Positions 1 through 64,000 of a DNA stretch of 64,000 nucleotides are shown here, piece by piece. Position 1 is the stretch's first letter. Each line of letters begins with the position of its first letter. Both the position numbers and the translations under genes were made by a program. The DNA comes from Candidatus Wolfebacteria bacterium GW2011_GWE2_44_13 (lineage in GTDB: Bacteria > Patescibacteriota > Minisyncoccia > UBA6257 > UBA9933), in NCBI GenBank assembly GCA_001000675.1, contig LCHW01000003.1, positions 67,873 through 131,872 on the forward strand, in the 5' to 3' direction. The notes below the pieces were generated by a model. That model was not told the origin of the DNA. It did not search any database and saw nothing but the letters and a program-made list of their open reading frames with translations.

Positions 1-376
1 CCATTTCCTTTGATTGTAAGTCGATTCCCTCGGTCTTGTTTTTAATCAACTGCTCCAAATCGGTTTCGCTGTATCGTTTTTCTAACTCCTCATCAATTAA
101 AATACCTTCTATTAACGCATCCATAGTCGCTCGCTGCAAATCCCGCTGCACTTCCTTTGTGTCCATTATTACATCGCTTTCTCCTGTTATTTTTATATTA
201 CTTCGATAAAAATGGTCTGCCATTGTAAAATTCTCCCTAAACATGCCATAGGTAATTGGCGCAAGCCCTACGCGTGCAACAGGCCAATAGCCCGTAACTC
301 CAATTACAATTCCCCCTATAAATACTAACCCTCCTCCGATGATTGCTATTAATTTTATTATTTTTTTACCTTTCAT
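1..376 (-). CDS. partial CDS (start at 376, continues past window edge); N-terminal TM anchor followed by a SurA-N/PpiD-like chaperone-type region
   Basis: Manual minus-strand translation from the ATG at 376..374: MKGKKIIKLIAIIGGGLVFIGG...MDALIEGILIDEELEKRYSE. Not in the ORF track because it is truncated by the window edge. Confidence 0.3.
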   Translation of the reverse strand, partial: MKGKKIIKLIAIIGGGLVFIGGIVIGVTGYWPVARVGLAPITYGMFRENFTMADHFYRSNIKITGESDVIMDTKEVQRDLQRATMDALIEGILIDEELEKRYSETDLEQLIKNKTEGIDLQSKEM

Positions 377-399
377 TGCAGTATATATGTTCACAATTA

Positions 400-693
400 T
401 TATGGAGTAATGATCATCACTTTTTCCCCTGGGTTTTTATAATTAAATTTTGCACGCAGTTCTTTTTCAAGATTTTCTTCTCGAGAAAAATAATCTAATT
501 GCTCCTGCAATGACTCGTTTTCCTTATTCAGCATCTCTACTTTTTCTTTAGATGCCTGTAGTTGATTTCCCATATCATTCCCTTTTCGAAACAATCCGAA
601 GGCCTGAATAGAAACTACTATAATGATAATTGCTAGGAGTGCGATTGTAATATATTTACCCATATATTTAATACTATACCGTAACAGACGCAC
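400..693 (-). CDS. ftsB: septum formation initiator, FtsB/DivIC-like (TM + coiled coil)
   Basis: 97 aa. N-terminal TM helix, leucine-zipper coiled coil, C-terminal ...YKNPGEKV motif typical of the FtsB/DivIC family. Confidence 0.55.
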   Translation of the reverse strand: MRLLRYSIKYMGKYITIALLAIIIIVVSIQAFGLFRKGNDMGNQLQASKEKVEMLNKENESLQEQLDYFSREENLEKELRAKFNYKNPGEKVMIITP

Positions 694-922
694 CTTGTCA
701 CTTTTTCGGCGGATGCCGAGTCTATCTTTTCCACTTTTTTTATAAAAAGTGGAGCAAAAAATCGCGAGCGAATAAAAATGACGGAATGGACTCGAAAATT
801 TCTAACGAAACTGCGAACTCGCTCCTGCTCACCGCTCAGACACCGCAGTTTCTGAGGAAATTTTTGTCGCCCATTTGATCCGCCATTTTCACAGGCTCGC
901 AGATGCAGAATGCACCCCTCTT

Positions 923-2722
923 TTATTTCTTCAGCAATTCTTTAAACACGTCCGCAGACACATTTACTTTTGCCATAGACAATAGGCGCTTCTTTCCTTC
1001 TTTTTGCTTCTTCCATAGCTTCATCTTGCGTGTTCTGTCTCCTCCATACAGATACCCTGTTACATCTTTGCGCATTGGCGCAATTGTTTCACGCGCAATA
1101 ACCTTCGCCCCTGTAGTTATTTGGATTGCTTGCGCAAATTGCTGTTGCGGCAATAGATCCTTTAGTCGCAGTGCCATTTGTCGTGCTTCATATTCAATAT
1201 CTTTCTTCGGAAGAATGCGGGACAATCCTACAACCATATCTTTCGCAACCATAACATCAATGCGTGCTAAATCCGCCTTTTGATAATCGGCCATTTCATA
1301 ACTAAATGACGCAAATCCATGCGTAAGTGATTTTAATTGATCATCGAAGTCTGAAATCAATTCCATAAGCGGCATGCGCGTCCTAATAAGCACGCGATCC
1401 CCCATGTTCGTTGTTTGCATTTCCCCCATACGAAATATTTCTTTCAATTTCATAATAGGGCCTAAATATACTGTTGGTGCAAGTATTTCCAATTCAATCA
1501 TCGGTTCCCATATTTCATCATATTCGGCAGGAAGATCTTGGGGATTCTCAATAACAACCAACCCCGCTGTGTGTGGTTTTTTTATTTTATATGCCACCGA
1601 AGGGAAACTGTTTACCGTGTCCATATCGAAATCTTGCTCCAATCGCTGTGAGATGATTTCAAAATGTAATTTTCCTAAAAAGCCTACTTTAAATCCGCGC
1701 CCTAACACGTCGTTATAGTCCGGCTCTGTTTTTAGGGCGGGGTCCGTGAGCTTTAACTTCTGAAATGCCTTTTTCATTTCCTCATATTCACTCCCGTCTT
1801 CTGGGAAAAACGAAACGAACACGCGTGGTTGCGGTTCTTGGTATCCTCCCAAATCCGTATCACCAATCGTATCTCCGATTTTCAACTTATCCGGATCTTT
1901 AATACCCGTTGCGATGTACCCGATTTCTCCTTTCGAAATCTTTGTTGATGCCTTCATCTTCGGCTGAAAATAGCCCACTTCTTTTGTTTTAATCTTCACG
2001 TTTGTTGCAACTAATCGTGTATCTTGGTTGCCCACAAATTCGCCATGAAATACACGCACGAATGCGATAATTCCCTTGTGGTCGTCATACACAGAATCAA
2101 ACACCAATGCCGCTCTTCCTTTGCTCGTTTCATCAATCTGCTCTTTTGATCCTTGTTCCCATTCTTTTGGAGGGGGCAATTTTACAATCACCTCTTCGAG
2201 GAGATCTTGCACACCCAATCCTGTCTTTCCTGAAATTCTAAAAATATCATCAAGTTCACATCCTAATAGCTGTGCTGTTTCCAACAATACCGTATCCAGC
2301 TGCGGCGGATTCATATCCACTTTGTTTAACGCGCCTATAATTTTAAGCCCAGCCTTTTTAGCCATTTCAAAGTTCGCAAGTGTCTGTGCCTGAATACCTT
2401 GCGTTGCATCTACCAACAAGATAACACCCTCCACCGCTTTGAATGCGCGCGATACTTCATATGCAAAATCAGGATGCCCCGGGGTATCGATAAGGTTTAA
2501 AATGTATTGTTTACCATCACGCTGACTCTTGTAGTCCATACGCACTGGGGCCATTTTAATGGTTATTCCCCGCTCGCGCTCTAGATCCATTTGATCAAGA
2601 AATTGTGCTTTCATTTCACGTACTTCTACGGTCTTTGTTATTTCCAAAAGACGGTCCGCTAACGTGGACTTTCCGTGGTCGATGTGTGCGATTATCGCGA
2701 AATTGCGAATGTTCCTTGTCAT
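923..2722 (-). CDS. lepA: elongation factor 4 (LepA)
   Basis: 599 aa. G-domain AHIDHGKST, DTPGHxDF, NKxD. Full-length LepA architecture. Confidence 0.95.
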   Translation of the reverse strand: MTRNIRNFAIIAHIDHGKSTLADRLLEITKTVEVREMKAQFLDQMDLERERGITIKMAPVRMDYKSQRDGKQYILNLIDTPGHPDFAYEVSRAFKAVEGVILLVDATQGIQAQTLANFEMAKKAGLKIIGALNKVDMNPPQLDTVLLETAQLLGCELDDIFRISGKTGLGVQDLLEEVIVKLPPPKEWEQGSKEQIDETSKGRAALVFDSVYDDHKGIIAFVRVFHGEFVGNQDTRLVATNVKIKTKEVGYFQPKMKASTKISKGEIGYIATGIKDPDKLKIGDTIGDTDLGGYQEPQPRVFVSFFPEDGSEYEEMKKAFQKLKLTDPALKTEPDYNDVLGRGFKVGFLGKLHFEIISQRLEQDFDMDTVNSFPSVAYKIKKPHTAGLVVIENPQDLPAEYDEIWEPMIELEILAPTVYLGPIMKLKEIFRMGEMQTTNMGDRVLIRTRMPLMELISDFDDQLKSLTHGFASFSYEMADYQKADLARIDVMVAKDMVVGLSRILPKKDIEYEARQMALRLKDLLPQQQFAQAIQITTGAKVIARETIAPMRKDVTGYLYGGDRTRKMKLWKKQKEGKKRLLSMAKVNVSADVFKELLKK

Positions 2723-2767
2723 TGAGGCATAGTACCGTAAAAATCGGTATAAATCCAGTTGTGGACC

Positions 2768-2796
2768 AAAAACCGTCAGCCCTGGGCTGACGGTTT
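2768..2796 (-). terminator. intrinsic terminator hairpin (CGTCAGCCCTGGGCTGACG) downstream of the Mur-ligase-like gene
   Basis: GC hairpin followed by a U-run on the minus strand. Confidence 0.5.
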
Positions 2797-2800
2797 ATTC

Positions 2801-3622
2801 TTAATCTCTTTGCAACATTCCCTTTGCCATGCGGCTAAAGAATTCTTTTGGCTGTGCCTTAAAATTGTCTAGCACAATTTCTCGAACAAGCTCGGCATAG
2901 ATATGGTGTTGGCCAAATCTGCTCACCTTTTTCCTATACGACTCGAGCTCCTTTCGTTTTACTTCGAATCTAAATTCTTCTCCTGTTTCCGTTCGCTTTT
3001 GATCTACTGCCCTAAACTGTGCGTCTTCAGCAAATCCATACGTGACCACCTTTCCTTTGTATACGTTTGCAAGATTACGAATACGGTCATCATCCGCATT
3101 TATAATTAATATGCCGTTCCATGGAAGTGCCTCTGCGAGTACTGCGAATTCTTTGGCAATATTATCCAGTGTTTCAAACTGCTCTTGATAAATCATAGTA
3201 ATCGTTGTTGCGACAACCATATTTGGCTTCACGATACTCAAGAGATACTCCATATCGTGTGGGCTATCAATCGCCATCTCAAGAATAAGGTGCTCTGTCT
3301 TTTCTCGATCAATTGCTTGCTTGCGAAAGTCGAGTGCTTTCTTTGTTGCTTCCCATAGTATTTCCATCCATGCGCGCACATCCCCTTCTCCTGAGGGTAG
3401 GTCAAGGATAGAAAGAGGTAACCCTATTTCTGCGTTGAAATGCTTTTTATTTGCACGCACCAAAAAGTTTCGCTCATGCAATGCCTGTTCCACGGCCTCT
3501 TTCATCCATGTGCGTCGCGTTGTACCTGCAATCACGATGATATACGGCTTTGTCTTTGCGACGTGTGCTTTTGCAAGCCACTTCAGGACAAATGCTATTG
3601 GTTTTTTAAGAATATCGTTCAT
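2801..3622 (-). CDS. Mur ligase family protein (MurF-like N-terminal + central domain only), atypical P-loop GTTRRT
   Basis: 273 aa. IIVIAGTTRRT in place of GTNGKT. FNAEIGLPLSIL, ...LEMAIDSPHDMEYL..KPNMVVATTI and ILIINADD match Mur ligase central-domain motifs. No C-terminal domain. Confidence 0.5.
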   Translation of the reverse strand: MNDILKKPIAFVLKWLAKAHVAKTKPYIIVIAGTTRRTWMKEAVEQALHERNFLVRANKKHFNAEIGLPLSILDLPSGEGDVRAWMEILWEATKKALDFRKQAIDREKTEHLILEMAIDSPHDMEYLLSIVKPNMVVATTITMIYQEQFETLDNIAKEFAVLAEALPWNGILIINADDDRIRNLANVYKGKVVTYGFAEDAQFRAVDQKRTETGEEFRFEVKRKELESYRKKVSRFGQHHIYAELVREIVLDNFKAQPKEFFSRMAKGMLQRD

Positions 3623-4803
3623 ACCTGTTTTTTAAAATATTTCTTAATACGCCCAAATGCCCGATCAATATCCTTTTCTGTTCGTCCAAAAGAAATGCGA
3701 ATGTGCCCTTCTCCATTTGGACCAAATGCAGCCCCTGGAACAACTGCTACATGTGCCTTTTCAAGTAATTCGCGCGCAAATTCCCATGAGTCACGCTTTG
3801 GCAATAGTTTCGGGAATACGAAGTACGCTCCGTTTGGTTTTTGATATGAGAAAAATTCCGACAACTCATCAAGGTGCGCCATTGTCACATCTCTTCTTCG
3901 TGTGTATTCATTTCTAAAATATTCAATATCCTTTTCTGCAAAATCAAGCGCAGCGATGGCTGCGTATTGAGAAATAACAGGGGCACACGTTACCATCGCG
4001 TCGTGCACTTTAACAATTTCACTAATAATCTCCACGTCGCTATGCACAAACCCAATACGCCATCCGGTCATTGCGTATGCCTTTGAAAGGCTAAACACGC
4101 GAATAACGCGCTTGCGTAATTCAGGAATTTGCGCGAGCGAAAAGAATGGTTCACTTTCACCATCTACTGTGTACAAAAAATCTTTATACACTTCATCTGT
4201 AATAATATAAAACTTTTTCTTTTCTGCGAGCTCGGCAATCTTTAACAACTCTTCCTTTTTAAATATAGTTCCTGTTGGATTATTTGGATTTGCAAACAAA
4301 ATCCCCGCTGTATTTGCAGTTATCTTTTTAGTCAAGTTATCAAAATCAATACTCCATCCATTTTTCTCATCAAGATTCACAAACACTGGCTTTCCGCCGG
4401 CAACCTTCACCGCTTCGGCGTAGGATGTGTAGCTCGGAGAAAATAAAAGGATCTCGTCTTTTTTACCATCAATAATTGTTATCAATGACGCGGTAATTGC
4501 TTCAATAGAACCTGCTGTTACCACGATTTCGTTTTCAAAATCGTAATACATCCCCTCTTGTGCAAGCTTCTCCTCTATAGTTTCGCGTAGTTCAGGCAAT
4601 CCGTATGTGAGCGAATACTTTGCAACAAGCCCTTTATTCAGGGCTTTTATCGTTGCCTTTTTAATAACCTCTGGTGTATCAAACGATGGAATACCCTGTG
4701 CCAATGAAACGACATCGGGGATCTTCGATGCCAATAGCTCAATCTGCTTTATCGGCGAGAGATTTATTTTCTGTGTTCTCGGAAATAATACTTTCGGTGC
4801 CAT
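3619..4803 (-). CDS. PLP-dependent aminotransferase, class I/II (aspartate/aromatic aminotransferase-like)
   Basis: 394 aa. NPNNPTG motif. SLSKAYAMTGWRIG (PLP-lysine region). Confidence 0.85.
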   Translation of the reverse strand: MAPKVLFPRTQKINLSPIKQIELLASKIPDVVSLAQGIPSFDTPEVIKKATIKALNKGLVAKYSLTYGLPELRETIEEKLAQEGMYYDFENEIVVTAGSIEAITASLITIIDGKKDEILLFSPSYTSYAEAVKVAGGKPVFVNLDEKNGWSIDFDNLTKKITANTAGILFANPNNPTGTIFKKEELLKIAELAEKKKFYIITDEVYKDFLYTVDGESEPFFSLAQIPELRKRVIRVFSLSKAYAMTGWRIGFVHSDVEIISEIVKVHDAMVTCAPVISQYAAIAALDFAEKDIEYFRNEYTRRRDVTMAHLDELSEFFSYQKPNGAYFVFPKLLPKRDSWEFARELLEKAHVAVVPGAAFGPNGEGHIRISFGRTEKDIDRAFGRIKKYFKKQV

Positions 4804-4833
4804 ACAGGTAGAATGTTTAATCAGTTCAGTATA

Positions 4834-5379
4834 TCACACCTCCTTGTTCTCTGCACTTTTTGTTCTTTTTCGTTTTTCTGCCACGGCAACTGGCTGTGCC
4901 CTCTCCGTAATATACATGCGTAATATTTTCAAGAAACGAGAGGCTACAAAAATCGCGCCAACTTCCAATGCAGTAAATGTAATTTCTTTCAATATGTGCA
5001 ACTCTTCCCCATGTGAAGACTCCATAAAATGTCCATTCGTTGCAAAATTAACCACATACAATACGAATGTCATAATGAGCCACAGAAATACGAAGTACTC
5101 CCCTTTCCTTCGATTCACCAGCTCTTCCTTCTCCATAAGCCAATGCATCGCTTCCTTATGCAAAGAATACAAACCCAGCACACCAAAATAGAAAAGGTTT
5201 ATTTCATCAGACACATATTCGCCCCTACTAAAAAATCGTACCAACGACATACCAATTGCCGCGTACGTAACCGCTAAACAGATTGCGTATAGTGTGTCGT
5301 TGATCTGTCGTTCAACGCTTTTTGCTCCTTGTTTTATCATAGGCTTATTATACACAAAAAATGCAAATGCGTATGCCAA
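4834..5379 (-). CDS. hypothetical membrane protein (4 predicted TM)
   Basis: 181 aa. Hydrophobic helices. Basic C-terminal tail. Confidence 0.4.
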   Translation of the reverse strand: MAYAFAFFVYNKPMIKQGAKSVERQINDTLYAICLAVTYAAIGMSLVRFFSRGEYVSDEINLFYFGVLGLYSLHKEAMHWLMEKEELVNRRKGEYFVFLWLIMTFVLYVVNFATNGHFMESSHGEELHILKEITFTALEVGAIFVASRFLKILRMYITERAQPVAVAEKRKRTKSAENKEV

Positions 5380-5386
5380 TAAAAAA

Positions 5387-5404
5387 GGCGCTCTTTCGAG
5401 CGCC
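5387..5404 (-). terminator. intrinsic terminator hairpin GGCGCTCTTTCGAGCGCC
   Basis: Perfect 7-bp GC stem. An A-run on the plus strand gives a U-run on the minus strand. Lies downstream of the 5422..5823 gene. Confidence 0.5.
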
Positions 5405-5421
5405 TATTACTCCTACTGAAT

Positions 5422-5823
5422 CTACCTCGAGGCAAAGAAGACTATCCCCCGTGAAGACTCCATCATCTTCACCTTCGACGGATCGTCGGAGAGGAGTGCC
5501 GATACGGTTCGTATGTCGGCGCACGTAATCTGGCGCCTCGTACCGCCTGTCACGAGAAATGCCCTTTCGCTGGCGAAGTTCGACTCCCCAATTCTCCCTG
5601 TAGCGAGAGCCAGTAATCCCTCTCTGGCCATCTTCTCACACGCTTCGCAAAGCGAGGGAATCTGAGAAGGTCTCGCATCCTCATTCACAAAAAGTTCCTC
5701 CTTGCATTCGTCGCAACAGCGATTAACTCGCTCCCCCGCAATCCGTTGCACAGTTCGGCTAGCACGCCGCAGCCCGAACTCCTTAATGAGCCCTTGCTGT
5801 TCTTCCGTAAGCTGCCTTGGCAT
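5422..5823 (-). CDS. hypothetical protein, GC-rich ORFan with CxxC...CxxC pairs
   Basis: 133 aa. CCDECKEE...SLCEACEK zinc-ribbon-like motif. Local GC is clearly above background. A TTGACA -35-like box with 17-bp spacer sits on the minus strand around 5866..5871, and an SD is present. Confidence 0.4.
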   Translation of the reverse strand: MPRQLTEEQQGLIKEFGLRRASRTVQRIAGERVNRCCDECKEELFVNEDARPSQIPSLCEACEKMAREGLLALATGRIGESNFASERAFLVTGGTRRQITCADIRTVSALLSDDPSKVKMMESSRGIVFFASR

Positions 5824-5896
5824 ACTCTTTCCCCTTTCTTCTGATATAATGACGAACTGATTTCAAAGTATGCCCATAACCACGTTTTGTCAATTT

Positions 5897-6601
5897 TTAT
5901 TTACCCATCCTTCTGTCCGTAGACGCGAAATAGTTGAGTGCTTTTTCAAACTCCCGCTCCGAAAAATCCGGCCACAATATTTTAGTAAAATAAAAATGCG
6001 CATTGGCTATATCCCACATCATGAAGCCACTTGACCAATGTGGCTCTCCTCCCGTCCTAATCACTAGATCAACTGGCGGTAGACCGCTTGTCCATAAATT
6101 TTTCTTCACCAACTCCTCATTAATTTCCAATTTGTCATTTTTCCTTTTGGCTTTTGCTATTTCTTTTATCCCGTTCATCATTTCATCGATTCCGTTATAT
6201 GCCAGCAAAAAAGTAAGCTGATGGTCGCCGTAGCCTTTAGTCGCATCTATCGCCTCTTCTATCTTCTCGATAAGGCTTTTCGGGAACCCCTGCCTCCATC
6301 TCCCAATTACATTTATTTTAACCTTGTTCTTATGAATATCCCTATTTTTTGCAAGTTTCTTAAAATTGCTTTCGAGAATCTTATATATAAAATTTATTTC
6401 CGTAGATTTTCTTTTTTCAATATTATCAAGCGAAAGCCCCCAAAAAGTGATTGCGTAAACGTTGCCGTTAATCGCTTGTTTCGTTATGTCGACGATCCTT
6501 TTTGCCCCTTCGCGATGCCCAAAAAAATCCGGTAGGCTCTTTTCCCTTGCCCACCTCCTGTTGCCGTCCGGTATTACTGCAATATGTTTTGGAATATTCA
6601 T
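5897..6601 (-). CDS. uppS: undecaprenyl-diphosphate synthase (cis-prenyltransferase)
   Basis: 234 aa. HIAVIPDGNRRWA, AITFWGLSLDN, RTGGEPHWSSGFMMW motifs. Confidence 0.9.
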   Translation of the reverse strand: MNIPKHIAVIPDGNRRWAREKSLPDFFGHREGAKRIVDITKQAINGNVYAITFWGLSLDNIEKRKSTEINFIYKILESNFKKLAKNRDIHKNKVKINVIGRWRQGFPKSLIEKIEEAIDATKGYGDHQLTFLLAYNGIDEMMNGIKEIAKAKRKNDKLEINEELVKKNLWTSGLPPVDLVIRTGGEPHWSSGFMMWDIANAHFYFTKILWPDFSEREFEKALNYFASTDRRMGK

Positions 6602-6781
6602 ACACTCGTATGTAGTTTATATAACTATGCCTAGTAAGACAATGTGCCTCCTCCGTCGCCGACTCTTTTTAAAGCAAAGCAGTTTGCTTTAAAAAGTAGT
6701 TTTCGAATCCCTCACGCAATGCGCGCAGGCGCATTGCTCCTCTCCGCAAAAATAAAAACCCTTTCGGGTTTATTATTTTTG

Positions 6782-6868
6782 CGGAGAGGGAGGGATTCGA
6801 ACCCTCGAGGGGGTTGCCCCCCTAACATCTTAGCAGGATGTCCCTTTCAACCACTCAGGCACCTCTCC
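6782..6868 (-). tRNA. tRNA-Ser (anticodon GCU), long variable arm, no encoded CCA
   Basis: Reverse-complement folds as GGAGAGG acceptor, anticodon stem ACATC/GATGT with loop CUGCUAA, long variable arm and TTCGAATCC T-loop. Confidence 0.8.
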
Positions 6869-6955
6869 GTGTATTAACCAATAGTCTTTGACTGCTAAAA
6901 TACTTCCGTATTGTACGGGAAAAATACTACTTTAGCAACCAAAGCCGCTTACGTA

Positions 6956-7210
6956 TTACCAATTTTGAATCATGCTCTTTAACTTGATCCACCGTTGGTC
7001 ATTATTTCCTTTTATTTTTATAGAAGACTCCTTTAACTCCTCCGCTTCTCTCATTATCTCCGCTAATTTTATATCCTCTCTTAAGACACTCATTGCCATA
7101 CCTCCCGCTATTTCATAGCATGCATCCCCGATGTTTATCTCTCCTCGTTCTACCTTATCTACTAAATCCCTATATCGTTTTACATAATCTACCTTGTTTC
7201 CTTTTATCAT
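6956..7210 (-). CDS. hypothetical small protein
   Basis: 84 aa ORF. No recognisable family. Confidence 0.3.
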   Translation of the reverse strand: MIKGNKVDYVKRYRDLVDKVERGEINIGDACYEIAGGMAMSVLREDIKLAEIMREAEELKESSIKIKGNNDQRWIKLKSMIQNW

Positions 7211-7214
7211 ACTA

Positions 7215-8462
7215 TTATTTTATTTGTTTATTCTCTGTGTTTTCCAATTTCCATGTCAGCCAAATCATCCATAACGCTACACAAATACACAACAATGAGT
7301 TTACGCTTAGCGACATCTTAAACCCATATTGCGAATACAAGAATCCGGCAATTAACGGAGCGATTGCATACCCAAGACTTGAAACGATGCTCTTTAGCCC
7401 CACAAATTCTCCATCTTCTCTATGATCTATATCGTTTGCCTCGAGTGCATGTGCCGCAGAGTAATAGGCAAGATTGTTTCCGATACCGATAATAAAGCCT
7501 ACGATAATTAACCATACTGGCCATCCATAAAATGGGAGTGCAATAAGCCCGACGATTATAAACAGCCATCCCAATGAATGCGTGTGCTTCCAATTATATT
7601 TATCTGCTAAATACCCCGCATACCCTGCAAAAAACGCCGTAACTAAATCATATACTCCCAGCTGTAACCCTCCTCCCCCGCTTAACCCTATCTTTGCTAA
7701 GTGTAATGGAAACACAAACCAAATCGTTCCATAAAACATTCCTTCAAAAAAAGTTGCGCCGATAAGTAGTAGTGGATAATTTTTATTTTCTTTAATAAAC
7801 CATAATCCATTCTTAATAGCCGGAATTGGATTTATACTTTTAAGAAGCACCCTACTCTGTATCTTGCTTGCCGTAATATCATCGGGTAAAAGCGACAACA
7901 TCGTAAAACTTGCTCCATATACAAATATCAGTATCCACGCTGCAAACACCTCATTTCCTGCGATGACGAAGAACGGCAATGTAACGGTAGCAAAAAATAT
8001 TGCCAAAGAGCTAATATTCCCATACAAACCGAATGCCATACCGCCCTCATCTTTTTTTGTTGTTCGTAAAATATATGTTTCCGATGAATCTCTAAACCCA
8101 TATCCAATAAACAACAAGAGTGCGAATGCTGTTAATGCAACTGGATTGTGTAATGAAAATGTAATCCAAACAAGACCCGCTAAAACTCCTGAAGCAAGCC
8201 CGATCATAACGGTTTTCCTGCCTCCAATCTTATCTGCCAAATTTCCTCCAATCGGATCTATTAACAACGCCTCAATAAGACACAGGACACTGATAATAAC
8301 TCCCGTATACCACTCGCCATAGATAACCGCTATCACTACTGGCAGGACGCCATATATTGTCGCGCTTCCAAACGCGGCCACACCTGCACCCGAAATAAAC
8401 AAGAGGAAGCTTTTGTGATGCGCAGTCCACCCATTAATTAATTTTGGAACATGTGTGAGCAT
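7215..8462 (-). CDS. MFS transporter
   Basis: 415 aa. About 12 TM segments. MFS-like loop motifs (GxLaDkiGrK). Confidence 0.7.
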   Translation of the reverse strand: MLTHVPKLINGWTAHHKSFLLFISGAGVAAFGSATIYGVLPVVIAVIYGEWYTGVIISVLCLIEALLIDPIGGNLADKIGGRKTVMIGLASGVLAGLVWITFSLHNPVALTAFALLLFIGYGFRDSSETYILRTTKKDEGGMAFGLYGNISSLAIFFATVTLPFFVIAGNEVFAAWILIFVYGASFTMLSLLPDDITASKIQSRVLLKSINPIPAIKNGLWFIKENKNYPLLLIGATFFEGMFYGTIWFVFPLHLAKIGLSGGGGLQLGVYDLVTAFFAGYAGYLADKYNWKHTHSLGWLFIIVGLIALPFYGWPVWLIIVGFIIGIGNNLAYYSAAHALEANDIDHREDGEFVGLKSIVSSLGYAIAPLIAGFLYSQYGFKMSLSVNSLLCICVALWMIWLTWKLENTENKQIK

Positions 8463-8468
8463 ACGCGT

Positions 8469-9116
8469 TTATATCTTTTTCAGTGTTGCATATGCAGCTT
8501 TTTTGTCGGTTGCGGTAAAAATATACGAACCTGAAACAATAATGTCACCCCCTGCGTCTTTTATTGTTGGTGCTGTTCGGTCGTTTACTCCTCCGTCTAT
8601 TTCAATGGTGATTCCTGGGTACAACGCTTTCAGAAAAACTATTTTCTCTAATACGTTCCGCTGAATCTTTTGTCCGGAGAATCCTGGCTTTACTGCGAGC
8701 AGCTGAATGAATGGAAAGTGCTCAATATATGTTGCAGCCGCTTTTATTGGTGTAGCTGGTAATAGTGCGATTCCAATCTTTCCTTTCCCAAACCCTTTTA
8801 AGAAAAGAATGTCCTTTTCGGTTATCGTCTCCACATGCACAATAATACGTTTTGCCCCTGCCTCAAGCCAGCGCATAACTAATGGCTTTGGATCGACTAC
8901 CATGAGATGTATCTCGAAATTAATCCCTTCGATTTTTTCCGTCTTCAACCACTCCTTTAACTTCTCCGGATTATTCCAGCTTTTATTCGGATTAAATTTA
9001 CCATCGCTTACGTCTATTTGTAGCCAGCTATTTTTCGGCAAAAAAGCCCGCGCTTCTTTTATTTGCTTTTTAACCGCTGCAAATGTGTTGCAATTAATTG
9101 TAGGGATGACTTTCAT
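8469..9116 (-). CDS. rpe: ribulose-phosphate 3-epimerase
   Basis: Start moved to the internal MKVIPTI (ATG at 9116). HLMV, DGGV and SGS motifs. The 33-codon N-terminal extension in the ORF track (..SFPRRRES..) is a read-through of a REP-like repeat. Confidence 0.85.
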   Translation of the reverse strand: MKVIPTINCNTFAAVKKQIKEARAFLPKNSWLQIDVSDGKFNPNKSWNNPEKLKEWLKTEKIEGINFEIHLMVVDPKPLVMRWLEAGAKRIIVHVETITEKDILFLKGFGKGKIGIALLPATPIKAAATYIEHFPFIQLLAVKPGFSGQKIQRNVLEKIVFLKALYPGITIEIDGGVNDRTAPTIKDAGGDIIVSGSYIFTATDKKAAYATLKKI

Positions 9117-9121
9117 GGTTT

Positions 9122-9146
9122 TAATCGTAGTGGATTCCCTCCTTCG
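9122..9146. repeat. REP-like palindromic repeat copy GGATTCCCTCCTTCGCGGGAATGAC (a diverged second hairpin at 9212..9240 ends in the same GGAATGAC)
   Basis: Near-identical copies at 37427, 41950, 41985, 53244, 57375 and 57411. Stem ATTCCCGC/GCGGGAAT. Confidence 0.8.
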
Positions 9147-9247
9147 CGGGAATGACGCTTCGAGAGCAAATTCCTCGACACCCGGCGCATTGCACGCTCG
9201 TGTACTCGTTAGCAATGCCGAGGGTCAAGCTCGGAATGACAGAAAAT

Positions 9248-10561
9248 TTAAAACGTTAATAATTTTTCAAACCGCTCCTTATCTTTAAAAGGGCCAATGA
9301 TTGCAAGGTTAAGGCCCTCGTTCTTCACAATGTCTTTTGCGACTGCCTGTATCTGTTCTGCGGTTACTTCTTGCGTTTTTTGTATCAACTCCTCAGGGCT
9401 CATCATCTTATGCTCTAACACCTCCTGAGAGCCATAGAAACCAGCCCATTGATTTGATGTTTCGAGGCCTAATACTAATCCGCCAATTAAGTGCTCTTTT
9501 GCTCGTTCTAATTCTTCGGCACTTACCGGCTCTTCAGCCATGCGCTTTAATTCGCCGATAATTGCGGTGATTACATCGTCTATTTTTTTATGATCGATGC
9601 CTGCGGATATATCTAAATAGCCATGATCGGTTGAAAGGTCTGCTCCCGAACCAATGTAATATGCAGCGCCCATTTCCTCCCGAACCTTTTGGAACAGCCG
9701 CGAGCTCATACCGCCGCCGAGAATATCGGTAAGCAATTCTATTGCATATTTTCGCTCGTCGAATAAATCAAACGCGCGCACCCCCATAACCAAGTGCGTC
9801 TGGTCTGTTTCTTTTGTTGTTAATACAACGCGCGGCTTGTCTTGCGATTCCAACGTCTTCTCTTTTGTTCCTTTTGTTCCTGTCGTGATATCTGCAAAAT
9901 ATTTTTTTACACCTTCAATTACTTCCTGCTCATCGAATGCTCCGGCAACAACAACAATCGTTGCATCGGCAACATAGTGCGCTTTGTGATACGCAACAAA
10001 ATCGTCTCGTTTAATGGCACTTACCACATCTTTGCGCCCTGCGATTGGCCAACCTGCTGGCTGATCCCCATACAATAATTCTACAAAAACATCCTGCACT
10101 TTGCGCATCGGCAAGTCCTCCATCATATTAATCTCCTCAATAATAACACCCTTCTCTTTATCTATTTCTGTTGCGTCGAATTTTTGATTGAGATAAATAT
10201 CCGAAACCACGTCTAAAATTAGCTCAAAATGTTTTGGCCGTGCCTTTGCATAATACCCTGTATATTCTTGACTCGTGAATGCATTGTATGAAGCGCCAAT
10301 ACCATCAAGCTCACTCGCAATGGAAAAAGCCGTTGGACGCTTCGCTGTACCCTTGAAGCACATATGTTCCAAAAAATGCGAAATACCATTCATTTCTTTC
10401 GTTTCATATTTTGAGCCCGTTTCGACAAGCACCAATACGGTCGTTGCCAAACTCGCCTCTTGGGGCGCTAAAATAAGTCGTAATCCATTGTCCAATGTCA
10501 GTTTCTTCATATTCCATTCATTATACACACTCCGGTCAATGAGGGAAATAAACCCCCGCAC
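9248..10561 (-). CDS. M16 family zinc peptidase (insulinase/pitrilysin-like)
   Basis: 437 aa. Inverted zinc motif HFLEHMCFKGT near the N-terminus. Two-domain M16 length. Confidence 0.85.
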   Translation of the reverse strand: MRGFISLIDRSVYNEWNMKKLTLDNGLRLILAPQEASLATTVLVLVETGSKYETKEMNGISHFLEHMCFKGTAKRPTAFSIASELDGIGASYNAFTSQEYTGYYAKARPKHFELILDVVSDIYLNQKFDATEIDKEKGVIIEEINMMEDLPMRKVQDVFVELLYGDQPAGWPIAGRKDVVSAIKRDDFVAYHKAHYVADATIVVVAGAFDEQEVIEGVKKYFADITTGTKGTKEKTLESQDKPRVVLTTKETDQTHLVMGVRAFDLFDERKYAIELLTDILGGGMSSRLFQKVREEMGAAYYIGSGADLSTDHGYLDISAGIDHKKIDDVITAIIGELKRMAEEPVSAEELERAKEHLIGGLVLGLETSNQWAGFYGSQEVLEHKMMSPEELIQKTQEVTAEQIQAVAKDIVKNEGLNLAIIGPFKDKERFEKLLTF

Positions 10562-10685
10562 TAATTGTAAATATGTTTGCCCTCGAAGCCGTCACTAGGA
10601 CTCTCGGTAATAATTCCCTTTATGCTTCGCTGAATATATCCACTACGGCAACTTATTGCTTCGCAATCTACAATTAGTGCGGGGG
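10553..10685. promoter_or_regulatory. 17-bp inverted repeat (CCCCGCACTAATTGTAA ... TACAATTAGTGCGGGG) enclosing about 95 bp in the leader of the M16 peptidase gene
   Basis: Seen directly in the sequence. The arms sit at about 10553..10571 and 10666..10685. Confidence 0.4.
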
Positions 10686-10693
10686 TAAAAAAA

Positions 10694-10711
10694 GCGCACC
10701 ATATGGTGCGC
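10694..10711 (-). terminator. intrinsic terminator GCGCACCATATGGTGCGC downstream of the sigma factor gene
   Basis: Perfect palindrome with an adjacent A/T run. Confidence 0.6.
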
Positions 10712-10718
10712 CCTTGCC

Positions 10719-11945
10719 TTATCTATTTTCTTCTCGCTTCCGAGGACGCTTACGCTTCTCCTTTTTTAGTCCTCTCATTTTTCTTAATGCGGCTACTTCA
10801 ATTTGACGAATGCGTTCTCGTGTTACCCCGAGCGAGATGCCTATCTCATCAAGCGTTTCGGTTTCTCGGCCTTCAAGCCCGAATCGCCGCTGGATAACCA
10901 TCAACTCCGTTTTCGACAACCGCGCAAGTGCAGGCATGAGTATTTTTTCTTTCATTTCCTGCCTGTAAACATTATCCTCGGGAGAAGGACGCGTGTCGGC
11001 AATCGTATCCCCCAGCGTTCCCTCTTCCCCCTCAAAGATTTCTTGATCGAGGGAATGTGTATTCAGCCTCACCTCTAATTGCTCCGCTGCGCGAAGACGC
11101 CCCCTGAGAGATGCTTCCACCTCCTGCTTGCTAATGCCTGCTTGCGTGTTATTGAAAAGGTTCGCCCGAAGTGCTTCTTCTACGAGCTCCTCAAAGCATG
11201 GCATTCTTCCTAGCTGAGCAGCCATCTGCGCAATCATGCTTCTTCGTCGATTAAGGAATTCTTCCATGTGCACAGGGACGCGAATGCTTCGCACTTTATC
11301 CATAAGTGCGCGTTCGATTGCTTGCCGTATCCACCACGTTGCATACGTAGAAACCCGGCAACCGGCTTCCGACTTAAACCTATCGATTGCCTTAATCAAA
11401 CCAATATTCCCCTCTTCGATTAAATCATCGATGAGCATTCCTCGGCTCCTGTATCGCTTTGTTATTTTTACAACTAAGCGAAGATTGCATGCGATAAGAG
11501 TGTCACGGCTTTTCTCGCATCCTGCTTCTTTTTTAAGGACCAAGCTTCTTTCCTCGTCTGCTGATAATAACACGCGCTTGTTCACATCCTTCATGTACGC
11601 GTCGATAGCGGAAACCGACGATTCGATTATTTCCTCTTTTTCAATAAGGAATCCTCCAAAGCCGATCTCACCCTCGTCCTCATTTTCACCTTCATCGTCG
11701 CCTTCTTCGTCTTCTAGCTCTTCTTCTTCTGACCAGTCATCGAGCTCAACCTCTGCAAGTTCTTCCCCCGAAGGCTCCCTTTCGTCACTCACAACTGAGC
11801 TCGACTTTTTTTGTTCATCGAGCACACCATTTTTTACAGGCTCTGGTGCGGGTGGTTTTTGCGCAATCTCTAATTCACTGAAGCATACCATCCAGTCCGT
11901 ATCATCAAGGACCAGCATTCCGCTTTTATGACCTTTCATAGCCAC
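10719..11945 (-). CDS. rpoD: RNA polymerase sigma-70 family factor (RpoD-like, acidic region 1.1, regions 2-4)
   Basis: 408 aa. Acidic DEEGDDEGENEDEGE stretch. Region 2 YATWWIRQAI. Region 4 LDEIGISLGVTRERIRQIEVAALRKMR. Basic C-terminal tail. Confidence 0.85.
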   Translation of the reverse strand: MAMKGHKSGMLVLDDTDWMVCFSELEIAQKPPAPEPVKNGVLDEQKKSSSVVSDEREPSGEELAEVELDDWSEEEELEDEEGDDEGENEDEGEIGFGGFLIEKEEIIESSVSAIDAYMKDVNKRVLLSADEERSLVLKKEAGCEKSRDTLIACNLRLVVKITKRYRSRGMLIDDLIEEGNIGLIKAIDRFKSEAGCRVSTYATWWIRQAIERALMDKVRSIRVPVHMEEFLNRRRSMIAQMAAQLGRMPCFEELVEEALRANLFNNTQAGISKQEVEASLRGRLRAAEQLEVRLNTHSLDQEIFEGEEGTLGDTIADTRPSPEDNVYRQEMKEKILMPALARLSKTELMVIQRRFGLEGRETETLDEIGISLGVTRERIRQIEVAALRKMRGLKKEKRKRPRKREENR

Positions 11946-12034
11946 TCCCCTTTCGCATTAAATAGATTTTAAATGCTGCTAGTCCCATACAATCACGTAG
12001 CTCTTACTCTGTCAACTTTAAGGTAACAAAAAAA

Positions 12035-12055
12035 AGAGCGCACCTGGGTGCGCTC
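12035..12055 (-). terminator. intrinsic terminator AGAGCGCACCTGGGTGCGCTC downstream of the second sigma gene
   Basis: GC hairpin preceded by an A-run on the plus strand. Same GCGCACC..GGTGCGC core as the terminator at 10694. Confidence 0.6.
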
Positions 12056-12059
12056 GTTG

Positions 12060-13244
12060 CTATTCTACCTCTCTCCCTTTATTAGGGTTGATAATTTCTA
12101 CCTCACCCTCCCCATTTAAAACAATCCGCTTCTTCAATATTCTCAACACCTTGTTTTGGATTTGACGAACCCGCTCTCGAGTAAGGCCGCCGAGAGCTTG
12201 CCCAATATCATCAAGCGTCCACTCGCCATACACAACGCCGTACATTGCTTGTATTACGAATCGCTGTTGAGGGGGTAACTCGCTCGTTGCCTTTTTCCGT
12301 ATCCATCCCCCTCGATTCGCCGCCGATTCAAGCACTGCTGCCGGTGCATGCAATAATCGCAGCGCTTCCAACTCCAGTATTTGCACTTCTTCGTGCGTTA
12401 CTTTCATAAGTTGCGCAATCGTTTCAGTTGGCAATGGATCGTCATTCAATCCAAACCGCAACACGATTACCCATCTATCCCTCAGTTTAAATGAGTTAAT
12501 CGTCCCCAAGATTTTTTCGCGCAAGTCGTCATCGCCAAGTGTTTCGTCTTGCAATGGTCTTTCATCAGGGATGGGCATCTCCGTGTCATCGCCATCTTTG
12601 TCCAGGCCAAATGTATCAATCGAAACAGATGGCATTACGCGATATTGCAAATATTTTCTTTGAGCACTCGAGAGGCCTGCTTCCTTGCAAATTTCCTCCT
12701 CGGTGCTTCCCACCTTTTTTTGATGTATGAGACGCAACGATGCGGTGCGATATTTACCCAGAACTTCGTGTGCATGCGCCGTCATTCTCACTACATCCCT
12801 TTTATTTATGATAAAACGCTCTATATACTGTTCTATCCAGTGCGCCGCGTACGTCAATAACGTACACCCAAATGTTGGATTGTACTTCATGATCCCCTTT
12901 CGCAATCCAAGGGACCCCTCACTAAATGCATCAAGAAAAGGGACGCCATATCGATTAGCGTACCGCCAAGCGATTTTTACAACAAATCGCAAGTTAGTTT
13001 CAATAAGCTTATTAAGAATCCGCTCATCTCCCGTTTTTTCGTATTGCGCCAGAAGTCTTTCCTGTACTGCTCGCTCTAAAATCGGAAATTTACCGATATC
13101 ACGCATAAGCAATGCGTTGAGGCTAATTTCTTGCTTCCACCCCTTCTTGCCATATACGGCCTGCCCCATATCATCTTCATCCCCTCCTGCTGGGTGTTGC
13201 GTGTACGTAACTACTACATCCTGACTTCCATCATCTTCGTACAT
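12060..13244 (-). CDS. sigma-70 family paralog with two region-4-like HTH modules
   Basis: 394 aa. Region 2 LTYAAHWIEQYIERF. First region-4-like LRDRWVIVLRFGL...ETIAQLMKVTHEEVQILELEALRLL. Second LPPQQRFVIQAMYGV...TLDDIGQALGGLTRERVRQIQNKVLRIL. Confidence 0.8.
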   Translation of the reverse strand: MYEDDGSQDVVVTYTQHPAGGDEDDMGQAVYGKKGWKQEISLNALLMRDIGKFPILERAVQERLLAQYEKTGDERILNKLIETNLRFVVKIAWRYANRYGVPFLDAFSEGSLGLRKGIMKYNPTFGCTLLTYAAHWIEQYIERFIINKRDVVRMTAHAHEVLGKYRTASLRLIHQKKVGSTEEEICKEAGLSSAQRKYLQYRVMPSVSIDTFGLDKDGDDTEMPIPDERPLQDETLGDDDLREKILGTINSFKLRDRWVIVLRFGLNDDPLPTETIAQLMKVTHEEVQILELEALRLLHAPAAVLESAANRGGWIRKKATSELPPQQRFVIQAMYGVVYGEWTLDDIGQALGGLTRERVRQIQNKVLRILKKRIVLNGEGEVEIINPNKGREVE

Positions 13245-13387
13245 CGCTAATCCCCTTTCAAGGTAGGTTAATTTTCAATATTACTGACTCCATACAACCA
13301 CTTGGCTTGCATTATGTCAAATATTTTTCTTCTCCCTCGGGTATTACAAAAAGGCACCGCGTAATGCGATGCCTTTTTGTTTATATG

Positions 13388-13458
13388 TCGGGGTGCCGAG
13401 AATCGAACTCGGATCTTACACTCCCGAAGCGCATATACTACCATTATACTACACCCCG
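13388..13458 (-). tRNA. tRNA-Pro (anticodon CGG), no encoded CCA
   Basis: Reverse-complement: CGGGGUG acceptor, anticodon loop UUCGGGA (same as E. coli proK), T-arm CCGAG-UUCGAUU-CUCGG. Confidence 0.75.
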
Positions 13459-13529
13459 CTAGAAACTTTAGCGCTTCAGAACAAATCTTCTGTATTATTG
13501 TCTAAATTTTATTTTTATACAAGTACGCT

Positions 13530-15002
13530 TCACACATGAAACTGCTTCTTCATTTCATGTTCAATACCCTCTTCAAATTCGTCTTTTGTTTCTTTCGCCT
13601 TTTTGACCATCGCGTCTAATTCAGATTCACTTAATTCATTTAATTCGGTCACGCGGCGCTTTAATAGCACCTGCTCATTCTTAAATGGATCTTCGATTAC
13701 TTCCTCAAGCAACACAGCGAGAATCTTCCCTATCTTCGGCCCTGGCTTAATAGTAAGCAATTCCATAATTTCCTCACCATTAATCTTAATCATCTTCGGC
13801 GATATTGGGTCGCGCTTTACCTTTTCTATCATAAACAACAGATGGCGCAATTTATACGGCACTGCTTTCGGCACACCCGAACCGATGCGATCTGCTTCGC
13901 GCACCTTAATAAGATCATCAATTGACTCAGGACCAACCCGCGCCAAAAATCGGCGCACACCTGCTGGACTTACTTCTCCTACGTTGTAGTAGAACATGTG
14001 GTACCGAATGAGATGGATAATATTTTCCGCGATATGTTTTGGAAAATGTAATCGATCGAGCATGCGCGTCGCAATACGTGCCCCAACTAATTCATGATTA
14101 TAGAACGTCGAGTGCTTCCCGTCCCCTGCTTTTGTTTTTGGCTTTCCTACGTCATGCAACAATGCAGCGAGTCGTATCTCGAGTTCGTATCCTTGTTTTA
14201 CCGCATACTCAAGCGATTTTAAATTATGCTCCCATACTGAATAAATGTGGTGCTCGTTTTGCCCCACACCAATACCATCGCGCAACTCAGGCATAACAAA
14301 ACGTAGCAGACCTGTTCGTTCTAATTCTTCTATTCCCTCCACCGCTTTTTTTGTTGCTATGATTTTAATAAACTCATCGCGAACACGTTCTTTTGCAATC
14401 ATCTCTAGTAACCCCGCGCTCTGTTGCAACGCTTTCTCGGTATACTCTTCAATAACAAAGCCAAACTCAGCAGAAAATCGCACACCGCGCATAAGACGCA
14501 GCGCATCTTCTTCAAATCGCTTTAGTGGATCCCCTACTGTTCGGATGACTCCATTCTCTAAATCTTCCCTGCCTCCATAGGGATCAATTACTTCGTTTGT
14601 ATCGATATCATACGCCATCGCATTGATCGTAAAATCACGACGTGATAAGTCGTCTTCAACTTTGTCGGCGAAGCGCACTTCATCAGGATGTCGCTTGTCG
14701 GAATATTTTCCCTCGATGCGAAATGTTGTCACTTCGACAATTTTGAGCTTCGGATCTTCGCTGTCTGTTTTAATGGCGACCGTGCCAAAATTATTCTCAT
14801 ATACGCTTTCTGGAAATAACTCTTGAATCTTCTCTGGACGAGCAGCTGTGGTAATATCCCAATCTTTTGGTTCAACACCGACAATCATGTCCCGTACGCA
14901 CCCTCCTACTAAATAGGCCTCAAATCCGGCTAATTTTAATAAAGCGCAGATGGCTCGCGCTTCTTTTGGTATTTCAAATTGTTTCTGTTCCTTTTTACGC
15001 AT
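13530..15002 (-). CDS. cca: CCA-adding tRNA nucleotidyltransferase with HD domain
   Basis: 490 aa. GGCVRD...DWD head domain. RDFTINAMA. C-terminal HD (LLHDVGK). Confidence 0.85.
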   Translation of the reverse strand: MRKKEQKQFEIPKEARAICALLKLAGFEAYLVGGCVRDMIVGVEPKDWDITTAARPEKIQELFPESVYENNFGTVAIKTDSEDPKLKIVEVTTFRIEGKYSDKRHPDEVRFADKVEDDLSRRDFTINAMAYDIDTNEVIDPYGGREDLENGVIRTVGDPLKRFEEDALRLMRGVRFSAEFGFVIEEYTEKALQQSAGLLEMIAKERVRDEFIKIIATKKAVEGIEELERTGLLRFVMPELRDGIGVGQNEHHIYSVWEHNLKSLEYAVKQGYELEIRLAALLHDVGKPKTKAGDGKHSTFYNHELVGARIATRMLDRLHFPKHIAENIIHLIRYHMFYYNVGEVSPAGVRRFLARVGPESIDDLIKVREADRIGSGVPKAVPYKLRHLLFMIEKVKRDPISPKMIKINGEEIMELLTIKPGPKIGKILAVLLEEVIEDPFKNEQVLLKRRVTELNELSESELDAMVKKAKETKDEFEEGIEHEMKKQFHV

Positions 15003-15067
15003 TCTTGCTTGACGAATCTTGTCTTTTGTTGATTTCCATTATACACTATACAAGTTAAAAACATAAA

Positions 15068-15144
15068 GCACCCGTAGCTCAATTGGATAGAGTAGCTGCC
15101 TTCGAAGCAGTTGGTTGGGGGTTCGAGTCCCTCCGGGTGCACCA
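15068..15144 (+). tRNA. tRNA-Arg (anticodon UCG), CCA encoded
   Basis: GCACCCG acceptor. Anticodon stem GCUGC/GCAGU with loop CUUCGAA. T-loop UUCGAGU. 3' CCA present. Confidence 0.8.
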
Positions 15145-15202
15145 AGTTATATTGACGACCTCTTTTTGTTTGTACTATACTAACTTGGTATCTATTTTAT
15201 AC

Positions 15203-15274
15203 GCCCCTGTAGCTCAGCCCGGTAGAGCACCTGCCTTTTAAGCAGTGTGTCGATGGTTCAAATCCATCCGGGGG
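15203..15274 (+). tRNA. tRNA-Lys (anticodon UUU), no encoded CCA
   Basis: GCCCCUG acceptor. D-stem GCUC/GAGC. Anticodon loop CUUUUAA. T-loop UUCAAAU. Confidence 0.8.
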
Positions 15275-15338
15275 CACATAGTCAATTCATATTAATTGAC
15301 TAACAATAACAGTTTCTCTATGATGAGGACGTTATAAT

Positions 15339-15414
15339 GCATCTCTAGCTCAATTGGTAGAGCAGGGGCCTCTTAAGCCCAAGGTTCCGGGTTCGATTCC
15401 CGGGGGATGCACCA
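15339..15414 (+). tRNA. tRNA-Lys (anticodon CUU), CCA encoded; abutted by recombinase gene
   Basis: GCAUCUC acceptor. Anticodon loop CUCUUAA. T-loop UUCGAUU. The 3' half is overlapped by the end of the 15350..17077 ORF. Confidence 0.8.
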
Positions 15415-17077
15415 CATGGGTTTCCGCATTGTCGGAAGCCTTAGAAAGCTGGAAAATCCAAGTCAATTTGGGTGTTCCATTACATATTTCTTCATACGTT
15501 GGAGTTTCTTCAAACACAAGCCCGAATAAGGCCTGTTGTTGCATGATATTCGTTGTGTTTAACAGCATTTCCGCGGGGTGTTCCATTATTTTTTTCGCGT
15601 CCCTAATAAAGTCGTCGATATCCCGCTCGGTGATCTCCATCTTGTTCCGTTCGGTTTGAGCACTTCTCATTCGTCGATCAATTGCTTCTATTTCTTTTTC
15701 TATCACTTGCCTGACCACGTCACTACCGGTGGCAATAAATGCCTTCACGGCTTGTGCCTTTTCTGCTTCGAGCTCGGACACATTAAGGCTGACTTCTGAC
15801 GCAACCTGCATAATCTCCCCTTGTCTCTCTCGGTAGCGATCAAGCAATACAGTATGCAAGCTGTTTATGATTTCCGGCTGAAAGTGTAGGTCGTTAATAA
15901 ACTTTTCGACAGATGCGTCAAAAGTCTCTTTTTTTATTCCAATATATTTGTGATCTCGGGCGCAGTGGTATGTCGGAAATCCCGCCCCGCTTTTACCCTT
16001 CGGAGAACTACCCAAAAATGGCTTCTTACAAATTGGACATAAGATACTCTTGTATGGGAACAGTGGGTTATTCCGCATGCGTTTATAAACAACGAGATCC
16101 GGGTGGTAATCATAGAGTGCCTCCAAAAAGTCCCCGTCTTTGCGGATAAATACTTTCCCCCTATTGGCAGCATTAAATGTCTCTATGGATACAAGCCCTT
16201 CATAAGCCGCCTTTACCGGCTTGTAATTCGTCCACTTCTCTACCAGAACCCCACAATAGATAGGCTTTCTTATGTGCTGTTGTAGTTTTTTAACATTTAA
16301 GACGCACTCTCCCGTTTGCCCAATTATTTCTTGATGGGTCGCCTTATCAAATTTGTTACGGAGCTTAGTTCTATACCCCATGGCATTTACCCTATCGACA
16401 ATCTCAATATCCGTGTACTGTCCCAATGCCCTCATTTCAAGCATGGCTATATAATACTTCGCTCGTTCAGGATCTGCGACTTGAATAGTACGCTTCTTGC
16501 CTCCAACATAAACCTTTTTATTAATATATCCATCTTGTGGAGCATTTGCCTTATACCCTTGTTGGGTTAGCCAAATTTCCTGTCCTATCATCCGTGTCAG
16601 GATTTTTGTAACCTCATCTTTTGCCGTTGTAGCAAGGACCACTTCCGATACTTCGCTCGGGGAAGATTGGCTCCACTCATATCCGAATCCATAATTTTCA
16701 AGCGTATTATAAGATGGCTGAATAATTCCATTCGTATCAAACATCTCCACCCCTCGCTTCATGAGTTCTCGCTTTATAAGTCCGTAAGCATCGGCTCCTC
16801 CTCGAGTACACCTGTCAATCGCCTTAAATACATAGTACTGAACTTTGCCGGGATTTTTATCAATAAAAGCGAGTATCTCCTGAAAAACAGGCCGCTGCTT
16901 TTTCCTTCCCGAAAAGCTTTCAAGCCATGGATCGTGCATAAGCTTCCACCCTTTTGCAATCGTTATTCTTTCACAGTTTTTGCTTTGCTCGCCCAAACTC
17001 TCCCCTTCTTGTGCCTGTTTAGTAGAGCTCACACGGCAGTGTATAATACAACCTTTTTGTTGATTATCTTTATTCAT
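15350..17077 (-). CDS. large serine recombinase (integrase); last ~22 codons are read-through of tRNA-Lys
   Basis: 575 aa. Catalytic IIHCRVSSTKQ resolvase domain. Recombinase domain. Zn ribbon CPICKKP...YHCARDH. Coiled coil. The C-terminus ..VVHPPGIEPGTLGLRGP is tRNA sequence. Confidence 0.8.
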   Translation of the reverse strand: MNKDNQQKGCIIHCRVSSTKQAQEGESLGEQSKNCERITIAKGWKLMHDPWLESFSGRKKQRPVFQEILAFIDKNPGKVQYYVFKAIDRCTRGGADAYGLIKRELMKRGVEMFDTNGIIQPSYNTLENYGFGYEWSQSSPSEVSEVVLATTAKDEVTKILTRMIGQEIWLTQQGYKANAPQDGYINKKVYVGGKKRTIQVADPERAKYYIAMLEMRALGQYTDIEIVDRVNAMGYRTKLRNKFDKATHQEIIGQTGECVLNVKKLQQHIRKPIYCGVLVEKWTNYKPVKAAYEGLVSIETFNAANRGKVFIRKDGDFLEALYDYHPDLVVYKRMRNNPLFPYKSILCPICKKPFLGSSPKGKSGAGFPTYHCARDHKYIGIKKETFDASVEKFINDLHFQPEIINSLHTVLLDRYRERQGEIMQVASEVSLNVSELEAEKAQAVKAFIATGSDVVRQVIEKEIEAIDRRMRSAQTERNKMEITERDIDDFIRDAKKIMEHPAEMLLNTTNIMQQQALFGLVFEETPTYEEICNGTPKLTWIFQLSKASDNAETHVVHPPGIEPGTLGLRGPCSTN

Positions 17078-17099
17078 GCTTGTTTTTTAGATAATAATC

Positions 17100-17297
17100 T
17101 TATCCGCCCTCATTCTCTCTATTATGCTGTAATTGTCCATTAAATCCAGCTTTTCTGGTATTGTTTCTTTCCAGCCACTGATCAAAAATTGCATCAGCCA
17201 TTCGATATTCCCAATCATAAAGTTGCCTGACCTGTTCTTCGGTTAAGCGTTCTCCGTAAGCGCCCAATAGATTTTTAAAATCAGTGATTGAAATCAT
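17100..17297 (-). CDS. hypothetical small protein adjacent to the integrase (possible RDF/Xis-type, speculative)
   Basis: 65 aa ORF directly upstream of int. No recognisable motif. Confidence 0.25.
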   Translation of the reverse strand: MISITDFKNLLGAYGERLTEEQVRQLYDWEYRMADAIFDQWLERNNTRKAGFNGQLQHNRENEGG

Positions 17298-17840
17298 ATT
17301 GTCGATTGATTGAAGACTTCGATTTATCTTTTTATCGCCGACCGCCTCACAATCCTTATCGTTCGCCTTAGCGCTTGGCTTATTAGCAAGGCGCGTATTC
17401 TATCTCTTTGTCTCTTTCCGCCCCACACGGGGCGATTTGTCCCCTATTTATGCCGTCCTTGGCGGCGTAGGAACCAAAAAAGCCCCCAAGACCAAACACA
17501 ACTCTTGGGTTATGTTCGATCTTGGAGGCTTTCCGCTCAATTACTATTTTAGTAACTAATCAGTGCTAACAGTTCTATGCCGACAAAAGACTGTTTGAAA
17601 GCGGCCCTACTCTTGAATTTACTGTATACGGGCTAAGCTAATAATCAACGGTTTTATAAGCACTGATTCTTGAAGTATTCTATTGTTCTTTCTTGAATTA
17701 AGTATAACACGCTACCCCTTTTATGTAGCATAAAACGAGGTAATATTCCCATTAAATGTGGGCGCGCAGACTCTTGACAGATTTATTTCTGACACCTTCT
17801 AAGCCGGCGGACCAGACTTAAATGCATTTTCGAATTCATA

Positions 17841-18230
17841 TTATTTCCTTCTCGTCTCCCTCGTTTTTTTCTCAAGATATTCGCTATCCATGGCCATTTT
17901 CCAGCCTTCTCGCGCGTGTAATATGAAATTAGGAATGTTAGAAACGACGGTAATCCCGAGGATTCCCCAGAAAGCCACTATTTCAATAGTTGCATACCCT
18001 AATTTAAACCACTCGACACTTACATAGTCGATGCCCCAGAGTAAGACACTTACAACAATTAATGTGGCCATGTGCAACGCAAACCCTCCCAGATTAACGG
18101 CAATTTGTTTTCTTCTAATAACTCCAATGAGGGCAACGACCGCTGCCACAAAACTTAGCCATGATTGCATAATGAGTCTTGCCGCTGCCCATCCAAGAAA
18201 TATAGCGATCACAATCCTTATAATTAGCAT
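17841..18230 (-). CDS. small membrane protein with about 4 TM (holin-like)
   Basis: 129 aa. Hydrophobic helices. Charged C-terminal tail KKTRETRRK. Immediately upstream of the secreted PG-binding protein gene. Confidence 0.4.
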   Translation of the reverse strand: MLIIRIVIAIFLGWAAARLIMQSWLSFVAAVVALIGVIRRKQIAVNLGGFALHMATLIVVSVLLWGIDYVSVEWFKLGYATIEIVAFWGILGITVVSNIPNFILHAREGWKMAMDSEYLEKKTRETRRK

Positions 18231-18244
18231 GTCTTTTATTATTT

Positions 18245-19342
18245 TTATTGAACTATTTTATAGTCTATATACCCGGAATCGTCATATTGTCCGCCACCGA
18301 ATCGATAGTACCCAGCGCTAATTGCCCTTATATGCCAGACCAATCGAAATGTTTCTCCGACTGATTTTAAATCTTCCTCCGTTATTTTATACTCAAGTGT
18401 ATTATTAGATACATACTTAAGTCTGTTATTTTCAAGCGAAACGGAGTCCATGAACGGCCTTGAGTTAGATTCCCAATTATATTCAATTCCTCTTCCCTGT
18501 GGATCTTTAGCTATAACAGTTGCCTTGAACGTATCCCCTACGCGTAAAATTCGTGATCCTTCGCTCGGCCAGCTGATGTAGGGACCCTTGTATTGGTTGT
18601 ACATAGATGTTTTATATGTATTTCCCTTACTATCTTCGAGGGAAAGAATTATAGGATACTGCTCATGTTCGGTATATGTATCCCGCTGTTCCTTTAGACG
18701 CTCTTCTTCGGCGTGTATCCTCTCTTCCTCTATTCGCTTGCGGTCCGCCTCTGCACTTTCTTGGTTACGCCTCAAAAGATCTGCTTGAATTTTTTCTCCA
18801 TCAACTCTATTCTGTTCGTCTATTAGTTTTCTATACGCTTCCTCTCGTGAGGACCTATCCTGCGTAGTGTTTTGGACTTTACCACTTAGCTGTACCGGAG
18901 ATTCTGCGAGGATTTTTTCAGAGCTCTTCGCGATATTTCTCGACTGTTCTAAGCTCTGGAACCGCCTCACGGCCCGCGCAGTCAGCTTGCCATAATAGCC
19001 GGTTATAATGCCTTCCGGGTAGATATTGATATCTGCCGCCAAAATCGTCTGGAGCGTCCTTACCTTCTCCCCGGATGAACCTTCTTTAAGTTGTTCAATC
19101 AACTGCAAGACATCAGTCATACCGACGGTATTAGTTGCTGTCTGCGGTTGAGCTTGTGCCTTCTGTAATGTTTGTAATTGTACAGTCAAACTTTCAATCT
19201 GTTTTTGTAGGGTCTGGATTAACGACTGCAGTGTCGCGGTTGTGGTTGATGCAGTCGTGGTCGTTTGTGCCGATGCAACGAACGCGTTGCCAAATATGAT
19301 CCCGACTACCAGTATGGTTACTATGTTTCTTTTTATGTTCAT
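18245..19342 (-). CDS. secreted protein with coiled coil and peptidoglycan-binding (PG_binding_1-like) domain
   Basis: 365 aa. Signal peptide ...FVASAQTTTT. GEKVRTLQTILAADINIYPEGIITGYYGKLTARAVRRFQ. Paralogous N-terminal architecture to 60775..61836. Confidence 0.55.
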   Translation of the reverse strand: MNIKRNIVTILVVGIIFGNAFVASAQTTTTASTTTATLQSLIQTLQKQIESLTVQLQTLQKAQAQPQTATNTVGMTDVLQLIEQLKEGSSGEKVRTLQTILAADINIYPEGIITGYYGKLTARAVRRFQSLEQSRNIAKSSEKILAESPVQLSGKVQNTTQDRSSREEAYRKLIDEQNRVDGEKIQADLLRRNQESAEADRKRIEEERIHAEEERLKEQRDTYTEHEQYPIILSLEDSKGNTYKTSMYNQYKGPYISWPSEGSRILRVGDTFKATVIAKDPQGRGIEYNWESNSRPFMDSVSLENNRLKYVSNNTLEYKITEEDLKSVGETFRLVWHIRAISAGYYRFGGGQYDDSGYIDYKIVQ

Positions 19343-19662
19343 GATTATTGGTTATGATTTAATGCTTATTTTATCTATATATGGTTTACACACCGACCTT
19401 TGCAGTCCTGGAGATGGTTTTTCGGATACAAAAAACCCACCACCAGGTAGACCTTACGGCCATATACAAGTTTCCCTGTATAACGCAACGAGCGATCCTG
19501 ATGATGGGATCTTTATGCTCGTTGCGATTTTGACCATACCACCAGGATTTCTCCTGATGGGTTAGGTCTACTGGATGATATTTAGTTGTTAATTTGTATT
19601 ATATACTCTTTATTCAGAAAATCCACGCTTTACTCAGCATGGATTTTTCTAATGGTATTTTA

Positions 19663-20055
19663 TTATCTACAGGACGAGGGCGGCTTTCGGTTTACGTATA
19701 GCGTTTGATATCCTGGATCTGTCTGAGTACTTGTCTTACATTCTGGACATCCATGGAACGCGCGATTTGCTCCGGGGCGCATTCGTACGGTTTTACTGTT
19801 CACATCCCAACAACGAGAGCAGAATGGGCCCTCCTCTTTTTCCCCTATTTTCCAATAAGCACCATTTCTGAATTCAAGACTATCCCTCACTTTAAGCAGC
19901 TCCTTTAATGCTCGATTCTCAATTTCAAGATCATAGATATGCTTTTGCTGATCAAGTAACTCTTTTTGAACAACTAAAATCTGCTCATATTGTTCAATCT
20001 TCCCAGCCTCTTTTAAAACAGCGGCTGCTGATTTTAATTCATCAAATATAGCCAT
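19663..20055 (-). CDS. hypothetical protein: coiled coil + C-terminal zinc ribbon
   Basis: 130 aa. CSRCWD...HGCPEC. Confidence 0.4.
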   Translation of the reverse strand: MAIFDELKSAAAVLKEAGKIEQYEQILVVQKELLDQQKHIYDLEIENRALKELLKVRDSLEFRNGAYWKIGEKEEGPFCSRCWDVNSKTVRMRPGANRAFHGCPECKTSTQTDPGYQTLYVNRKPPSSCR

Positions 20056-20272
20056 ATTTTATTTAACCTTTTTAGACTCTCACTCGATACATTTTCGCCG
20101 TATTTAGAGTGAATATGCAAAATTTCTACTAACTCTGATTCCTCGTATTTTTTCAGTTTATCAGTTTCCTTCTGTCCGCTTATGAACTCCGCCTCATTTA
20201 AAATACTACGTTTGATTATCCTTCTTTTTTCAATTAATCAATCCTGTTTTTTAGGATTTCTATGTAACCGGC

Positions 20273-21550
20273 TTAAGCTTGCAAATCCTGCTCCACCTCA
20301 ATCTCCGCCTCAAGCGCCTTATTCCATCTCTCAAGATAGTCAATATTCTTTTTGACAATTTCTTCATCCAATGGGGAGTACTTCTGATGCGCAGCTGTCA
20401 GATTCGCTATTAGATCGGCCAGACTCGTTTGCTCAATCGTATTCAATTCCATCTCTCGCGTATAAATAAAGTGGCGCTGTGCCTTTGAATGATCAACTTC
20501 GAGGGCAATAATATTGTCGGGGTCACTCTGAATAAGTGCCATGCTCTTTTTACACTCGATGTCGAGCAAACTGGCGTATCTCATATCCCTTAAAAGAGCA
20601 ATTGCCGTAGGGATTGCGAAAAATTCGTGAATGCCACGTATATAATATCTTGACGGAGGCCCCCCTCCTATTTTACTTACCCTGGCCTTTACCTCGCCAT
20701 AAAAAATGCCATTACAAACTCCGGTCATTCCAAGCTTACCCAATAGCAGAGAAAAGTAGCTCCCATAAAGATTTGTAACCTTAACATCTCTTTCCTTTGC
20801 AATTTTCACGAACGAAACAAGCTTTTTCAGCTTATTAATATCGGCAGTCTTTTCGTTTATATCATCTATCCAAATAAAAATCTCATCACATCCGGTGTAT
20901 TCCTTGATCAGACCCTCCGTAAGACTGTGAGAGTTTGTTGAGATTATTGGAATAACTTTCCCCGCAGTCTTTTCTTTTGTTTTGGCTAAAAGTTTCTTAT
21001 TTATACCAAGCCACTCATCAGCGAGATCGTTAAAATAAAAATATGGGGGAATAATTGCAATTGGCTTAAGCCCCCCTCCCTCTCCTTTTACTAAGTGCTC
21101 TGCGCCATTTTTAATGAGAAATTTTTCATATTTTTTAATAGCGCGCCCTCTCTCACTCTCCATCTTCTGAGTCTGTAGTATGATGTTTTTTTCGCAAAAG
21201 CTATCGATAAAATCATCCGTAAAATCTGCAGGGCGAAGGGCTGCGTATGCCGAATTGGTAAAGTGGCTACTTAGACCATAATCCGTAGTTAATTTCGCTA
21301 TTGAAGGTTTAAATTTACTTTCACCAGTTTTTTTGTCCGGGACTACATAGTCCGCTATATTGTTAAGCGCATAAATATATGTCATGGGATCAATGTAATA
21401 TCCCTTATTAATATACTCGGCCGCCATGATAGTAGGATTTGAAGAGTACGAAAGAATGTGGGCTGGAATGAAAATGCCAGAAATTAATCCTCTGAGTTCT
21501 TTTATAACCTCCCTATCCCTATGGACGCCGAATCTGATAAAAAAGTTCAT
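20273..21550 (-). CDS. hypothetical 425-aa protein, last gene of 4-gene overlapping operon; no recognisable family
   Basis: 4-bp overlap with the upstream gene. No Walker, HEPN or other motif recognised by eye. Confidence 0.5.
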   Translation of the reverse strand: MNFFIRFGVHRDREVIKELRGLISGIFIPAHILSYSSNPTIMAAEYINKGYYIDPMTYIYALNNIADYVVPDKKTGESKFKPSIAKLTTDYGLSSHFTNSAYAALRPADFTDDFIDSFCEKNIILQTQKMESERGRAIKKYEKFLIKNGAEHLVKGEGGGLKPIAIIPPYFYFNDLADEWLGINKKLLAKTKEKTAGKVIPIISTNSHSLTEGLIKEYTGCDEIFIWIDDINEKTADINKLKKLVSFVKIAKERDVKVTNLYGSYFSLLLGKLGMTGVCNGIFYGEVKARVSKIGGGPPSRYYIRGIHEFFAIPTAIALLRDMRYASLLDIECKKSMALIQSDPDNIIALEVDHSKAQRHFIYTREMELNTIEQTSLADLIANLTAAHQKYSPLDEEIVKKNIDYLERWNKALEAEIEVEQDLQA

Positions 21551-21957
21551 GCTAATTTTAAATTATTACTGCAGAAATAAGCTCGAATTACCTTGCTGGA
21601 ACTATTTCCTCCTGGCTCAATTTCGACCCGTGGTTTGAATTCTTCATTGATCACTATTAACCCAACTCCAGCATTTTCGAAAATTTTCCTATTATTTAAT
21701 GCTGGCGTGGCATGCTGATGCCAAACAGCGAGATAGGATTGATCACAAGCAAGCGCGTTTACTCTTGCCTGTCTAAGACCACACTGCCAATCTTTAAGTT
21801 TAATCTCGATAGCTACAACATTCTCATCGTCCCTTTCTTTCTTCACAATGTCAATCCTTTTGCGTGCAAAAGCTGCTTGTCGTAGTACAATACAATCTTG
21901 TGATCGATAATATGAGGCAAGCTTCACCTCGACTTTTTTTTCTGTTATTTTAGACAT
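21547..21957 (-). CDS. small PD-(D/E)xK nuclease-fold protein (restriction-endonuclease-like)
   Basis: 136 aa. RIDIV...(15)...VVAIEIK gives a D...ExK arrangement. Overlaps both neighbours by 4 and 8 bp. Confidence 0.45.
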   Translation of the reverse strand: MSKITEKKVEVKLASYYRSQDCIVLRQAAFARKRIDIVKKERDDENVVAIEIKLKDWQCGLRQARVNALACDQSYLAVWHQHATPALNNRKIFENAGVGLIVINEEFKPRVEIEPGGNSSSKVIRAYFCSNNLKLA

Positions 21958-22606
21958 TTTTGAGATTATCTATAGTTTTCTCGTTTAAAACATATTTTCC
22001 CCCAAAAACTAAGACTATGCATTGCAAGACTAACCACCCCACAGCCCCCCAGGAAGAAATTGGGGAATTCTTTGTTGCAATAATCACTATCCCATCTATT
22101 ATTTGCAAGCAAGATAGGACAGCAACCCCAAGTGCTATTGTATTATTTTGCCTTGAGCATTTTTTAAGCACAACCCTACTCTTCTTCCCTTTTATGAGAT
22201 TTTCTAACTTAACTTGAAACTCAATTACTTCTTCGATTGCCTTATACTGGATACTTTTAAGCCCTTTAATGAGCTCCAATTTATACTCATCTTGGAAAAA
22301 ATCTTTAACATCTGTACCTTCAGGAATATCTGAGATTCGTCGAGAAACTTCCTCAACAAGATTATCCGCAAGAACGTCGCGTAGCGGGGCAACCATGTCG
22401 GTGTATATTCTTTCGTCTAATATATCTTGTATCTGCGTATCCCTATCTCCGTTAATATGATTGTAATGCATCCATAATCTAATAGACCCCACCAAAAATA
22501 GAATGGGTATTGCAAAAATTGCGAACTCCTGGATATTTGTGGTTATCAGTAGCGACTTAATCGCATCTAAATTTGACGTAGTCGCAATTGTGCTGGTCGT
22601 CATCAT
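21950..22606 (-). CDS. membrane protein (1 N-terminal + 2 C-terminal TM), candidate toxin/effector
   Basis: 218 aa. FAIFAIPILFLVGSIRLW. IALGVAVLSCLQIIDGIVIIA. WGAVGWLVLQCIVLVFGG. Sits immediately downstream of the Panacea-domain gene. Confidence 0.45.
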   Translation of the reverse strand: MMTTSTIATTSNLDAIKSLLITTNIQEFAIFAIPILFLVGSIRLWMHYNHINGDRDTQIQDILDERIYTDMVAPLRDVLADNLVEEVSRRISDIPEGTDVKDFFQDEYKLELIKGLKSIQYKAIEEVIEFQVKLENLIKGKKSRVVLKKCSRQNNTIALGVAVLSCLQIIDGIVIIATKNSPISSWGAVGWLVLQCIVLVFGGKYVLNEKTIDNLKNV

Positions 22607-23163
22607 TTTAATACCTGATGCTTAATTTCTGAATTTACAGTCATATCCGGATAATTCTCATAGACGTACTTTAAAAGCTGTCTAAGAGGCCAGTTCCCGT
22701 ATCGTACTTTTATTGCCTCTATACTATTTCGACTCTTACTATCAAGTTCGCCCCAGAGCTCTTTAGCAACCGCTTCGCCAATATCCGTTAATTTAAATTC
22801 AACATCGACCTCAGAATTGTCTGGGGGAATTTCTTCAAACTGAATATCGTCAATGTATTTAATCTGCTCAGGACTTATTTCGGTACTCTGTCCCGTTCTT
22901 TTTGCAATTCCTTTTACGAGTGGGTGTTCTGGGTCGGGAAAATTACGCAAGAACTCAAGTTCGGGATAAACTTCGCTCGAAAACGGGCCCATTTTATATG
23001 GGGCGAAAGAAAATTTATCATTAATACCTTCTTCTCTGTCGAGGAGGAATAGCAGCTTCATAAGGCGCGTGATGCCTTGGATCGACTCACTGGATTGTCC
23101 TTTCATTCCTCTACTGTAGAGTAAAAGCAAGATTAAATCCGATTTTTCAAGTGTACCGATCAT
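22603..23163 (-). CDS. Panacea domain (DUF4065, SocA/PanA-like) protein, antitoxin-type
   Basis: 186 aa. ITRLMKLLFLLD...FSFAPYKMGPFSSEVY matches the DUF4065 core (KLqKLLYfaqg...FeAWkyGPVvpsvY). A TATAAT sits 6-11 nt upstream of the ATG with no SD, so the mRNA may be leaderless. Confidence 0.55.
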   Translation of the reverse strand: MIGTLEKSDLILLLLYSRGMKGQSSESIQGITRLMKLLFLLDREEGINDKFSFAPYKMGPFSSEVYPELEFLRNFPDPEHPLVKGIAKRTGQSTEISPEQIKYIDDIQFEEIPPDNSEVDVEFKLTDIGEAVAKELWGELDSKSRNSIEAIKVRYGNWPLRQLLKYVYENYPDMTVNSEIKHQVLK

Positions 23164-23229
23164 ATATTATATTATAGATTAATTAAACTCATTCTACCAG
23201 TAAAATTGTCTTCCTCACTATCGGCACCG

Positions 23230-23694
23230 TTACTCATCTTCATCCTCCTCGTCCAGCGCCCTTTCATACGCCTCAGCTGCTGCGAGCTCAGCTTTTGTCG
23301 GGAGGTGCTGTTCCTCCGTCTTTATCTCCCCGCCGTGCTGGATCCCCTGTAACGGTTTTCCTTGCGTGCGATCGAAGTACTCCTTGATCGCGGCAATGTT
23401 CTTACGGTTATGCCCCTCACTATAGAGCACATCGAGAAGGGCTTGCACCCTCGTCTTGGTAACAATCCTTGTTCCCCCAGTCGCCTTATCTACTTCTACG
23501 ACATCCACCTCTTCGAGTATATGAGCATCGTGGATTGCTTTTATTTCTAATCTTTCCAGCTTATCCTGGTTTGACTTTCTTCCCGATCCCGGCCGAAATC
23601 CTCCCCGTCCAATTCCATTGGGGATATATTTTTTTCCGCTCTTTACCGTTCCGCGTTCGAATTCCTTATTTTTTGATTTCTCTTCTTTTTTCAT
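23230..23694 (-). CDS. hypothetical protein, basic Gly-rich N-terminus (GRGGFRPGSGRK), acidic C-terminus
   Basis: 154 aa. 66 bp upstream of the Panacea operon. Confidence 0.35.
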   Translation of the reverse strand: MKKEEKSKNKEFERGTVKSGKKYIPNGIGRGGFRPGSGRKSNQDKLERLEIKAIHDAHILEEVDVVEVDKATGGTRIVTKTRVQALLDVLYSEGHNRKNIAAIKEYFDRTQGKPLQGIQHGGEIKTEEQHLPTKAELAAAEAYERALDEEDEDE

Positions 23695-23903
23695 TTTATC
23701 AATTTCACCCTTACTCTCTTTCTCTTCTTGTTCTATTCCCTATGAGGTATGAATGCATACTATATACCTGCACAATTATTGCCTTATTTTACTCCCCTTA
23801 TTAAACATATACTTGTATGCCATACGTGGCGAATACATTTTTCCAGTGTAATACGGTCTGTTCTATGGTGTTCCATCCAACACCCAAGTCGTGCACCAAA
23901 AAC

Positions 23904-23938
23904 AAAAACCACCAGCCCAAGGCTGGTGGTTTTTGTTT
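23904..23938. repeat. hairpin repeat copy 1 AAAAACCACCAGCCCAAGGCTGGTGGTTTTTGTTT (bidirectional terminator-like)
   Basis: Identical to copy 2 at 24511..24546 and near-identical to copy 3 at 25658..25690. Confidence 0.8.
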
Positions 23939-24053
23939 ATACACCATATATCCTTTTACATTGCCCTAAAAACTTGACTTATTTTAGTATTAATGGTATT
24001 ATTTATTTAACAGTTCGCTAGGCACATTTATAAAAACTATATAGGAGAATTTC

Positions 24054-24467
24054 ATGAAAACCGTCGCCTTGTCGATTGCCTTCCTCTTATTTCTTTTAGG
24101 GTGCTCGCAACAAGAGGGGTCTGTCTTTCGGACAGGCATCGTCGTTAGAAAAGATCATCAACCCGAAAAATACTGGGTACAGGACGGCAACCTTTTTACT
24201 GTCACTGTTGTCGGAAAAGCTTCGTTTACAACGAATAATCGGATGCTTCTCCTACACCACCAGTGTGAGTCTTGGATGCTCGTCCTCCAAGATGCGACAA
24301 GCAATAACAAGGAGCGCATCGTATATGTTCCTCAGAGCACTTACGATGCCACGCCCATTGGGTCCGCGTACCGGTTCGACTATTGGTACGACAGAAACGA
24401 GCCAACCGTCGATCGCCAAGCTGCAACAGCGGAGGATATTTCCTCCTATGGCGTTCAGAAACAGTAG
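24054..24467 (+). CDS. lipoprotein (LLGC lipobox), GC-rich ORFan
   Basis: 137 aa. Signal MKTVALSIAFLLFLLGC. Flanked by identical hairpins. Confidence 0.5.
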   Translation: MKTVALSIAFLLFLLGCSQQEGSVFRTGIVVRKDHQPEKYWVQDGNLFTVTVVGKASFTTNNRMLLLHHQCESWMLVLQDATSNNKERIVYVPQSTYDATPIGSAYRFDYWYDRNEPTVDRQAATAEDISSYGVQKQ

Positions 24468-24510
24468 TTCCCCGCCGCCATGTCTTATGACCTCTGGCGG
24501 CTTTTTTATC

Positions 24511-24546
24511 AAAAACCACCAGCCCAAGGCTGGTGGTTTTTGTTTT
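24511..24546. repeat. hairpin repeat copy 2
   Basis: Same 35-bp sequence as copy 1. Confidence 0.8.
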
Positions 24547-24599
24547 GCATGATTCCTAAAAAAACTGCGCCCTTGAGAGGGCGCAGTTGCTGCGAAAAA

Positions 24600-25601
24600 C
24601 TACAGAGCTCTATACAGCTCACCTGCTTTCTCTTTAGCTTTGTCGAAGACGTCGGCCGGAATTTTACTGTAGTCTTGAATAAATTCGAGGAACCACTCCG
24701 GGATTGCATCTGCTCGTATGGGCGAAATTAGCTGCCTAATTTTCCCATCAATGTTCTTCGTAAATACTTCGCAGTCAGATTTCCATTCCCTGTGCTCCAT
24801 CAACGTCTTGACGTCATTAATCGAGTGAATGTATTCCATTATCCGGGCTTCAACAAGTTTTTCTGGTATGGAGCCTTCTTCGGTTCTGCGCCAGTAGTCA
24901 TCCAGCGTATCCGCGCTGCGCGTTGTCGACAGAAGCGCCTGTATTCGAGCCCCGATTAGTTTCCGGGGTTCGGAGTTTTCGCTTGTTCGCTGCCAATACC
25001 TCACGAGGTTGTCGAAATCGACAGCTAGCAGAAGAATCCCTGGAAGGAGCTTCGCTATGCGATTCTCAATGAGCCGCTGCGGTATCGTATTATCAGCGAC
25101 GCTTTCCCAGTAATCCAGAAGGAGCTCCATGTCCGTTATAAGCGGAATAAGCTCTGCCATGCGATTCTCAATGAGCCGCTGCGGCGGGGAATCTTCACTT
25201 GTAGCACTCCAATACGCAATAAGCACTTCGATGCTTGTAACGGACGGGAGGACTTCCAAAAGGAGCTCCGCCATACGAGCCTCGATAAGGCGCTGCGGCA
25301 CAGATTTTGCACTGGTATTTCCCCAGTATCCGCACAACAGCTCCATGTCGGTAACTCCCGGGAGAATCACTGACAAAACCTCTGCCATGCGATTCTCGAC
25401 GAGTCGCTGCAACACCGACCCTTCATTCGTTCCCTCCCAGCACCCTATCAGGTCGTCAATGTCGGTGGTGGTAGAAATCTTTAAAATCGCTTTTTCTCCT
25501 CCAATTTCTTTGCCGATAAAGTTCCCAAGAATGTTTCTTGCGTCATGCATCGCCCTGCTCCTTTCTCTAGTTATTTTTTTAGTGCTGAGATTATTCAACA
25601 C
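24600..25601 (-). CDS. tandem-repeat protein (about 6 x 34-38 aa repeats, consensus ..ELL..YW..TSE.S.PQRLIENRMAELL..)
   Basis: 333 aa. The repeats are visible at the DNA level, e.g. gccatgcgattctcaatgagccgctgcgg recurs around 25050, 25160 and 25380. Confidence 0.5.
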   Translation of the reverse strand: MLNNLSTKKITRERSRAMHDARNILGNFIGKEIGGEKAILKISTTTDIDDLIGCWEGTNEGSVLQRLVENRMAEVLSVILPGVTDMELLCGYWGNTSAKSVPQRLIEARMAELLLEVLPSVTSIEVLIAYWSATSEDSPPQRLIENRMAELIPLITDMELLLDYWESVADNTIPQRLIENRIAKLLPGILLLAVDFDNLVRYWQRTSENSEPRKLIGARIQALLSTTRSADTLDDYWRRTEEGSIPEKLVEARIMEYIHSINDVKTLMEHREWKSDCEVFTKNIDGKIRQLISPIRADAIPEWFLEFIQDYSKIPADVFDKAKEKAGELYRAL

Positions 25602-25657
25602 TTTTTTATTTATTTTGTCAAATTATGCAGCCCACTTTCCTTATTTCTTGTGCTATA

Positions 25658-25690
25658 CAAAAACCACCAGCCTTAGGCTGGTGGTTTTTG
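25658..25690. repeat. hairpin repeat copy 3 (CCACCAGCCTTAGGCTGGTGG), also the terminator of pyk
   Basis: 2-nt loop difference from copies 1 and 2. Confidence 0.7.
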
Positions 25691-25695
25691 ATTTC

Positions 25696-26757
25696 TTACT
25701 TCTTCGCCTTCTTGTACTCGCCGAGGGTTTCTGTTTCAAAGAAGTTTTCTCGTGCGGTATATTCTTCAATGCGTCGCACAATCTTTGCCATTGTGGCAAC
25801 CGCTTTTGCTGGGTGCTTACCCGCTGCAGTTTCATCGGAAAGCATAACTGCATCCCCTCCTTCAAATACTGCATTCGCAACATCACTTACTTCTGCGCGT
25901 GTTGGATGATCATGATCGATTAATGTCATCATCATCTGTGTTGCTACGATTGCCGGCTTGTTGTGCCAGTGTGCGTGGCGGATTAAGTTCTTTTGAATAA
26001 TCGGCAAATCCTCCATCGGTATTTCAATTCCAAGGTCTCCTCGCGCAATCATAATACCGTCAGATTCTTCGATAATCTCGTCGATGTTATCGAGCGCCAA
26101 GGCACGCTCTATCTTTGCGATAATCTTGATCTTTTTATCAGGAAATACGCTACGCAATTTTGTAATGTCTTCTGCGGATTGCACAAACGAAAGCGCAATA
26201 TAATCAACACCTTCAGCTACGCCAAACTTTGCATCTTCGATATCTTTATCAGTTACTCCGCCGCGCGTTAGGTTTGTGCGAGGAACGTTAATTCCCTTCT
26301 TTGAGAATAATGTTCCTCCGGTTACAACCTTTGCGTGTATCTGTGATCCTTGTACGTCAACAATATCCAATTCCATTGCACCGTTGGCAAGGAAAAACGG
26401 CTCACCCTTTTTTACATCGATGTGCAAATAGGCATCGTCAATCGGAATAATTCCTCCTGGAACATATTCACTTTGTTCAAAAGAGAAAACAAACGTTTCA
26501 CCTTCTTTAAGCTCAACGCCTTCTGCTGGTAATTTTCCTACGCGAATACGCGGACCTTGTAAGTCCTGCATAATTTCGATATCTGTTCCCAACTCTTTAT
26601 TTATGCGTGCAATATGTTCTTTTCGTCCGCGATATTCTTCTACCGTGCAGTGAGAAAAGTTCATGCGAGCAATATTTAATCCAGCCTCTGCCATAGCCTT
26701 TAACTCTTCGTATGAATCAGACTTTGGTCCAATAGTTGCAACAATTTTTGTTTTCAT
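25696..26757 (-). CDS. pyk: pyruvate kinase (short form lacking C-terminal regulatory domain)
   Basis: 353 aa. MKTKIVATIGP, NFSHC, MIARGDLGIE motifs. Confidence 0.85.
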   Translation of the reverse strand: MKTKIVATIGPKSDSYEELKAMAEAGLNIARMNFSHCTVEEYRGRKEHIARINKELGTDIEIMQDLQGPRIRVGKLPAEGVELKEGETFVFSFEQSEYVPGGIIPIDDAYLHIDVKKGEPFFLANGAMELDIVDVQGSQIHAKVVTGGTLFSKKGINVPRTNLTRGGVTDKDIEDAKFGVAEGVDYIALSFVQSAEDITKLRSVFPDKKIKIIAKIERALALDNIDEIIEESDGIMIARGDLGIEIPMEDLPIIQKNLIRHAHWHNKPAIVATQMMMTLIDHDHPTRAEVSDVANAVFEGGDAVMLSDETAAGKHPAKAVATMAKIVRRIEEYTARENFFETETLGEYKKAKK

Positions 26758-26852
26758 TCTGTTATATATGGTTATTGTGAGTTTACTAGTATAGGCGATT
26801 CATTTTCTTTTGCAAGAGCAAAAAAGCGCCCAATAGGGGCGCTTTACATACT

Positions 26853-27896
26853 TTACACCTCTCCTTCTTGTGTGTGATTCCCGATAATACGCGGGTACAT
26901 TTCGAACATTGCAAACAGTATCGCCAAGACAACAGGGCCAAGGAAGAACCCAACAATCCCAAAAAACTTTAACCCTCCAAATGTCGAGAAAAGAATGACC
27001 AGTGGATGAATCTTGATTCCCCTGCTCAGTAATGCTGGGCGGAGGAAATTATCAACCAATCCAACAACTCCAATTCCCCATATAGCGAGCGCGATTGCCG
27101 CTACTACGTGCCCAGTAAATGCCAAGAAAATAATCGCCGGTACAACGACCAAGCCCGTTCCTACTGCAGGAATCATTGCTGCAAATGCTGCAACACTCGC
27201 CCAAAGCACAGGGCTCGGGACACCCGCAACAGCAAAGCCGATTCCCGCAAGAATGCCCTGCAAGAAAGCCACCATGATCGTCCCCTTGGTAACAGAAGCT
27301 ATTGCGGCCGTTATTGTGTCGAGTAGTTCGCTACTGTGCGTATCTTCGAGCGGGCTTACGGCTAAAATCATTTTTCTAAATATGTCCTCATCTCTAAATA
27401 AGAAAAAGAGCGTAAAAAGAATGAAAATAAAATTAACTATCATAGCCACCGCACTTGAAAAAACTGCGCCTAAATTTGTTACCACCCATTGCAATCCGTT
27501 TCCAACATATTGCCCAATATCCGCCGCGAGTGTTGGAGCGACTTGTGGAACATACTGCTGCAGCACATTAACCATGTTTGCGATTATCCCGCTTTCCAAT
27601 CCCCCGTCGGCGATCGAAATGTAGAGACCCTTTGCTTCGTTAAAAATCTGATAACCGAATAAGCTTAACGGCACAAGCACCACTAACATTACTACGATCG
27701 TGGAAATAACTGCACTTGCGGTATTTCTCCCGTGTAACTTTTCCCTAATCCAGCGATGCATTGGTCTGAATATGATCGCAAACATAATTGCGATAAAAAA
27801 TACATCTGCATAAGGGCTTAACAAAAACAATCCAGCGACCGTCATCACCCCCAGCAAGATAAAAAAGAAGTTATGTTGTATTTTTTCTTTGGTCAT
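26853..27896 (-). CDS. AI-2E family transporter (PerM/UPF0118 permease)
   Basis: 347 aa. 7-8 TM. Family-like topology with a conserved Gly-rich C-terminal half. Confidence 0.65.
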   Translation of the reverse strand: MTKEKIQHNFFFILLGVMTVAGLFLLSPYADVFFIAIMFAIIFRPMHRWIREKLHGRNTASAVISTIVVMLVVLVPLSLFGYQIFNEAKGLYISIADGGLESGIIANMVNVLQQYVPQVAPTLAADIGQYVGNGLQWVVTNLGAVFSSAVAMIVNFIFILFTLFFLFRDEDIFRKMILAVSPLEDTHSSELLDTITAAIASVTKGTIMVAFLQGILAGIGFAVAGVPSPVLWASVAAFAAMIPAVGTGLVVVPAIIFLAFTGHVVAAIALAIWGIGVVGLVDNFLRPALLSRGIKIHPLVILFSTFGGLKFFGIVGFFLGPVVLAILFAMFEMYPRIIGNHTQEGEV

Positions 27897-28006
27897 AATA
27901 ATAGTAACTTATGTACTTAGTATACAGGAAGTGCTTTAAATTGTAACTTTTTATCTTTTTAGGGGCTGCTTCCTATTGAAATTGATTCCTATATATAGTA
28001 TACTCC

Positions 28007-28078
28007 AATTCACTAAGCGGTAGTAGTTCAGTGGTAGAACGCCTCCTTGCCAAGGAGGAGGTCGCCGGTTCGAGCCCG
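28007..28078 (+). tRNA. tRNA-Gly (anticodon GCC), no encoded CCA
   Basis: GCGGUAG acceptor. Anticodon stem CCUCC/GGAGG with loop UUGCCAA. T-loop UUCGAGC. Confidence 0.85.
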
Positions 28079-28090
28079 GTCTACCGCTCA

Positions 28091-28125
28091 GAAAAATAAA
28101 AGATCACCTTCGGGTGGTTTTTTAT
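28091..28125 (+). terminator. intrinsic terminator GATCACCTTCGGGTGGTTTTTTATTT after tRNA-Gly
   Basis: Hairpin followed by a T-run. Confidence 0.6.
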
Positions 28126-28263
28126 TTACCCTGCACCTGTGGCACATTATTTCCTAGATTTTTGAGTGTATTTGTGGTATTGTAGTAATTACCGCAGTAG
28201 ATTCCTTCTACTACCTAGTAAATTAAGGAGAATTGAAACTAAATCAGGCCTAATTCGTTCTAT

Positions 28264-28812
28264 ATGTTAGATGACGAAGAAAAGTCCATAATTGAGCGAG
28301 CTATCGGAGGTGACGCCTTGGCTTTTGGCCTTCTATACGATAAGTACCACGAACAAATCTACCGATTTGTCTATCTCAAGGTCAGTCATCGTGAAGAAGC
28401 TGAGGATATCACCCATCATGTTTTTTTGAATGCTTGGCAGAATATGGGAACATATCGCGATAAGGGCTTCCCTTTCTCGAGCCTCCTCTACCAAATTGCC
28501 CGTAATAAGGTCATTGACCATTACCGGACCAAAAAGACAACGCTCGATATCGAAGACTTGAATGAAGCAGAGATCCCTCGCCATGAATCAACGGTTGAAG
28601 ATTCTCTACACTTCCAGTTTCAAGTAACCACAGTAAAAACTGCAATTAAGCAACTTAAGCAGGAATATCAAGATATTATCATTATGCGCTATGTCGAAGA
28701 GCTTACACCCTCCGAAATAGCCCGCATTCTTAAAAAACCAGAGACGACAATTCGCGTACTCCAGCACAGAGCTATTAAGCAGTTGAAAGCGCTCCTCAAC
28801 GAGCTACCATAA
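28264..28812 (+). CDS. ECF-type RNA polymerase sigma factor (sigma-24 family)
   Basis: 182 aa. Region 2 FLNAWQN. Region 4 LTPSEIARILKKPETTIRVLQHRAIKQLK. Confidence 0.85.
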   Translation: MLDDEEKSIIERAIGGDALAFGLLYDKYHEQIYRFVYLKVSHREEAEDITHHVFLNAWQNMGTYRDKGFPFSSLLYQIARNKVIDHYRTKKTTLDIEDLNEAEIPRHESTVEDSLHFQFQVTTVKTAIKQLKQEYQDIIIMRYVEELTPSEIARILKKPETTIRVLQHRAIKQLKALLNELP

Positions 28813-28818
28813 CGCATC

Positions 28819-29361
28819 ATGGAAAATGACATTCTTACAACCCTACGAAGCCTAAAGCAAATCACTCCTGATTCTGCGTATACAAAGCATTCTCGCATGC
28901 TTCTTTTAGCTTCCCCTCAGGTCCCTGCTACCGAACAACGCGTAAGCACCTTCTTTCGTCTTTCCGCTATTCTTGGAGCTGGGGTAATCGGAATAGTTAT
29001 ACTCCTCGGAGGAACAACCTACATCAATGAAACGTATTCCCCTCTCGCGCTTGAAGGGCTTAATCAGCGCAGCTTAACTGCTGAAGCAGACGAGATTAAT
29101 AGCTCAATCGAGATTACTTTGGAGACTATCGATTATCTCGATACGTCCAACCAAATGACTTTGACAAAAATAGCCGAGATTCAAAACATCGCTCCCGTTG
29201 CAGCCCCAGCCGCTTCACTGCGCCTTATGTCTGCACCAGCTGAAGTTGCAACTACGACCCCTGAAACCGCTAGCGTCGACACATTCTTAATCGACAGCGA
29301 TTCAGCCGAAGTGCCAGCCGAACGGCAGATCAACGATATCCTTGAACAGATCGCTCAATAA
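28819..29361 (+). CDS. single-pass membrane protein downstream of ECF sigma (possible anti-sigma factor)
   Basis: 180 aa. One TM (ILGAGVIGIVILLGG). The assignment rests on position only. Confidence 0.3.
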   Translation: MENDILTTLRSLKQITPDSAYTKHSRMLLLASPQVPATEQRVSTFFRLSAILGAGVIGIVILLGGTTYINETYSPLALEGLNQRSLTAEADEINSSIEITLETIDYLDTSNQMTLTKIAEIQNIAPVAAPAASLRLMSAPAEVATTTPETASVDTFLIDSDSAEVPAERQINDILEQIAQ

Positions 29362-30238
29362 ATCTATGCAAAAGCAAACCCGTATTTCTTCCTTTATCAT
29401 ATCAGTATCTTCTCTTGCTTTCGCATTTTTGGGCGGAATTTTTATTGCTACTCCGAGCGTTCAAGCAGCTGAACCACTTCCATTTATCAATACTACAATT
29501 GCTAAAGAAGCAGCCACCGATGTACTTACCGAAGATCAGCGCAAAGCAATCCTTCGCGAAATCGTTTCCTCTTCACAGACCGAAATTAAAAATATCGTAG
29601 ACGCATTAACCGCATTAAAACTAGACGACGCATGGAGCCTTGCACAAGCTGACTTCCTTGCAAAGCTTGCGACTTCAAGCGAATATTACGACACCCTCGC
29701 CGAACAACTCGAAAACGAAGATCTTTCCCTTGAAGACATCAAGACAATCGCTAAAGATCTCAAAGAATGGCGCGAAGCTGTTTATGCACCAGAATTGAAA
29801 GAAATTGGTAATCTTATTCTCATTTTTCAAACTAAAACAATCTACGATGTTGTGCAGTTGCGCAGTATCAAGATTTCGAGCGACCTCAAGAAACTCGACA
29901 AGCAAAATCTCGTAAATACCGATACATTAAAAAAGTATCTTACGCAAGCAGACAAATCGATTAAAAACGCAAAGACGTTAACAGATAAGGCAACTGACTT
30001 ATATTATACTACGAGCATTGAACCGCTTCAGCCAAAACAAGCCAAGGAAGAAAGCACTTCGGACAAGCAACCCACTTCCCTTCCTGCAGTAGAATCTACA
30101 GAAAATGATGCCACCGTCTCCCCTGAGATAGTGATCGACCCACAAGATCATGTGCGAGCACTCGCAAAAGAATCGCTCAAGGAATTAAAAACTGCATACG
30201 AATTGTTCTTCAAGATGAACGATCGTATTCGAAAATAA
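29342..30238 (+). CDS. secreted/membrane-anchored hypothetical protein
   Basis: 298 aa. N-terminal signal/TM followed by a helical region. Confidence 0.4.
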   Translation: MNRSLNKSMQKQTRISSFIISVSSLAFAFLGGIFIATPSVQAAEPLPFINTTIAKEAATDVLTEDQRKAILREIVSSSQTEIKNIVDALTALKLDDAWSLAQADFLAKLATSSEYYDTLAEQLENEDLSLEDIKTIAKDLKEWREAVYAPELKEIGNLILIFQTKTIYDVVQLRSIKISSDLKKLDKQNLVNTDTLKKYLTQADKSIKNAKTLTDKATDLYYTTSIEPLQPKQAKEESTSDKQPTSLPAVESTENDATVSPEIVIDPQDHVRALAKESLKELKTAYELFFKMNDRIRK

Positions 30239-30244
30239 GATATA

Positions 30245-30279
30245 AAAAATCCGTCAGCCCTAGGCTGACGGATTTTTTA
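30245..30279. terminator. bidirectional terminator AAAAAATCCGTCAGCCCTAGGCTGACGGATTTTTT
   Basis: Perfect hairpin flanked by A- and T-runs. Lies between convergent genes. Confidence 0.65.
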
Positions 30280-30291
30280 TTACTCCTCTTC

Positions 30292-30669
30292 TTATTCTGC
30301 GCCGTCCATTTGCGCTATTTCTTTTCTTATCTCTTTCTCAAGCTCAAGCTCAAGCTTATTTTCTTGCTGTGCAATATACAGTGCTTCGTACAATACATCG
30401 AGTGCTTCGTTTCTATATCCACCCTCAGCGTATATATTTGCCCGATCTATTTCAAATCCAATACACGCCTCTAGCGTACGTCCCAATGCTTCGACAATCT
30501 TTTCTCGCTCAATTGTCCATGCTGTAAGCGCCTCAAGCACTTCTGCGTGTTTTATGCCTTTTTTATACAATCCTTCTATTAATGGCTTACGCGAATCAGA
30601 TCCAATTTCTGCCCCCTCTAATCGCTTAAATCCATCGACTGCTTCGATTATTTTTTTATTTTCACCCAT
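30292..30669 (-). CDS. hypothetical protein
   Basis: 125 aa. Helical. No recognisable family. Confidence 0.35.
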   Translation of the reverse strand: MGENKKIIEAVDGFKRLEGAEIGSDSRKPLIEGLYKKGIKHAEVLEALTAWTIEREKIVEALGRTLEACIGFEIDRANIYAEGGYRNEALDVLYEALYIAQQENKLELELEKEIRKEIAQMDGAE

Positions 30670-30762
30670 GTCTCTAGTATATCATTTGTAAACAAAAACA
30701 CCCACGCAAGTGGATGTTTTTGAGAAATGATTTCCGCCCGAGGCGGACCAGCCTTGGGCTGG

Positions 30763-31038
30763 TTACTTAACTGCGTCCTTGAAAGCCTTTGCAGCTTTGA
30801 ACTTAGGAGCTACAGATGCTGCGATCTGGATCTTTTCACCAGTCTTTGGGTTTACACCCATTCGAGCGGCTCGCTTGGTTGCCTTGAAGCTACCAAAACC
30901 TGAGATTGCAACTTCTTCTCCTCGTGCCAATGCCCCTGCGATTGTATCGAACACTGCTTCTACAGCAGCAGTTGCCTGCTTCTTTACTTCGATGCCTGCG
31001 GCTGCCTGTACTGCGTCGATTAATTCTACTTTGTTCAT
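30763..31038 (-). CDS. hup: HU family DNA-binding protein
   Basis: Start at internal MNKVELID. GFGSFKATKRAARMGVNPKTGEKIQI arm motif. Confidence 0.85.
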   Translation of the reverse strand: MNKVELIDAVQAAAGIEVKKQATAAVEAVFDTIAGALARGEEVAISGFGSFKATKRAARMGVNPKTGEKIQIAASVAPKFKAAKAFKDAVK

Positions 31039-31311
31039 TGAGAGATACACATGTCCCCAGTGATAATGGATCAACGAAATTCGCATCCCCATATCGCTAG
31101 TTAATGTCTTTTAAACTACTCGACCTTTGACTTATTTACTTATACTCAAATTATATAGTATTTATGCGGTGTAAACAATAGTTCCGCAATATATTGACAT
31201 ATCATCGATTGTGGTTTATTATATATTTAGTTATTTAACTTGCGGGCCAATGAGCGGGCCGTCCAACATTCGCCATTTTCGAAGCAATTCGAAACAAAAA
31301 GGAGTACGCAC

Positions 31312-31665
31312 ATGGAAACGATTCCGAAGTTACACCATGCTCAGGTAGTTAAGGGAGGCAAGCCGATTGCGACACTCACCTACCTCGGCCAGGACATGCC
31401 TGAAGGCGGATACACGGAATGGGGCAGCACAACCATCCACTTGCTCGTTCGCCTTGCGAAGGGAATCTTCCAGATGGAGGCCGAGTATGCAATCATTGTG
31501 CGCTCACTTATGCGGTATAATTGCGACGAGAAGCAGGTGCTTGGGTCGGAAACATCGGGCGCCACTATTCTTGTTCGCTTAAAACTTCATAAGCCTATAC
31601 TGCGCAACGAGAAGACATATATTCTCTCTCTAGCGCGCAAGGCAAGCGAAGCTCTTCGCGCATAA
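31312..31665 (+). CDS. hypothetical protein, GC-rich ORFan (start at METIPKL)
   Basis: The local GC is well above background. A terminator-like hairpin (ggcggccccatggccgcc) follows. Confidence 0.35.
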   Translation: METIPKLHHAQVVKGGKPIATLTYLGQDMPEGGYTEWGSTTIHLLVRLAKGIFQMEAEYAIIVRSLMRYNCDEKQVLGSETSGATILVRLKLHKPILRNEKTYILSLARKASEALRA

Positions 31666-31771
31666 CCAAAAGGCGGCCCCATGGCCGCCTTTTTTATTTC
31701 TCTCTCTTACCTTGCATACTCCACTGCTCTCCATCCAATTGCACTCATAGCTTCGCCCTCATATGCGCGTA

Positions 31772-33295
31772 TCAACGCGCATATTCCACTGCACGCATCT
31801 CGCGGATAACCGTCACCTTGATTTCTCCAGGGTATTTCAACTCCCCTTCAATCTTATTAGCAACATCGCGTGCAAGCTGAAATGCAGCGAAATCGTCCAT
31901 CTTCTCAGGTGTTACGAAAATGCGCAACTCACGTCCTGCAGAGATTGCGTATGCCTGCTTTACGCCGCTAAACTCACCGGCAATCTTTTCAAGCTCTTCG
32001 AGTCGCTTGATATAGTTATCGATGTTTTCTCGTCGTGCCCCTGGGCGCGCTGCGGACAACGCATCGGTTGCTGCAACAATGTATGCCTCTGGCGATGCGA
32101 ATGGATAATCTTCATGATGCGACTCCATTGCCTGAATAACCTTTTCGCTTATATTGTATTTCTTCAATATCTTCTGTCCAAGCTCTACGTGACTTCCAAC
32201 AACTTCGTGGTCGATTGCTTTACCAATATCGTGCAAGAGCGCTGCCTTGCGTGCAAGGTCTGCGTTTACACCCAATTCAGAAGCAATCATGCCGGCCAAA
32301 TGGGACGACTCAATAGAGTGTACCAATGCATTTTGTCCGTAACTTGTTCGGAAGTGCAATCGGCCTAAAAGCTGAATCAACTCCTTTGGCAAGTCGTAAA
32401 TACCTACTTCATGCGCTGCCTGCTCTCCGATATCAAATGCCCGCTTTGTAAGTTCATTCTTTGCCTCCTCTACTTTTTCTTCAATACGAGCTGGTTGAAT
32501 GCGACCATCCTTAAGCAACTTTTCAAGTGTTAAGCTTGCTACTTCTCGACGCATTGGATCAAACGAAGAAACCACGATGTAGTCAGGGGCCTCGTCAATA
32601 ATAAACTCGACACCCGTCAACCGCTCAAGGGCTTTGATGTTACGTCCTTCTCGGCCGATAATCTTTCCCTTTAAATCTTCGTTCGGAAGATGGAAAATAC
32701 TTGTTGTTACTTCGGCCACGTGACTTCGGCTATATCGCTGAATCGCAGTGGTTAAAATATCAAGGCTCTTTTTCTCTATCTCTTCTACTCGCTCACGCTC
32801 AAGCTTTTGAATCGTTAATGCGAGATCTTTCTGATGATCTTCTTGCACTTTTTTTACAATCAATGCAAGCGCTTCTTCGCGCGTCATTCCTGCATTTTTT
32901 TGTACAATCGCTTCTGCCTCTGTTCGCAATCCTTCTATCTCGTCCTCTTTCTTCTTTAATGCAGTAGTTTCTTCGTTAAGTTTCGTTTCTTTATCTCGCA
33001 CACTGTGCAAGTCACGCTCAAGCGATTCTTCCTTTTTTATAAGACGCTCATCCAAACGATCAAGCTGAAGCTTTCGCTCACGCTCATCGCGCTTCGCTTC
33101 CTCGATAAGATTCGCGGCCTTTTCTTGCCCCTCAAGAACTATTTCCTTTGCTTTTACTTTTGCTTCATCGATTTGTCGTTCGATGATTTGCTCAATATTA
33201 TTTTTTTTCTTCAGCCCGATTGCCTGCCGCGCATAATATCCACCCGCAGCTCCTGCAATAACTAAAACGATCCACAACAATGGATTTAAGAACAT
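31772..33295 (-). CDS. rny: ribonuclease Y
   Basis: 507 aa. N-terminal TM. Coiled coil. KH domain (GKIIGREGRNIKALE). HD domain (LLHDIGKA). Confidence 0.9.
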   Translation of the reverse strand: MFLNPLLWIVLVIAGAAGGYYARQAIGLKKKNNIEQIIERQIDEAKVKAKEIVLEGQEKAANLIEEAKRDERERKLQLDRLDERLIKKEESLERDLHSVRDKETKLNEETTALKKKEDEIEGLRTEAEAIVQKNAGMTREEALALIVKKVQEDHQKDLALTIQKLERERVEEIEKKSLDILTTAIQRYSRSHVAEVTTSIFHLPNEDLKGKIIGREGRNIKALERLTGVEFIIDEAPDYIVVSSFDPMRREVASLTLEKLLKDGRIQPARIEEKVEEAKNELTKRAFDIGEQAAHEVGIYDLPKELIQLLGRLHFRTSYGQNALVHSIESSHLAGMIASELGVNADLARKAALLHDIGKAIDHEVVGSHVELGQKILKKYNISEKVIQAMESHHEDYPFASPEAYIVAATDALSAARPGARRENIDNYIKRLEELEKIAGEFSGVKQAYAISAGRELRIFVTPEKMDDFAAFQLARDVANKIEGELKYPGEIKVTVIREMRAVEYAR

Positions 33296-33548
33296 ATTTT
33301 CGAATGTATCCCAATTTCTTCATATATTTTCTAATTCATGCATATGAGCAACCACTCTTCGTCGCGGATTCGCTTTGCTCATCTGTATAAATTCTGACAT
33401 GAACTACTCTTTATTTCGTACTGTTTTATAATTCACATCACCTGAATTCACTGGGAACAGGTTAAATTGCATGCCTTTAGTATACCCCCTCAGAACAAAA
33501 AGAAAAAGGGCAGCTCTTCGAGCCGCCCTTTTGCGTTTCTTTGCCTCG

Positions 33549-33716
33549 TCATTTCGGCGGTACAAGCCACGTTGGCAGCTCGCAAATGTAGCGATCTACG
33601 CCATGGAGCATGGCCACAATCACAAGCACTGCGACCATTGCGATCGAGACCCAATGCAGGATCTCTCCGGAATCTTGTACGCCTTTACGCCCGTAGTACT
33701 CTTCGTTAGTCTCCAC
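33549..33716 (-). CDS. possible small membrane protein (55 aa, GTG start, not in the ORF track)
   Basis: A GAGGAGG SD sits 7-13 nt upstream of the GTG. Translation VETNEEYYGRKGVQDSGEILHWVSIAMVAVLVIVAMLHGVDRYICELPTWLVPPK. A terminator hairpin lies downstream at about 33498..33530. The stretch is GC-rich. Confidence 0.3.
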   Translation of the reverse strand: METNEEYYGRKGVQDSGEILHWVSIAMVAVLVIVAMLHGVDRYICELPTWLVPPK

Positions 33717-33782
33717 AGCAGCCTCCTCTCGGTTACATGCCCAATGGTACTATATAAAGTATCCTTCAGTACAACCTATATG

Positions 33783-35111
33783 TCAATTTTCTCGAATAAC
33801 AAGCATAAGGTCGGCAACGTTAAAGCTTTCGGTCTTTACCGATATCATATTTCCATTCTTCTTGAAAAAATCGAGTGAGGCATGACTCGCCAACGCATTC
33901 CCCACATCTTGCTTCGCAGTGCGCGCTGCCTTTAGCGTATATGTATCGGCTATTCCCCCTGCCGCAATACTATTATCGTGCCCGTCGCTTGCATACGATA
34001 TTGCAATAATGCCTGCGAGCTTTTCTGGCTTCTCTGCATATGCATGCACAACCCCTAGGGCAACTTCGAGATTTCTCCCTCCTTTTCCTAATTTTTTATC
34101 TGCTGCAATATCTTTCAATGTTACGGTTGTCTCCCCTGCCATAAATATCGCTTCCCCTTTTTTAATAGTCCGTACAATCGGAAACAACGCCTCTTTTGCT
34201 TCTCCTTCAAATGTAACACTTTTTATTTTTGACTTAAACCCGAGCTTCTTTGCCGTTTCTGCCATTGCCTGTACTGCGTCATTATTCGATACAAATAATA
34301 CGTTCTTTGTATTTTTAAAATATTTTTCTTCCTTTGGTGTTTCTTTTAATGTAATGCCTCCTCCTGAAACTCCATATTTTTTTAATACTGCTGCTGCATG
34401 TGCAACGGTTGTTGTATCACAAATCGTCGGACCAGATGCGATCATTTCCATATCATTTCCAATAACGTCAGACGCCATAAGTGTCAGTAACGTTGCTGGA
34501 TAAATTGTTTTCGCAAGATTCCCTCCTTTAACATCGGATACGTGCTTTCTCACTGTATTCAACTCGATAATATTTGCGCCTGCTTTTGTTAGTTCCTTAA
34601 AAATCGTTGTTGATGCTTGCAGCTCTTCATCTGACGCAACGGCAAGTGCTGACCCTCCACCACACATACATACAATAACCAAATCATCGGCTTCAAGATT
34701 GCTTACCATGCGTATGATCTTTTGTGTTGCTTTTACGTTCTTTGGCGAAGGCAACGGATGCGTCCCTACGAGCAGCTCGAGCCGTGTATTTTTATTTGCC
34801 ACCGTTTCTACGTCAATCGCAATTCCTCGCGTCATACGGTCTTTTAGCACACCTGCAAGGGCTACGCTTGCGTAGGCTGACCCCTTACCAATCCCCACTA
34901 AAAATACGCGTTTATAATCGTTTAAATCGATGCGAATATTGCCTACCTTTTTATCGGGAAGTTCTACTGTAAGTACGCCTTTCTGTACGGTTATACGTTT
35001 TTTAATAGATTTTTTAATGTCGATTGCTGCATATCCTGCTTCAACAATAGCGAGTGCTTTTTTGCGGAGCGGTGTTTTTGCGAGTTCCTTTGTATTAATG
35101 ATGTAGGACAT
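33783..35111 (-). CDS. glycerate kinase, MOFRL family (DUF4147 + MOFRL)
   Basis: 442 aa. VFLVGIGKGSAYAS N-domain. Gly-rich C-domain typical of glycerate 2-kinase/hydroxypyruvate reductase-like proteins. Confidence 0.5.
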   Translation of the reverse strand: MSYIINTKELAKTPLRKKALAIVEAGYAAIDIKKSIKKRITVQKGVLTVELPDKKVGNIRIDLNDYKRVFLVGIGKGSAYASVALAGVLKDRMTRGIAIDVETVANKNTRLELLVGTHPLPSPKNVKATQKIIRMVSNLEADDLVIVCMCGGGSALAVASDEELQASTTIFKELTKAGANIIELNTVRKHVSDVKGGNLAKTIYPATLLTLMASDVIGNDMEMIASGPTICDTTTVAHAAAVLKKYGVSGGGITLKETPKEEKYFKNTKNVLFVSNNDAVQAMAETAKKLGFKSKIKSVTFEGEAKEALFPIVRTIKKGEAIFMAGETTVTLKDIAADKKLGKGGRNLEVALGVVHAYAEKPEKLAGIIAISYASDGHDNSIAAGGIADTYTLKAARTAKQDVGNALASHASLDFFKKNGNMISVKTESFNVADLMLVIREN

Positions 35112-35116
35112 AGCTT

Positions 35117-36037
35117 TTATCGAAGTAAGAGTAATATGATTGGCGTAGTGATGAAGGATAGTATTGTTGCGAATACGATTGCATTCCCTACGAGTGCGGT
35201 ATTGAGTTTAAACTTTTCGGCAATAACAAACGTAGTTACTGCCACCGGCATTGAGGCTAGAAGCACAGGGATTTCCACATCGCCTCCTTTGCCAAAATAG
35301 ATATAGGTACCAAATACAATCAACGGGAACAATATCATTTTTATGGTTGCAATGGATATAACAAGATGCAAGTCCTTTTTCAAAAACTTCCCATAGAGAA
35401 ACCCACCCAAGGCAAACAATGCTACCGGCGATGACGTACTTCCGAGCATCGTCATTGTCTTTTTAATGCTTCCGATAATAGCGCTTCCCGCTTCAGGGAT
35501 AAAACTCAACACAACGCCGAGCACCATCGAGAGTACTAATGGATTCTTTAAAAATTCCATTAACTCATTCTTAATACTGTGTTCTTTTGTATGCCAATAA
35601 TTCACTACGAGCATCGAAAGTACGAGCGGGATGATGAGGTACACGTTTCCTACTAATGCGCCTGCGGGCACATGATCTTTCCCAAATCCCGCCTCCACAA
35701 GCGCGATTCCCATGTACAATGTATTTCCTGTTGCAGCAGTAAGGAATAACGCTGCCTTTGTCTCGCGCGATACCTTCCACACCGAGAGCACGATGAACAG
35801 CAGTGCGAGAAAAACAACCATACTTACGGCGCTTACTCCTAATAAGCTCAAAATTTCGGGGCTTCGGAAATTGACACCCCAAAGACTCACCGTAATCAAT
35901 GCAGGTAGAGCAACATAGTATGCAAACGCATTTGCCTGATGCACCCAATCCCCTTGCATAATCTTCATTTTTTGAAATAACCAGCCGGCAAAAACAATAA
36001 AGAATATCGGTAATGAAACAAAAATAGTGGATAGCAT
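35117..36037 (-). CDS. AEC-family (auxin efflux carrier-like) membrane transporter
   Basis: 306 aa. About 10 TM in two repeats. Confidence 0.55.
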   Translation of the reverse strand: MLSTIFVSLPIFFIVFAGWLFQKMKIMQGDWVHQANAFAYYVALPALITVSLWGVNFRSPEILSLLGVSAVSMVVFLALLFIVLSVWKVSRETKAALFLTAATGNTLYMGIALVEAGFGKDHVPAGALVGNVYLIIPLVLSMLVVNYWHTKEHSIKNELMEFLKNPLVLSMVLGVVLSFIPEAGSAIIGSIKKTMTMLGSTSSPVALFALGGFLYGKFLKKDLHLVISIATIKMILFPLIVFGTYIYFGKGGDVEIPVLLASMPVAVTTFVIAEKFKLNTALVGNAIVFATILSFITTPIILLLLR

Positions 36038-36070
36038 ATCCAGTATTATAGCATAAAGTTTTTATAAGCT

Positions 36071-36862
36071 TTACCCAATTTTGAGGGCCGCAAGCAATCG
36101 CGCAACATAATATGCCGGCCGTCTTTTGAAATGCTTCTTGATGTAATACGCTTTTGATGCGCCCATGTGGTCGTCTTTCTTTGCAACCACAGATCCAATA
36201 TGCCTCATTATGATCGAGGGCTCATACCACGACGCATACCCCTTTTGTCTTAATCGCAAACTTAATTCTTCTTCCTCTTTGTACAGGAAGAAATTCTCGT
36301 CAAATCCTCCAATCTCTTCGAATGTATCTTTTCGTATTAAAAACGCAGCACCCGAAACCCATGCGACAATCCCTGGGGTTGCCCTTTCTTTCCAATAGCT
36401 ATCTCCCTTATTATTTTCTACCCATGCTTTAAGCCCTTTTAGTTCTCCGTGATCCCATGCCTGTGTGACACTTTCTTTTGTTATAAGCCGAGGACCGATA
36501 ACCGCCACACCCTTCTTTCTCGCCTCCTCCAATAAGCGCCTTATGGTTTTTGATTCAACGAATTCAATATCCGGGTTAAGCAACAATATATACTCTCCGC
36601 GTGCTTCTTTTGCTATCTTATTATGTCCACCACCAAACCCAAGGTTCTTTTCCGAATGCAAAAATCGCACAGGTAACTGCCCATATTTTTCCCCCAATTC
36701 GGTCAGATCATCAGCGGATGCGTTATCTAATACCAACGCTTCCCACTGAATTGCTTCACCCTCTAAATCCTTTACCATTCCATCAAGACACACCTCAAGA
36801 TATTTCTTTGTATTGTAATTCACTACCTGAATTGAGATGTCGAGCTTATCCATATATAACAT
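36071..36862 (-). CDS. family 2 glycosyltransferase
   Basis: 263 aa. VLDNAS, DxD-type NPDIEF and LGFGGGHN motifs. Confidence 0.8.
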   Translation of the reverse strand: MLYMDKLDISIQVVNYNTKKYLEVCLDGMVKDLEGEAIQWEALVLDNASADDLTELGEKYGQLPVRFLHSEKNLGFGGGHNKIAKEARGEYILLLNPDIEFVESKTIRRLLEEARKKGVAVIGPRLITKESVTQAWDHGELKGLKAWVENNKGDSYWKERATPGIVAWVSGAAFLIRKDTFEEIGGFDENFFLYKEEEELSLRLRQKGYASWYEPSIIMRHIGSVVAKKDDHMGASKAYYIKKHFKRRPAYYVARLLAALKIG

Positions 36863-37436
36863 AAAGAAGTGTTACTATCGCAACAATAAATACTACATTT
36901 TCTATTACTCCCACTGGATGCCATCGAAAATACACATCTCGTATCCAGTGCTCATTTCCTTTTTCTTCCGCCACCTTTTCTAACTCTTCCTCAGACCATG
37001 TCGCTGAGGCGTTCATTGATAAATCGCCCTCTTTTGTTGAGAACAATTTGGATATCTTTTTAGAAAATGGATACATCCACTTAATACCCCATCCAATTCC
37101 CATAGAGTCGTGTATAAAATGCGCCAGCGATGCCGCCATGAATACAAAGAACCACACCGCTCCGAATAACGCGGCGAATACCCCTCCAATACCTAAATAG
37201 AGCAATGGATAATGAAATAGATCACGATGCACATGCGCGTACTTTCCGCCTACCTTGCGATGCGCAATAGCGTGGACCAAAAAATCTGCGTCTGGCAATA
37301 ATGCGAACAAAACCGAGATGCCTACGAGTTGCGCAGACACCTCTATTCCAAATAGGTTTGAGGCTATTAAAGCGACAAATATTCCTAATCCAATGTCTGC
37401 TAGCATGGTTTTATTTTTCTTGCACTGGATTCCCAC
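36846..37436 (-). CDS. membrane-bound metal-dependent hydrolase (YdjM/DUF457-like)
   Basis: 196 aa. LPDADF and HRxxGGxxxH motifs in TM helices. Confidence 0.5.
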   Translation of the reverse strand: MGIQCKKNKTMLADIGLGIFVALIASNLFGIEVSAQLVGISVLFALLPDADFLVHAIAHRKVGGKYAHVHRDLFHYPLLYLGIGGVFAALFGAVWFFVFMAASLAHFIHDSMGIGWGIKWMYPFSKKISKLFSTKEGDLSMNASATWSEEELEKVAEEKGNEHWIRDVYFRWHPVGVIENVVFIVAIVTLLYVIYG

Positions 37437-37451
37437 CTTCGCGGGAATGAC
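37427..37451. repeat. REP-like palindromic repeat copy GGATTCCCACCTTCGCGGGAATGAC
   Basis: Same family as 9122, 41985, 53244 and 57411. Confidence 0.8.
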
Positions 37452-37469
37452 AGAGCTACATTCTTATTT

Positions 37470-40400
37470 TTATTTTTTTATCCCAAACCAAATTCTCTCG
37501 CCATCAACTACTAATTCGCTATATGCGTCAATATGCTCTGCTTCTGGTGCGAACACAATAGACTTCGCACCTACTTCTTTTTTCAATAGTGTTTCGTGTT
37601 TTTTTATTACATCACCAAGCGCGGCACTGTCAACAAATAGCATTATTCTGTCTTTTGGTTCATACCCTGCATCTTGTCGTAGTCCTTGAACCATGCGCAC
37701 ACTTTCGCGTACGATCCCCTCTTCCAAAAGCTCCGGCGTGATGCGCGTATCAAATTCTACAACTCCTTCAACCTTTTGCTTTACGATAATCTTTTTTACG
37801 TTTACTTCGTCTGCAAGAATTTCCAACAATTCTTTATTTGTTTTTAATCCTGCAACCGTTGATTGCACAGTAAGCGTGGAAAGCGGTTGACGCACCTTGA
37901 TACCCAGCTGTGCGCGTTTTGCAAGCGCCAGGCTCGCCAATGTTCTTACTTCGGCCATCGCGATACCTGCCTTCATACTCGCCTTTATCGCTACAGAAGT
38001 CGCGCTCTTAGTCCAATTTTCCAAATGCACTGAGGCGTTCTTTTTCTGATTCAACGACTTATACAGCGCATCGGCAAAGAATGGCGTAAACGGCGCCAAT
38101 ACTTTACTGGTTTCAAATAACACATACGCTAACGTTTTCGACGCAAGTTCCCAATCTTTTTTATCATCCGGCTTTTGGAATCGGCGGCGCGAACGACGCA
38201 CATACCATGTTGATAAATCGTCAACAAATTGCCCAATCGGACGGACTGCGCGATCAAGCTCATAGCTATTCATAGATGCGGTTACTTCGGCAATTAACTC
38301 ATCGAGGCGGCCTAACATCCACGCATCCAATGCTGTTATTTTTCCTTTTGGACGAGCGATTACTTTTTGCTCTTTTCCATACATATCGTAGAAACTATAT
38401 ACGTTCCATAATCGTGCAATTACTTTCTTATATAGTTCATCGACTCCCTTCTCTGAAAACTGCAATGTTTCTGCGCGAACAACGGGCGAAGAAAGCAAAT
38501 ACAAGCGAAGTGCATCCGCGCCATACTTCTGCACCATCTCCATCGGGTCTGGATAATTCTTCAGCTTCTTGGACATTTTTTGTCCATCCTCGGCAAGAAT
38601 CATGCCCGTCACAACAACGTTTTTAAATGCAGGCTTTCCAAATAGCCCCGTTGATAACGCTAATAAGTTATAAAACCATCCGCGCGTTTGATCGACTCCT
38701 TCTGCAATAAATTCTGCGGGGAACTGCTTTTCAAATTTCTTTTTATTTTCAAACGGATAATGTGCTTGTCCGTATGGCATTGAGCCCGATTCGAACCAAC
38801 AATCGAATACGTCTGGAACGCGCTTCATTGTATGCCCTTTGCTACAGGTAAAATCCACCCGATCAATATAGGGCCTATGTAAATCCAATTCATAATTTTT
38901 ATTATGTGGGATGATACTGAAATCTAATTTCTTTATTTCTGCATTCACGATAAAATCTCTATCGCCCTTACGCATTGCAACGGCCTGCTCTGCATTATAC
39001 CCTTGTACGCCCGCAAATAATGCCCAAATTGGATACTCGTGACTAACGATCAAAATATTCTTCCCCGCATACTTTTTATCTATCTCATACACAAACTCCG
39101 CCATACGCTTTTTAACCTCGGTGAGGCTTTCTCCTTTTGGCGCACCTTTATCGAACTTTTCTTCCATCGATGCAAAGTAGGCATGATAATCGGCTAAAGG
39201 TCGTTCGTTAAAAATGCCACAATTTATTTCGCGCAGTCGCTTGTCCGTAACAATCTTTGCATCATACCCGAGCACCTTCGCCGCAATTGCTGCCGTTTCC
39301 TGTGCACGCATAAAATCAGACGCAAAGATTATATCAATCTTCTTGCCTTTTAATTGTTTTGCAAATGCTTTTACCGATGCATCAACTTGCTTCTTCCCCT
39401 TCTCTGTCAAATGTGACGGGGTCTTGGGATTCGAGTTTACGATATTCGCTGCGTTATTTTCTGACTGTCCATGACGCAATGTGAAATATGTGTTGCCTGA
39501 TTTCGGCCCATTCTTTTTTATCTCTGCAACAGAACCGATTACCTTTAACTCTCCACACTCTTGGCAACGCCATACCGGAAGTGGCGCTCCCCAGAATCGC
39601 GTTCGCGATACTGCCCAATCGCGCGCATCAGCAACCCAGTTGCCAAAACGCCCTGTTTTGATGTGTTCAGGAACCCAGTTTATCTTTTTATTATTTTCTA
39701 CAAGCCCATTTTTCGTATCGCGAATTTTTGTAACTTCCACAAACCATGAGGATGTTGCGTAGTTCAGTAATGGTGTTTCACAGCGCCAACAATGCGGATA
39801 CGAGTGAACCAACTTTTGCTTTTTCAACAAATTATTATGATGTGCAAGCCATTTTATAACCTCGATATCGGTTGCTTTATGGTCATCCCGCGGTTTTACA
39901 GCTAATCCAGGGAAATCCACTACTTCGGCCTTAAAATGCCCGTCCATGCCCACATGCTGCACGAATGGCAACTTATTCACCCGAGCTAATTCCATGTCGT
40001 CAGAACCAAACGCAGGGGCAATATGCACTATCCCTGAGCCGTCTTCCATGGTCACAAAATCACCGGAATACACCTTCCAACCATTCTCTCGATTTTCTAT
40101 TTCACCCTTCTGGTAATAGTCGAACATCGGCACATACGCCCTTCCGACAAGGTCCTTCCCTTTAACTGTTTCCAGGATTGTGTATTCTCCTTCAATCAGC
40201 TCCAGGCGGTCTTTTGCCAAAATATAATTCTCTATACCTGCTTCAGTTTTTGCAGCAATTTTTACGTATTCCACTTTTGCATTCACTGCTAGCGCAACGT
40301 TCCCTGGCAATGTCCATGGTGTTGTTGTCCATGCAATAAAATACGTATTCTTTTCTCCCGCAACTGCAAATTTTACATAGGTCGAAATATCATCGATGTC

Positions 40401-40994
40401 TTTATAATTTAATGCCACCTCGAAGTTAGAGAGTGACGTTTCACATCGCGGACAAACGTGCATAGACTTAAATCCTTCGTACACCAAACCCTTATCATAG
40501 AGCGTCTTAAATACCCACATTACCGATTCGGTAAAGCTGGTATCCATCGTCTTATAATCCTGCTCCATCTCTACCCACCTACCAATACGAGGAATGACAT
40601 TTTTCCAATCATGCGCAAACGCCATAACACTTCCCCGCGCAGCCTCATTGAATGTCTCAATACCAATATTCTCAATATCCTTTTTTGTCTGCAGTCCTAG
40701 CTCCTTTTCGATAAGATTTTCTACTGGCAGTCCGTGACAATCCCACCCCCAGCGACGCGTTACTCGCTTACCGTTCATGGTCTGATATCGAGGGACGGCA
40801 TCCTTAATAACACTGGCTAAAATATGCCCATAGTGGGGCAATCCAGTTGCAAACGGTGGGCCATCGTAAAATACGTAGTCTCCTTTCGGCGCATGCTTTT
40901 TAACCGATCGCTCGAATGTTTTGTCCTGTTTCCAAAACTCTAAAACTTCTAATTCCACCTCGCTTGGGGTGAACTTTTTTCTTCCTTTTAACAT
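37470..40994 (-). CDS. ileS: isoleucyl-tRNA synthetase with a ~200-aa histidine-phosphatase (PGAM-family) domain inserted at about residues 497-700
   Basis: 1174 aa. HYGH and KMSKK class I motifs and a CP1 editing domain. In-frame insert: FTLRHGQSENN, SDFMRAQETA, ILIVSHE. The KMSKS motif is displaced about 200 residues relative to canonical IleS. Confidence 0.9.
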   Translation of the reverse strand: MLKGRKKFTPSEVELEVLEFWKQDKTFERSVKKHAPKGDYVFYDGPPFATGLPHYGHILASVIKDAVPRYQTMNGKRVTRRWGWDCHGLPVENLIEKELGLQTKKDIENIGIETFNEAARGSVMAFAHDWKNVIPRIGRWVEMEQDYKTMDTSFTESVMWVFKTLYDKGLVYEGFKSMHVCPRCETSLSNFEVALNYKDIDDISTYVKFAVAGEKNTYFIAWTTTPWTLPGNVALAVNAKVEYVKIAAKTEAGIENYILAKDRLELIEGEYTILETVKGKDLVGRAYVPMFDYYQKGEIENRENGWKVYSGDFVTMEDGSGIVHIAPAFGSDDMELARVNKLPFVQHVGMDGHFKAEVVDFPGLAVKPRDDHKATDIEVIKWLAHHNNLLKKQKLVHSYPHCWRCETPLLNYATSSWFVEVTKIRDTKNGLVENNKKINWVPEHIKTGRFGNWVADARDWAVSRTRFWGAPLPVWRCQECGELKVIGSVAEIKKNGPKSGNTYFTLRHGQSENNAANIVNSNPKTPSHLTEKGKKQVDASVKAFAKQLKGKKIDIIFASDFMRAQETAAIAAKVLGYDAKIVTDKRLREINCGIFNERPLADYHAYFASMEEKFDKGAPKGESLTEVKKRMAEFVYEIDKKYAGKNILIVSHEYPIWALFAGVQGYNAEQAVAMRKGDRDFIVNAEIKKLDFSIIPHNKNYELDLHRPYIDRVDFTCSKGHTMKRVPDVFDCWFESGSMPYGQAHYPFENKKKFEKQFPAEFIAEGVDQTRGWFYNLLALSTGLFGKPAFKNVVVTGMILAEDGQKMSKKLKNYPDPMEMVQKYGADALRLYLLSSPVVRAETLQFSEKGVDELYKKVIARLWNVYSFYDMYGKEQKVIARPKGKITALDAWMLGRLDELIAEVTASMNSYELDRAVRPIGQFVDDLSTWYVRRSRRRFQKPDDKKDWELASKTLAYVLFETSKVLAPFTPFFADALYKSLNQKKNASVHLENWTKSATSVAIKASMKAGIAMAEVRTLASLALAKRAQLGIKVRQPLSTLTVQSTVAGLKTNKELLEILADEVNVKKIIVKQKVEGVVEFDTRITPELLEEGIVRESVRMVQGLRQDAGYEPKDRIMLFVDSAALGDVIKKHETLLKKEVGAKSIVFAPEAEHIDAYSELVVDGERIWFGIKK

Positions 40995-41109
40995 GGATTT
41001 ACGATACCAAATAAATACATTCTCGTCATCTTGACATATTACACATTATGTTATACAATATTTCCAGATCAAATATTCCCAGCTCAGCTGGAACATAGGA
41101 GGCAAAACG

Positions 41110-41418
41110 ATGCTACTGATAAAAATGCTCGACGAAACCACGGAGACAAAACCTCAGGCGGGTGACTGCATTCTTCTGCGCACTGTTCAAAACCCTCCCG
41201 CATTGTTTGTTTCCGTCGTTCGCCCGATCCCAGCGGCTCATAATCTTCTTCTCGGCAACCACGCAGAGCATGAGCTTTGCCTCGAAGGAATTGCGCCGCG
41301 CAACATCCTCGAAATCATACATCTCTTTGTCAAACTACTTGAGATGAGCGGCGTTAGTACCGTACGCGTTACTACCGTTCATGAAAGCTTCGGGGAAATC
41401 AAAATTCTCGCTGCTTAA
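41110..41418 (+). CDS. hypothetical protein, GC-rich ORFan
   Basis: 102 aa. Strong AGGAGG SD. Flanked downstream by the hairpin CCCCGGACTTATGTCCGGGG. Confidence 0.4.
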   Translation: MLLIKMLDETTETKPQAGDCILLRTVQNPPALFVSVVRPIPAAHNLLLGNHAEHELCLEGIAPRNILEIIHLFVKLLEMSGVSTVRVTTVHESFGEIKILAA

Positions 41419-41505
41419 CCCCCTCCCCCGGACTTATGTCCGGGGCGCTTTTTTATATGCCCAAATAAAAGCCCCGCTCCTCGGCAAGGAATGGGGCTTA
41501 TTTCT

Positions 41506-41937
41506 TTATTTTTCTTTTTTCCAGAGATCTATGGCCAACAATGCAGTAACAACTCCGATCGTATCCGAAATAACACAATACAGACACCAGGCTTTTATTA
41601 CAAACGCCTGCAGAGCAAATAAGTATAGTGCAAACACTCCACCCAATATAGCCATTGCAAGTACTCGTTGTAATCCTTTTTTTGTCCTTCGTTGTAGATA
41701 ATACGTTATCAGAATAATCGTCACCGCATAAAAAATCGCGCCCAATAATGACAACGGAATGCCGAAAATAGCACTATACGTTGATTGCGCTACGGTATCG
41801 CAGCCTGAAAATGCGAAACAGTTTATTGGGCTTCCGATTATTCGCTTCATCGCCAAATACACTGCATCAGTAAATCCAGCTACACTCAGCGCAAGTATCG
41901 TCCAGACGATTATTGTGTTGTTCTTACTAGTATCCAT
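41506..41937 (-). CDS. vitamin K epoxide reductase (VKOR) family disulfide oxidoreductase
   Basis: 143 aa. Loop cysteines CFAFSGC. TM CxxC (AWCLYC). Confidence 0.7.
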   Translation of the reverse strand: MDTSKNNTIIVWTILALSVAGFTDAVYLAMKRIIGSPINCFAFSGCDTVAQSTYSAIFGIPLSLLGAIFYAVTIILITYYLQRRTKKGLQRVLAMAILGGVFALYLFALQAFVIKAWCLYCVISDTIGVVTALLAIDLWKKEK

Positions 41938-41949
41938 TTTTATAATTCT

Positions 41950-42009
41950 GTCATTCCCGCGGAGGCGGGAATCTATAGAGCACTGGATTCCCTCCTCCGC
42001 GGGAATGAC
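41950..42009. repeat. two inverted REP-like repeat copies (GTCATTCCCGCGGAGGCGGGAATC and GGATTCCCTCCTCCGCGGGAATGAC)
   Basis: The pair sits in the VKOR-dsbA intergenic region. Confidence 0.8.
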
Positions 42010-42022
42010 AATTCAGAAAACA

Positions 42023-42664
42023 TTATTTATTCAATTCATCCTCAACTAATTGCTTCAGCTCCTCGTATGATTGAAATCGAACTTGCGTTTCATTTATAAA
42101 GAACGTTGGCGTTCCTTGTATGCCTTGTGTTCCTCCTTCAGTTATAGCACGTTCTACTCTGCTCGCAAGATCTACTGACTGTACGTCACTTATAAATTTG
42201 GGAATATCCAATCCAATAAGTGTCGCGTATTCTACTATCGATTGTTGTATATTTTCACTCACCGACCATTCTTCTTGTCGATCAAAGAGCATGTCATGCA
42301 TTTCCCAAAACTTGCCCTGCTTCCCTGCTGCCTCAGTGGCAATCGCTGCGGTTTTTGCAAACGCATGCTGTTGTAGTGGAAAATGGCGATACACCATTTG
42401 CACATCATCCCCCTTCTCTTTTTCTAACTCCTTCACGATGCCGTAATAGTATTTACACGCCGGACACTGAAAATCGCTATACTCTACGAGTGTTACTTTT
42501 GCGTTTTCATTTCCTTTTCTCCAATCCGCCGACGATACCGGTATTACTAAATCGCCTATTACTACAGCCGGCTTCGCCACCGCAGCATACATGCCCAATA
42601 CGATTGCGCCAAGCCCAATCACTATTAAAAGCCATATAAAAATTTCTTGTCCTTTTTTACTCAT
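42023..42664 (-). CDS. DsbA-like thioredoxin-fold thiol:disulfide oxidoreductase, membrane-anchored
   Basis: 213 aa. N-terminal TM. DFQCPACKYY active site. Confidence 0.8.
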   Translation of the reverse strand: MSKKGQEIFIWLLIVIGLGAIVLGMYAAVAKPAVVIGDLVIPVSSADWRKGNENAKVTLVEYSDFQCPACKYYYGIVKELEKEKGDDVQMVYRHFPLQQHAFAKTAAIATEAAGKQGKFWEMHDMLFDRQEEWSVSENIQQSIVEYATLIGLDIPKFISDVQSVDLASRVERAITEGGTQGIQGTPTFFINETQVRFQSYEELKQLVEDELNK

Positions 42665-42720
42665 AATGCAAAGGATATCACGAAAAAACAGGGCTGAGAA
42701 GCCCTGCTTTTTACTTTGTA

Positions 42721-45312
42721 TTAGCTACACAATCCCCATCCACAGTTTGGGCACTTTCTGCATCCCTCCTGTCGGACGAGCTTTGTTTTACAGCTTGGGC
42801 AATGCGTAATTTCTTTTACTTGTCCAGCGAAATCGTCTGCATTCAATGCTGATGGTGCTGGAGATAGCCCTAGCTCTATCGTACTCGTAGGCGCGCCTGC
42901 TTTGTGATAGATTGCCATTCCCTTTGCTTTTTCATCCTTGATAACAGTCATCTCGCTTTCTTTCTTTTCCTTGTCGCCCTTCTTAGAGCCTGCATTCAAT
43001 ACTTGTAGCGTCAATGACTTATCTCGATACACGGTAACTCCCTTACAGCCGAGTTCATGTGCCATCAAATAAATTTCTTTGATATCCTCAACGGTTGCTG
43101 TTGCTGGTAAGTTGTTTGTTTTGGAAATAGAAGAGTCGGTCCAACGCTGCAAAAGTCCAAGCACCTTTACGTGATCCTTTGGTGCAATGTCCATGGATGT
43201 GACAAACACCTTTTTGAGTTTCGGTGGGATATATGAAACATTTCGCACGCTTCCGCTTACTCCTGAAACATCCTTAAGTAATGCATCGTCCATCAACCCT
43301 TCGCGCTGCATGCGATCTTCGAATACTGGATCGACGTAGAAGAAGCTTCCGATTGTGATACTCTTTTCAAACACAAGGCTAAATACTGGTTCAATGCCCG
43401 AAGAACATCCTGCGATCATCGAGATAGATCCGGTTGGCGCAAGTACGGTCGTAAATCCGTTACGAATACCGTGCTGTTCCATTTTCTTAACCAATCCTTT
43501 CCAATCTTGCTTCCATGATGCTTTGTCTTTAAACGCAGCGAATGGCATCTGGCCGTCCTTGTATGCAGACTTATCGAACATCGGCATGCGTCCTCGTTCT
43601 TTTGCAAGATCGACAGAAGCAACCTTTGTCTGATAATTCAAGAATTCCATAAGGTCTTCCATGAAGGCAAAACCTTCCTTGGAGTCATACGGAATCTCCA
43701 GCTCATACAACAAATCTCCCAATCCCATCATGCCGAACCCAATCTTTCGCGTTGAAAGCGTCATTGCCTCAATTTCCGGCATTGGATATTTATTTACGTC
43801 GATAACGTTATCGAGCAATCGCATTGCTACTTGGATATCCGCTGCGAGCCGATCCCAATTAAATTGCGCTTTCTTACCACCATTCTTTTCTGCGTAGCTC
43901 CATACGTTGATTGAACCAAGGTTGCAACTTTCATATGGATACAACACTACCTCTCCGCATGGGTTTGTGCTTTCAATTGGCCCCATGGATTTCAAGAACG
44001 GATTGTGTTCGTTGATGTTGTCAAAAAACAACGCTCCTGGCTCAGCAGACTCCCATGCCTGATACGCGATCAAATCGAAGAGTTGCTCTGGATCAACTTC
44101 TTTTACCACTTTTCCACTTCGTGGGCTCAATAATTGATACGGCTTCTTTTCTTTTAATGCTTTCCAAAAATCAGGCATCAACATAACCGATATGTTGAAG
44201 TTGCGTAGGCCCTTGTTTCCTTCCTTTGCTTTAATAAACTTTTCAATGTCTGGGTGATTACTGTTCAAAATACCCATGTTTGCGCCTCGTCGAATACCTC
44301 CCTGCTTAATAACTTCTGTCATGTTATCGAACATCGACATAAAGCTTATTGGGCCTGATGCAGTGCCGCCCGTCGTTTTTACAAAATCTCCTTCAGGTCG
44401 CAAGTGTGAGAAATTGTATCCAACCCCTCCCCCTGACTTAAAGATAACCGCCGCTGACTTGAGCGTATCCATAATCAAGTCAATTGAATCTTCAACTCCT
44501 AGCGTGAAGCATGCGCTCCCCATGCCCAAATGATTTCCAAAGTTTGCAATTGCTGGCGTGTTTGGAAGAAACTTTCGCCCAATCATTAACGCATAGTACC
44601 CTTCTAACTCAGCTGCATATTTATCAAAATATCCTTGCTTAAATAGCTCAAGCAACTCTCCCCAGGAAACTTTTATTTTTCGCTCCCCTGCGGTGCGCGT
44701 ATACAATCGATGCAATGCTTCTATATGGAACTCGTTCAACTTGTACTTTCCTATTGCAAGCTTTCCATCAAGCTTCTTGTACTCGATATCTTCTACGCGA
44801 TGTTCGGTTCCGCCTGGGCGTCGCTGGAACAACTTTGCATCGTAAAATAGCGAGGCAATCGTGATGTGTGTTGCTACGCGTTGGAAAAGCTCCTTAGGTG
44901 TCTCGATAACACTACCCTCTTCGTCCTTAACCAAATAACGACTTGCTAAAACGCGAAGCGCGTTAAGATCAAACTTTTTATCAACTTCATCAATCTCCTC
45001 TTTGTTCAATATCTGCTCTTTCTGGTGACGAATATCTGCACGATGCTCTCGATACAAAATATACGACTTCGCCATCTTGGCGTGCCCTGTTTCGATCAAC
45101 ACCTGCTCAACCATGTCCTGAATTTCTTCCACCTCAGGAGTTGTTCCTTTTTTTGTATCAGCAACGCGCGTAACAACATCTTTTGCAAGCGTTTCCGCTA
45201 GCTCCCAATTCTCTTCTCCTACGGCAACCGACACTTTGTAAATTGCTTTTACAATCTTTTCGATGTTAAACGGAACAACCTGACCGTTTCTCTTGAGCAC
45301 TGTCTTGAACAT
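42721..45312 (-). CDS. nrdJ: class II (adenosylcobalamin-dependent) ribonucleotide reductase with N-terminal ATP-cone and C-terminal zinc ribbon
   Basis: 863 aa. ATP-cone VVPFNIEKI. Catalytic NPCGE. C-terminal CPSCKTK...CPNCGW. Confidence 0.9.
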   Translation of the reverse strand: MFKTVLKRNGQVVPFNIEKIVKAIYKVSVAVGEENWELAETLAKDVVTRVADTKKGTTPEVEEIQDMVEQVLIETGHAKMAKSYILYREHRADIRHQKEQILNKEEIDEVDKKFDLNALRVLASRYLVKDEEGSVIETPKELFQRVATHITIASLFYDAKLFQRRPGGTEHRVEDIEYKKLDGKLAIGKYKLNEFHIEALHRLYTRTAGERKIKVSWGELLELFKQGYFDKYAAELEGYYALMIGRKFLPNTPAIANFGNHLGMGSACFTLGVEDSIDLIMDTLKSAAVIFKSGGGVGYNFSHLRPEGDFVKTTGGTASGPISFMSMFDNMTEVIKQGGIRRGANMGILNSNHPDIEKFIKAKEGNKGLRNFNISVMLMPDFWKALKEKKPYQLLSPRSGKVVKEVDPEQLFDLIAYQAWESAEPGALFFDNINEHNPFLKSMGPIESTNPCGEVVLYPYESCNLGSINVWSYAEKNGGKKAQFNWDRLAADIQVAMRLLDNVIDVNKYPMPEIEAMTLSTRKIGFGMMGLGDLLYELEIPYDSKEGFAFMEDLMEFLNYQTKVASVDLAKERGRMPMFDKSAYKDGQMPFAAFKDKASWKQDWKGLVKKMEQHGIRNGFTTVLAPTGSISMIAGCSSGIEPVFSLVFEKSITIGSFFYVDPVFEDRMQREGLMDDALLKDVSGVSGSVRNVSYIPPKLKKVFVTSMDIAPKDHVKVLGLLQRWTDSSISKTNNLPATATVEDIKEIYLMAHELGCKGVTVYRDKSLTLQVLNAGSKKGDKEKKESEMTVIKDEKAKGMAIYHKAGAPTSTIELGLSPAPSALNADDFAGQVKEITHCPSCKTKLVRQEGCRKCPNCGWGLCS

Positions 45313-45471
45313 AGAGTGAGTGACTAATAGCTCCCCGCATTGAATACTCCGTCTGTCTGCCGTGGATTCAGAACAATTCGCTATCGCCGATATTGGTTAT
45401 TGGATTTTTATTAGATCCTTCGGCTCACCCGCCTACTGACGGGTTCGCTCAGGATAAAACGCAGGAGCGTT

Positions 45472-46800
45472 TTATTTTTTTCGCCTTCGCAGGAAAGCTG
45501 GAATATCCCATTCCTTTTCTTTCTCCTCGATTATTTCCTCTTCTTCGTAATCATCTACAGCCCCTACTCGCTCGATGGGAGTGGACTTAACTTCCTCCCG
45601 CTCCTCTCGCATATTCTGATTTGCAATACCTTCGAAGGGGAGGCTGCTACTTACCCGCACTGGAAGATCTGCACTTTCAGTGAAATAAGAATCGTATCGT
45701 CCATCACGCGTAAGCGTGTCTGAAAAACCAGTGGCGATTAATGTTATTTTCAACTGACCCTTGTTTAGCTTTCTATCATAATACGTTCCGAAGATAATCT
45801 TTGCAGATTGATCGGCGCTTTCTGCTACTGCACTCGCGATCTCATTGATTTCGTGCATCTTAAGATCATTTCTTCCTGAAACACACAACAAAATTCCTCG
45901 TGCACCCTCAACCGAGGTCTCGAGCAGTGGTGAATTAATCGCGGCACTCGCTGCTTTCCCGGCGCGACCATTACCCGATGCAATACCCAAGCCAACCATT
46001 GCTGAACCTGAATCTCGCATGACTGCTTTTACGTCTGCGAAGTCGATGTTGATAATTCCTGGTGTTAAAATCAACTCTGTTACCCCTCGTACTGAATCTC
46101 GCAAAATCTTGTCCACTTCCTCGAATGCCTTCATTAGCGAAGTGTCTTTACTGATAATGGAAAATATTCGGTCGTTTGGAATAGTAATGAGCGTATCAAC
46201 TCTATCTCTCATTCTGATGATACCTTCTTCTGCAATGCGCGCTCGCTGTCCTCCTTCAAATGCGAACGGTTTTGTTACGATACCTACGGTAAGAATACCT
46301 AAGTCTTTTGCAATTTCAGCAACCACCGGCGCAGCTCCTGTTCCTGTGCCACCTCCAAAACCTGCGGTGACAAATATCATATCCGCATCTTTAATTGCTT
46401 CTGTTATTTCAGCTCTATTTTCTTCTGCTGCCTGCTTTCCGAGCTCAGGGTTCATTCCTGTTCCCATTCCTTTTGTAAGGTTCTTGCCGATGTAGATACG
46501 CTTCTTTGCCTGCGCTTGATTCAAATCCTGTAAGTCGGTATTGATTGCGATCAATTCAACGCCTTTAGGAAAATCTTCGTACATGCGCGTTATCGCATTC
46601 CCTCCTCCTCCTCCAACACCAATCACCTTAATACGTACCACAACTTGCTCCTCCCTTCCCTTCACGGTATTTACTAGCTTTGCTTTTGATGTGCTCTCTC
46701 CTTTGCTCTTTTCCTTTTTATTTACCACGGGCCGCTTTACTTCCACTGCTTCCTTGCTTGCCGTTGTTGGCTTTGCTTTTGTTGTTTTTTTCGCTTTCAT
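45472..46800 (-). CDS. ftsZ: cell division protein FtsZ (basic ~58-aa N-terminal extension)
   Basis: GGGGGNA tubulin signature. C-terminal DIPAFLRRRKK peptide. Confidence 0.95.
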   Translation of the reverse strand: MKAKKTTKAKPTTASKEAVEVKRPVVNKKEKSKGESTSKAKLVNTVKGREEQVVVRIKVIGVGGGGGNAITRMYEDFPKGVELIAINTDLQDLNQAQAKKRIYIGKNLTKGMGTGMNPELGKQAAEENRAEITEAIKDADMIFVTAGFGGGTGTGAAPVVAEIAKDLGILTVGIVTKPFAFEGGQRARIAEEGIIRMRDRVDTLITIPNDRIFSIISKDTSLMKAFEEVDKILRDSVRGVTELILTPGIINIDFADVKAVMRDSGSAMVGLGIASGNGRAGKAASAAINSPLLETSVEGARGILLCVSGRNDLKMHEINEIASAVAESADQSAKIIFGTYYDRKLNKGQLKITLIATGFSDTLTRDGRYDSYFTESADLPVRVSSSLPFEGIANQNMREEREEVKSTPIERVGAVDDYEEEEIIEEKEKEWDIPAFLRRRKK

Positions 46801-46893
46801 AATAGTGTTTCAAATCTTGTACGCTTGGGTGAAATGCAATACCTGCGAGTCTTATCTCGCGCGCTACGGCAGTTCGCTAAGAGCGCAAGTTTG

Positions 46894-48123
46894 TTATGGA
46901 ATTATTTGTTTAAATATTTTCTTTATTATTCTCACGATCTGATTCCCTTCAGGGTCGTGTCCTCCACCCAGTTGATGACTCCCTTCGACCAGCAGCCCTG
47001 CTGCTACAATAAATTGCACGTCTTCAAGCTTTTCAAGCATGTCTTGGCTTACCACATCAAATATATTCACTTCACAATTTGCCATATGCACTGGCAAATT
47101 TAATTCATGTCGCGCGAGTTCGATAATACCCGAGGTCTTCGAACCTCCGCCGCACAATATCACTCCTGCGGGCAAGTGCGTTTTCTTTACTGCACGCAAT
47201 TCATTTCCTACGAGCTCAAATATTTCTGCCAATCGCGATTCAATAACCTCTACAACTTCCTTTCGCGTAATTACTCCTTTTAACTTTGAATCAACCTCAC
47301 TGAGATCAATCTTTTCTTTTGTCGATATATCTCGCGCTGATGCATGTCCAAATTTCACCTTAATCTTTTCTGCGGTTGCGATTGATGACTTTAGCTTTAC
47401 CGCGAGATCGTTTGTGATATGTGCTGCGCCGATAGGAAATACCTTTATGCTCGCTAGTTTATTTTCCTCGAACACTACCATACTTGTTGTTCCTGCGCCG
47501 ATATCGATTAATACTACTCCTAGATCCTTATGTGCCTTTGTTAGTGCGGCATGGGAAGCAGCAATCGGACCATATACAATATTTTCATCTTCGATACGTC
47601 CATCTGCTTGATCAACTGCCTGTGTTAAATTATTTAAAATCTCGCTAAATGCGCTCACGATCATACTGGAAACTTCTAATCGCGTTCCAGTCATTCCTAA
47701 CGGTTTTTGGATTTGGTCTACTCCGTCAACAATATACTCCTGTACTAATGTATGAATCTTTTTTAAATTCTTATCTGTCCTGATTGCTTCAGACCCGGCA
47801 ATTGCCCGATCCATATCCTCCTGACTTATCTCGCTCGTTCCTCGCGATACTGCAGCGATTCCGCGCGAACTATTTACCATAACGCGCTTTCCGTTTACAT
47901 TCACAAATAAATTATCGAGGACTGACTTATCAATCCCTGCAATTTCATCAAATGCCGCCGCAAGTGCTACGGCCGCAGCATCCACGTCGGTTACCTCTCC
48001 TTTATTCACTCCCCCTGAAGGAACTTTAATAGCCTCTACGATTGATAGCTTTCCGTCTTTACCGACTTCCGCAACCAATAATTTTATTTCCGCTGTTCCT
48101 AAATCAAGTGCAGTGATAAACAT
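46894..48123 (-). CDS. ftsA: cell division protein FtsA
   Basis: 409 aa. Actin-fold ALDLGT, DIGAGTT and LCGGGS motifs. Confidence 0.9.
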   Translation of the reverse strand: MFITALDLGTAEIKLLVAEVGKDGKLSIVEAIKVPSGGVNKGEVTDVDAAAVALAAAFDEIAGIDKSVLDNLFVNVNGKRVMVNSSRGIAAVSRGTSEISQEDMDRAIAGSEAIRTDKNLKKIHTLVQEYIVDGVDQIQKPLGMTGTRLEVSSMIVSAFSEILNNLTQAVDQADGRIEDENIVYGPIAASHAALTKAHKDLGVVLIDIGAGTTSMVVFEENKLASIKVFPIGAAHITNDLAVKLKSSIATAEKIKVKFGHASARDISTKEKIDLSEVDSKLKGVITRKEVVEVIESRLAEIFELVGNELRAVKKTHLPAGVILCGGGSKTSGIIELARHELNLPVHMANCEVNIFDVVSQDMLEKLEDVQFIVAAGLLVEGSHQLGGGHDPEGNQIVRIIKKIFKQIIP

Positions 48124-48159
48124 GTGGGGTAAATTTCTAATAAATAATAGTTTTCTCTT

Positions 48160-48681
48160 TTATAATGACTTCATTATTTGCGCTTCTTTTTTTTCCATCG
48201 TTACAGCGTCTTTATCCTCAATATGATCATATCCAAAGAGATGCAGCACTCCATGTACGAGTAAAAAGTCTATTCCCAGAAAACCTTCGGCTTTCTTTTT
48301 GCTCTTTTTAACCCACCAATCGCTCGACATGTCCGGATTAAGATAAATTTCTCCTTTCCTTTGTACTCCATCTTTGGGATGCACAAATTGCTTCGGCTCT
48401 TCAAAACTCAACACATTTGTTGAAGCATCTTTCCCTCGATACTTCTTATTCAACGCTCGCATCTTTCTGTTCCCGATTAAAAACACTTCGATTGACACAC
48501 CCTCTTTTTTTAGAACTGCAAGAATCTCCAATACCTTTTTTTGTACTGGACGAGCGAGTGTCTCAAACTTCTTTTCGATGCTTTGCACCGTTACTGCATT
48601 GGTCATACTGTGATGCGTTACCCTGATTTTATCAAAAGCCCCCCTAAAAAACAAATGCGCCTTTTGGGGCGCATTTGGCAA
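48160..48681 (-). CDS. ybeY: rRNA maturation endoribonuclease YbeY (alternative start at the internal ATG at 48606)
   Basis: HGVLHLFGYDH zinc-binding motif. Confidence 0.8.
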   Translation of the reverse strand: MPNAPQKAHLFFRGAFDKIRVTHHSMTNAVTVQSIEKKFETLARPVQKKVLEILAVLKKEGVSIEVFLIGNRKMRALNKKYRGKDASTNVLSFEEPKQFVHPKDGVQRKGEIYLNPDMSSDWWVKKSKKKAEGFLGIDFLLVHGVLHLFGYDHIEDKDAVTMEKKEAQIMKSL

Positions 48682-48698
48682 TTTTCTCTATCCTCTAT

Positions 48699-49310
48699 TT
48701 ACAAAAATAGTAACACGAGTATCAGCCCCATTAACAGGAATGGCCCATTCTTTTCCAAAAATAGCTCCACCCCGTACCATTTTTTGGGCAACAGCATAAA
48801 CAATACCTTTGACCCATCGAGTGGCGGCAATGGGACCAAGTTAATAACCCCGAGCCACATACTTACTTGTACAATAACCCCTAATAATCCTGGTAATATT
48901 GGGTTTATTGTTGCAAACCAGCCACCTTGCCAAGGGAATACCTGCGCAAACATATCAACATGCGCCCCTGAAATGGCGAGCATACCATAAAATATTCCCG
49001 CAATTATAAAATTACTCGCCGGACCAGCAAGTGCAATCAGCCCGCTATCCCTCTTTGGCCTCTTCAAAAATGCTGGGTTGAATGGAACTGGCCTTGCCCA
49101 ACCAAACAAAATCGGGCTTTGCAACATAAACAACATGGCCGGTAGAAATATCGATCCCATCGGATCAATGTGCTTTACCGGATTCAACGTTAACCGCCCC
49201 GCATCCTTTGCAGTCGGATCGCCTAACTTGTATGCCATAGCACCATGTGCCACTTCGTGGATAATTGCGGCAAACAAAAATACAAATAAATAGAAAAATG
49301 AGATAATCAT
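48699..49310 (-). CDS. M50 family (site-2 protease-like) zinc metalloprotease
   Basis: 203 aa. HEVAHG in the first TM. Polytopic membrane protein. Confidence 0.65.
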   Translation of the reverse strand: MIISFFYLFVFLFAAIIHEVAHGAMAYKLGDPTAKDAGRLTLNPVKHIDPMGSIFLPAMLFMLQSPILFGWARPVPFNPAFLKRPKRDSGLIALAGPASNFIIAGIFYGMLAISGAHVDMFAQVFPWQGGWFATINPILPGLLGVIVQVSMWLGVINLVPLPPLDGSKVLFMLLPKKWYGVELFLEKNGPFLLMGLILVLLFL

Positions 49311-49353
49311 GTCTTTACTATAGTATACGAACGAATGATGCGCGGAACAAGAG

Positions 49354-50763
49354 TTATAACTCTATACAATAATCACAATTGTTAATTATTTCTTCCCTGT
49401 TTTCCGCTATCAACACCGTATTATTTTTATCGATAATCTTTTGTAACACTTTCATAAGTGTCGGCAAATTACTTAAATGCAGCCCTCGAGACGGTATGTC
49501 TAAAATATATACACATCGATCGCTTAGTTTTTTGGATAGTATCTTTGCTAAACGCACTCGTTGTGCCTCTCCCCCGCTTAAGGTGTTTGATCGTTGCCCG
49601 AGTTCTAAATAACCCAGCCCAACCTCCTGTAAAAATCCTAGCTTCCTTACTACTAAGGAGTTCTCCGCAAATAGCTCCACTGCTTCATCTATCGTCATTT
49701 CTAATACATTAGCGATGGACTTATCTTTATATACCGCACGACTTATTTTTTCGTTCGTTTTTTTATCTCTTTTTATATTAAAGCTAAAGGCCGATTTCCC
49801 TAATCGCAGCTTTTTGCTTTCTGGAAGTTTCGCATATACATCCCGGATACTATCCCATATGCCTAGATATGTTGCTGGAGTACTCGTTGCGACTGCACTC
49901 AACAAGGATTGATCCACAAAATATGATCGTCTAATATTTGTCTTTCCCTCAATCGATTCAAATCCCTTCCTTACTTTCCATGCACCAGCGCCCTTAAATA
50001 AAGCACCATACACAACAGAAAGCATTGTCGACTTACCAGAGCCCATTCCCCCTGCAATACAAACGAGACTCCCTAACGGGAATTTCATTTCTCCGTTTTT
50101 TATATTATTTTTATTAATTCCTTTTATCGCCAGCCATTTCCGCTGCATTGCTTGCGCTTTATTGTTTGGATTCCTTTTATAATCAATTTGCTCAGCTCGA
50201 TTTGAAAATGCATACACTGCGGTTTGCGTCTTTGCCTTTTTAAATTCCTCCATCGAACCTTCGAAAATAACCTCGCCTCCTTTTGCTCCTGCGTCTGGGC
50301 CGAATTCTATCACATACTCTGCGCTTCTTATGATGTCTTTGTTATGCTCTACAACAATAACTGAAGCGCCCATTTTTACTATCTCTCTTAAAAGACTTAC
50401 AATGCCATCTCTGTCCTTTTTTGCCATTCCTGCGCATGGCTCATCCACAATCAATAAGTCTCCTGCCTTTACTTCTTTCACCATCTCTCGTAACCGCTTG
50501 TTATTCGTTTCCCCTAAGCTCATTCGCCCCTGTGCCTTTACTTTTTGGCTGATGGCAAATACTTTCGGCAGCGGTCCTACTTCTGCCTCTACAGAATGCC
50601 CTTGCGATGCCTTAACGATAACGTCGTATATGAGTGACGATTTTCCACTCCCGCTCTTTCCTACTATTACTACTAGCTTATTTAGCGGGATATCGACGCT
50701 TATATTTTTTAAATTATTTGCGGTGGCGTTCTTAATGCGAATTGTGTCTATTTTCTTTTTCAT
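49354..50763 (-). CDS. mini-UvrA-like ABC ATPase (two NBDs, no zinc-finger/insertion domains)
   Basis: 469 aa. N-terminal LKNISVDIPLNKLVVIVGKSGSGKSSL (UvrA-like start). Second Walker A GGMGSGKST. Signature LSGGEAQRVRLAKIL. 4-bp overlap with the downstream PHP gene. Confidence 0.55.
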   Translation of the reverse strand: MKKKIDTIRIKNATANNLKNISVDIPLNKLVVIVGKSGSGKSSLIYDVIVKASQGHSVEAEVGPLPKVFAISQKVKAQGRMSLGETNNKRLREMVKEVKAGDLLIVDEPCAGMAKKDRDGIVSLLREIVKMGASVIVVEHNKDIIRSAEYVIEFGPDAGAKGGEVIFEGSMEEFKKAKTQTAVYAFSNRAEQIDYKRNPNNKAQAMQRKWLAIKGINKNNIKNGEMKFPLGSLVCIAGGMGSGKSTMLSVVYGALFKGAGAWKVRKGFESIEGKTNIRRSYFVDQSLLSAVATSTPATYLGIWDSIRDVYAKLPESKKLRLGKSAFSFNIKRDKKTNEKISRAVYKDKSIANVLEMTIDEAVELFAENSLVVRKLGFLQEVGLGYLELGQRSNTLSGGEAQRVRLAKILSKKLSDRCVYILDIPSRGLHLSNLPTLMKVLQKIIDKNNTVLIAENREEIINNCDYCIEL

Positions 50764-52079
50764 GCGATATCTGTTTTTACACTTATTTTCCCATATTCTC
50801 CATCATACCCTGGCAGGATAGTTACGTTGCCTTTGCGCATATTCATAATTCCCTGCACCACCTGTTCATCCGCATGTATTTTCAACTCTTTTTCTGAAAT
50901 ATGCATCAGTATATCAAGTTCCGTACCACATCCAATAATTAACCGCTCATACGCAGCCCGCACTTTTTTTGTCTTTACGCCAACTCCTAATGTATCGGAT
51001 AAAATCTCATCCAGTTGAATAACGGCATAAAATGGAACGCAATTCTCTGCCGTGCGCATATTTCCTTTTTCTGTTACCGCTCTCTTTGCATCGGCAAGTA
51101 CCCCTATTCTATTAAGTACTCCTACTGTTACCGGCTTTTTACATACCGGACACAACCCTTTATTTTTTTTCGTTTCCTTCGGCGTCATCGATATATTACA
51201 TACTCGATGCCCGTCGTGGTAATACTTTCCTTCAGCGGAGAAAAATTCTAGTGTCGCGATAATACGGTTAGCGCTCATGGACCCCCGCGTTCGCGAGGAT
51301 GACATATGTGCGGGACTGCTATTTATGATCGCGCCCCTAATTCCCTTATATGACAGCTCTGCGTCAAAAATTGTCGCCTCTCGTCCAATTTTTTGTGGAC
51401 TATGCGAATCTGAATTTGAAATCATAGCAACAGCATCTAAGCCGGAACATTGCCAATTCATTGCCGGATCACTAGAGAGCCCTGTTTCTACTGCAATTAT
51501 TTTATCGGTATATGCACCAAAACATTCCTGCAGCGAGTCAAACCCGGACATCGACCCAAGCACGCCAAACCACGGTGTCCATAGATGCGCCGGTATCATC
51601 ATCGCTGTTGGTTCGATATCGAATAGTATTTTTGCTAAAACCTCACAATCGATTCCCAAAATCGGACGCCCATCAGAAACGATATTCCCCCGCTTTCCTA
51701 ACTCGGTATTTAATTTTTTCGCGCTCTCGAGCGATGGCAGCAAAATAATATTGTGCACTCTGCGTGTTTTTCCTCCGCGCGAATAGATACTCGATATTTC
51801 GCCCGAAAGAATAAATCGTGTGTCTGCCACCACGCCTCGCATCGTTGTACGCTTATATTTCTTTTTCAATCGAAACAAGCCTTGCTCTGCAGGCTCTAAT
51901 TTATCAGACAATTCCTTAAACCACTTCGGATGCGTACAATCCCCTGTTCCTATAACGGTAATTCCCTTTTCGCCGGCAACCTTATCAATTTCTTCCAAAA
52001 TCATATCCTTACTCGTTGCTCGGCTATATTTTGAATGCATATGTAAATCCGCAATGAATTTCATATGTGCATAATACAT
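50760..52079 (-). CDS. PHP-domain protein with C-terminal zinc finger (EndoQ-like / TIGR00375-type)
   Basis: 439 aa. N-terminal DLHMHSKYSRATS PHP motif. CPVCKKP zinc motif. Confidence 0.5.
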   Translation of the reverse strand: MYYAHMKFIADLHMHSKYSRATSKDMILEEIDKVAGEKGITVIGTGDCTHPKWFKELSDKLEPAEQGLFRLKKKYKRTTMRGVVADTRFILSGEISSIYSRGGKTRRVHNIILLPSLESAKKLNTELGKRGNIVSDGRPILGIDCEVLAKILFDIEPTAMMIPAHLWTPWFGVLGSMSGFDSLQECFGAYTDKIIAVETGLSSDPAMNWQCSGLDAVAMISNSDSHSPQKIGREATIFDAELSYKGIRGAIINSSPAHMSSSRTRGSMSANRIIATLEFFSAEGKYYHDGHRVCNISMTPKETKKNKGLCPVCKKPVTVGVLNRIGVLADAKRAVTEKGNMRTAENCVPFYAVIQLDEILSDTLGVGVKTKKVRAAYERLIIGCGTELDILMHISEKELKIHADEQVVQGIMNMRKGNVTILPGYDGEYGKISVKTDIA

Positions 52080-52149
52080 CCTCTACCTTTTTTCTACAAT
52101 AAAAAAGTAGCCCCCGTCCATGTGGGCTACTTTTTATACGGCTCCCTCT

Positions 52150-53220
52150 TTAGGCTTTTGCCTCTTTCTCTTTTACTGGAGCTTCTGGTTCTTTTTCTCC
52201 CATCGCTTTCATCGCCTGTGCGATTGCTGCGTTTGTTTTTTTGCGAATTGCTTCCACCATCTTCTTATTTGCTTTCAATGCTTCGCGTGCTGCTTCTACG
52301 CCCACGCCAAGCTTTTCTCCTTCAAATGCATAGGTATTTCCATTCTTATCGATTGTGCTCATCTTCAAGCCCATAGTAAGAATATCCCCTTCGTAAGAAA
52401 TCCCCTCTCCATACATAATATCGAATTCAGTCGCTTTGAATGGAGGAGCAACTTTATTCTTAACTACCTTTACCGTTACTCTGTTTCCGATTACATCTTC
52501 ACCTTTCTTAATCTGCGCATTGCGGCGGATATCAAGACGAACTGAAGAATAGAACTTTAGCGCACGACCTCCTGGTGTTGTTTCTGGGCTTCCAAACATG
52601 ACGCCAATTTTTTCTCGAATCTGGTTGATGAAAATAATGAGCACCTTTTTTCTGTCTGCGAGTGCTACCAACTTACGCAATGCTTGTCCCATAAGACGTG
52701 CTTGCAATCCCATAAACTGGGCACCCATCTCTCCTTCGATTTCTGCACGGGGCGTCAACGCTGCCACCGAGTCAACAATAATAATGTCGAGAATTCCCGA
52801 GCTTACTAAGCTTTCTAGAATATTTAGCGCTTCTTCTCCGCTATCTGGCTGTGAAATAAGTAAGTCGTTTACCCTTACCCCGAGCTTTTGCGCGTAGTCA
52901 GGATCGAGTGCGTGTTCTGCATCAATAAACGCAGCGCGCCCCCCTTTCTTTTGCGCCTCGGCAATCGCGTGTAATGCAAGGGTCGTTTTCCCAGAACTTT
53001 CTGGCCCATAAATTTCTACGATACGTCCTTTTGGATATCCCCCCACTCCTAATGCAATATCCAACGAGAATGAGCCCGACGGAATAACATCCACGTGTAC
53101 CCGCTTAATATCATTCAGCTTCATAATTGCTCCATCGCCAAACTTACTCTGCATCGATTCGAGCAATTGATCCATATCCTTCACTTCTCCATCCGCTTGT
53201 TTTACTTTTTTTGTAGCCAT
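52150..53220 (-). CDS. recA: recombinase RecA
   Basis: Start at MATKKV (ATG at 53220). GPESSGKTT Walker A. L1/L2 loops. The 53-codon extension in the ORF track (..VIPAKAGIH..) reads through a REP-like repeat. Confidence 0.95.
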
Positions 53221-53243
53221 GATAATAAAATTATTTTTGTAAT

Positions 53244-53268
53244 GGATTCCCGCCTTCGCGGGAATGAC
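53244..53268. repeat. REP-like palindromic repeat copy GGATTCCCGCCTTCGCGGGAATGAC, followed by the GCCCGCGGGC palindrome
   Basis: Consensus copy, immediately upstream of recA. Confidence 0.85.
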
Positions 53269-53398
53269 AGGCCCGCGGGCACTTGTGTATTTGGATAAAG
53301 TGCGCGGCGCGGGGAAGTCGGCGAGGAAGGTGTGCTGATTGTACACCGACCGATCCGACGGGGCTCCATAACGAAGCAATTTGCCAAATACACAAGTT

Positions 53399-54037
53399 TT
53401 ATTGTTGGTAGATTATTTGTTTAACCGTTATAGACTCTTTCCCTAATAATCGCTTCACCTTGAACTCTACACTATTGATTCCTGGCTCCAAGGAAATATT
53501 CTTTTCAAAATATCCGTTTCTGTCTATCGCTATATCTTCGTTGTTTATTGTAAGATATTCTCCTGGATTGATTTTACCGCGTAAGTCGATTGCCGATTCA
53601 TATACAACCACACTGTCTTCGATTGGATTCTGAATGTCAATTGCAGCTCCACCAATATTTTTTTTCACAATAATCGTTGCGACAATGAGCAGTACAACGA
53701 TTGCGATAATCGCTCCAATCTTTTTCCTATTCACTCGTTTAAATGCGAATCGGTTTGCTGGAAGCCTATCCCCCATGCCCGACGTTTTAAGCTCTTGCTG
53801 TTTTTTGTATGCTTGCCACAGTTGCTGCCCCTCGAGCCCAAGTGCTCCCGCTATTTTTATTAAATAGCCACGCACATACGGAGCAGGCGGAAGACCCTTT
53901 TGCTCGTCATCCAAAAACAATACAATGTATCGCTCTGGGATGTCGGTTAGCTCTGCTAAGCGGGCAATGGATACCTTCTTTTCGCGCATCGACTCCTCTA
54001 ATAATTCTTTTACTGTTGTTCGTTCTTCCATAATCAT
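53399..54037 (-). CDS. rodZ: RodZ-like cytoskeleton protein (N-terminal XRE HTH + TM)
   Basis: 212 aa. [20 protein letters not shown]...APYVRGYL. One TM. Confidence 0.55.
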
Positions 54038-56214
54038 TCTCCTTCTTTTAGAAATACTTCACGAGGATTCGCGCCTTTCGACGGGCCAACGATTCCTTTT
54101 TCTTCCATAATATCCAGCAATCGCGCTGCTCGAGCATATCCCACCTTCAACCTCCGCTGTAATAGGGACGCTGAAGCTTTTTCTGCCTGTACAACAACTT
54201 CAATGGCTTGTTCAAGCAGTTCGTCTTCATCGCCGTTTCCGGAGAATGCGTCGAATATTCCTGCGCCTTCTCCATCCCCCTCGCTTGCGGGTTTCGCGTC
54301 AAAAGATACTTCTTCGCCCATTATATCCTTATTTTTCTCCTTAATAAACTCTGCTACTTTTTGGATCTCTTCTTCAGATACAAACGCTCCTTGAATGCGC
54401 TTTGGTTTATCATGGGTCATAACGAGCATATCCCCTCCTCCGAGCAATTTTTCTGCACCCGACATATCCAAAATTGTGCGCGAGTCTATTTGGCTCGCTA
54501 CCTGTAACGCAATACGCGCAGGAATATTTGCCTTAATAAGCCCTGTAACAACTTCTACGGATGGTCGCTGCGTGGAAAGAATCAAATGGATTCCCGTCGC
54601 GCGCGCCATCTGTGCAATGCGCACAATAGAACCTTCTACTTCTTTCCCATAGGTGCTCATTAAGTCGGCAAGCTCGTCTACGACAATCACAACGTATGGT
54701 AGGGTTTCACTTGGATTTTTCTTATTATAACTTCCTAAGTCACGTGATCCTGCGTGCTCAAACATTTCATATCGTCTATCCATTTCGTTTAGCGCCCATC
54801 GAAATACGCCCATTGATTTCTTTGACTGAGTCACTACCGGTGCGATTAAATGCGGAATGCCCGAATACACAGAAAGTTCTACGCGCTTCGGATCGATCAT
54901 AATTAACCGCAATGTTTTTGGCGAGTTCTTATACAGCAGTGACAAAATAATCGAGTGAATCGTCACAGACTTTCCTGATCCTGTGCTTCCTGCAACGAGT
55001 AAGTGCGGCATCTTTGCAATATTCGCAAACATCGGCTCCCCTGTTACATCACGACCAACTGCAAAACTTAACTGACCACTTTCTGCAAATTCCGGATAAT
55101 TAATCAAGCTCCCTAAGCGAACTACCGCGGCGGCTTTATTTGGCACTTCAATACCTACTAATGATTTTCCTGGAATTGGGGCTTCGATACGAATAGGATG
55201 TGCAGCAAGTGCAAGTGCAAGGTCTTGATTCAACGCAGTAATGCGGGACAGCTTTACGCCCTCCGCCGGCTTCAAGGTAAATCGCGTTACCTTCGGCCCC
55301 ACGTTAATTTCTCCCATTTCTACTACAATGCCAAAACTCTCCAATGTGCGCTTAATAATGTTCGCGTTTGCACGCAAATCTCCTGATTGTGGTTTTTCTA
55401 CGGACGAGCGCAACAGATCAAGCGGTGGAAATACGTAATCTTTATCGTCTTGTGTACTTAATGTCTCACCCTTTTTAGGCTTACTCGCTATGACGGATGC
55501 TATTTTTTCTCGCATCGTCGATTCAACAATGATTTCTTCTTCTGTTTCCTCTTCTATCTCTTCTGCTTTTTCCTCTTCCTTCTTGACCGATTCCTTCAAC
55601 GCCTCTGACTCTTCTTCTACGCCCTCCTCTTCTTCTACGACCCATTCTTTTCCTTCTCGCTTGATTCTAATAGGAAGATTTAGCGTTACTAAAAATGAAA
55701 CGATGAGCATAATAACGATTACGATAATCGCTGCCGTATATCCAAATAGCGACTCCAACGCGCCCACCATCTTCCCCATGAATCCTCCGTTATCTGGAGA
55801 CAGCACATCGATCAATCCAAGTCCTGATAATACAAACAGTCCTGCGCCAAAAAAAGTAATTCCGTATATCTTTCTTCGTTCTGATGTCAAAAACACTCCG
55901 CCCATTACCGTAAGGATTAGCGGCAACAAATAATACCCCCAACCAAACAAGCTGCGGAATATGTCATACAAAAAATTTCCTGCTGGACCAGCATTTTGAA
56001 AACCTGCCAAAAGTAATATTACGGCTACCCCAAATAAAATGACTGCCCAAATACTTTTTTTCGTTTCTGGGTGCAATCGCAAATCAGGCAAAAATCCGCC
56101 CCCTTCTTCTTCGGCCTCCACGTCCTTTGGCTTTCTCCCTCTCTTTTTTGCAATAGCTTTTTCCTCCTGCTCTTTAAGCTCTTTTTTAGTCTTCTTTTTC
56201 GCCATTGGCTTCAT
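54034..56214 (-). CDS. ftsK: DNA translocase FtsK/SpoIIIE
   Basis: 726 aa. N-terminal TMs. Acidic linker. Motor with AGSTGSGKS Walker A. Gamma domain. Confidence 0.9.
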   Translation of the reverse strand: MKPMAKKKTKKELKEQEEKAIAKKRGRKPKDVEAEEEGGGFLPDLRLHPETKKSIWAVILFGVAVILLLAGFQNAGPAGNFLYDIFRSLFGWGYYLLPLILTVMGGVFLTSERRKIYGITFFGAGLFVLSGLGLIDVLSPDNGGFMGKMVGALESLFGYTAAIIVIVIMLIVSFLVTLNLPIRIKREGKEWVVEEEEGVEEESEALKESVKKEEEKAEEIEEETEEEIIVESTMREKIASVIASKPKKGETLSTQDDKDYVFPPLDLLRSSVEKPQSGDLRANANIIKRTLESFGIVVEMGEINVGPKVTRFTLKPAEGVKLSRITALNQDLALALAAHPIRIEAPIPGKSLVGIEVPNKAAAVVRLGSLINYPEFAESGQLSFAVGRDVTGEPMFANIAKMPHLLVAGSTGSGKSVTIHSIILSLLYKNSPKTLRLIMIDPKRVELSVYSGIPHLIAPVVTQSKKSMGVFRWALNEMDRRYEMFEHAGSRDLGSYNKKNPSETLPYVVIVVDELADLMSTYGKEVEGSIVRIAQMARATGIHLILSTQRPSVEVVTGLIKANIPARIALQVASQIDSRTILDMSGAEKLLGGGDMLVMTHDKPKRIQGAFVSEEEIQKVAEFIKEKNKDIMGEEVSFDAKPASEGDGEGAGIFDAFSGNGDEDELLEQAIEVVVQAEKASASLLQRRLKVGYARAARLLDIMEEKGIVGPSKGANPREVFLKEGE

Positions 56215-56322
56215 TGTAGCATCAACAGAGGGCTTAGTTCAAATATGCTAAAACTTGTCGTATATACCATATTATGGTACGGTACTAGTAGTAATCATTC
56301 CCAACCCACAGAGGAGTCGGAT

Positions 56323-56622
56323 ATGAAAAAAGTTCCTTGCCCTCATAAGGGGTACTGCTCAGTCGGCAGTAAACGATGCGTCATTGAATACTACCGCAAT
56401 TGTCGAATCCCCAGTATTCACTACATCACAACCACCCTCACTCACGCCGACTATCAACACCTCGACACACTCGACAAGGTAGCGTTTATCAAAACGTGCT
56501 TCGGCGTGAACACGGCCGAGGTGGAGACAACGTATTCCGCTAGCCAACTTGCCCGAATCGTGCGCGCACGCCTCGACATCACCTTCCCGCCTCCTTTCGA
56601 GCACCCCTCCCTACCGGCTTAA
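56323..56622 (+). CDS. hypothetical protein, GC-rich ORFan (99 aa)
   Basis: A GAGGAG SD sits 6 nt upstream of the ATG. Cys-rich N-terminus CPHKGYCSVGSKRC. The upstream part of ORF 56071.. is antisense to ftsK. Confidence 0.35.
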   Translation: MKKVPCPHKGYCSVGSKRCVIEYYRNCRIPSIHYITTTLTHADYQHLDTLDKVAFIKTCFGVNTAEVETTYSASQLARIVRARLDITFPPPFEHPSLPA

Positions 56623-56655
56623 CCGCCGGTCTTTTTTTATTGCGTGTAATTCCGT

Positions 56656-57369
56656 ATGCTATCGATAATGAAGGATGATAGGCGTACAACGTTTCATATT
56701 GGTATCGATGAAGTTGGTCGCGGTCCGCTTGCTGGCCCTGTTGTTGTATGCGCCGTCGCGATCCCCGCTCGCTGCAAGCCTTCGTCTATTATAAAAAAAT
56801 TTGCATCTCGTTCTTCGATGCAACTTCGAGATTCTAAAAAACTTACTGCGCCACAGCGCGCTCTATGGGCTACTGCAATTAAATCTGATTCGCGTATTTT
56901 TTATTCACTTGCCTCGATGTCTCCGCGTGTAGTCGATCGTATCAATGTCACTCAAGCAGCGAATCATGCCGCAACGCGAGCGGTTGCAAAACTTATCACT
57001 CAACTCCCCGCTCCGGCAAAGATTGAAGTTTTTCTTGATGGAGGAATTTTTCTTCTCGAAACACGAAAAATGAAACATGAAAAACGAGGAAGATTTCTTT
57101 CGACCTGTGTTTATACTGATGCCGAAAAAAAATTTTGTTTCCCCGTGGCCACAATCATAAAGGGTGACGAAAAAATCCCCGCTATCTCTCTTGCCTCCAT
57201 TCTTGCCAAAGAATACCGTGATGCGCTTATGCATCGTGTACATAAAAAATATCCCTTCTACGGATTTGATACGCATGTCGGTTATGGTACAAAAAAACAT
57301 ATTGCCGCAATTCACGCGCATGGTCGCACACCGCACCATCGAGAAAGTTTTCTTAAAAAAATCATCTGA
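56656..57369 (+). CDS. rnhB: ribonuclease HII
   Basis: 237 aa. GIDEVGRGPLAGPVV and DSK motifs. Confidence 0.85.
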   Translation: MLSIMKDDRRTTFHIGIDEVGRGPLAGPVVVCAVAIPARCKPSSIIKKFASRSSMQLRDSKKLTAPQRALWATAIKSDSRIFYSLASMSPRVVDRINVTQAANHAATRAVAKLITQLPAPAKIEVFLDGGIFLLETRKMKHEKRGRFLSTCVYTDAEKKFCFPVATIIKGDEKIPAISLASILAKEYRDALMHRVHKKYPFYGFDTHVGYGTKKHIAAIHAHGRTPHHRESFLKKII

Positions 57370-57374
57370 ATGTT

Positions 57375-57434
57375 GTCATTCCCGCGAAGGCGGGAATCCA
57401 GCATTTAATAGATTCCCGCCTTCGCGGGAATGAC
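57375..57434. repeat. two inverted REP-like repeat copies (GTCATTCCCGCGAAGGCGGGAATCC and GATTCCCGCCTTCGCGGGAATGAC)
   Basis: Immediately downstream of rnhB. Confidence 0.85.
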
Positions 57435-57944
57435 AAAAAATATAAAAAAGAAAAAGCCCCATCCGAAGATGGAGCTTATCATGAGCCGACCGAAGTCAGC
57501 GAAAGAAACGAAGGTGCTTGTCGTCCGCCTAGAGCAGAAGACCAATGTGCTTGCTTGAGGGACAAGTGTTTCCCTTGAGCGAAAGTGTTTGCTGTAAAGA
57601 ATATATTTTTCTTTACATGCGATTTATAAAACTTCGGAGAGAAGTAAAGAGAAGAAATATTAGAGAAGTGAGAAAATTTAATTGTAGGGCAGTAAGGTTG
57701 AATGTGCTGGCGATTACCGACACAAGTGATCAGTTTGTGTGGCTTTCACGAGAACAACCAAAGATGCATTCAGGGGTTGTCGTATACCTCCTGCAAAAAA
57801 CGATGTTTCTCTTTTCCTCTATGAAGTTTTATACTTCTATTATATAGTTCCTTGTATCGTAATGCAACTATATTTGTGGATAACCGCGTAAAGTTCGCCC
57901 GAGGCGAACCACGCGGCAAGACCCTTTTCGCGCTATATTATTTT

Positions 57945-58856
57945 ATGCATAAACCTAAACTTATAGTTATCCTTGGGCCAACTGCTTCAGGTAAAAGCGA
58001 CCTTGCTGTTGCAATTGCCCGCTTTATTGCACACCAAAAGCTTGCTACTGGCGCTGAAGTTATATCGGCTGATTCGCGCCAAGTATATACGGGCCTTGAT
58101 ATTGGGTCAGGGAAAATCACCCAAAAAGAAATGCGCGCCATCCCTCATCATCTTCTTAATGTTGCTTCTCCTAAGCGAACGTTTACTGTCACACAATATC
58201 AACGACTTGCAAAAAAAGCCATCCGCACTATCACAAAAGAAAATCGTATTCCTATTCTTTGTGGCGGAACAGGATTATATATTGATGCCATAACACACAA
58301 CTATATTCTTCCCGCTGTTCCGCCACAACCGCTCTTGCGCAAAGAGCTCGAACTGCAATCGACTGAAATGTTGTTCGCGCAACTCGAGCAACTCGACCCT
58401 CATCGAGCCCGAACAATTGATCGACACAATCGTCGCCGATTAATTCGTGCGCTCGAAATTGTTCTTATTACTCACTCCCCCGTTCCCGAACTCAAAGCAT
58501 CGTCTCCATACGACTTACTTACGATTGGCATCACTCGAACACAAGAAGAGATTGCGTCGTTAATTGAAAAGCGTTTACACAAACGCATTAAGGCTGGAAT
58601 GCTTATAGAAGTTGAACGCCTACACGCCAATGGTCTTAGCTGGAAACGGCTCGATGATCTTGGTCTTGAATATCGATGGGTCAGTCGTTTTCTTCGTGGA
58701 CTTATTTCTAAAGAATTGCTGCTTGAAAAAATTCTCCTGGAAAGTATCCAGTATGCTAAGCGCCAGATGACATGGTTTAAACGTGACAAAACTATTCACT
58801 GGATTACGAGTGAAGCCGAAGCATTACAGCTTGTCAAAAATTTTCTTACACAATAA
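57945..58856 (+). CDS. miaA: tRNA dimethylallyltransferase
   Basis: Start at MHKPKL. GPTASGKS P-loop. SADSRQVY. Confidence 0.85.
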   Translation: MHKPKLIVILGPTASGKSDLAVAIARFIAHQKLATGAEVISADSRQVYTGLDIGSGKITQKEMRAIPHHLLNVASPKRTFTVTQYQRLAKKAIRTITKENRIPILCGGTGLYIDAITHNYILPAVPPQPLLRKELELQSTEMLFAQLEQLDPHRARTIDRHNRRRLIRALEIVLITHSPVPELKASSPYDLLTIGITRTQEEIASLIEKRLHKRIKAGMLIEVERLHANGLSWKRLDDLGLEYRWVSRFLRGLISKELLLEKILLESIQYAKRQMTWFKRDKTIHWITSEAEALQLVKNFLTQ

Positions 58857-58889
58857 AAAATCGCCAGCCCGAGGCTGACGATTTTTTTC
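58855..58889. terminator. bidirectional terminator AAAAAATCGCCAGCCCGAGGCTGACGATTTTTTT
   Basis: Hairpin flanked by A- and T-runs between convergent genes. Confidence 0.65.
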
Positions 58890-59138
58890 TTATGCATGCC
58901 CCGCTCCGTCTTCGCGCTCCTTTTTTTCAAGTTGTCTCATAAGCGTTGCGATCGTGCTTGAAATTTCTTCGGCTGACATGTCTTCTGCCATCCGTGCAAT
59001 ATCTTTTTTTGACTTCTCAACTGACATGCTCGTTGCTTCGAATCCAGCTCGTTGCGCTTTCTCTCGTGCAATTTTTAATTTATCTTCGATTCCTTTCCCC
59101 TCCCCTGGCATTGCGGTATAGTTTCTCATATGTTCCAT
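58890..59138 (-). CDS. hypothetical small protein
   Basis: 82 aa. Helical, charged. Confidence 0.35.
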   Translation of the reverse strand: MEHMRNYTAMPGEGKGIEDKLKIAREKAQRAGFEATSMSVEKSKKDIARMAEDMSAEEISSTIATLMRQLEKKEREDGAGHA

Positions 59139-59156
59139 ACGTAGATAATTAATTAT

Positions 59157-60596
59157 TTATTTTAATAATTCTTCAAATAGACCTTTGAGTTCTTCTGGAT
59201 TTGCACGGCCCTTCATTTTGCCCATCACTTTTCCAACAAGAAACTGTAATGCGTTTTGTTGTCCCTTTTTATAATCCTCAATTGCTTTTGGATTTTCTTC
59301 GATTGTCTCCTTGATTACGCCCTGCAACATCTCTGTCGAAATATCTTCGTTCAATCCTTTTGCATTCATGATCTCATCGGGATCAGCTCCGGTATCAAAC
59401 ATTTCCTTTAATACATCTTTTGCGAGCCTGCTGTTTAATTTACCCTGCGCAACGAATGCGATAACTCGCGCAAAATGGAATGGGGTTACTTTTAGCGCAT
59501 CCAATCCAATCCCCGCTTCTTTCATCATCCCCCGCAAGTCACTTATGAAATAGTTGTATACTGAACTGCTTTGCATGTCGGATTGTATTGCCCTTGCTTC
59601 ACTTACTGCTCGCTCAAACCATTCGGCTGTTTCGATACTTTCGGCCAAGATGTTTGCTTGTTCTTCTCCTAGGCCGTATTCGGATACAAGTCGTTCTCGC
59701 TTTTGCTGTGGCAGCTCGATAATTTCATCTTTAATACTCTCCATATCAAAATGCGCGAGATCGATTGCCGGAAGATCAGGTTCTGGGAAATAACGATAAT
59801 CGTGTGCTTGCTCCTTTAATCGCTGCAACACGGTTTCCTTTTTCTTTTCATCCCAGCCGCGCGTTGACTGCACTACCTTCTCCCCTCGTTCCAACAACTC
59901 TATTTGTCGTTTAATTTCAAAATCGATTGAATCACTTACTGCGCGGAATGAGTTGAGGTTTTTTACCTCTACTTTTGTTCCCAGTTCATCGGTTTTACTC
60001 ACTGAAATATTTGCTTCTACACGCATCTGCCCTTTTTCCATATCTGCATCGGAAATGCCAAGGTAGCGTAAAATGAGCTGCAATTCTTTTGCGAATGCAA
60101 CTGCCTGCTCTCCGCTGGTAATATCCGGCTTTGTCACCAACTCCATAAGTGGCATACTCGAACGGTTATAGTCGATTAAGCTCGCTGGCTTCGCATCTTT
60201 CGGATAATCGGTAAGCTGACTTGAGTGTGCAATGCGCGCTGTGTCTTCTTCTAAGTGCACGCGCTCCAATCGAACACCCTTAAGCACTCCCCCCGCAACA
60301 AGCGGCTGGTCGTATTGTGATATTTGATAGGCTTTTGGTAAGTCCGGATAAAAATAATTCTTTCGATCGAATTTTGATATGGTTGGGATTTCGGACCCTA
60401 ATGCCATACCAAGCTTAATAACCTTGCGCACCGCTTCTTTATTAATCGTCGGCAAGCAGCCTGGATGCCCAGTGCATACGGGGCAAATATTTACATTTGC
60501 ATGCCGCTCCTCTGGGTCATTTGCGCACCCGCAGAACATCTTTGTCTTTGTCTTTAATTCGCTGTGGATCTCAAGTCCGATTGTTGGTTTGTACAT
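59157..60596 (-). CDS. gatB: Asp/Glu-tRNA(Asn/Gln) amidotransferase subunit B
   Basis: 479 aa. GLEIHSEL...MFCGC. C-terminal YqeY-like tail. Confidence 0.9.
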   Translation of the reverse strand: MYKPTIGLEIHSELKTKTKMFCGCANDPEERHANVNICPVCTGHPGCLPTINKEAVRKVIKLGMALGSEIPTISKFDRKNYFYPDLPKAYQISQYDQPLVAGGVLKGVRLERVHLEEDTARIAHSSQLTDYPKDAKPASLIDYNRSSMPLMELVTKPDITSGEQAVAFAKELQLILRYLGISDADMEKGQMRVEANISVSKTDELGTKVEVKNLNSFRAVSDSIDFEIKRQIELLERGEKVVQSTRGWDEKKKETVLQRLKEQAHDYRYFPEPDLPAIDLAHFDMESIKDEIIELPQQKRERLVSEYGLGEEQANILAESIETAEWFERAVSEARAIQSDMQSSSVYNYFISDLRGMMKEAGIGLDALKVTPFHFARVIAFVAQGKLNSRLAKDVLKEMFDTGADPDEIMNAKGLNEDISTEMLQGVIKETIEENPKAIEDYKKGQQNALQFLVGKVMGKMKGRANPEELKGLFEELLK

Positions 60597-60774
60597 AGGT
60601 AGAGTGGAGAGATGTGAGATACGAGGTACGAGACGGGCTCGAAAATCACTCGCTCAGAGTACCTGCTCGTTTCAATTATTTAATTCTATTGTACGGTACT
60701 TTTGGAACATTCTGCAACTTTGCGATTCACAATACAAACGTGGCGTATAAAACGCAAAAATCGCCCGAGGGCGA

Positions 60775-61828
<1,054 letters not shown>

Positions 61829-61836
<8 letters not shown>

Positions 61837-62500
61837 ATTCCCTGTCGGTAAATACTACAAGTCTTTTTGAATAGCTCTGTTTCCCTTTGTTCCATATTCC
61901 TTGGCATGTCACGAGATTGAGATGTGCTTTCCCGTCAGTTGATTCAAATACATCTGTGGCGTCTGCGTACTGATCGTATGATTTGATTTCCCGGATAACA
62001 AAGGTGATGACCTGCCCCTTTTCATCTTCTATGGATATTTTATCACCTTTTACTAACATGTGTAGATTATCAAATACTGCGGGCAAGTTATTCTTCCACC
62101 CATAGTGCCCAGCAATAACGGCACTCCCCGTAGTCCCTGGACGCGGCCCGAGTTTGAACCAAGCTCCGTTCGCTGCTTCCTTCGGTGCGTCCATTGCTCC
62201 CTGGGGAGTGAGTCCAACGTACTCAACAGGGGCATCAACATTAATCGCAGGAATCTTAAGACGCATCGGGAGCACTACCGCCACCTGCTTAAGGGCTACG
62301 ATAGTCTGAACAACTTCGAGTATTGGCTCGCTGATTATAGGATCAGGGACAATAGGCTCTGCTATTGGTAAGACAGGCTGAATATATGCTCCTTGCATAC
62401 GCAACACCTGAATCGGAAAAAACATTGCTAGCGTAAAAAAGGTAACCCCTGCTATACCCGCAGTTATGAGTATCTTTGTGGCTATCTTTTTAAATTGCAT
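61829..62500 (-). CDS. sortase family transpeptidase (class E/F-like)
   Basis: 223 aa. N-terminal TM. VIAGH. LVTC catalytic Cys. Conserved Arg downstream. Confidence 0.65.
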
Positions 62501-62518
62501 ATAGTATCTAAATAATTC

Positions 62519-64000
62519 TTAGCTATGCGCGAGTTTCATAGGTATTTCGAACCAGAAGGTGCTTCCCTCACCCTCTTTACTTTCAAACCCGATTGTTCCT
62601 TCATGCTGTTCGATAAAACTTTTTGCTATAAACAGCCCTAAGCCAAAGGAGTCAGGTTGCATAACCGTCGCATTTGAAGCTCGGAAGAACCGCGTAAACA
62701 CGCGGTGTTGCTCTGGGGTAGGGATACCGACTCCGGAATCTTTCACCTCAAATCGAACCTTATCCCCCTTTCTTTCCAATCTCGCTATAATTTTACCGTT
62801 CTCTTTGGTATAAATAATTGCGTTCTCCATCATCTTATTAATTGCTGCTCTAATTTTCTCACCATCCCCTTCAATGGTCGGCAAGTCACCTTCAGGAGCA
62901 ATATATTCACAGGCAATATTTTTCAATTCACTCCGCTTCGTTATTTCATTCATAACCGCAGCGGCAATACTATCAAGGGCCACCTCGTCTTTCTCAAATA
63001 CAATACGCCCTTCTTCGATGTCTATGGCTGTAAGGAGGTCGTGAATTCGATGCGTTATTTCTACGCTCGATTTATGTGTAGCTAACAAAAACTTTTGCAC
63101 TGTATCATCTAGCTTTCCGAAATCGCCATCCAGAACCGACTCCAAATTCCAATTCACGACCGTTAGTGGCGTTCGTAATTGGTGCGACATAATACTAATA
63201 AACTTACTGCGCACCTCGTTTAATTCCTTGATTTGTCTATCTGATTTTTTACGGGCAGTAATATCGCGCTCCACTATCGAAGCACCAATGATTGTTCCGT
63301 CTTCTGTTTTAATTGGAGAAATTGAAAGCGCTATATCAATCTGCACACCGTCCTTCCTCACTCGAACAGAATCGTAGTCTGCAATTGCCTCCCCTTCTTT
63401 AATCTTATTCAATAATGTCGATACTTCGTTTTGTATTTCTAAGGGAAGTAAAAATATAACCGGCTTTCCTATCGCTTCCTCTGGAGAATATCCAAACATC
63501 TTTACTGCGCCCCGATTCCACGTCGTTATAATGCCATCAAGTGTTTCTCCGATAATTGCATCGTATGAGTTTTCTACGATTAGCTGGGTTTGTCGCAATG
63601 ACTCTTCGCTCTTTTTTCTCAAGGTTATATCGCGCCCAACAAGAGAGGCTCCGATAATAGTGCCGTCCTCAGTATGCACAGGGGAAATAGAAAACTCCAC
63701 ATTAGCCTGCGTCCCGTCTTCCCGCAACCAAATCGAATCATAATCAGCTATAACTTCTCCACGTCGCACCTTTTCAAGGAGTCGTGGCAGCTCATCTTTT
63801 AGCTCTGGCGTAAACAAATTTGTCATCGGCTTCCCAATCACCTCGCTTGGCGAATACCCAAACATCTTTACAGCTCCTCCATTCCAGCTCGTAATAATTC
63901 CGTCGAGCGTCTTTCCAATAATGGCATCGTGCGACTCTTCTACAATTAATTGAATTTGACGCATTGACTCCTCTGCCCCTTTGCGTAACGTGATATCGCG
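62519..64000 (-). CDS. multi-PAS sensor histidine kinase (5' end beyond window)
   Basis: At least two PAS domains in the window. A third begins upstream: the in-frame RDITLRKGAEES sequence continues past 64000. H-box MSHQLRTPLT. HATPase_c. Confidence 0.85.
   Translation of the reverse strand, partial: RDITLRKGAEESMRQIQLIVEESHDAIIGKTLDGIITSWNGGAVKMFGYSPSEVIGKPMTNLFTPELKDELPRLLEKVRRGEVIADYDSIWLREDGTQANVEFSISPVHTEDGTIIGASLVGRDITLRKKSEESLRQTQLIVENSYDAIIGETLDGIITTWNRGAVKMFGYSPEEAIGKPVIFLLPLEIQNEVSTLLNKIKEGEAIADYDSVRVRKDGVQIDIALSISPIKTEDGTIIGASIVERDITARKKSDRQIKELNEVRSKFISIMSHQLRTPLTVVNWNLESVLDGDFGKLDDTVQKFLLATHKSSVEITHRIHDLLTAIDIEEGRIVFEKDEVALDSIAAAVMNEITKRSELKNIACEYIAPEGDLPTIEGDGEKIRAAINKMMENAIIYTKENGKIIARLERKGDKVRFEVKDSGVGIPTPEQHRVFTRFFRASNATVMQPDSFGLGLFIAKSFIEQHEGTIGFESKEGEGSTFWFEIPMKLAHS

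Follow-up and report, generated by a model that had tools for sequence, protein, structure and literature searches.

The dispersed palindrome in this stretch of DNA from Candidatus Wolfebacteria GW2011_GWE2_44_13, a bacterium of the candidate phyla radiation (CPR), is, judged by its sequence, a hairpin of the NTS/SRM family (the NTS contains dRS3) and a REP/REPIN-like mobile element of a known kind. The window, meaning the whole stretch of 64,000 nt that was analysed, contains seven canonical copies of YGTCATTCCCGCGRAGGNGGGAATCYA, present as three singles and two "heads-out" doublets. Besides these there is one degenerate variant and one relic within a gene. As the known NTS/dRS3 hairpin is now seen in a CPR genome, this is a new host and not a new kind of element, and nothing here reveals a new kind of system. 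The hairpins are probably mobile elements recognised as single-stranded DNA (ssDNA) and maintained or spread by an Ssn-type nuclease whose gene lies elsewhere in the genome, rather than terminators.

Identity of the repeats

NTS stands for Neisseria Transformation Sequence, a 28-nt element that includes dRS3 (Chenal et al., Nat Commun 2025; PMC11893778). The same dRS3/NTS hairpin, also known as the Ssn-related motif (SRM), is found across many bacterial phyla, and it forms in ssDNA in Neisseria, Wolbachia and their relatives (PMC11893778). SsnA, a 94-aa single-domain GIY-YIG nuclease, binds the ssDNA hairpin and makes its cut a few nucleotides upstream; it does not act on the reverse strand, dsDNA or RNA. 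Ssn proteins are of the cd10448 type, and the motif often flanks their genes. Cleavage by SsnA needs the upstream GTC, the C after the palindrome is crucial for its binding, and mutations in the palindrome reduce binding in Neisseria (PMC11893778). The first-pass annotation of the window had missed this identity with the Neisseria dRS3/NTS and the cross-phylum Ssn-related motif (PMC11893778).

A search for GGATTCCCGCCTTCGCGGGAATGAC with up to two mismatches located copies at 9132(+), 37427(+), 41950(-), 41985(+), 53244(+), 57375(-) and 57410(+). These seven matches, against none in 100 dinucleotide shuffles, confirm the palindromic REP-like family first reported from the letters of the sequence, with seven canonical copies in the window instead of at least nine and with the first and last copies starting at 9132 and 57410 rather than 9122 and 57411. 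A stem-pattern search likewise gave seven in the window against 0.02 in shuffles. The palindrome is 25-28 bases long and the unit is an oriented 28 nt: a pyrimidine, the head GTC, an 8-bp stem ATTCCCGC/GCGGGAAT, a GRAG loop and then C-Y-A. The published NTS/SRM is likewise a 28-nt oriented hairpin with a GTC head, the stem ATTCCCGC, a G-rich tetraloop and a C-Y-R tail, and is multi-copy, intergenic, seldom within genes and enriched over shuffles (PMC11893778). The bases critical for SsnA, the GTC head and the C directly after the palindrome, are invariant in all seven window copies.

All seven are within three mismatches of the NTS consensus CGTCATTCCCGCGMAVGCGGGAATCYRG and five are within two. 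The published criterion for an NTS is CGTCATTCCCGCGMAVGCGGGAATCYRG with one mismatch at most (PMC11893778), which admits only one of the seven. The degenerate SRM pattern, HGTCWY N0-2 YYVSBRH N0-5 WNVSBRG N0-2 RNCYNB (PMC11893778), matches four times in the window, in only three of the seven copies and in the in-gene relic, against 0.14 in shuffles. The copies that fail fall short by one stem substitution or by a T instead of a C at position -1. This T is present in six of the seven, a difference from the published NTS, and likewise in nine of ten exact-core copies from CPR (and one Nanoarchaeota) MAG loci in a scan across phyla. Four copies are perfect and identical across 24 nt, and the substitutions in the other three hit the same stem position in each.

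The dRS3 pattern ATTCCC-N8-GGGAAT is satisfied by every copy. In Neisseria, dRS3 flanks RS elements of 50-150 bp in the NIMEs, which form long arrays by variable surface-protein genes and were considered Neisseria-specific (PMC1797815). Unlike these, the window has no long dRS3 arrays separated by 50-150-bp RS units; its copies are singles and two tight doublets beside housekeeping genes, with no phage or recombinase nearby.

Copies, gene context and folding

When mapped onto the gene calls, the seven canonical copies are all intergenic, as had been claimed. None lies between convergent genes. Copy 1, CGTCATTCCCGCGAAGGAGGGAATCCAC (9130..9157, minus strand), is a single located 13 nt ahead of the rpe ATG (9116), with the stop codon of an M16 peptidase gene (9248) on its other side. 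A C-to-A mismatch in the stem leaves it a 6-bp dRS3-type stem and a DNA hairpin of -4.6 kcal/mol. Copy 2, TGTCATTCCCGCGAAGGTGGGAATCCAG (37425..37452, minus strand), is a single between the ileS stop codon (37470) and the ATG of a ydjM-like gene (37406), 17 nt past the former and 18 nt ahead of the latter; its forward-strand stem is preserved by a G-T wobble (-7.0 kcal/mol, z -3.95). The third single is copy 5, TGTCATTCCCGCGAAGGCGGGAATCCAT (53242..53269, minus strand), which precedes the recA ATG (53220) by 21 nt and has a hairpin of -8.9 kcal/mol. The RecA carried by this genome is KKT43017.1.

The inverted pairs noted earlier are the two heads-out doublets, in which 6 nt separate the 28-nt units; such gene-less doublets are the main paired form. 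Doublet 1 (41949-42010) is between a dsbA-like stop codon (42023) and a VKOR ATG (41937), 12 nt after the one and 11 nt before the other. Motif search and folding identified its left arm, copy 3 (41949..41976, plus strand), and its right arm, copy 4 (41983..42010, minus strand), which has the C to A stem mismatch. Doublet 2 (57374-57435) begins 4 nt past the rnhB stop codon (57369). Its left arm, copy 6 (57374..57401, plus strand), is the only copy within one mismatch of the published NTS consensus, and its right arm, copy 7 (57408..57435, minus strand), was again identified by motif search and folding. A candidate ncRNA is placed at 57440-57850 on the minus strand.

The diverged partner placed near 9212 is also real. 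It is a degenerate 'type-2' SRM, TGTCATTCCGAGCTTGACCCTCGGCATTGC (9203..9241, minus strand), of a second subfamily, and is in direct orientation relative to copy 1. It has the head TGTCATTCC of the canonical copies and the CTTGA loop of the GTCATTCCGRACTTGWTYCGGAATC copies in related genomes. A further element, beyond those listed in the first-pass annotation, is the relic TGTCATCCTCGCGAACGCGGGGGTCCAT (51277..51304, minus strand), found as a match to the SRM pattern. It translates as MSSSRTRGS within the variable linker of a PHP/MJ0043_C-family gene (50760-52079, minus strand).

Reading through the repeats does create artefacts in mechanical ORF calls, as had been proposed. In the RecA ORF (52150-53379) the repeat is read as VIPAKAGI; the Rpe ORF (8469-9215) runs through a copy as well, the ORF 41759-42049 reads SFPRRRES...IPSSAGMT, and DSRLRGND and IPAFAGMT turn up as peptides of other frames. 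Once the motif is recognised, such false RecA and Rpe N-terminal extensions and small false ORFs can be masked in CPR and other MAGs.

As ssDNA hairpins the perfect copies fold at -8.9 to -9.5 kcal/mol, and five of the seven copies at -7.0 to -9.5 kcal/mol (z -3.8 to -4.7). The mismatched copies at 9130 and 41983, at about -4.6 kcal/mol, are no better than shuffles (z -1.1 and -1.6). Each whole doublet folds as one long hairpin (-29.6 kcal/mol and z -10.3 for doublet 1; -34.7 kcal/mol and z -14 for doublet 2). Compensatory changes maintain the hairpin: with only GTCATTCC...GGAATC fixed, the three inner stem pairs show six complementary forms, and 15 of 19 copies, those of relatives included, have no broken pair among the three.

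It is improbable that the hairpins are RNA-level cis elements, kept because they serve as terminators, attenuators, stabilisers of mRNA 3' or 5' ends or modulators of translation. Some positions would suit such a role, with the sense-strand singles 13-21 nt before the start codons of rpe, the ydjM-like gene and recA, and one doublet 4 nt past a stop codon. In addition, the Francisella sRNA FtrB (Rfam RF02748; PMC3091763) holds an NTS-like hairpin, and a published Northern probe for it, GAGATTCCCGCCTACGCGGGAATGAC, contains this same hairpin. The FtrB model is the only Rfam match to a window copy, a weak one to the copy in the recA leader (E 0.083), at 23 bits against a gathering score of 66; the hairpin alone is shared, not the 115-nt sRNA, and in the Rfam scan no copy reached the gathering score of any family. 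The proposed terminator role fails, as a T/U tract directly follows none of the seven hairpins on either strand, none of 40 predicted terminator-like sites around the copies overlaps a copy, and the genome has a separate family of canonical hairpin-plus-T terminators (family D1). Masking of a Shine-Dalgarno motif was also considered and rejected, for the motif is present in only 12 of 55 genes, so that about 78% of the genes have no ribosome-binding site for a hairpin to mask. The orthologous leaders in two related Wolfebacteria lineages, B and C, are without the element, which is thus not needed for expression of recA, rpe or ydjM. Finally, an RNA hairpin leaves the strict conservation of the unpaired head and tail over about 20 phyla unexplained, and the RNA form is not bound by SsnA (PMC11893778). 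Any effect on mRNA would be a by-product of a stable hairpin in leaders or intercistronic RNA.

Site turnover and distribution

Since loci related by their IleRS share almost no gene order across 80 metagenome loci, the comparison of lineages rests on the recA loci. Three Wolfebacteria lineages, A, B and C, have a common gene order and carry copies at differing sites. Lineages B and C lack copy 5 in their 82-nt recA leader, and the lineage-specific gains are in the recA leader in lineage A and in the recA trailer in lineages B and C. Several hairpin variants make up a mosaic of 450-550 nt downstream of recA in lineages B and C, reminiscent of a small NIME array. At the rnhB-proximal spot of doublet 2 these two lineages hold a heads-out doublet of type-2 arms.

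The linker of the PHP/MJ0043_C-family gene has an in-frame SRM at the same position in all three lineages; in the relatives it carries an SRM or an SRM doublet, and lineage B reads VIPAEAGIQ. Rickettsia palindromic elements were reportedly described by Ogata and colleagues in 2000 as 100-150 bp in length and inserted in frame in protein-coding genes. The linker is like these in that an in-frame palindromic repeat is tolerated in a linker or surface segment, and unlike them in that the unit here is 28 nt, or a doublet of about 100 nt, and one such gene was seen. Rickettsia is among the SRM-rich genera (PMC11893778).

In their behaviour the elements are REP/REPIN-like mobile DNA resident in the genome, occupying narrow gaps between genes and in one case a protein linker. 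The earlier suggestion of selfish DNA, possibly MITE-like, is supported by the differing sites in related Wolfebacteria, by the compensatory changes and by a doublet polarity like that at ssn genes. The doublet arms act as terminal inverted repeats, with the polarity of NTS-ssn-NTS; a target-site duplication, as expected of a MITE, is not visible in the flanks of the copies. Taken together, the site turnover, the compensatory stems, the doublets at a shared hot spot and the ancient in-frame insertion suggest that the hairpins are mobile and have persisted for long periods, which the 2025 paper had left open.

The exact 20-base core GTCATTCCCGC-N4-GCGGGAATC was found at at least 120 loci in about 20 phyla, including Neisseria, Sphingomonas, Devosia, Povalibacter and several CPR groups. 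These four genera are all named in the published work (PMC11893778), whose survey covered RefSeq reference genomes and lists mainly Pseudomonadati, whereas the host here is a CPR bacterium. A logo of 172 exact copies has borders identical to those of the 28-nt unit. Adjacent copies in the cross-phylum loci are heads-out in 46 cases, tails-out in 5 and direct in 9. In loci L045 and L136 the motifs on either side of the ssn gene are heads-out like the window doublets, a polarity identical to that of NTS-ssnA-NTS. The density of seven copies per 73 kb here compares with five per 854 kb in the 80 loci from metagenome contigs, whose IleRS relatives have 40-61% identity. For the Wolfebacteria canonical singles, in the window and three recA-oriented loci, the forward strand is always on the G-rich, gene-rich strand. 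This bias is absent from 109 single copies across phyla in 120 loci (54 versus 55), and a replication-strand bias is not claimed.

It is very improbable that these are classical REPs or REPINs moved by a RAYT (Y1, IS200/IS605-like), or passive targets of an IS110/Piv-type recombinase as for the Neisseria Nf prophages. The likeness to the REP/REPIN-RAYT systems of enterobacteria and Pseudomonas is one of architecture only: short GC-rich hairpins spread through intergenic DNA, with inverted, REPIN-like doublets that form one long hairpin. Both systems have a single-copy nuclease gene flanked by repeats, and ssDNA recognition is presumed. The enzyme associated with the NTS is a GIY-YIG nuclease as against a Y1 (HUH) transposase. 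RAYT-type REPs carry GTAG/CGTC tags, unlike the YGTCA head seen here, and REP sequences vary from species to species, unlike the NTS element, which is the same across phyla. Among the called genes of the window and related loci there is no RAYT (PF01797) flanked by repeats, and Y1_Tnp, IS110 and phage integrase are all missing from the precomputed Pfam hits. As to recombinase targets, dRS3 is a known phage-recombinase integration site in Neisseria (PMC1797815); the published genome-wide association of the motif is with ssn and not with a RAYT (PMC11893778).

The nuclease and the proposed explanation

Searches by tblastn, by an HMM at E up to 10 and through precomputed Pfam hits revealed no Ssn/GIY-YIG ORF in the window and 9 kb beyond it (about 73 kb, or about 7% of a genome assumed to be ~1 Mb), or in the 21-kb syntenic loci of two other lineages. 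The Methylotenera Ssn had no tblastn match in the window or the Wolfebacteria loci, and an HMM from 59 Ssn homologues had none in the window or the syntenic Wolfebacteria loci. The gene-less doublets with 6-nt spacers are, like this result, a difference from the published NTS. The best 120 matches listed in one search for Ssn homologues were all Methylophilaceae; the best 120 listed in a second were CPR, with no Wolfebacteria among them. One metagenomic Ssn, flanked by its own motifs, has close homologues annotated in CPR lineages; other CPR bacteria encode Ssn homologues flanked by their own SRMs. The Ssn P0156 of an 'uncultured bacterium' was rejected as the cognate enzyme, being from a different organism with 35% GC.

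The repeats could be orphans, true NTS-type elements whose cognate Ssn has been lost or was never present and which are decaying by drift or used by another factor, although this seems unlikely. The lack of an ssn gene in the 73 kb and in the syntenic loci of relatives fits with this, as do the substitutions at one stem position in three of seven copies and the degenerate state of one variant and one in-gene copy; indeed, 19% of surveyed genomes with more than 200 SRMs have no Ssn homologue (PMC11893778). However, four copies are perfect, the SsnA-critical head and tail bases have not changed in any copy, and the gains in the recA leader of lineage A and the recA trailers of B and C speak for elements still active once the lineages had separated. 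The search, moreover, took in only a small part of the genome.

The preferred explanation remains that of mobile hairpins served by a nuclease encoded elsewhere. An Ssn-type nuclease would recognise the hairpins as ssDNA during replication or DNA uptake, and this small genome is assumed to depend on such uptake; a putative Wolfebacteria Ssn would bind and cut TGTCATTCCCGCGAAGGCGGGAATCCAG as ssDNA. The same nuclease may be responsible for keeping or spreading the hairpins, and the doublets may be gene-less derivatives of an NTS-ssn-NTS cassette. No mechanism by which Ssn would copy or move hairpins is known.

These findings extend the NTS/Ssn system to a candidate-phyla-radiation lineage. A stronger and more speculative proposal, held to be rather unlikely, is that in Wolfebacteria a GIY-YIG Ssn acting on ssDNA drives active movement of the hairpins, with the heads-out doublets as the non-autonomous form of an IS-like NTS-ssn-NTS. 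Insertion would then favour sites of existing hairpins, as the doublet types that differ between lineages at the rnhB-proximal spot suggest, and may enter coding linkers. If this is true, Ssn would amount to a 'REP transposase' of a new, non-HUH class, at work in about 20 phyla, the CPR among them.

Number, placement and identity of the repeats

The 25-mer GGATTCCCGCCTTCGCGGGAATGAC, with up to 2 mismatches allowed, matches seven times in the window, starting at positions 9132, 37427, 41950, 41985, 53244, 57375 and 57410, against none in 100 dinucleotide-preserving shuffles. The stem pattern on its own also occurs seven times, compared to 0.02 in the shuffles. The dispersed repeat family described in the first-pass annotation is therefore real, although it has seven canonical copies rather than at least nine, and the positions listed as 9122 and 57411 are corrected to 9132 and 57410; the others stand. 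A repeat finder recovered the same family and, as had been described, two inverted pairs, at 41949-42010 and 57374-57435. Alignment of the copies gives a repeated unit of 27-28 nt, TGTCATTCCCGCGRAGGNGGGAATCYA, with no conservation outside it. RecA, LepA and FtsZ encoded in the window are identical to the proteins of Candidatus Wolfebacteria bacterium GW2011_GWE2_44_13 (Patescibacteria/Parcubacteria group). The same sequence is present in independent JGI, ENA, NCBI and Logan assemblies, thus the repeats are not an assembly artefact.

The element is already known: recognition of dRS3 in Neisseria genomes dates from about 2000, and the association of the Neisseria Transformation Sequence (NTS) and the cross-phylum Ssn-related motif (SRM) with Ssn nucleases was described in 2025. 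A full-text search with the repeat sequence found that description (Chenal et al. 2025, PMC11893778), in which the NTS is 28 nt, defined as CGTCATTCCCGCGMAVGCGGGAATCYRG, and contains the classical dRS3 repeat ATTCCC-N8-GGGAAT. The nuclease SsnA (cd10448), a single GIY-YIG domain of 94 aa, binds to the single-stranded NTS hairpin and cleaves upstream of it, at a distance of a few nucleotides, being inactive on the NTS reverse strand, dsDNA and RNA; binding depends critically on the C just 3' of the palindrome, and cleavage on the three upstream bases (PMC11893778). The demonstrated effect in Neisseria is restriction of incoming NTS-bearing ssDNA in transformation (PMC11893778). On sequence, the window repeats are assigned to the NTS/SRM family, having 1-3 mismatches to the consensus CGTCATTCCCGCGMAVGCGGGAATCYRG. 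Both SsnA-critical features, the three upstream bases and the C after the palindrome, are kept in all seven.

With the public gene calls of the contig mapped onto the window, the seven canonical copies are all intergenic, as first annotated. The copy at 9130 (minus strand) lies between an M16 peptidase gene and rpe, whose ATG is 13 nt downstream; that at 37425 (minus) has the ileS stop 17 nt before it and the next ATG 18 nt after; and that at 53242 (minus) is 21 nt upstream of the recA ATG. The doublet of copies 41949 (plus) and 41983 (minus) occupies 62 of the 85 nt separating a dsbA-like gene and a VKOR gene, and that of 57374 (plus) and 57408 (minus) begins 4 nt past the rnhB stop. A check for clustering at convergent gene ends found no copy between convergent genes. 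The ORF artefacts that had been ascribed to read-through of the copies are real. The forward strand, defined as GTCATTCCC..., is on the minus strand in all three single copies, and this is the G-rich, gene-rich strand along the whole window; more widely the bias is absent, with 54 vs 55 among 109 single copies listed from many phyla. Both doublets are heads-out (GTCA...> <...TGAC).

Two further sequences belong with these. An in-gene relic at 51277-51304 (minus) is matched by the published degenerate SRM pattern. The variant at about 9203-9241, rightly noted as a diverged partner, has the head TGTCATTCC and CTTGA loop common to a second (type-2) subfamily of relatives.

Other features of the window include a LOOT RNA (Rfam RF03000) between hypothetical genes at 19449-19568 (minus), scoring 75.5 bits against a gathering score of 46.4, and an isoleucyl-tRNA synthetase of 1174 aa at 37470-40994 (minus) with an inserted His_Phos_1 (histidine-phosphatase) domain according to precomputed Pfam. 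Within the ORF at 24600-25550 (minus), a 41-nt segment is present four times at 25042-25412, with a spacing of 102-114 nt and 68-100% identity, which indicates an internally repetitive product.

Hairpin folding and a putative nuclease partner

As ssDNA, perfect copies have folding energies of -8.9 to -9.5 kcal/mol. At copy 37425 a C-to-T change leaves a G-T wobble (-7.0 kcal/mol, z -3.95), and copies 9130 and 41983, in which the C at that stem position is changed to A, fold only weakly, at -4.6 kcal/mol. Each doublet is a single long hairpin of -30 to -35 kcal/mol. In 19 copies found with the outer parts GTCATTCC...GGAATC held fixed, the inner three stem pairs are seen as CGC/GCG, TGC/GCA, CGT/ACG, GGC/GCC, GAA/TTC and GGA/TCC, all three being intact in 15 of the 19. 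With six complementary forms, the stem shows clear compensatory change.

The terminator role initially proposed is rejected, as no copy has a T-tract after it and the 40 predicted terminator-like sites all lie clear of the copies; a separate hairpin-plus-T terminator family (D1) is present in the genome. A second palindromic family, CAAAAACCACCAGCCCAAGGCTGGTGGTTTTTG, forms a hairpin with A-run and T-run flanks and resembles an intrinsic terminator working in both directions. Of its copies, three are near-identical (23903-23938, 24510-24545 and 25658-25693) and grouped around small genes at 23.9-25.7 kb, with weaker ones at 2767, 30245 and 58855.

An Ssn-type nuclease, putatively encoded elsewhere in the genome, may recognise the forward strand of the element when this becomes single-stranded, in replication or after DNA uptake. 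Such an interaction with the hairpin would account for the conserved unpaired head and tail and for the spread of the element. Searches by tblastn, an HMM of 59 sequences (E up to 10) and precomputed Pfam families gave no Ssn-like ORF in the window, the 9 kb by which the 133-kb ENA contig extends it and the 21-kb loci of relatives, a small part of the genome. That the copies are orphan relics in a genome without Ssn is the main live alternative, and is considered unlikely. Mobilization as REP elements by RAYT, or as targets of IS110, is very improbable: there is no such gene nearby and the published association of the motif is with ssn (PMC11893778).

In a Methylotenera locus (L045), two canonical NTS in heads-out orientation enclose a gene for a GIY-YIG protein of 94 aa (Pfam E 2.5e-13). 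Sharing this polarity, the window doublets appear to resemble an NTS-ssn-NTS cassette minus its gene. A CPR locus (L136) encodes an Ssn homologue 53% identical to the Methylotenera protein, with a variant motif of its own, GTCATTGCG...GCAATCC, on either side in heads-out orientation; among the matches listed, close homologues are annotated in Moranbacteria, Paceibacterota, Campbellbacteria and 'Patescibacteria group'. Another Ssn homologue, in L214, is flanked by yet another motif variant.

Site turnover among Wolfebacteria lineages

The comparison with related genomes that had been proposed was made at one locus, the syntenic recA region, in three lineages: A (the window genome, GWC2_39_22 and DNTT01, 98-99% identity), B (L130 and L211, RIFOXYD12_FULL_48_21, ~73% nucleotide identity) and C (L213, RIFOXYB1_FULL_54_12). 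For the other copy sites, the loci found through IleRS share too little gene order to be compared. Copies are invariant within lineage A and differ between lineages. The recA leader carries the NTS and a 130-nt GC-rich insert in lineage A only, that of lineages B and C being unrelated and 82 nt long. Lineage A has a recA trailer of 70 nt that contains a plain terminator; in B and C the trailer is a 450-550-nt mosaic of several hairpin variants. The spot directly past the rnhB stop holds the canonical doublet in lineage A, and in B and C a heads-out doublet with type-2 arms, GTCATTCCGAACTTGTTTCGGAATC and GTCATCCTGAACTTGTTTCAGGATC. An extra mixed-type doublet adjoins miaA in B and C, one arm being interrupted by another palindrome in C, and is missing from A.

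It has been suggested that the hairpins act at the mRNA level. This is conceivable but improbable, and nothing requires it; the orthologous recA leaders of lineages B and C are without the element, and the majority of genes here lack a Shine-Dalgarno site that a hairpin could mask. At 53226-53284 (minus), the recA-leader NTS gives a weak match to the Rfam model of FtrB, sRNA B of Francisella (23 bits, E 0.083). The Northern probe published for FtrB includes this hairpin (PMC3091763), thus this sRNA appears to include an NTS-type repeat.

The lineage A insert adjoining the recA-leader NTS (53270-53398, 129 nt) has a 14-nt inverted repeat at its edges, ACTTGTGTATTTGG / CCAAATACACAAGT. It is single-copy in all fetched sequence and has no Rfam family; the 186-nt leader including it (53215-53400) folds as RNA at -61 kcal/mol (z -3.5).

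In the linker of a PHP/MJ0043_C-family protein (50760-52079, minus), lineages A, B and C all have an SRM-derived segment at the same place (L130 12260-12430; L213 12340-12470). In lineage B it is a full heads-out doublet reading ...VIPAEAGIQ..., and the linker is 27 residues longer; in lineage A it is a degenerate single copy in another reading frame. The SRM family is thus old in the Wolfebacteria clade and can survive inside a gene, reminiscent of the Rickettsia palindromic elements found within genes.

Between the ABC-ATPase and M50 peptidase genes (~16044-16400 of L130, L211 and L213), lineages B and C have a bAvd-family gene (PF22296, the accessory protein of diversity-generating retroelements) and extra small genes; lineage A has neither. 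All three lineages conserve an intergenic block of about 400 nt (57440-57850, minus) that separates the rnhB doublet from miaA, with an invariant TATAAT-containing start region (~57845), a terminator-like hairpin and T-run at 57477-57454, and 9 predicted pairs changed on both sides among just three sequences compared. ORF calls in it are unconvincing and Rfam gives no match (best E 0.056); it is a candidate structured ncRNA, possibly a divergent housekeeping RNA.

Distribution across phyla and doublet polarity

Species-representative genomes were scanned for GTCATTCCCGC-N4-GCGGGAATC, and the matches listed, at least 120 loci, span about 20 phylum-level groups. Genera named as repeat-rich in PMC11893778 are represented by Neisseria, Sphingomonas, Devosia and Povalibacter, and there are also matches in Chloroflexota, Planctomycetota, Bacteroidota and the CPR groups Saccharibacteria, Paceibacteria, Parcubacteria, Uhrbacteria and Magasanikbacteria. 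A logo of 172 exact copies among these matches has borders identical to the window unit; position -1 is C or T, purines being nearly absent there, and the tail is C-A-G. T at -1 is found in 9 of 10 exact-core copies from CPR loci (with one Nanoarchaeota MAG locus) and in 6 of the 7 window copies. A 3.8-kb contig binned as archaeal (L093, JAHIPG010000372.1, 'Nanoarchaeota archaeon' MAG) has a perfect canonical NTS, CTGTCATTCCCGCGCAGGCGGGAATCCAG; either a bacterial/CPR contig was wrongly binned or the element occurs in an archaeon. The density is 7 per 73 kb in the window and the fetched locus L126, compared to 5 in the 854 kb of 80 metagenome loci with IleRS relatives (40-61% identity).

Among the matches listed, neighbouring copies are heads-out in 46 cases, tails-out in 5 and direct in 9. 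This strong cross-phylum preference for heads-out doublets is new, as are the CPR Wolfebacteria as a host of the NTS/SRM and the comparative evidence for site turnover, with its hot spot after rnhB and a copy carried in frame within a protein linker.

Follow-up and report, generated by a model that had tools for sequence, protein, structure and literature searches.

Large serine recombinases (LSRs) are known to integrate at protein-coding or intergenic sites (PMC10083194, PMC5357655, PMC10654092); the first of these sources, on serine integrases, never mentions tRNA, and according to the searchable literature, tRNA genes are not among the known targets of serine integrases. The only precedent for a serine recombinase at a tDNA that a literature search returned is DsiB, carried by the ssrA-specific islands of Dehalococcoides (McMurdie et al., 2011, PMC3146451), and self-disrupting recombinases are stated in a review to be exclusive to archaea (PMC8371274). 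The DNA analysed here, a 64,000-nucleotide stretch (the window) of a Candidatus Wolfebacteria (CPR/Patescibacteria) genome, very probably holds, at 15415–23898, an integrative element that was site-specifically inserted by its own LSR and whose attP lies within the integrase ORF. Dozens of related elements likewise have an integrase ORF that carries its own recombination site, a departure from textbook serine-integrase behaviour.

In its domain order (resolvase catalytic domain, recombinase domain, zinc ribbon with a long coiled coil), the enzyme resembles phiC31, Bxb1, TP901-1 and A118/LI-type LSRs, and it shares with phage and ICE LSRs short att sites, a small common core and a roughly palindromic attP. 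Unlike the known LSRs, however, the clade to which it belongs targets the extreme 3' end of tRNA genes, an unusual choice for this enzyme class, as the preliminary description had pointed out, and has its attP inside the integrase ORF. The DsiB islands, compared by description, are likewise small, integrative and variable in cargo, with DsiB (about 540 aa) on the reverse strand directly beside the 3' end of a tRNA-like gene; they differ in targeting tmRNA rather than tRNA, in inserting at the T-loop with a 20-bp direct repeat (3–8 bp at positions about 70–76 in the window clade), in carrying a second small recombinase, DsiA, and a six-gene module (one LSR and orf65 in the window element), and in that no ORF/att overlap or tail exchange is reported for them, whereas the window clade has both. 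Tyrosine-integrase elements at tRNA genes also hit the 3' part of the gene and restore an intact tRNA, have their integrase at the tRNA-proximal end and are hotspots of strain variation, but they use an unrelated enzyme family and chemistry and carry a tRNA fragment that leaves a long direct repeat, compared with 7 bp here. In archaeal SSV-type "suicidal" tyrosine integrases the site is likewise within the integrase's own gene and the product is changed on integration (PMC8371274), although these are archaeal tyrosine recombinases whose gene is split into two large parts, whereas the window enzyme is a serine recombinase in a bacterial host and sheds only the end of its native C-terminus.

The extent of the insertion, 8,484 bp, follows from comparison with two near-identical genomes that have the empty site (L170 and L171), in which tRNA-Lys is directly joined to a hairpin and a 137-aa gene. 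The left flank (15195–15414) is 100% and the right flank (23892–26816) 99.7% identical to these genomes; the 7 nt TGCACCA, equal to the tRNA 3' end, are common to both flank alignments against L171 and bracket the element on both sides, and the tRNA-Lys(CUU) sequence is unaltered relative to L170 and L171. The hairpin to the right of the element (Table 1) is the native tRNA-Lys terminator, which in L171 lies 4 nt past the tRNA CCA. A more distant empty site (L003) has the order tRNA-Lys, hairpin, pyk, and the LSR is absent from all 80 related-species loci around the CCA-enzyme gene. The composition of the element looks foreign: its tetranucleotide distance exceeds that of same-size host chunks by 7.9 sd, and its GC content is 0.411 compared with 0.43. 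The preliminary description had placed an integrated element at this tRNA gene, and the comparison with strains lacking the insertion, a test that it had itself suggested, bears this out, but it had run the element on to 25690 (about 10.3 kb); the right end is at 23898, and the genes at 24.0–25.6 kb, which it had counted with the element, are present at the empty site of L170 and L171 and are therefore host DNA. As to the right-hand att repeat that it had failed to find by eye, a copy of TGCACCA does exist there, whereas the tRNA 3' segment has no long repeat; at only 7 bp, a size expected for a serine recombinase, the repeat is invisible by eye.

Table 1. Features of the element and its immediate surroundings (window coordinates)
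Feature	Position	Strand	Remarks
tRNA-Lys(CUU), target gene	15339..15414	+	ARAGORN (ctt); Rfam tRNA match 15339-15411
LSR, integrated form, 575 aa	15350..17077	-	last 65 nt are antisense tRNA
attL core TGCACCA	15408..15414	+	tRNA positions about 70-76; left copy of 7-bp repeat; putatively holds the crossover
Hairpin GGGTTTCCG-CATTGT-CGGAAGCCT	15418..15441	+	within integrase coding sequence; 3 nt past tRNA CCA
orf65, small helical protein	17100..17297	-	directly upstream of integrase; conserved family-wide
Strong terminator-like hairpin, 20-bp stem and T-run	17482..17529	-	between cargo genes and orf65-integrase unit
Cargo ORF, 129 aa, hydrophobic	17841..18230	-	no family match
Cargo ORF, 365 aa, secreted, PG_binding_1	18245..19342	-	Pfam PF01471, E 3.6e-6
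LOOT RNA (Rfam RF03000), structured	19447..19568	-	just 5' of secreted-protein gene; 75.5 bits, gathering score 46.4
Cargo ORF, 130 aa, coiled coil and Cys-rich C-terminus	19663..20055	-	no family match
Four overlapping cargo ORFs, 425, 136, 218 and 186 aa	20273..23163	-	stop/start codons overlap
Cargo ORF, 154 aa	23230..23694	-	no family match
Detached native integrase 3' end (DLGVGWNTIEQTVLHWKNVFATYGIQVYV, then stop)	23801..23891	-	P arm of attR; six-frame motif search
attR core TGCACCA	23892..23898	+	right repeat copy; right end of insertion
Host hairpin CAAAAACCACCAGCCCAAGGCTGGTGGTTTTTG	23903..23938		B' side; outside element; copies elsewhere in window
Host genes	24054..25601		137-aa lipoprotein-like (plus) and 333/316-aa repeat protein (minus)

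The integrase matches the Pfam families Resolvase (PF00239, E = 2.9e-12) and Recombinase (PF07508, E = 2.3e-5, 25.0 bits with a cutoff of 21.1) and has the conserved RVSS serine and the Cys/His zinc-ribbon residues. An AlphaFold model of the protein gives a full-length Foldseek match to the serine integrase 9dxd_A (E = 2e-15) and also matches phiC31 (4bqq). The catalytic domain of the protein resembles that of the TP901-1 integrase (3bvp, E = 2e-9); at the sequence level the protein shares only about 14% identity with solved integrases, and the resemblance to them can be detected for the catalytic domain alone. The 575-aa protein ends in AETHVVHPPGIEPGTLGLRGPCSTN; as had been proposed, its ORF reads into the tRNA gene and its C-terminus is tRNA-encoded, the antisense overlap comprising 21 sense codons (the first of which straddles the boundary) and the stop codon.

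This overlap had been taken as simply typical of elements at tRNA 3' ends, an explanation that we replace with another. Because the native 3' end of the integrase gene lies at the right junction, excision would rebuild a 586-aa protein, and rebuilding the circular junction in silico yields a 586-aa ORF with the native tail of the family, ending with WNTIEQTVLHWKNVF. The displaced tail and the rebuilt ORF together place attP inside the integrase ORF; hence the ORF overlaps the tRNA gene, and hence insertion exchanges the last roughly 30 residues. The exchange affects no more than the last 29 native codons, in whose place come 18 encoded by the tRNA gene, and so leaves the catalytic and DNA-binding domains intact. 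We propose that the free form encodes a 586-aa integrase with a conserved strand-plus-helix tail (LV..G..WNTIE.T.L.W..VF), and that attP is an imperfect palindrome centred between TGGTG and CA, within the native-tail codons. The target would be the last 7 bp of tRNA-Lys(CUU), that is, the top of the acceptor stem, the discriminator base and CCA, with an attB whose two sides are the tRNA acceptor/T-arm (B arm of attL) and the tRNA trailer with its terminator hairpin. Recombination between attP and attB, presumably catalysed by the LSR with the crossover dinucleotide at tRNA positions 73–71, would fuse the integrase body to antisense tRNA, so that the integrated ORF ends 18 tRNA-encoded residues past a shared VVH, and would strand the native tail-coding segment 8.5 kb away at attR, beside the original tRNA terminator; as attP and attB have the same core, the tRNA sequence stays unchanged.

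Dyad symmetry peaks exactly at the attP core (8.1 of 20, with a background of about 5). In the window element the axis falls on a palindromic GC dinucleotide, which as the true overlap would lose orientation control, and the position of the centre is therefore known only to within about 1 bp. The Asn codon in the W-N of the native tail is AAC in 30 of 30 cases, compared with 37% AAC elsewhere in integrase genes, pointing to a DNA-level constraint 18–23 bp from the attP centre. An intact attP is found in the related locus L179, where it equals the P' arm of attL joined to the P arm of attR in another, L088.

That the overlap is not due to chance can be seen from the family: 38 of 57 unique complete homologous loci have an antisense overlap of the integrase with a tRNA gene, always in the same frame (33 ORFs stop within the antisense tRNA and 5 read straight through), and the remaining loci include 17+1 with the native tail and no tRNA (18 putatively in the attP form). 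The tRNAs hit are those for Glu, Trp, Lys and Arg, and the junction falls at the same recombinase codon in all four, while the tRNA-encoded stretch varies from 33 to more than 74 nt. Among the best 120 homologues, 67 have tRNA-like and 47 native tails; the two kinds are phylogenetically interleaved, with pairs up to 81% identical. A detached tail could be looked for in the 15 loci that have 5.8 kb or more of upstream sequence; 13 of them have one, 4.6–11.6 kb away, preceded by a host-type hairpin and T-run and sharing a core of 3–8 nt. The native-tail homologues may represent the attP form, as is directly supported only for L179; many of them belong to non-CPR bacteria of higher GC content, where they lie within long chromosomal contigs beside other mobile-element genes.

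Could the overlap instead be an accidental read-through, the element having arrived by another route (through homologous recombination, say, or with a tyrosine integrase working in trans) and the LSR being a passenger? tRNA 3' ends are classic tyrosine-integrase targets (PMC4383910), and some native-tail homologues share their island with a gene for a Phage_integrase protein. We find this hardly credible, however, given a 7-bp repeat where tyrosine integrases leave a tRNA fragment of 15–50 bp, the constant codon and frame of the junction, the displaced continuation of the same ORF at the other end of the element, and searches, Pfam and PHROGs among them, that found no recombinase in the element besides the LSR. 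It is also very unlikely that we are dealing with a small or degraded prophage, in which the recombinase is a phage integrase and the peptidoglycan (PG)-binding and membrane proteins form a lysis cassette. The PG_binding_1 domain, which confirms the earlier PG-binding label, has weak PHROG endolysin matches, the hydrophobic 129-aa ORF adjoins its gene, and one homologue is found in an IMG/VR contig; but this is the only one among 2.9 million viral contigs, the endolysin matches are confined to the binding domain of a protein that has a signal peptide but lacks a catalytic lysin domain, and capsid, portal, terminase, tail and replication families are absent in Pfam and PHROGs. At 8.5 kb the element is small, and its sister elements (4.6–11.6 kb) have only the integrase, orf65 and LOOT RNA in common, with variable, often defence-like cargo. 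As no recognizable virion, replication or conjugation genes were found in the element, it is better regarded as a small integrative island than as a prophage, possibly a mobilisable or satellite one.

A different question is whether the window copy is a locked remnant, that is, a fixed island whose integrase was inactivated by the loss of its native C-terminal strand and helix, in parallel to the archaeal "suicidal" integrases. The tRNA-encoded tail is arbitrary in length, and structure prediction makes it disordered (pLDDT about 40) and the native tail ordered, a contrast between two models to which the alignments used may have contributed. The window element was not detected as an excised circle or through an attP junction (an exact IMG/VR search was empty and there were no circular contigs), and all six contigs that carry the exact window integrase protein are in the integrated state. 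On the other hand, the element has kept its integrase ORF, orf65 and detached tail intact, its absence from strains whose right flank is about 99.7% identical means that its insertion or loss was recent, and the conservation of open detached tails in sister elements (13 of 15) suggests repeated passage through the excised state. We therefore consider a locked copy unlikely and an element that may still be mobile, inserted by its own LSR, the better reading. Locking would bear on activity after insertion, not on the element's arrival.

The conserved module of these elements consists of the orf65-integrase pair and a LOOT RNA leader. In tblastn searches orf65 has matches in 53 places, nearly all just 5' of an integrase; it has no Pfam or PDB relative and is a candidate directionality or regulatory factor. 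The LOOT match at 19449–19568 spans the whole Rfam model and scores 106.9 bits with a covariance model built in this analysis. LOOT is also present in 21 LSR loci, compared with 0 occurrences in 1.16 Mb of LSR-free CPR loci, and is here a conserved, element-borne 5' leader upstream of secreted or membrane protein genes; a homologue of the 365-aa protein follows LOOT in L088. The Rfam entry (RF03000) lists it as an sRNA with no function assigned, and no paper discussing it was found in a literature search. The cargo in the window combines the secreted PG-binding protein with an uncharacterised operon. The 186-aa member of this operon, which had earlier been labelled "Panacea", is weakly Panacea/SocA-like (SocA_Panacea E = 0.04, below the cutoff; PADLOC PDC-M19A 2.6e-13), the 425-, 136- and 218-aa ORFs return nothing in Pfam, PHROG and PADLOC searches, and the labels "holin-like" and "Zn-ribbon" given to other ORFs find no family support.

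Finally, the hairpin just past the tRNA CCA, within the integrase coding sequence, has an MFE of -12.6 kcal/mol, and no control window of the integrase gene is equally stable. Across 32 elements the same position has a mean of -7.5 compared with -3.4 for controls and is in the lowest 5% in 14 of the 32, suggesting that the hairpin may substitute for the displaced tRNA terminator.

The open reading frame (ORF) of the large serine recombinase (LSR; hereafter, the integrase) runs antisense into the tRNA-Lys(CUU) gene; its final 65 nt are the reverse complement of the tRNA, starting at the CCA end and reaching into the anticodon arm. With the tRNA called by both ARAGORN and Rfam, the preliminary description of a recombinase that ends inside tRNA-Lys, and whose C terminus is therefore tRNA encoded, is borne out. 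In the ARAGORN annotation, tRNA-Arg(tcg) and tRNA-Lys(ttt) precede tRNA-Lys(ctt). The source is a groundwater genome of Candidatus Wolfebacteria (CPR/Patescibacteria); an identical integrase protein is encoded on six contigs from Rifle aquifer assemblies, in the same context each time, and the adjacent CCA-adding enzyme shares 87-89% identity with its counterparts in named Wolfebacteria genomes.

The element had initially been taken to extend to pyk, and a related locus (L003) in which 61 nt, a terminator hairpin, lie between tRNA-Lys(ctt) and the end of pyk suggested the same right boundary (25690; an insertion of ~10.3 kb). Two empty-site genomes, located via contigs encoding exactly the 137-aa protein of 24054-24467, rule this boundary out. 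In both of them (L170, GCA_003508115.1, and L171, GCA_000993695.1), the 137-aa gene directly follows the tRNA cluster, and their DNA matches the window over 15195-15414 (at 100%) and 23892-26816 (at 99.7%). The two flank alignments overlap by exactly 7 nt, TGCACCA, and the insertion is therefore 8,484 bp long (15415-23898). The stretch 23899-25690 is host DNA; it contains a hairpin (23903-23938), the 137-aa gene, and a gene for a 333-aa repeat protein. Thus, an element is integrated at tRNA-Lys as proposed, but its extent had to be corrected, and the comparison with strains lacking the insertion gives a clean junction. Composition agrees: the tetranucleotide distance of the element is 7.9 sd above that of host chunks of the same size (GC 0.411 versus ~0.43). 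A recombinase homolog was found in 0 of 80 loci of related species around the CCA-enzyme gene. The expectation of a direct repeat of the tRNA 3' end holds only for the 7-bp repeat; a repeat search of the window found none longer than 7 bp, and a search with a 25-mer from this end, allowing 3 mismatches, gave no second copy. The finding is real and was interpreted correctly in kind, and the att sites have now been delimited (see table).

Features of the element, its att sites, and its surroundings (window coordinates unless a locus is named; LOOT sites in sister loci are given for nine loci, among others)
Feature	Position	Strand	Details
tRNA-Lys(ctt)	15339-15414	+	ARAGORN, Rfam concurring
Integrase ORF, 575 aa	15350-17077	-	C-terminal end ...AETHVVHPPGIEPGTLGLRGPCSTN (stop)
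7-bp repeat TGCACCA	15408-15414 and 23892-23898		Flanks insertion; occupied versus empty site
Hairpin in integrase coding sequence	15418-15441		3 nt past tRNA CCA; -12.6 kcal/mol
orf65	17100-17297	-	53 tblastn matches; family directly upstream of integrases
Strong terminator	17529-17482	-	Splits cargo from orf65-integrase
LOOT RNA (RF03000)	19447-19568	-	75.5 bits versus gathering score of 46.4; full model length
Detached native tail-coding segment	23891-23801	-	Far end of element
W-N codons of attR P arm	23875-23870		TGGAAC
attL (element-host junction)			Minus-strand reading: ...GCGGAAACCCATG-TGGTGCA-TCCCCCGGGAATCGAACC; tRNA side last
attR (element-host junction)			Minus-strand reading: (hairpin)TTTT-TGGTGCA-CGACTTGGGTGTTGGATGGAACACC...
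attB (empty host site) in L171			Minus-strand reading: (hairpin)TTTT-TGGTGCA-TCCCCCGGG...; contains ...CCCGGGGGATGCACCAAAAACAAAAACCACC...
attP (free-element site), rebuilt from attL and attR			Minus-strand reading: ...GAAACCCATG-TGGTGCA-CGACTTGGG...; contains ...GCGGAAACCCATGTGGTGCACGACTTGGGTGTTGGATGGAAC...
36-nt perfect palindrome	23903-23938, 24510-24545, 25658-25693		CAAAAACCACCAGCC(CAA/TTA)GGCTGGTGGTTTTTG; host DNA, tRNA-Lys to pyk
LOOT site, L088	7318-7438		
LOOT site, L100	7140-7261		
LOOT site, L120	4234-4354		
LOOT site, L121	3567-3688		
LOOT site, L122	9353-9470		
LOOT site, L126	4432-4553		
LOOT site, L135	8745-8867		
LOOT site, L141	8782-8906		
LOOT site, L179	3064-3178		

The right junction was found by the empty-site comparison together with a motif search for the displaced tail, based on homolog C termini. 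About half of the homologs end in a tRNA-antisense-like peptide, LV.P.G[IVLF]EP..., and the rest end in a conserved motif, LV....G..WNT[IL]E.T[IVL]..W...F, here called the native tail. A six-frame search of the window returned a single full match to the native-tail motif, on the minus strand at 23875, and the detached tail is directly preceded by the host hairpin, TTTT, and TGGTGCA. When the element ends are joined, they form a 586-aa ORF that ends in ...THVVHDLGVGWNTIEQTVLHWKNVFATYGIQVYV (stop) and carries the family's native tail; attP therefore lies within the integrase ORF. Insertion swaps the last 29 native residues for 18 tRNA-encoded ones and, as both partners have the same core, leaves the tRNA sequence unaltered. 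As for free forms, none of 25 whole contigs had the terminal overlaps of a circle, the attP junction of the window element was absent from IMG/VR, and no excised form was found.

Relatives of the integrase, collected from 81 metagenome and viral loci (57 of them unique and with a complete 3' end), show that this arrangement recurs. Among the 57, 33 ORFs stop inside an antisense tRNA gene (22 Glu, 6 Trp, 3 Lys, and 2 Arg), 5 read through one (Trp or Arg), 18 have the native tail and no tRNA nearby, and 1 is ambiguous; the best 120 database homologs include 67 with tRNA-like and 47 with native tails. The two tail types are interleaved phylogenetically, and identity between members of opposite types reaches 81%. 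The tRNA-overlapping ORFs all enter the tRNA in one and the same frame: the Val codon of "LV" covers tRNA positions 74-72 every time, and the T-loop is consequently read as G-[IVLF]-E-P. A detached native tail is present on the same strand 4.6-11.6 kb upstream in 13 of the 15 tRNA-overlapping loci that have at least 5.8 kb of upstream DNA, and in the sister loci a hairpin of host type and a T-run come before it. L179, a native-tail locus (GC 0.46), shows directly that native tails belong to the attP configuration: its intact site joins a left half corresponding to the integrase side of attL in the homologous locus L088 to a right half corresponding to attR of L088. We conclude that this is a widespread clade of large serine recombinases, mostly from CPR, that integrate at the extreme 3' ends of tRNA genes and carry attP in their own coding sequence.

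Two other explanations of the tails were considered. The likeness of native tails to the tRNA, which extends up to "G.E", prompted the idea of a crossover in the T-loop within an identity block of ~24 nt; this is ruled out by the real cores, the 3-8 nt that detached tails share with the tRNA end (for example, GTGA for Glu, TGCGGGC for Trp, and TGTCC for a Lys), which extend no further than the acceptor-stem top, and the likeness is a half-site similarity. From the intersection of these cores, the crossover would fall at tRNA positions 73-71, which comprise the discriminator base and the uppermost part of the acceptor stem. The native-tail homologs might also have been insertions in another conserved RNA such as tmRNA, but Rfam matches were found in 0 of 12 such loci, and ARAGORN detected no tRNA or tmRNA at native-tail loci. 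In L126, and likewise in L097, L100, L104, L110, and L120, the tRNA gene apparently lacked an encoded CCA before insertion; the host side of attR reads TTTT-GTGA, and after insertion the element side provides the TGG (CCA) at the tRNA end.

Many native-tail integrases are located mid-contig in long chromosomal contigs of non-CPR bacteria with higher GC, up to 1.16 Mb (L164-L168, L102, L113, L118, and L145), next to ParB_N, TrwB-like, HTH, Ros/MucR, and Phage_integrase genes, with no tRNA or Rfam match nearby. These chromosomal copies may be passengers on larger elements or something else.

The att sites bear the hallmark of serine integrases: they are short, their identical core is 7 bp long, and the target has undergone no long duplication. 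Dyad symmetry, assessed on 19 attP sequences, is maximal at the axis TGGTG|CA (8.1 of 20 positions matched, against a background of ~5), and by manual reading the inner 14 bp of the window attP are symmetric at 11 of 14 positions. The Asn codon after the invariant Trp of the native tail (W-N) is AAC in 30 of 30 cases, although AAC accounts for 37% of the Asn codons in the integrase genes. This fixation points to a constraint at the DNA level 18-23 bp from the center, with the hexamer TGGAAC conserved as DNA; serine integrases place their zinc-ribbon contacts ~18-23 bp from the att center. The axis in the window falls on GC, which, as a palindromic dinucleotide, would not by itself set orientation, and the exact overlap dinucleotide is uncertain.

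The integrase itself matches the Pfam families Resolvase (PF00239, E = 2.9e-12) and Recombinase (PF07508, 25.0 bits versus a cutoff of 21.1). Across 48 homologs, conservation of the R15-V16-S17 motif is 90% or higher, and C347, C350, C372, H371, and H376 are invariant in homologs. The catalytic domain has a profile match to the TP901-1 integrase (3bvp, E = 2.2e-9), and because by sequence it is the only domain with relatives in the PDB, the clade is divergent. An AlphaFold model based on the 48 homologs (mean pLDDT 82) predicts a catalytic domain, a long alpha-E helix, a recombinase domain, a Cys/His ribbon, and two long coiled-coil helices (401-449 and 453-480). In a Foldseek search, 572 columns of the model aligned to a serine integrase-RDF complex (9dxd_A, E = 2.2e-15), and the phiC31 integrase (4bqq, E = 3.4e-6) was also aligned; as modeled, the protein has the domain order of serine integrases, with a recombinase domain, a zinc ribbon, and an embedded coiled coil. 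The tRNA-encoded tail (547-575) is modeled with a pLDDT of ~40, and the model of a native-tail homolog has a strand (555-559) and a helix (564-577) with a pLDDT of 66-80. This contrast between an ordered native and a disordered tRNA-encoded tail is only suggestive because the underlying alignments differ.

The 14 elements that were delimited have three components in common, and nothing else: the integrase, a small ORF immediately 5' of it (orf65 in the window), and the structured RNA LOOT. The orf65 family has ~50-65 residues, with the consensus MI.L.EFKKLLG..A..LSDEEI..LRD.E...AD..FD.WL, and extra copies lie downstream of native-tail integrases in L109 and L177. No relatives were found in Pfam or the PDB; EF-hand-like matches are weak (E of 0.003 or worse) and look compositional, and we rejected that assignment. 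orf65 is a candidate directionality factor.

LOOT was found in 7 of 9 sister elements scanned. A covariance model constructed from the matches in these elements gave 21 matches in 0.94 Mb of recombinase loci, L179 included, and in 1.16 Mb of CPR loci without a recombinase it matched only the window element itself. The alignment has covarying stems and GNRA-type loops, and the RNA invariably lies just 5' of a gene encoding a secreted or membrane protein. A literature search on LOOT returned nothing useful.

The remaining cargo has almost no matches in Pfam, PHROGs, or PADLOC. In the window, it comprises a secreted PG_binding_1 protein, which agrees with the peptidoglycan-binding protein first noted among the element genes, several ORFs without a match, and a four-gene overlapping set. 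The 186-aa member of this set is weakly Panacea-like (SocA/DUF4065, PF13274, E = 0.04, 15.3 bits versus a cutoff of 25.7, with nearly the whole profile spanned) and matches PADLOC PDC-M19A (2.6e-13); the 218-aa membrane protein encoded beside it has no match. Inside seven delimited sister elements (L121, L122, L126, L132, L134, L135, and L148), the cargo is of defense type: type III restriction-modification (N6_N4 methylase and ResIII helicase), a KAP NTPase, an OLD-family ATPase-TOPRIM nuclease, a HerA-like ATPase, a 1520-aa SF1 helicase with a nuclease domain, a GHKL ATPase, and a Dam methylase. The family accordingly looks like a shuttle for small defense or cargo islands. In the window element, Pfam and PHROGs recognized no virion, replication, or conjugation genes.

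Insertion moves the tRNA's own terminator hairpin away to attR. Hairpins equivalent to the one just past the CCA in the integrase coding sequence are enriched across the family: they average -7.5 kcal/mol, compared with -3.4 kcal/mol for control windows taken from the same genes, and 14 of the 32 rank in the lowest 5%. Their sequence varies among the 32 loci while their stability is retained. The post-CCA hairpin, which lacks a U-run, may plausibly replace the tRNA terminator.

How does the element compare with known systems? A tyrosine-integrase tRNA island would repeat tens of bp of the tRNA at its distal end, whereas here the repeat is 7 bp long, and no ORF of the element has a Phage_integrase domain according to Pfam and PHROGs. 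Nor does it resemble a prophage: capsid, portal, terminase, and tail matches (PHROG, Pfam) are absent from the element. The serine integrases of mycobacteria and streptococci insert at protein-coding or intergenic sites, tRNAs being used there by tyrosine integrases (PMC10654092; PMC5357655), and the LSR survey of Durrant et al. analyzes protein-coding target genes and never mentions tRNA (PMC10083194). The nearest precedent we found is the ssrA islands of Dehalococcoides, in which a CcrB-like serine recombinase, DsiB, lies beside the 3' end of the tmRNA; the repeat there is 20 bp long, and insertion is predicted to be in the T-loop (PMC3146451). Those islands differ in target (tmRNA rather than tRNA-Lys), repeat (20 rather than 7 bp), and enzyme (a DsiA/DsiB pair rather than a single recombinase). 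An att site inside the integrase gene is known from archaeal SSV-type tyrosine integrases and, according to a recent review, exclusively from archaea (PMC8371274). The window element shares with these suicidal integrases an attP within the integrase ORF; however, the SSV-type enzyme is an archaeal tyrosine recombinase whose gene is split into non-functional halves, whereas here a serine recombinase in a bacterial CPR genome has only 29 native codons detached. The literature searched contains no description of LSRs at tRNA genes or of an equivalent arrangement, but its coverage was incomplete, and an earlier account may exist elsewhere.

A broader reading, which we put forward tentatively and with considerable doubt, is that these elements are the bacterial serine-recombinase counterpart of the archaeal self-disrupting integrases, a dedicated tRNA-3'-end LSR lineage that shuttles defense and cargo islands in CPR, with LOOT as a core part. 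With attP placed among the 3' codons of its gene, the enzyme would bear a physical mark of the element's state: the free element would encode the 586-aa protein, its C-terminal strand and helix folded, and the integrated element a protein with a tail dictated by the antisense tRNA. The exchange of tails could bias directionality if the native form is proficient in integration and the swapped form is excision-only or inactive, perhaps together with orf65. An integrase altered by its own integration was previously thought to occur only in archaea, and a serine version makes the directionality control of serine integrases testable.

For mobile-element biology and for annotation, the clade upsets a working rule, in that tRNA-targeting islands no longer imply tyrosine integrases. 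The whole class will escape tools built to detect long repeats of tRNA fragments or tyrosine integrases, and it is seemingly common in CPR/Patescibacteria, where mobile elements are poorly mapped. LSRs are valued as genome-engineering tools, and a clade that recognizes the conserved acceptor/T-arm sequence of tRNAs would have predictable, non-disruptive landing sites in every genome. The orphan LOOT RNA, in turn, gains a genomic home in a defined mobile element.

The host interval from tRNA-Lys(CUU) to pyk/tRNA-Gly is a strain-variable hotspot in Wolfebacteria (L004 1-9000 and L005 1744-9229, compare L003 6776-9426): L004 and L005 contain a substrate-binding protein and an 835-aa histidine kinase, L003 contains nothing, and the lineage of the window contains two small genes plus the element. 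The host 333-aa protein (316 aa as called; 24600-25601, minus strand), which has no family match, consists of repeats of ~34-38 residues (...PQRLIENRMAELL...), with four DNA copies at 25042-25412 spaced by 102-114 nt. The 36-nt palindrome occurs in three near-identical copies and nowhere else in the 64 kb, with a related copy at L004 4126-4180. We considered whether these hairpins are att remnants of tandem insertions, but all three are present at the empty site, which rules this out; they look like ordinary bidirectional terminators. A second palindrome, of ~62 nt, is found at 41947-42012, 57374-57436, and 53239-53269 and also in L003 (12097-12161) and L004 (9929-9993), with 82-100% identity.

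Follow-up and report, generated by a model that had tools for sequence, protein, structure and literature searches.

The window, by which we mean the whole stretch of 64,000 nucleotides of Candidatus Wolfebacteria bacterium GW2011_GWE2_44_13 that was analysed, contains a cassette of four adjoining genes, A to D, together with a large serine recombinase and a tRNA gene (Table 1). Consistent with the earlier note, which had proposed three overlapping gene junctions, the overlaps amount to 4 bp between A and B (ATGA), 8 bp between B and C (ATGTCTAA) and 4 bp between C and D (ATGA), and the same 4/8/4 arrangement is present in an orthologous locus, L001. Since homologues of A to D occur in conserved order in dozens of unrelated genomes, these are not chance ORFs. 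The span 20273-23694 given earlier for the four-gene operon has to be narrowed, as it includes a fifth ORF (23230-23694) that lies outside the cassette, is separated from gene A by a gap of 66 bp and was found in none of 90 related loci. The serine recombinase gene abuts tRNA-Lys(ctt), overlapping it at its 3' end, and marks an integrative island carrying the cassette. The proposal of an integrase-bearing tRNA-Lys island thus holds at the recombinase end; a search for an att-like repeat that would mark the far end found none. The GC content of the cassette is slightly lower than that of its flanks.

Table 1 Features of the cassette and its surroundings (window coordinates)
Feature	Position	Strand	Remarks
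Gene A, 186 aa	22603-23163	minus	ATG-initiated ORF
Gene B, 218 aa	21950-22606	minus	ATG-initiated ORF
Gene C, 136 aa	21547-21957	minus	ATG-initiated ORF
Gene D, 425 aa	20273-21550	minus	ATG-initiated ORF
Upstream ORF, 154 aa, outside cassette	23230-23694	minus	No family match
Large serine recombinase	15350-17077	minus	Pfam Resolvase 2.9e-12, Recombinase 2.3e-5
tRNA-Lys(ctt)	15339-15414		ARAGORN placement

Gene A had been assigned a DUF4065/Panacea core. The quoted motif (TRLMKLLFLL...FSFAPYKMGPFSSEVY), the relatives and the fold bear this out, but the window protein itself scores 15.3 bits against Pfam SocA_Panacea, under the gathering threshold of 25.7 bits. PF13274 is matched by 20 of 37 relatives of A (best E-value 2.2e-7), the PADLOC model PDC-M19A matches A at 2.6e-13, and DarG models match 10 relatives. 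The fold, a winged helix with a helical bundle, matches the toxin-binding C-terminal antitoxin domain of DarG (PDB 7yk3). Because of the PF13274 matches in relatives and this fold match, we regard A as Panacea-like, that is, as a divergent Panacea/DarG-C-like protein and a putative antitoxin-like regulator or adaptor. The protein is acidic (net charge -8) and is found in nearly all loci with sufficient upstream sequence.

Gene C was predicted to encode a PD-(D/E)xK protein, and both the E...D...ExK...Q pattern and the clan profile matches agree. Across 31 sequences, residues E6, D36, E51, K53, W57 and Q63 do not vary, and D36, E51, K53 and Q63 are 100% conserved among 67 unique sequences. Profile matches are weak and lie almost all in the PD-(D/E)xK clan, with MTES_1575 matched by 9 of the 31 sequences, followed by SfsA, UPF0102, YhcG_C, Mrr_cat_2 and MmcB-like; matches in the PDB are 3dnx and 3fov. 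Judged from its sequence, C is a basic (net charge +7) nuclease-fold protein with a predicted intact active site. A natural C-D fusion exists (P0224).

Although described earlier as an ORFan, D has 44 close homologues and belongs to a family with 987 cluster representatives at 50% identity (about 1000 clusters). Neither the window protein nor any of 10 scanned representatives has a Pfam match. The AF2 model (pLDDT 93.6, pTM 0.92) is closest to the tRNA-guanine transglycosylases TGT, DpdA and Cap10, with Cap10 scoring lower than TGT and DpdA. On this model, D is predicted to be a TIM barrel of the TGT/DpdA/Cap10 superfamily that founds an unannotated family, a placement that changes the likely mechanism. 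Sequence profiles of D and TGT gave no alignment. The C-terminal ends of the barrel strands carry a set of strongly conserved residues that is rich in aromatics; conserved in the family are D54, P55, T57, Q126, P169, Y170, F171, W227, G263, G281, Y284, Y303, H360, E368 and W409. Also preserved in the family is the zinc motif of TGT, CxCxxC with a His 24 residues later. The window protein carries D330, C333, S336 and H360, with two of the three zinc cysteines lost, and its zinc site is therefore degenerate. No equivalent of the TGT nucleophile Asp280 could be located in D, which may therefore be a non-catalytic binder; we consider it a putative base-flipping sensor or enzyme. Searches of viral contigs and of phage genomes gave no D homologue, which is neutral with regard to defence.

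Whereas A, C and D are constant, the fourth component varies between a TM protein, a PIN domain and a defence-type SIR2 protein. The 3-TM assignment of B is matched by three hydrophobic segments in hydropathy analysis (residues 19-48, 155-180 and 182-208), giving a single TM at the N-terminus, then a soluble helical stretch of ~100 aa and finally a pair of TMs at the C-terminus. This topology is kept in ~40 loci despite rapid sequence divergence (21-43% identity even within CPR relatives), and B has no family match in Pfam, NCBIfam, PADLOC or PHROG. Validated PanA partners include membrane-depolarising toxins with C-terminal TM helices (PMC8832971), and B is a putative membrane-disrupting effector in this variable slot. 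In L014 and L015 the place of B is taken by PIN domains (PF01850, 1.5e-11; PF13470, 1.7e-12), and in L028 a SIR2 protein comes after D (Pfam SIR2_2, 6.2e-7). Homologous SIR2 proteins occur in metagenome loci, 12 of them complete (A-C-D-SIR2 or D-SIR2-C-A) and 5 truncated, and a natural D-SIR2 fusion is encoded at L059:4067-5908. Cassette SIR2 proteins match the PADLOC defence SIR2 and Aga_SIR2 models at 1e-8 to 4e-14. Minimal variants have no recognisable effector (A-C-D on Haloarcula pNG400; A-D in L027 and L077), so that the toxin could be C itself.

Copies of the cassette are present in more than 80 loci. The A-B-C-D order with overlapping junctions is found in CPR bacteria, Bdellovibrionales, Planctomycetota, Acidobacteriota, Gemmatimonadales and Actinomycetota (Arthrobacter plasmid pSI-1), and among archaea in Methanoperedens and in Thor-, Heimdall- and Bathyarchaeota. 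Conserved flanking genes are absent (149 flanking proteins, 25 most frequent of 157 families); recombinases and N6_Mtase are the most frequent flank families, and the flanks consist mostly of housekeeping genes or genes of unknown kind. Integrases or resolvases flank the cassette in 7 other loci, it is borne on the plasmids pSI-1 (at 61825-64653) and pNG400, and its genomic position differs between related CPR genomes (the window and L001). In L001 it lies directly downstream of hsdR-hsdS-hsdM, a type I RM system. Defence-island enrichment is modest, with N6_Mtase neighbours in only 2 loci. The cassette is thus a conserved, mobile unit.

A constant sensor combined with swappable SIR2, TM or nuclease effectors is a layout known from short pAgo systems (SPARSA/SPARTA), Thoeris, CBASS and Lamassu. 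The cassette resembles these in its conserved core with an effector alternating between SIR2, membrane and nuclease types, and its SIR2 proteins match the SIR2 and the pAgo-associated Aga_SIR2 models of PADLOC; however, its core is unrelated to their sensors and a signalling-nucleotide synthase is absent. We know of no modification-dependent restriction enzyme in which a TGT-fold barrel has been reported as the reader. In coupling a small PD-(D/E)xK module to a base-binding domain, fused in P0224, the cassette is similar to the PUA/SRA-nuclease enzymes (PMC6765204), but its putative reader is a TGT-fold barrel and two further conserved proteins are required. PanA-PanT systems (Kurata et al. 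2022, PMC8832971; Ernits et al. 2023, PMC10440598) likewise begin with a Panacea-like gene followed by one for a membrane protein with C-terminal TM helices, like the depolarising PanT toxins, and the exchange of TM, PIN and SIR2 partners echoes the promiscuity of Panacea. The cassette differs in being a four-gene unit with an invariant nuclease and TGT-fold protein, in the sub-threshold Pfam score of the window A, and in its SIR2 variants, where A does not lie beside the effector. The PanAT survey discarded neighbourhoods of more than three genes (PMC8832971). Compared with DarTG (PDB 7yk3), the cassette has no macrodomain and no DarT ADP-ribosyltransferase, and the partners are entirely different. 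Among the 25 most frequent of 157 flank families, none of the DpdB, DpdC, helicase or preQ0-synthesis families of the Dpd system (DpdA, PDB 7ui4) recurs, and the cassette shows no match to Dpd models and no detectable sequence similarity to that system. Type IV CBASS with Cap10 (PDB 9ntn; bioRxiv 10.1101/2025.04.06.647259) is distinguished by CD-NTase, the QueC-like Cap9 and Cap11, none of which the cassette has, and by the zinc site, which the D family keeps and Cap10 is missing.

Several other explanations have to be weighed. C and D could act as a modification-dependent (type IV-like) or base-excision restriction enzyme and not through abortive infection, the TGT fold reading or excising a modified guanine, such as 7-deazaguanine from phage DpdA, and C cleaving the phage DNA; A would then inhibit or regulate the enzyme, with B, PIN or SIR2 serving as a back-up effector. 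A reader domain with PD-(D/E)xK is the standard build of modification-dependent enzymes (PMC6765204), C and D are fused in P0224, the active site of C is invariant, the folds closest to D bind guanine or 7-deazaguanine, glycosylases directed at 7-deazaguanine phages have lately been shown to be a class of defence (bioRxiv 10.1101/2025.10.29.685425), and a type I RM system adjoins L001. Nonetheless, we consider direct restriction unlikely, as a simple enzyme needs neither an antitoxin-like protein nor a swappable suicide effector, both of which are conserved, and the D-SIR2 fusion links D to an effector beyond the nuclease. In a Dpd-like arrangement, D would place a non-canonical base as a self-mark in host DNA or tRNA, C would restrict unmarked DNA, and A and B would regulate or localise; this has a slightly slimmer chance still, because no 7-deazaguanine-synthesis enzyme, ParB-like DpdB or Dpd helicase recurs among the 25 most frequent of 157 flank families, PADLOC Dpd models match no component, no conserved Asp is identifiable at the nucleophile position of D (a weak comparison), and RM systems do not exchange TM, PIN and SIR2 effectors for one another. 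CPR bacteria, generally metabolically reduced, are moreover among the hosts.

That A and B form a plain PanA-PanT type II addiction pair, with C-D an unrelated passenger, would account for a Panacea-like A in first position, for the resemblance of B to validated membrane PanT toxins and for a plasmid or integrative-island location, where addiction modules are common. It appears improbable, since A, C and D are found together in different phyla and in both domains while B is the part that is replaced, many loci including pNG400 have A with C-D but no B, overlapping junctions join all four genes, and the D-SIR2 and C-D fusions tie the supposed passenger to the effector. There is very little to favour a D that modifies protein as Cap10 does, arming the system, for example, by the conjugation or transfer of a nucleobase to A, C or the effector: neither a CD-NTase nor a QueC-like Cap9 recurs (25 most frequent of 157 flank families), CBASS models match no cassette protein, the D family keeps the zinc subdomain lost by Cap10, and TGT and DpdA outscore Cap10. 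Hardest to credit is a housekeeping operon for RNA modification or repair with no conflict role; TGT-fold enzymes are classically tRNA-modifying and many flanking genes are housekeeping, but the patchy spread over both domains, including plasmids and recombinase islands, the association with SIR2, PIN and TM effectors and an antitoxin-like protein, and the variable position even among related CPR genomes (the window and L001) speak against it.

With somewhat better than even confidence, we therefore read the operon as the membrane-effector variant of a widespread undescribed four-component conflict system, most likely an abortive-infection anti-phage defence that is also capable of addiction. 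Against this reading count that A neighbours B in the window but C in the SIR2 variants, the modest defence-island enrichment, the minimal variants with no recognisable effector, the failure of sequence profiles to align D with TGT, and the loss of zinc cysteines in the window copy of D. Acidic A, basic nuclease C and TGT-fold barrel D form the invariant core, and the interchangeable fourth component is 3-TM B, an RNase-like PIN domain or an NADase-like SIR2 protein. The mechanism that we infer takes in the toxicity of B and its neutralisation by A as well as what D acts on, what triggers the system and its role in phage defence. C and D may work as a single nucleic-acid-handling unit, in which the TGT-like pocket of D would flip out a purine-type base of invading DNA, or possibly tRNA, to read or exchange it, and C would bind and cut. 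A would keep the toxic component or components silent by direct binding, like Panacea antitoxins and DarG, until recognition of the trigger by C-D relieves the inhibition; a sensor role has been proposed for Panacea (PMC10440598). Released B would then depolarise or permeabilise the membrane, whereas in other variants RNA would be cleaved or NAD+ depleted, and the infected cell would be stopped.

The earlier suggestion of a candidate undescribed TA or anti-phage module with a Panacea-like protein is supported, and the comparative data strengthen it. Its claim that no described system has such a composition also stands: none of the PADLOC v2 models covers B, C or D, and no published description of the cassette was found in the literature searched. 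An antitoxin-like protein joined to a small nuclease, a relative of TGT and a swappable effector therefore looks like a new anti-virus or TA system.

The four genes of the cassette, encoding a Panacea-like protein (A), a three-transmembrane (3-TM) protein (B), a PD-(D/E)xK protein (C) and a 425-aa protein with a predicted tRNA-guanine transglycosylase (TGT) fold (D), run head to tail on the minus strand of the window. Each junction overlaps, with ATGA (4 bp) between A and B, ATGTCTAA (8 bp) between B and C, and ATGA (4 bp) between C and D, which bears out the four overlapping genes described in the earlier note. The span of 20273-23694 that it had assigned to them is too wide, since it also takes in a fifth ORF; we rejected this ORF as a cassette member, as it stands 66 bp apart from A and is absent near the cassette in 90 loci. 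The remaining island genes, including those at 18245-19342 and 19663-20055, do not recur near the cassette in the 90 loci, except for a weak recombinase match in one of them (L050; 20% identity, E 1.8e-07), and were therefore likewise rejected as parts of the system. The operon has a GC content of 0.38-0.39 against mostly 0.41-0.50 in the flanks; a terminator scan found no minus-strand terminator within it, and a promoter scan of the operon returned matches at chance level only.

Coordinates of the cassette genes and other island features in the window
Feature	Position	Strand	Description
tRNA-Arg(tcg), tRNA-Lys(ttt), tRNA-Lys(ctt) cluster	15068-15414		
tRNA-Lys(ctt)	15339-15414	+	
Large serine recombinase	15350-17077	-	Resolvase 2.9e-12, Recombinase 2.3e-5
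Island protein	18245-19342	-	365 aa; N-terminal hydrophobic segment, coiled coil, PG_binding_1 (3.6e-6)
Island gene	19663-20055		
Gene D	20273-21550	-	425 aa, ATG start
Gene C	21547-21957	-	136 aa, ATG start
Gene B	21950-22606	-	218 aa, ATG start
Gene A	22603-23163	-	186 aa, ATG start
Fifth ORF	23230-23694	-	154 aa; no family match
Palindrome, copy 1	23900-23938		
Palindrome, copy 2	24510-24545		
Palindrome, copy 3	25658-25693		
ORF with tandem units	24600-25601	-	333 aa; no family match
Tandem units	25042-25412		at least four, spacing 102-114 nt (34-38 aa)

The serine recombinase gene overlaps the 3' part of tRNA-Lys(ctt), which places the cassette in an integrative island, as the earlier note had stated. 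The last ~20 codons of the recombinase are antisense to the tRNA, and this 65-nt overlap points to an island with its own copy of the 3' part of the tRNA. A search for a direct repeat of the tRNA-Lys 3' end found none, as is expected because the recombinase is of the serine type, and thus gave neither an att pair nor a distal end of the island. The 365-aa island protein also has endolysin-type PHROG matches (5e-7) and may be a phage lysis gene remnant. Between the cassette region and pyruvate kinase, two small gene units are bracketed by three near-identical palindromes with a perfect stem of 16-18 bp (AAACAAAAACCACCAGCC-N3-GGCTGGTGGTTTTTGTTT) and T/A runs on either side; these look like bidirectional terminators, and one copy was flagged by the terminator scan too. 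The tandem units of the 333-aa ORF share the recurring peptide ...PQRLIENRMAELL....

The cassette is found in the same order, A-B-C-D, in a second CPR genome (L001), a complete Saccharibacteria chromosome (L002) and a soil contig (L004), and comparison of these loci gave pairwise identities of 39-67% for D, 45-75% for A, 37-73% for C and 21-43% for B. In the second CPR genome it lies directly downstream of hsdR-hsdS-hsdM, and in the Saccharibacteria chromosome ~2 kb from a serine recombinase. The latter locus also has three more same-strand genes after D (L002:7290-9610, CP023991.1), the first two with overlapping junctions. Their products, of 378 aa (with zinc ribbons), 94 aa and 295 aa, are absent from other loci. 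Scanning one genome per GTDB species yielded 27 loci, in Woesebacteria, Saccharibacteria, Bdellovibrionales, Planctomycetota, Acidobacteriota, Gemmatimonadales and Elusimicrobia among bacteria, and in Methanoperedens, Thermoplasmata and Thor-, Heimdall- and Bathyarchaeota among archaea. A, C and D were detected by profile in nearly all of them, and in 22 of the 27 the gene between A and C encodes a ~200-aa protein with B-like TM topology. Another 56 loci came from a metagenome scan. Two carriers are plasmids of cultured organisms: the mobilisable plasmid pSI-1 of Arthrobacter sp. AK-1 (L090, NC_010494.1 61825-64653) has A-B-C-D, all annotated as hypothetical, with an adjoining relaxase, and pNG400 of Haloarcula marismortui (L089, NC_006392.1 5078-7314) has a minimal A-C-D form, its A annotated as a SocA-domain antitoxin, with an HNH endonuclease and ParA adjoining.

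Comparison of these loci shows that the B position is interchangeable between TM, PIN and SIR2 proteins. Loci from Thermoplasmata and Heimdallarchaeota have a PIN-domain protein in the B slot (PF01850, 1.5e-11; PF13470, 1.7e-12) and keep overlapping junctions as in the window. A Salinispira locus (L028) lacks B and instead has a 381-aa SIR2_2 protein (6.2e-7) that overlaps the end of D. In the metagenome set, A-C-D-SIR2 occurs in nine loci, a permuted D-SIR2-C-A in three, D-SIR2 on five truncated contigs and A-B(TM)-C-D in 16 to 18 further loci; the locus samples were drawn by sequence patterns, and these variant counts are biased accordingly. The SIR2 proteins of the cassette are homologous to one another and share the motifs GAGFS, LNWD and KLHGS, with PADLOC matches (1e-8 to 4e-14) to the models for defence SIR2 and Aga_SIR2. 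Two natural fusions, one of C to D (P0224) and one of the D barrel to SIR2 (L059:4067-5908), indicate that D probably contacts both the nuclease and the effector. A reduced variant with neither C nor B (L027:6426-9308 and L077:4760-6935) consists of an N-terminally extended A followed directly by D. The extension of 95-140 aa could be an anti-sigma-like domain; a sigma-70-family gene is present in L027 only.

The earlier note had regarded D as a 425-aa ORFan, which no longer holds: 44 close homologues were found, and a profile search of 1.84 billion cluster representatives (50% identity clusters) returned 987 at E<=1e-3, with 561 at E<=1e-30. Neither the window protein nor 10 distant relatives scanned with it has a Pfam or NCBIfam match, and no homologue was found in IMG/VR viral contigs or GenBank phages. 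When D was first aligned across a very diverse set, no stretch was well enough conserved to scan metagenomes with. The structure prediction that the earlier note had proposed gave a confident AF2 model (pLDDT 93.6, pTM 0.92), an irregular (beta/alpha)8 barrel that, as modelled, is closest to TGT enzymes. Downstream of the barrel, the family has a CxCxxC motif, present in 131 of 143 representatives, whose cysteines are conserved at 78%, 87% and 89%, with a histidine 24 residues later at 99% (202 sequences). The counterpart in E. coli Tgt reads CDCYTC...H (spacing 26), and judged by motif the D family signature is that of the TGT zinc site. The window protein has a partial site, in which C333 and H360 are kept and D330 and S336 stand in place of the other two cysteines. 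Its CPR relatives have also replaced Cys residues of the motif, and the pSI-1 protein lacks the motif altogether.

Mapping conservation in the 202 sequences onto the model places aromatic-rich conserved residues at the C-terminal ends of the barrel strands (D54-P55-x-T57, P169-Y170-F171, W227, G263, G281/Y284/G285/E286 and Y303), which fits a ligand or base pocket; past the barrel, in the C-terminal helical region, conservation extends to H360, E368 and W409. We compared these with the catalytic Asp pair and base-recognition residues of TGT (Z. mobilis D102, D156, G230 and D280). D54 lies where barrel strand 3 ends, shows 98% conservation and could plausibly correspond to D102. No conserved Asp was found at the position expected for D280, in a comparison made at the level of barrel strands; further conserved acidic positions are E233 (81%), E286 (79%) and E368 (97%). 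Profile alignment of D to TGT failed, with hhalign probabilities of 0.3% (E. coli) and 0.04% (Z. mobilis). A pairing of 'NGIFYGE' in D with 'GGLAVGE' in TGT was rejected, as it is not significant and contradicts the strand-by-strand barrel mapping.

The assignment of A to DUF4065/Panacea stands for the family and is less secure for the window protein itself, which scores 15.3 bits (E 0.04) against Pfam PF13274 (SocA_Panacea), below the gathering threshold of 25.7 bits. Among its relatives, 20 of 37 match PF13274 at E<0.01 (best 2.2e-7). Its own UniRef title reads 'Antitoxin SocA-like Panacea domain-containing', and the fold is a winged helix plus a helical bundle, as in solved Panacea relatives. 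The PADLOC models PDC-M19A and DarG match the A family; the PDC-M19A match spans ~50 residues of a 294-position model, short of the full length, and the other cassette proteins have no PDC-M19 match. A is acidic, with a net charge of -8 (family median -8), and C is basic (+7). The protein neutralised by A could be B, next to it in the window, or C, which adjoins A in the SIR2 variants and carries the opposite charge.

The 3-TM protein proposed for B is upheld by one N-terminal and two C-terminal hydrophobic segments, which flank a soluble region of ~100 residues. Neither B nor 35 counterparts matched a Pfam, NCBIfam, PADLOC or PHROGs family, and no consistent Pfam family emerges among 36 members. 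The nuclease fold proposed for the 136-aa C also finds support, as it has the PD-(D/E)xK catalytic motif with an accessory N-terminal Glu and a downstream Gln. In 31 sequences, E6, D36, E51, K53, W57 and Q63 never vary; across 67 unique sequences, D36, E51, K53 and Q63 show 100% conservation. A C homologue search yielded four proteins. Profile matches are all weak: MTES_1575 is matched by 9 of 31 (best 6e-4), further matches include SfsA, UPF0102, YhcG_C, Mrr_cat_2, MmcB-like and Cas4, and the recurrent ones lie nearly all within the PD-(D/E)xK clan. PDB matches are likewise weak (3dnx, E 0.057; 3fov, E 0.87).

The composition was thought to be undescribed, and our searches agree: in none of the variants does B, C or D match a PADLOC v2.0.0 model, the matches being limited to the SIR2 effectors and to the Panacea-like portion of A, and full-text searches of the literature on Panacea/DUF4065, TGT/DpdA/Cap10, SIR2 and defence found no description of this architecture. 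The superfamilies of the components and the sensor-plus-effector logic are already known. In the resources searched, no description was found of the combination of components, of the family with the TGT fold or of the way it is coupled to a Panacea-like protein.

Several alternatives have to be weighed here. The Dpd system and type IV CBASS both have TGT-fold proteins, like D, and differ from the cassette in the company these keep. A Dpd-like self-marking system would share the TGT-like protein, whereas the cassette lacks the Dpd partners, namely DpdB (ParB-like), DpdC, the DpdD-K helicases/nucleases and preQ0 synthesis; PADLOC Dpd models match no cassette protein, and Dpd partner families are absent from the 25 most frequent of the 157 families in 149 flanking proteins. 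Protein modification of the Cap10 kind would again draw on the TGT fold, but in type IV CBASS the TGT-like Cap10 works alongside a CD-NTase and a QueC-like Cap9, and neither a CD-NTase nor a QueC-like gene is present in the cassette or recurs in its flanks; CBASS models match no cassette protein. A plain PanAT pair carrying passengers would accord with the Panacea-like A and would be expected to form a TA-like operon of two genes, or at most three, whose neighbouring toxin is neutralised by direct binding. The conserved unit here has four genes; the published criteria of the PanAT surveys excluded operons of more than three genes (PMC8832971).

Two further alternatives concern what the conserved genes do. 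C and D could carry out direct modification-dependent restriction, or the cassette could have a housekeeping role. No conserved flanking gene was found among the 149 flanking proteins; the commonest neighbours are tyrosine integrases (four loci), resolvase-type recombinases (three) and N6-methyltransferases (two). A constant core with an effector that alternates between membrane, PIN and SIR2 proteins is typical of abortive-infection defence, as in CBASS, Thoeris, short pAgo and Lamassu. It is the constant core, the swapped effectors and the fusions that lead us to propose a surveillance/suicide mechanism.

We infer all the functional steps of such a mechanism. C and D would form a nucleic-acid surveillance unit, with D contributing a TGT-like pocket for base binding and C doing the binding and cutting. 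A would keep the toxic component or components inactive through binding, like Panacea antitoxins and DarG, until recognition of a trigger releases the effector, in the window presumably B. B would then act on the membrane in the manner of the validated membrane PanT toxins, by depolarising or permeabilising it (PMC8832971). Our most far-reaching reading, offered tentatively and at somewhat less than an even chance, is that D is an immune sensor or enzyme that flips out or exchanges a guanine-family base of invading nucleic acid and, together with the mini-nuclease and a Panacea-type adaptor, triggers interchangeable suicide effectors (membrane pore, PIN or SIR2). On that reading, D would embody a new sensing principle, and bacteria and archaea would share a previously unseen class of nucleic-acid surveillance.

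Others have proposed that Panacea acts as a trigger sensor instead of a simple toxin plug (PMC10440598), and the cassette offers a natural setting for testing this hypothesis. Experiments are feasible because two cultured carriers exist, and Arthrobacter sp. AK-1 with pSI-1 and H. marismortui with pNG400 are useful starting points. If the proposed surveillance/suicide mechanism is true, the cassette would be an immune or TA system found across CPR bacteria, Planctomycetota, Actinomycetota, haloarchaea and Asgard archaea. It would give a first role to the unannotated D family, and a third defence use to the TGT fold, after DNA modification in Dpd and protein deazaguanylation by Cap10, here coupled with a nuclease and with effectors of NADase, RNase or membrane type.
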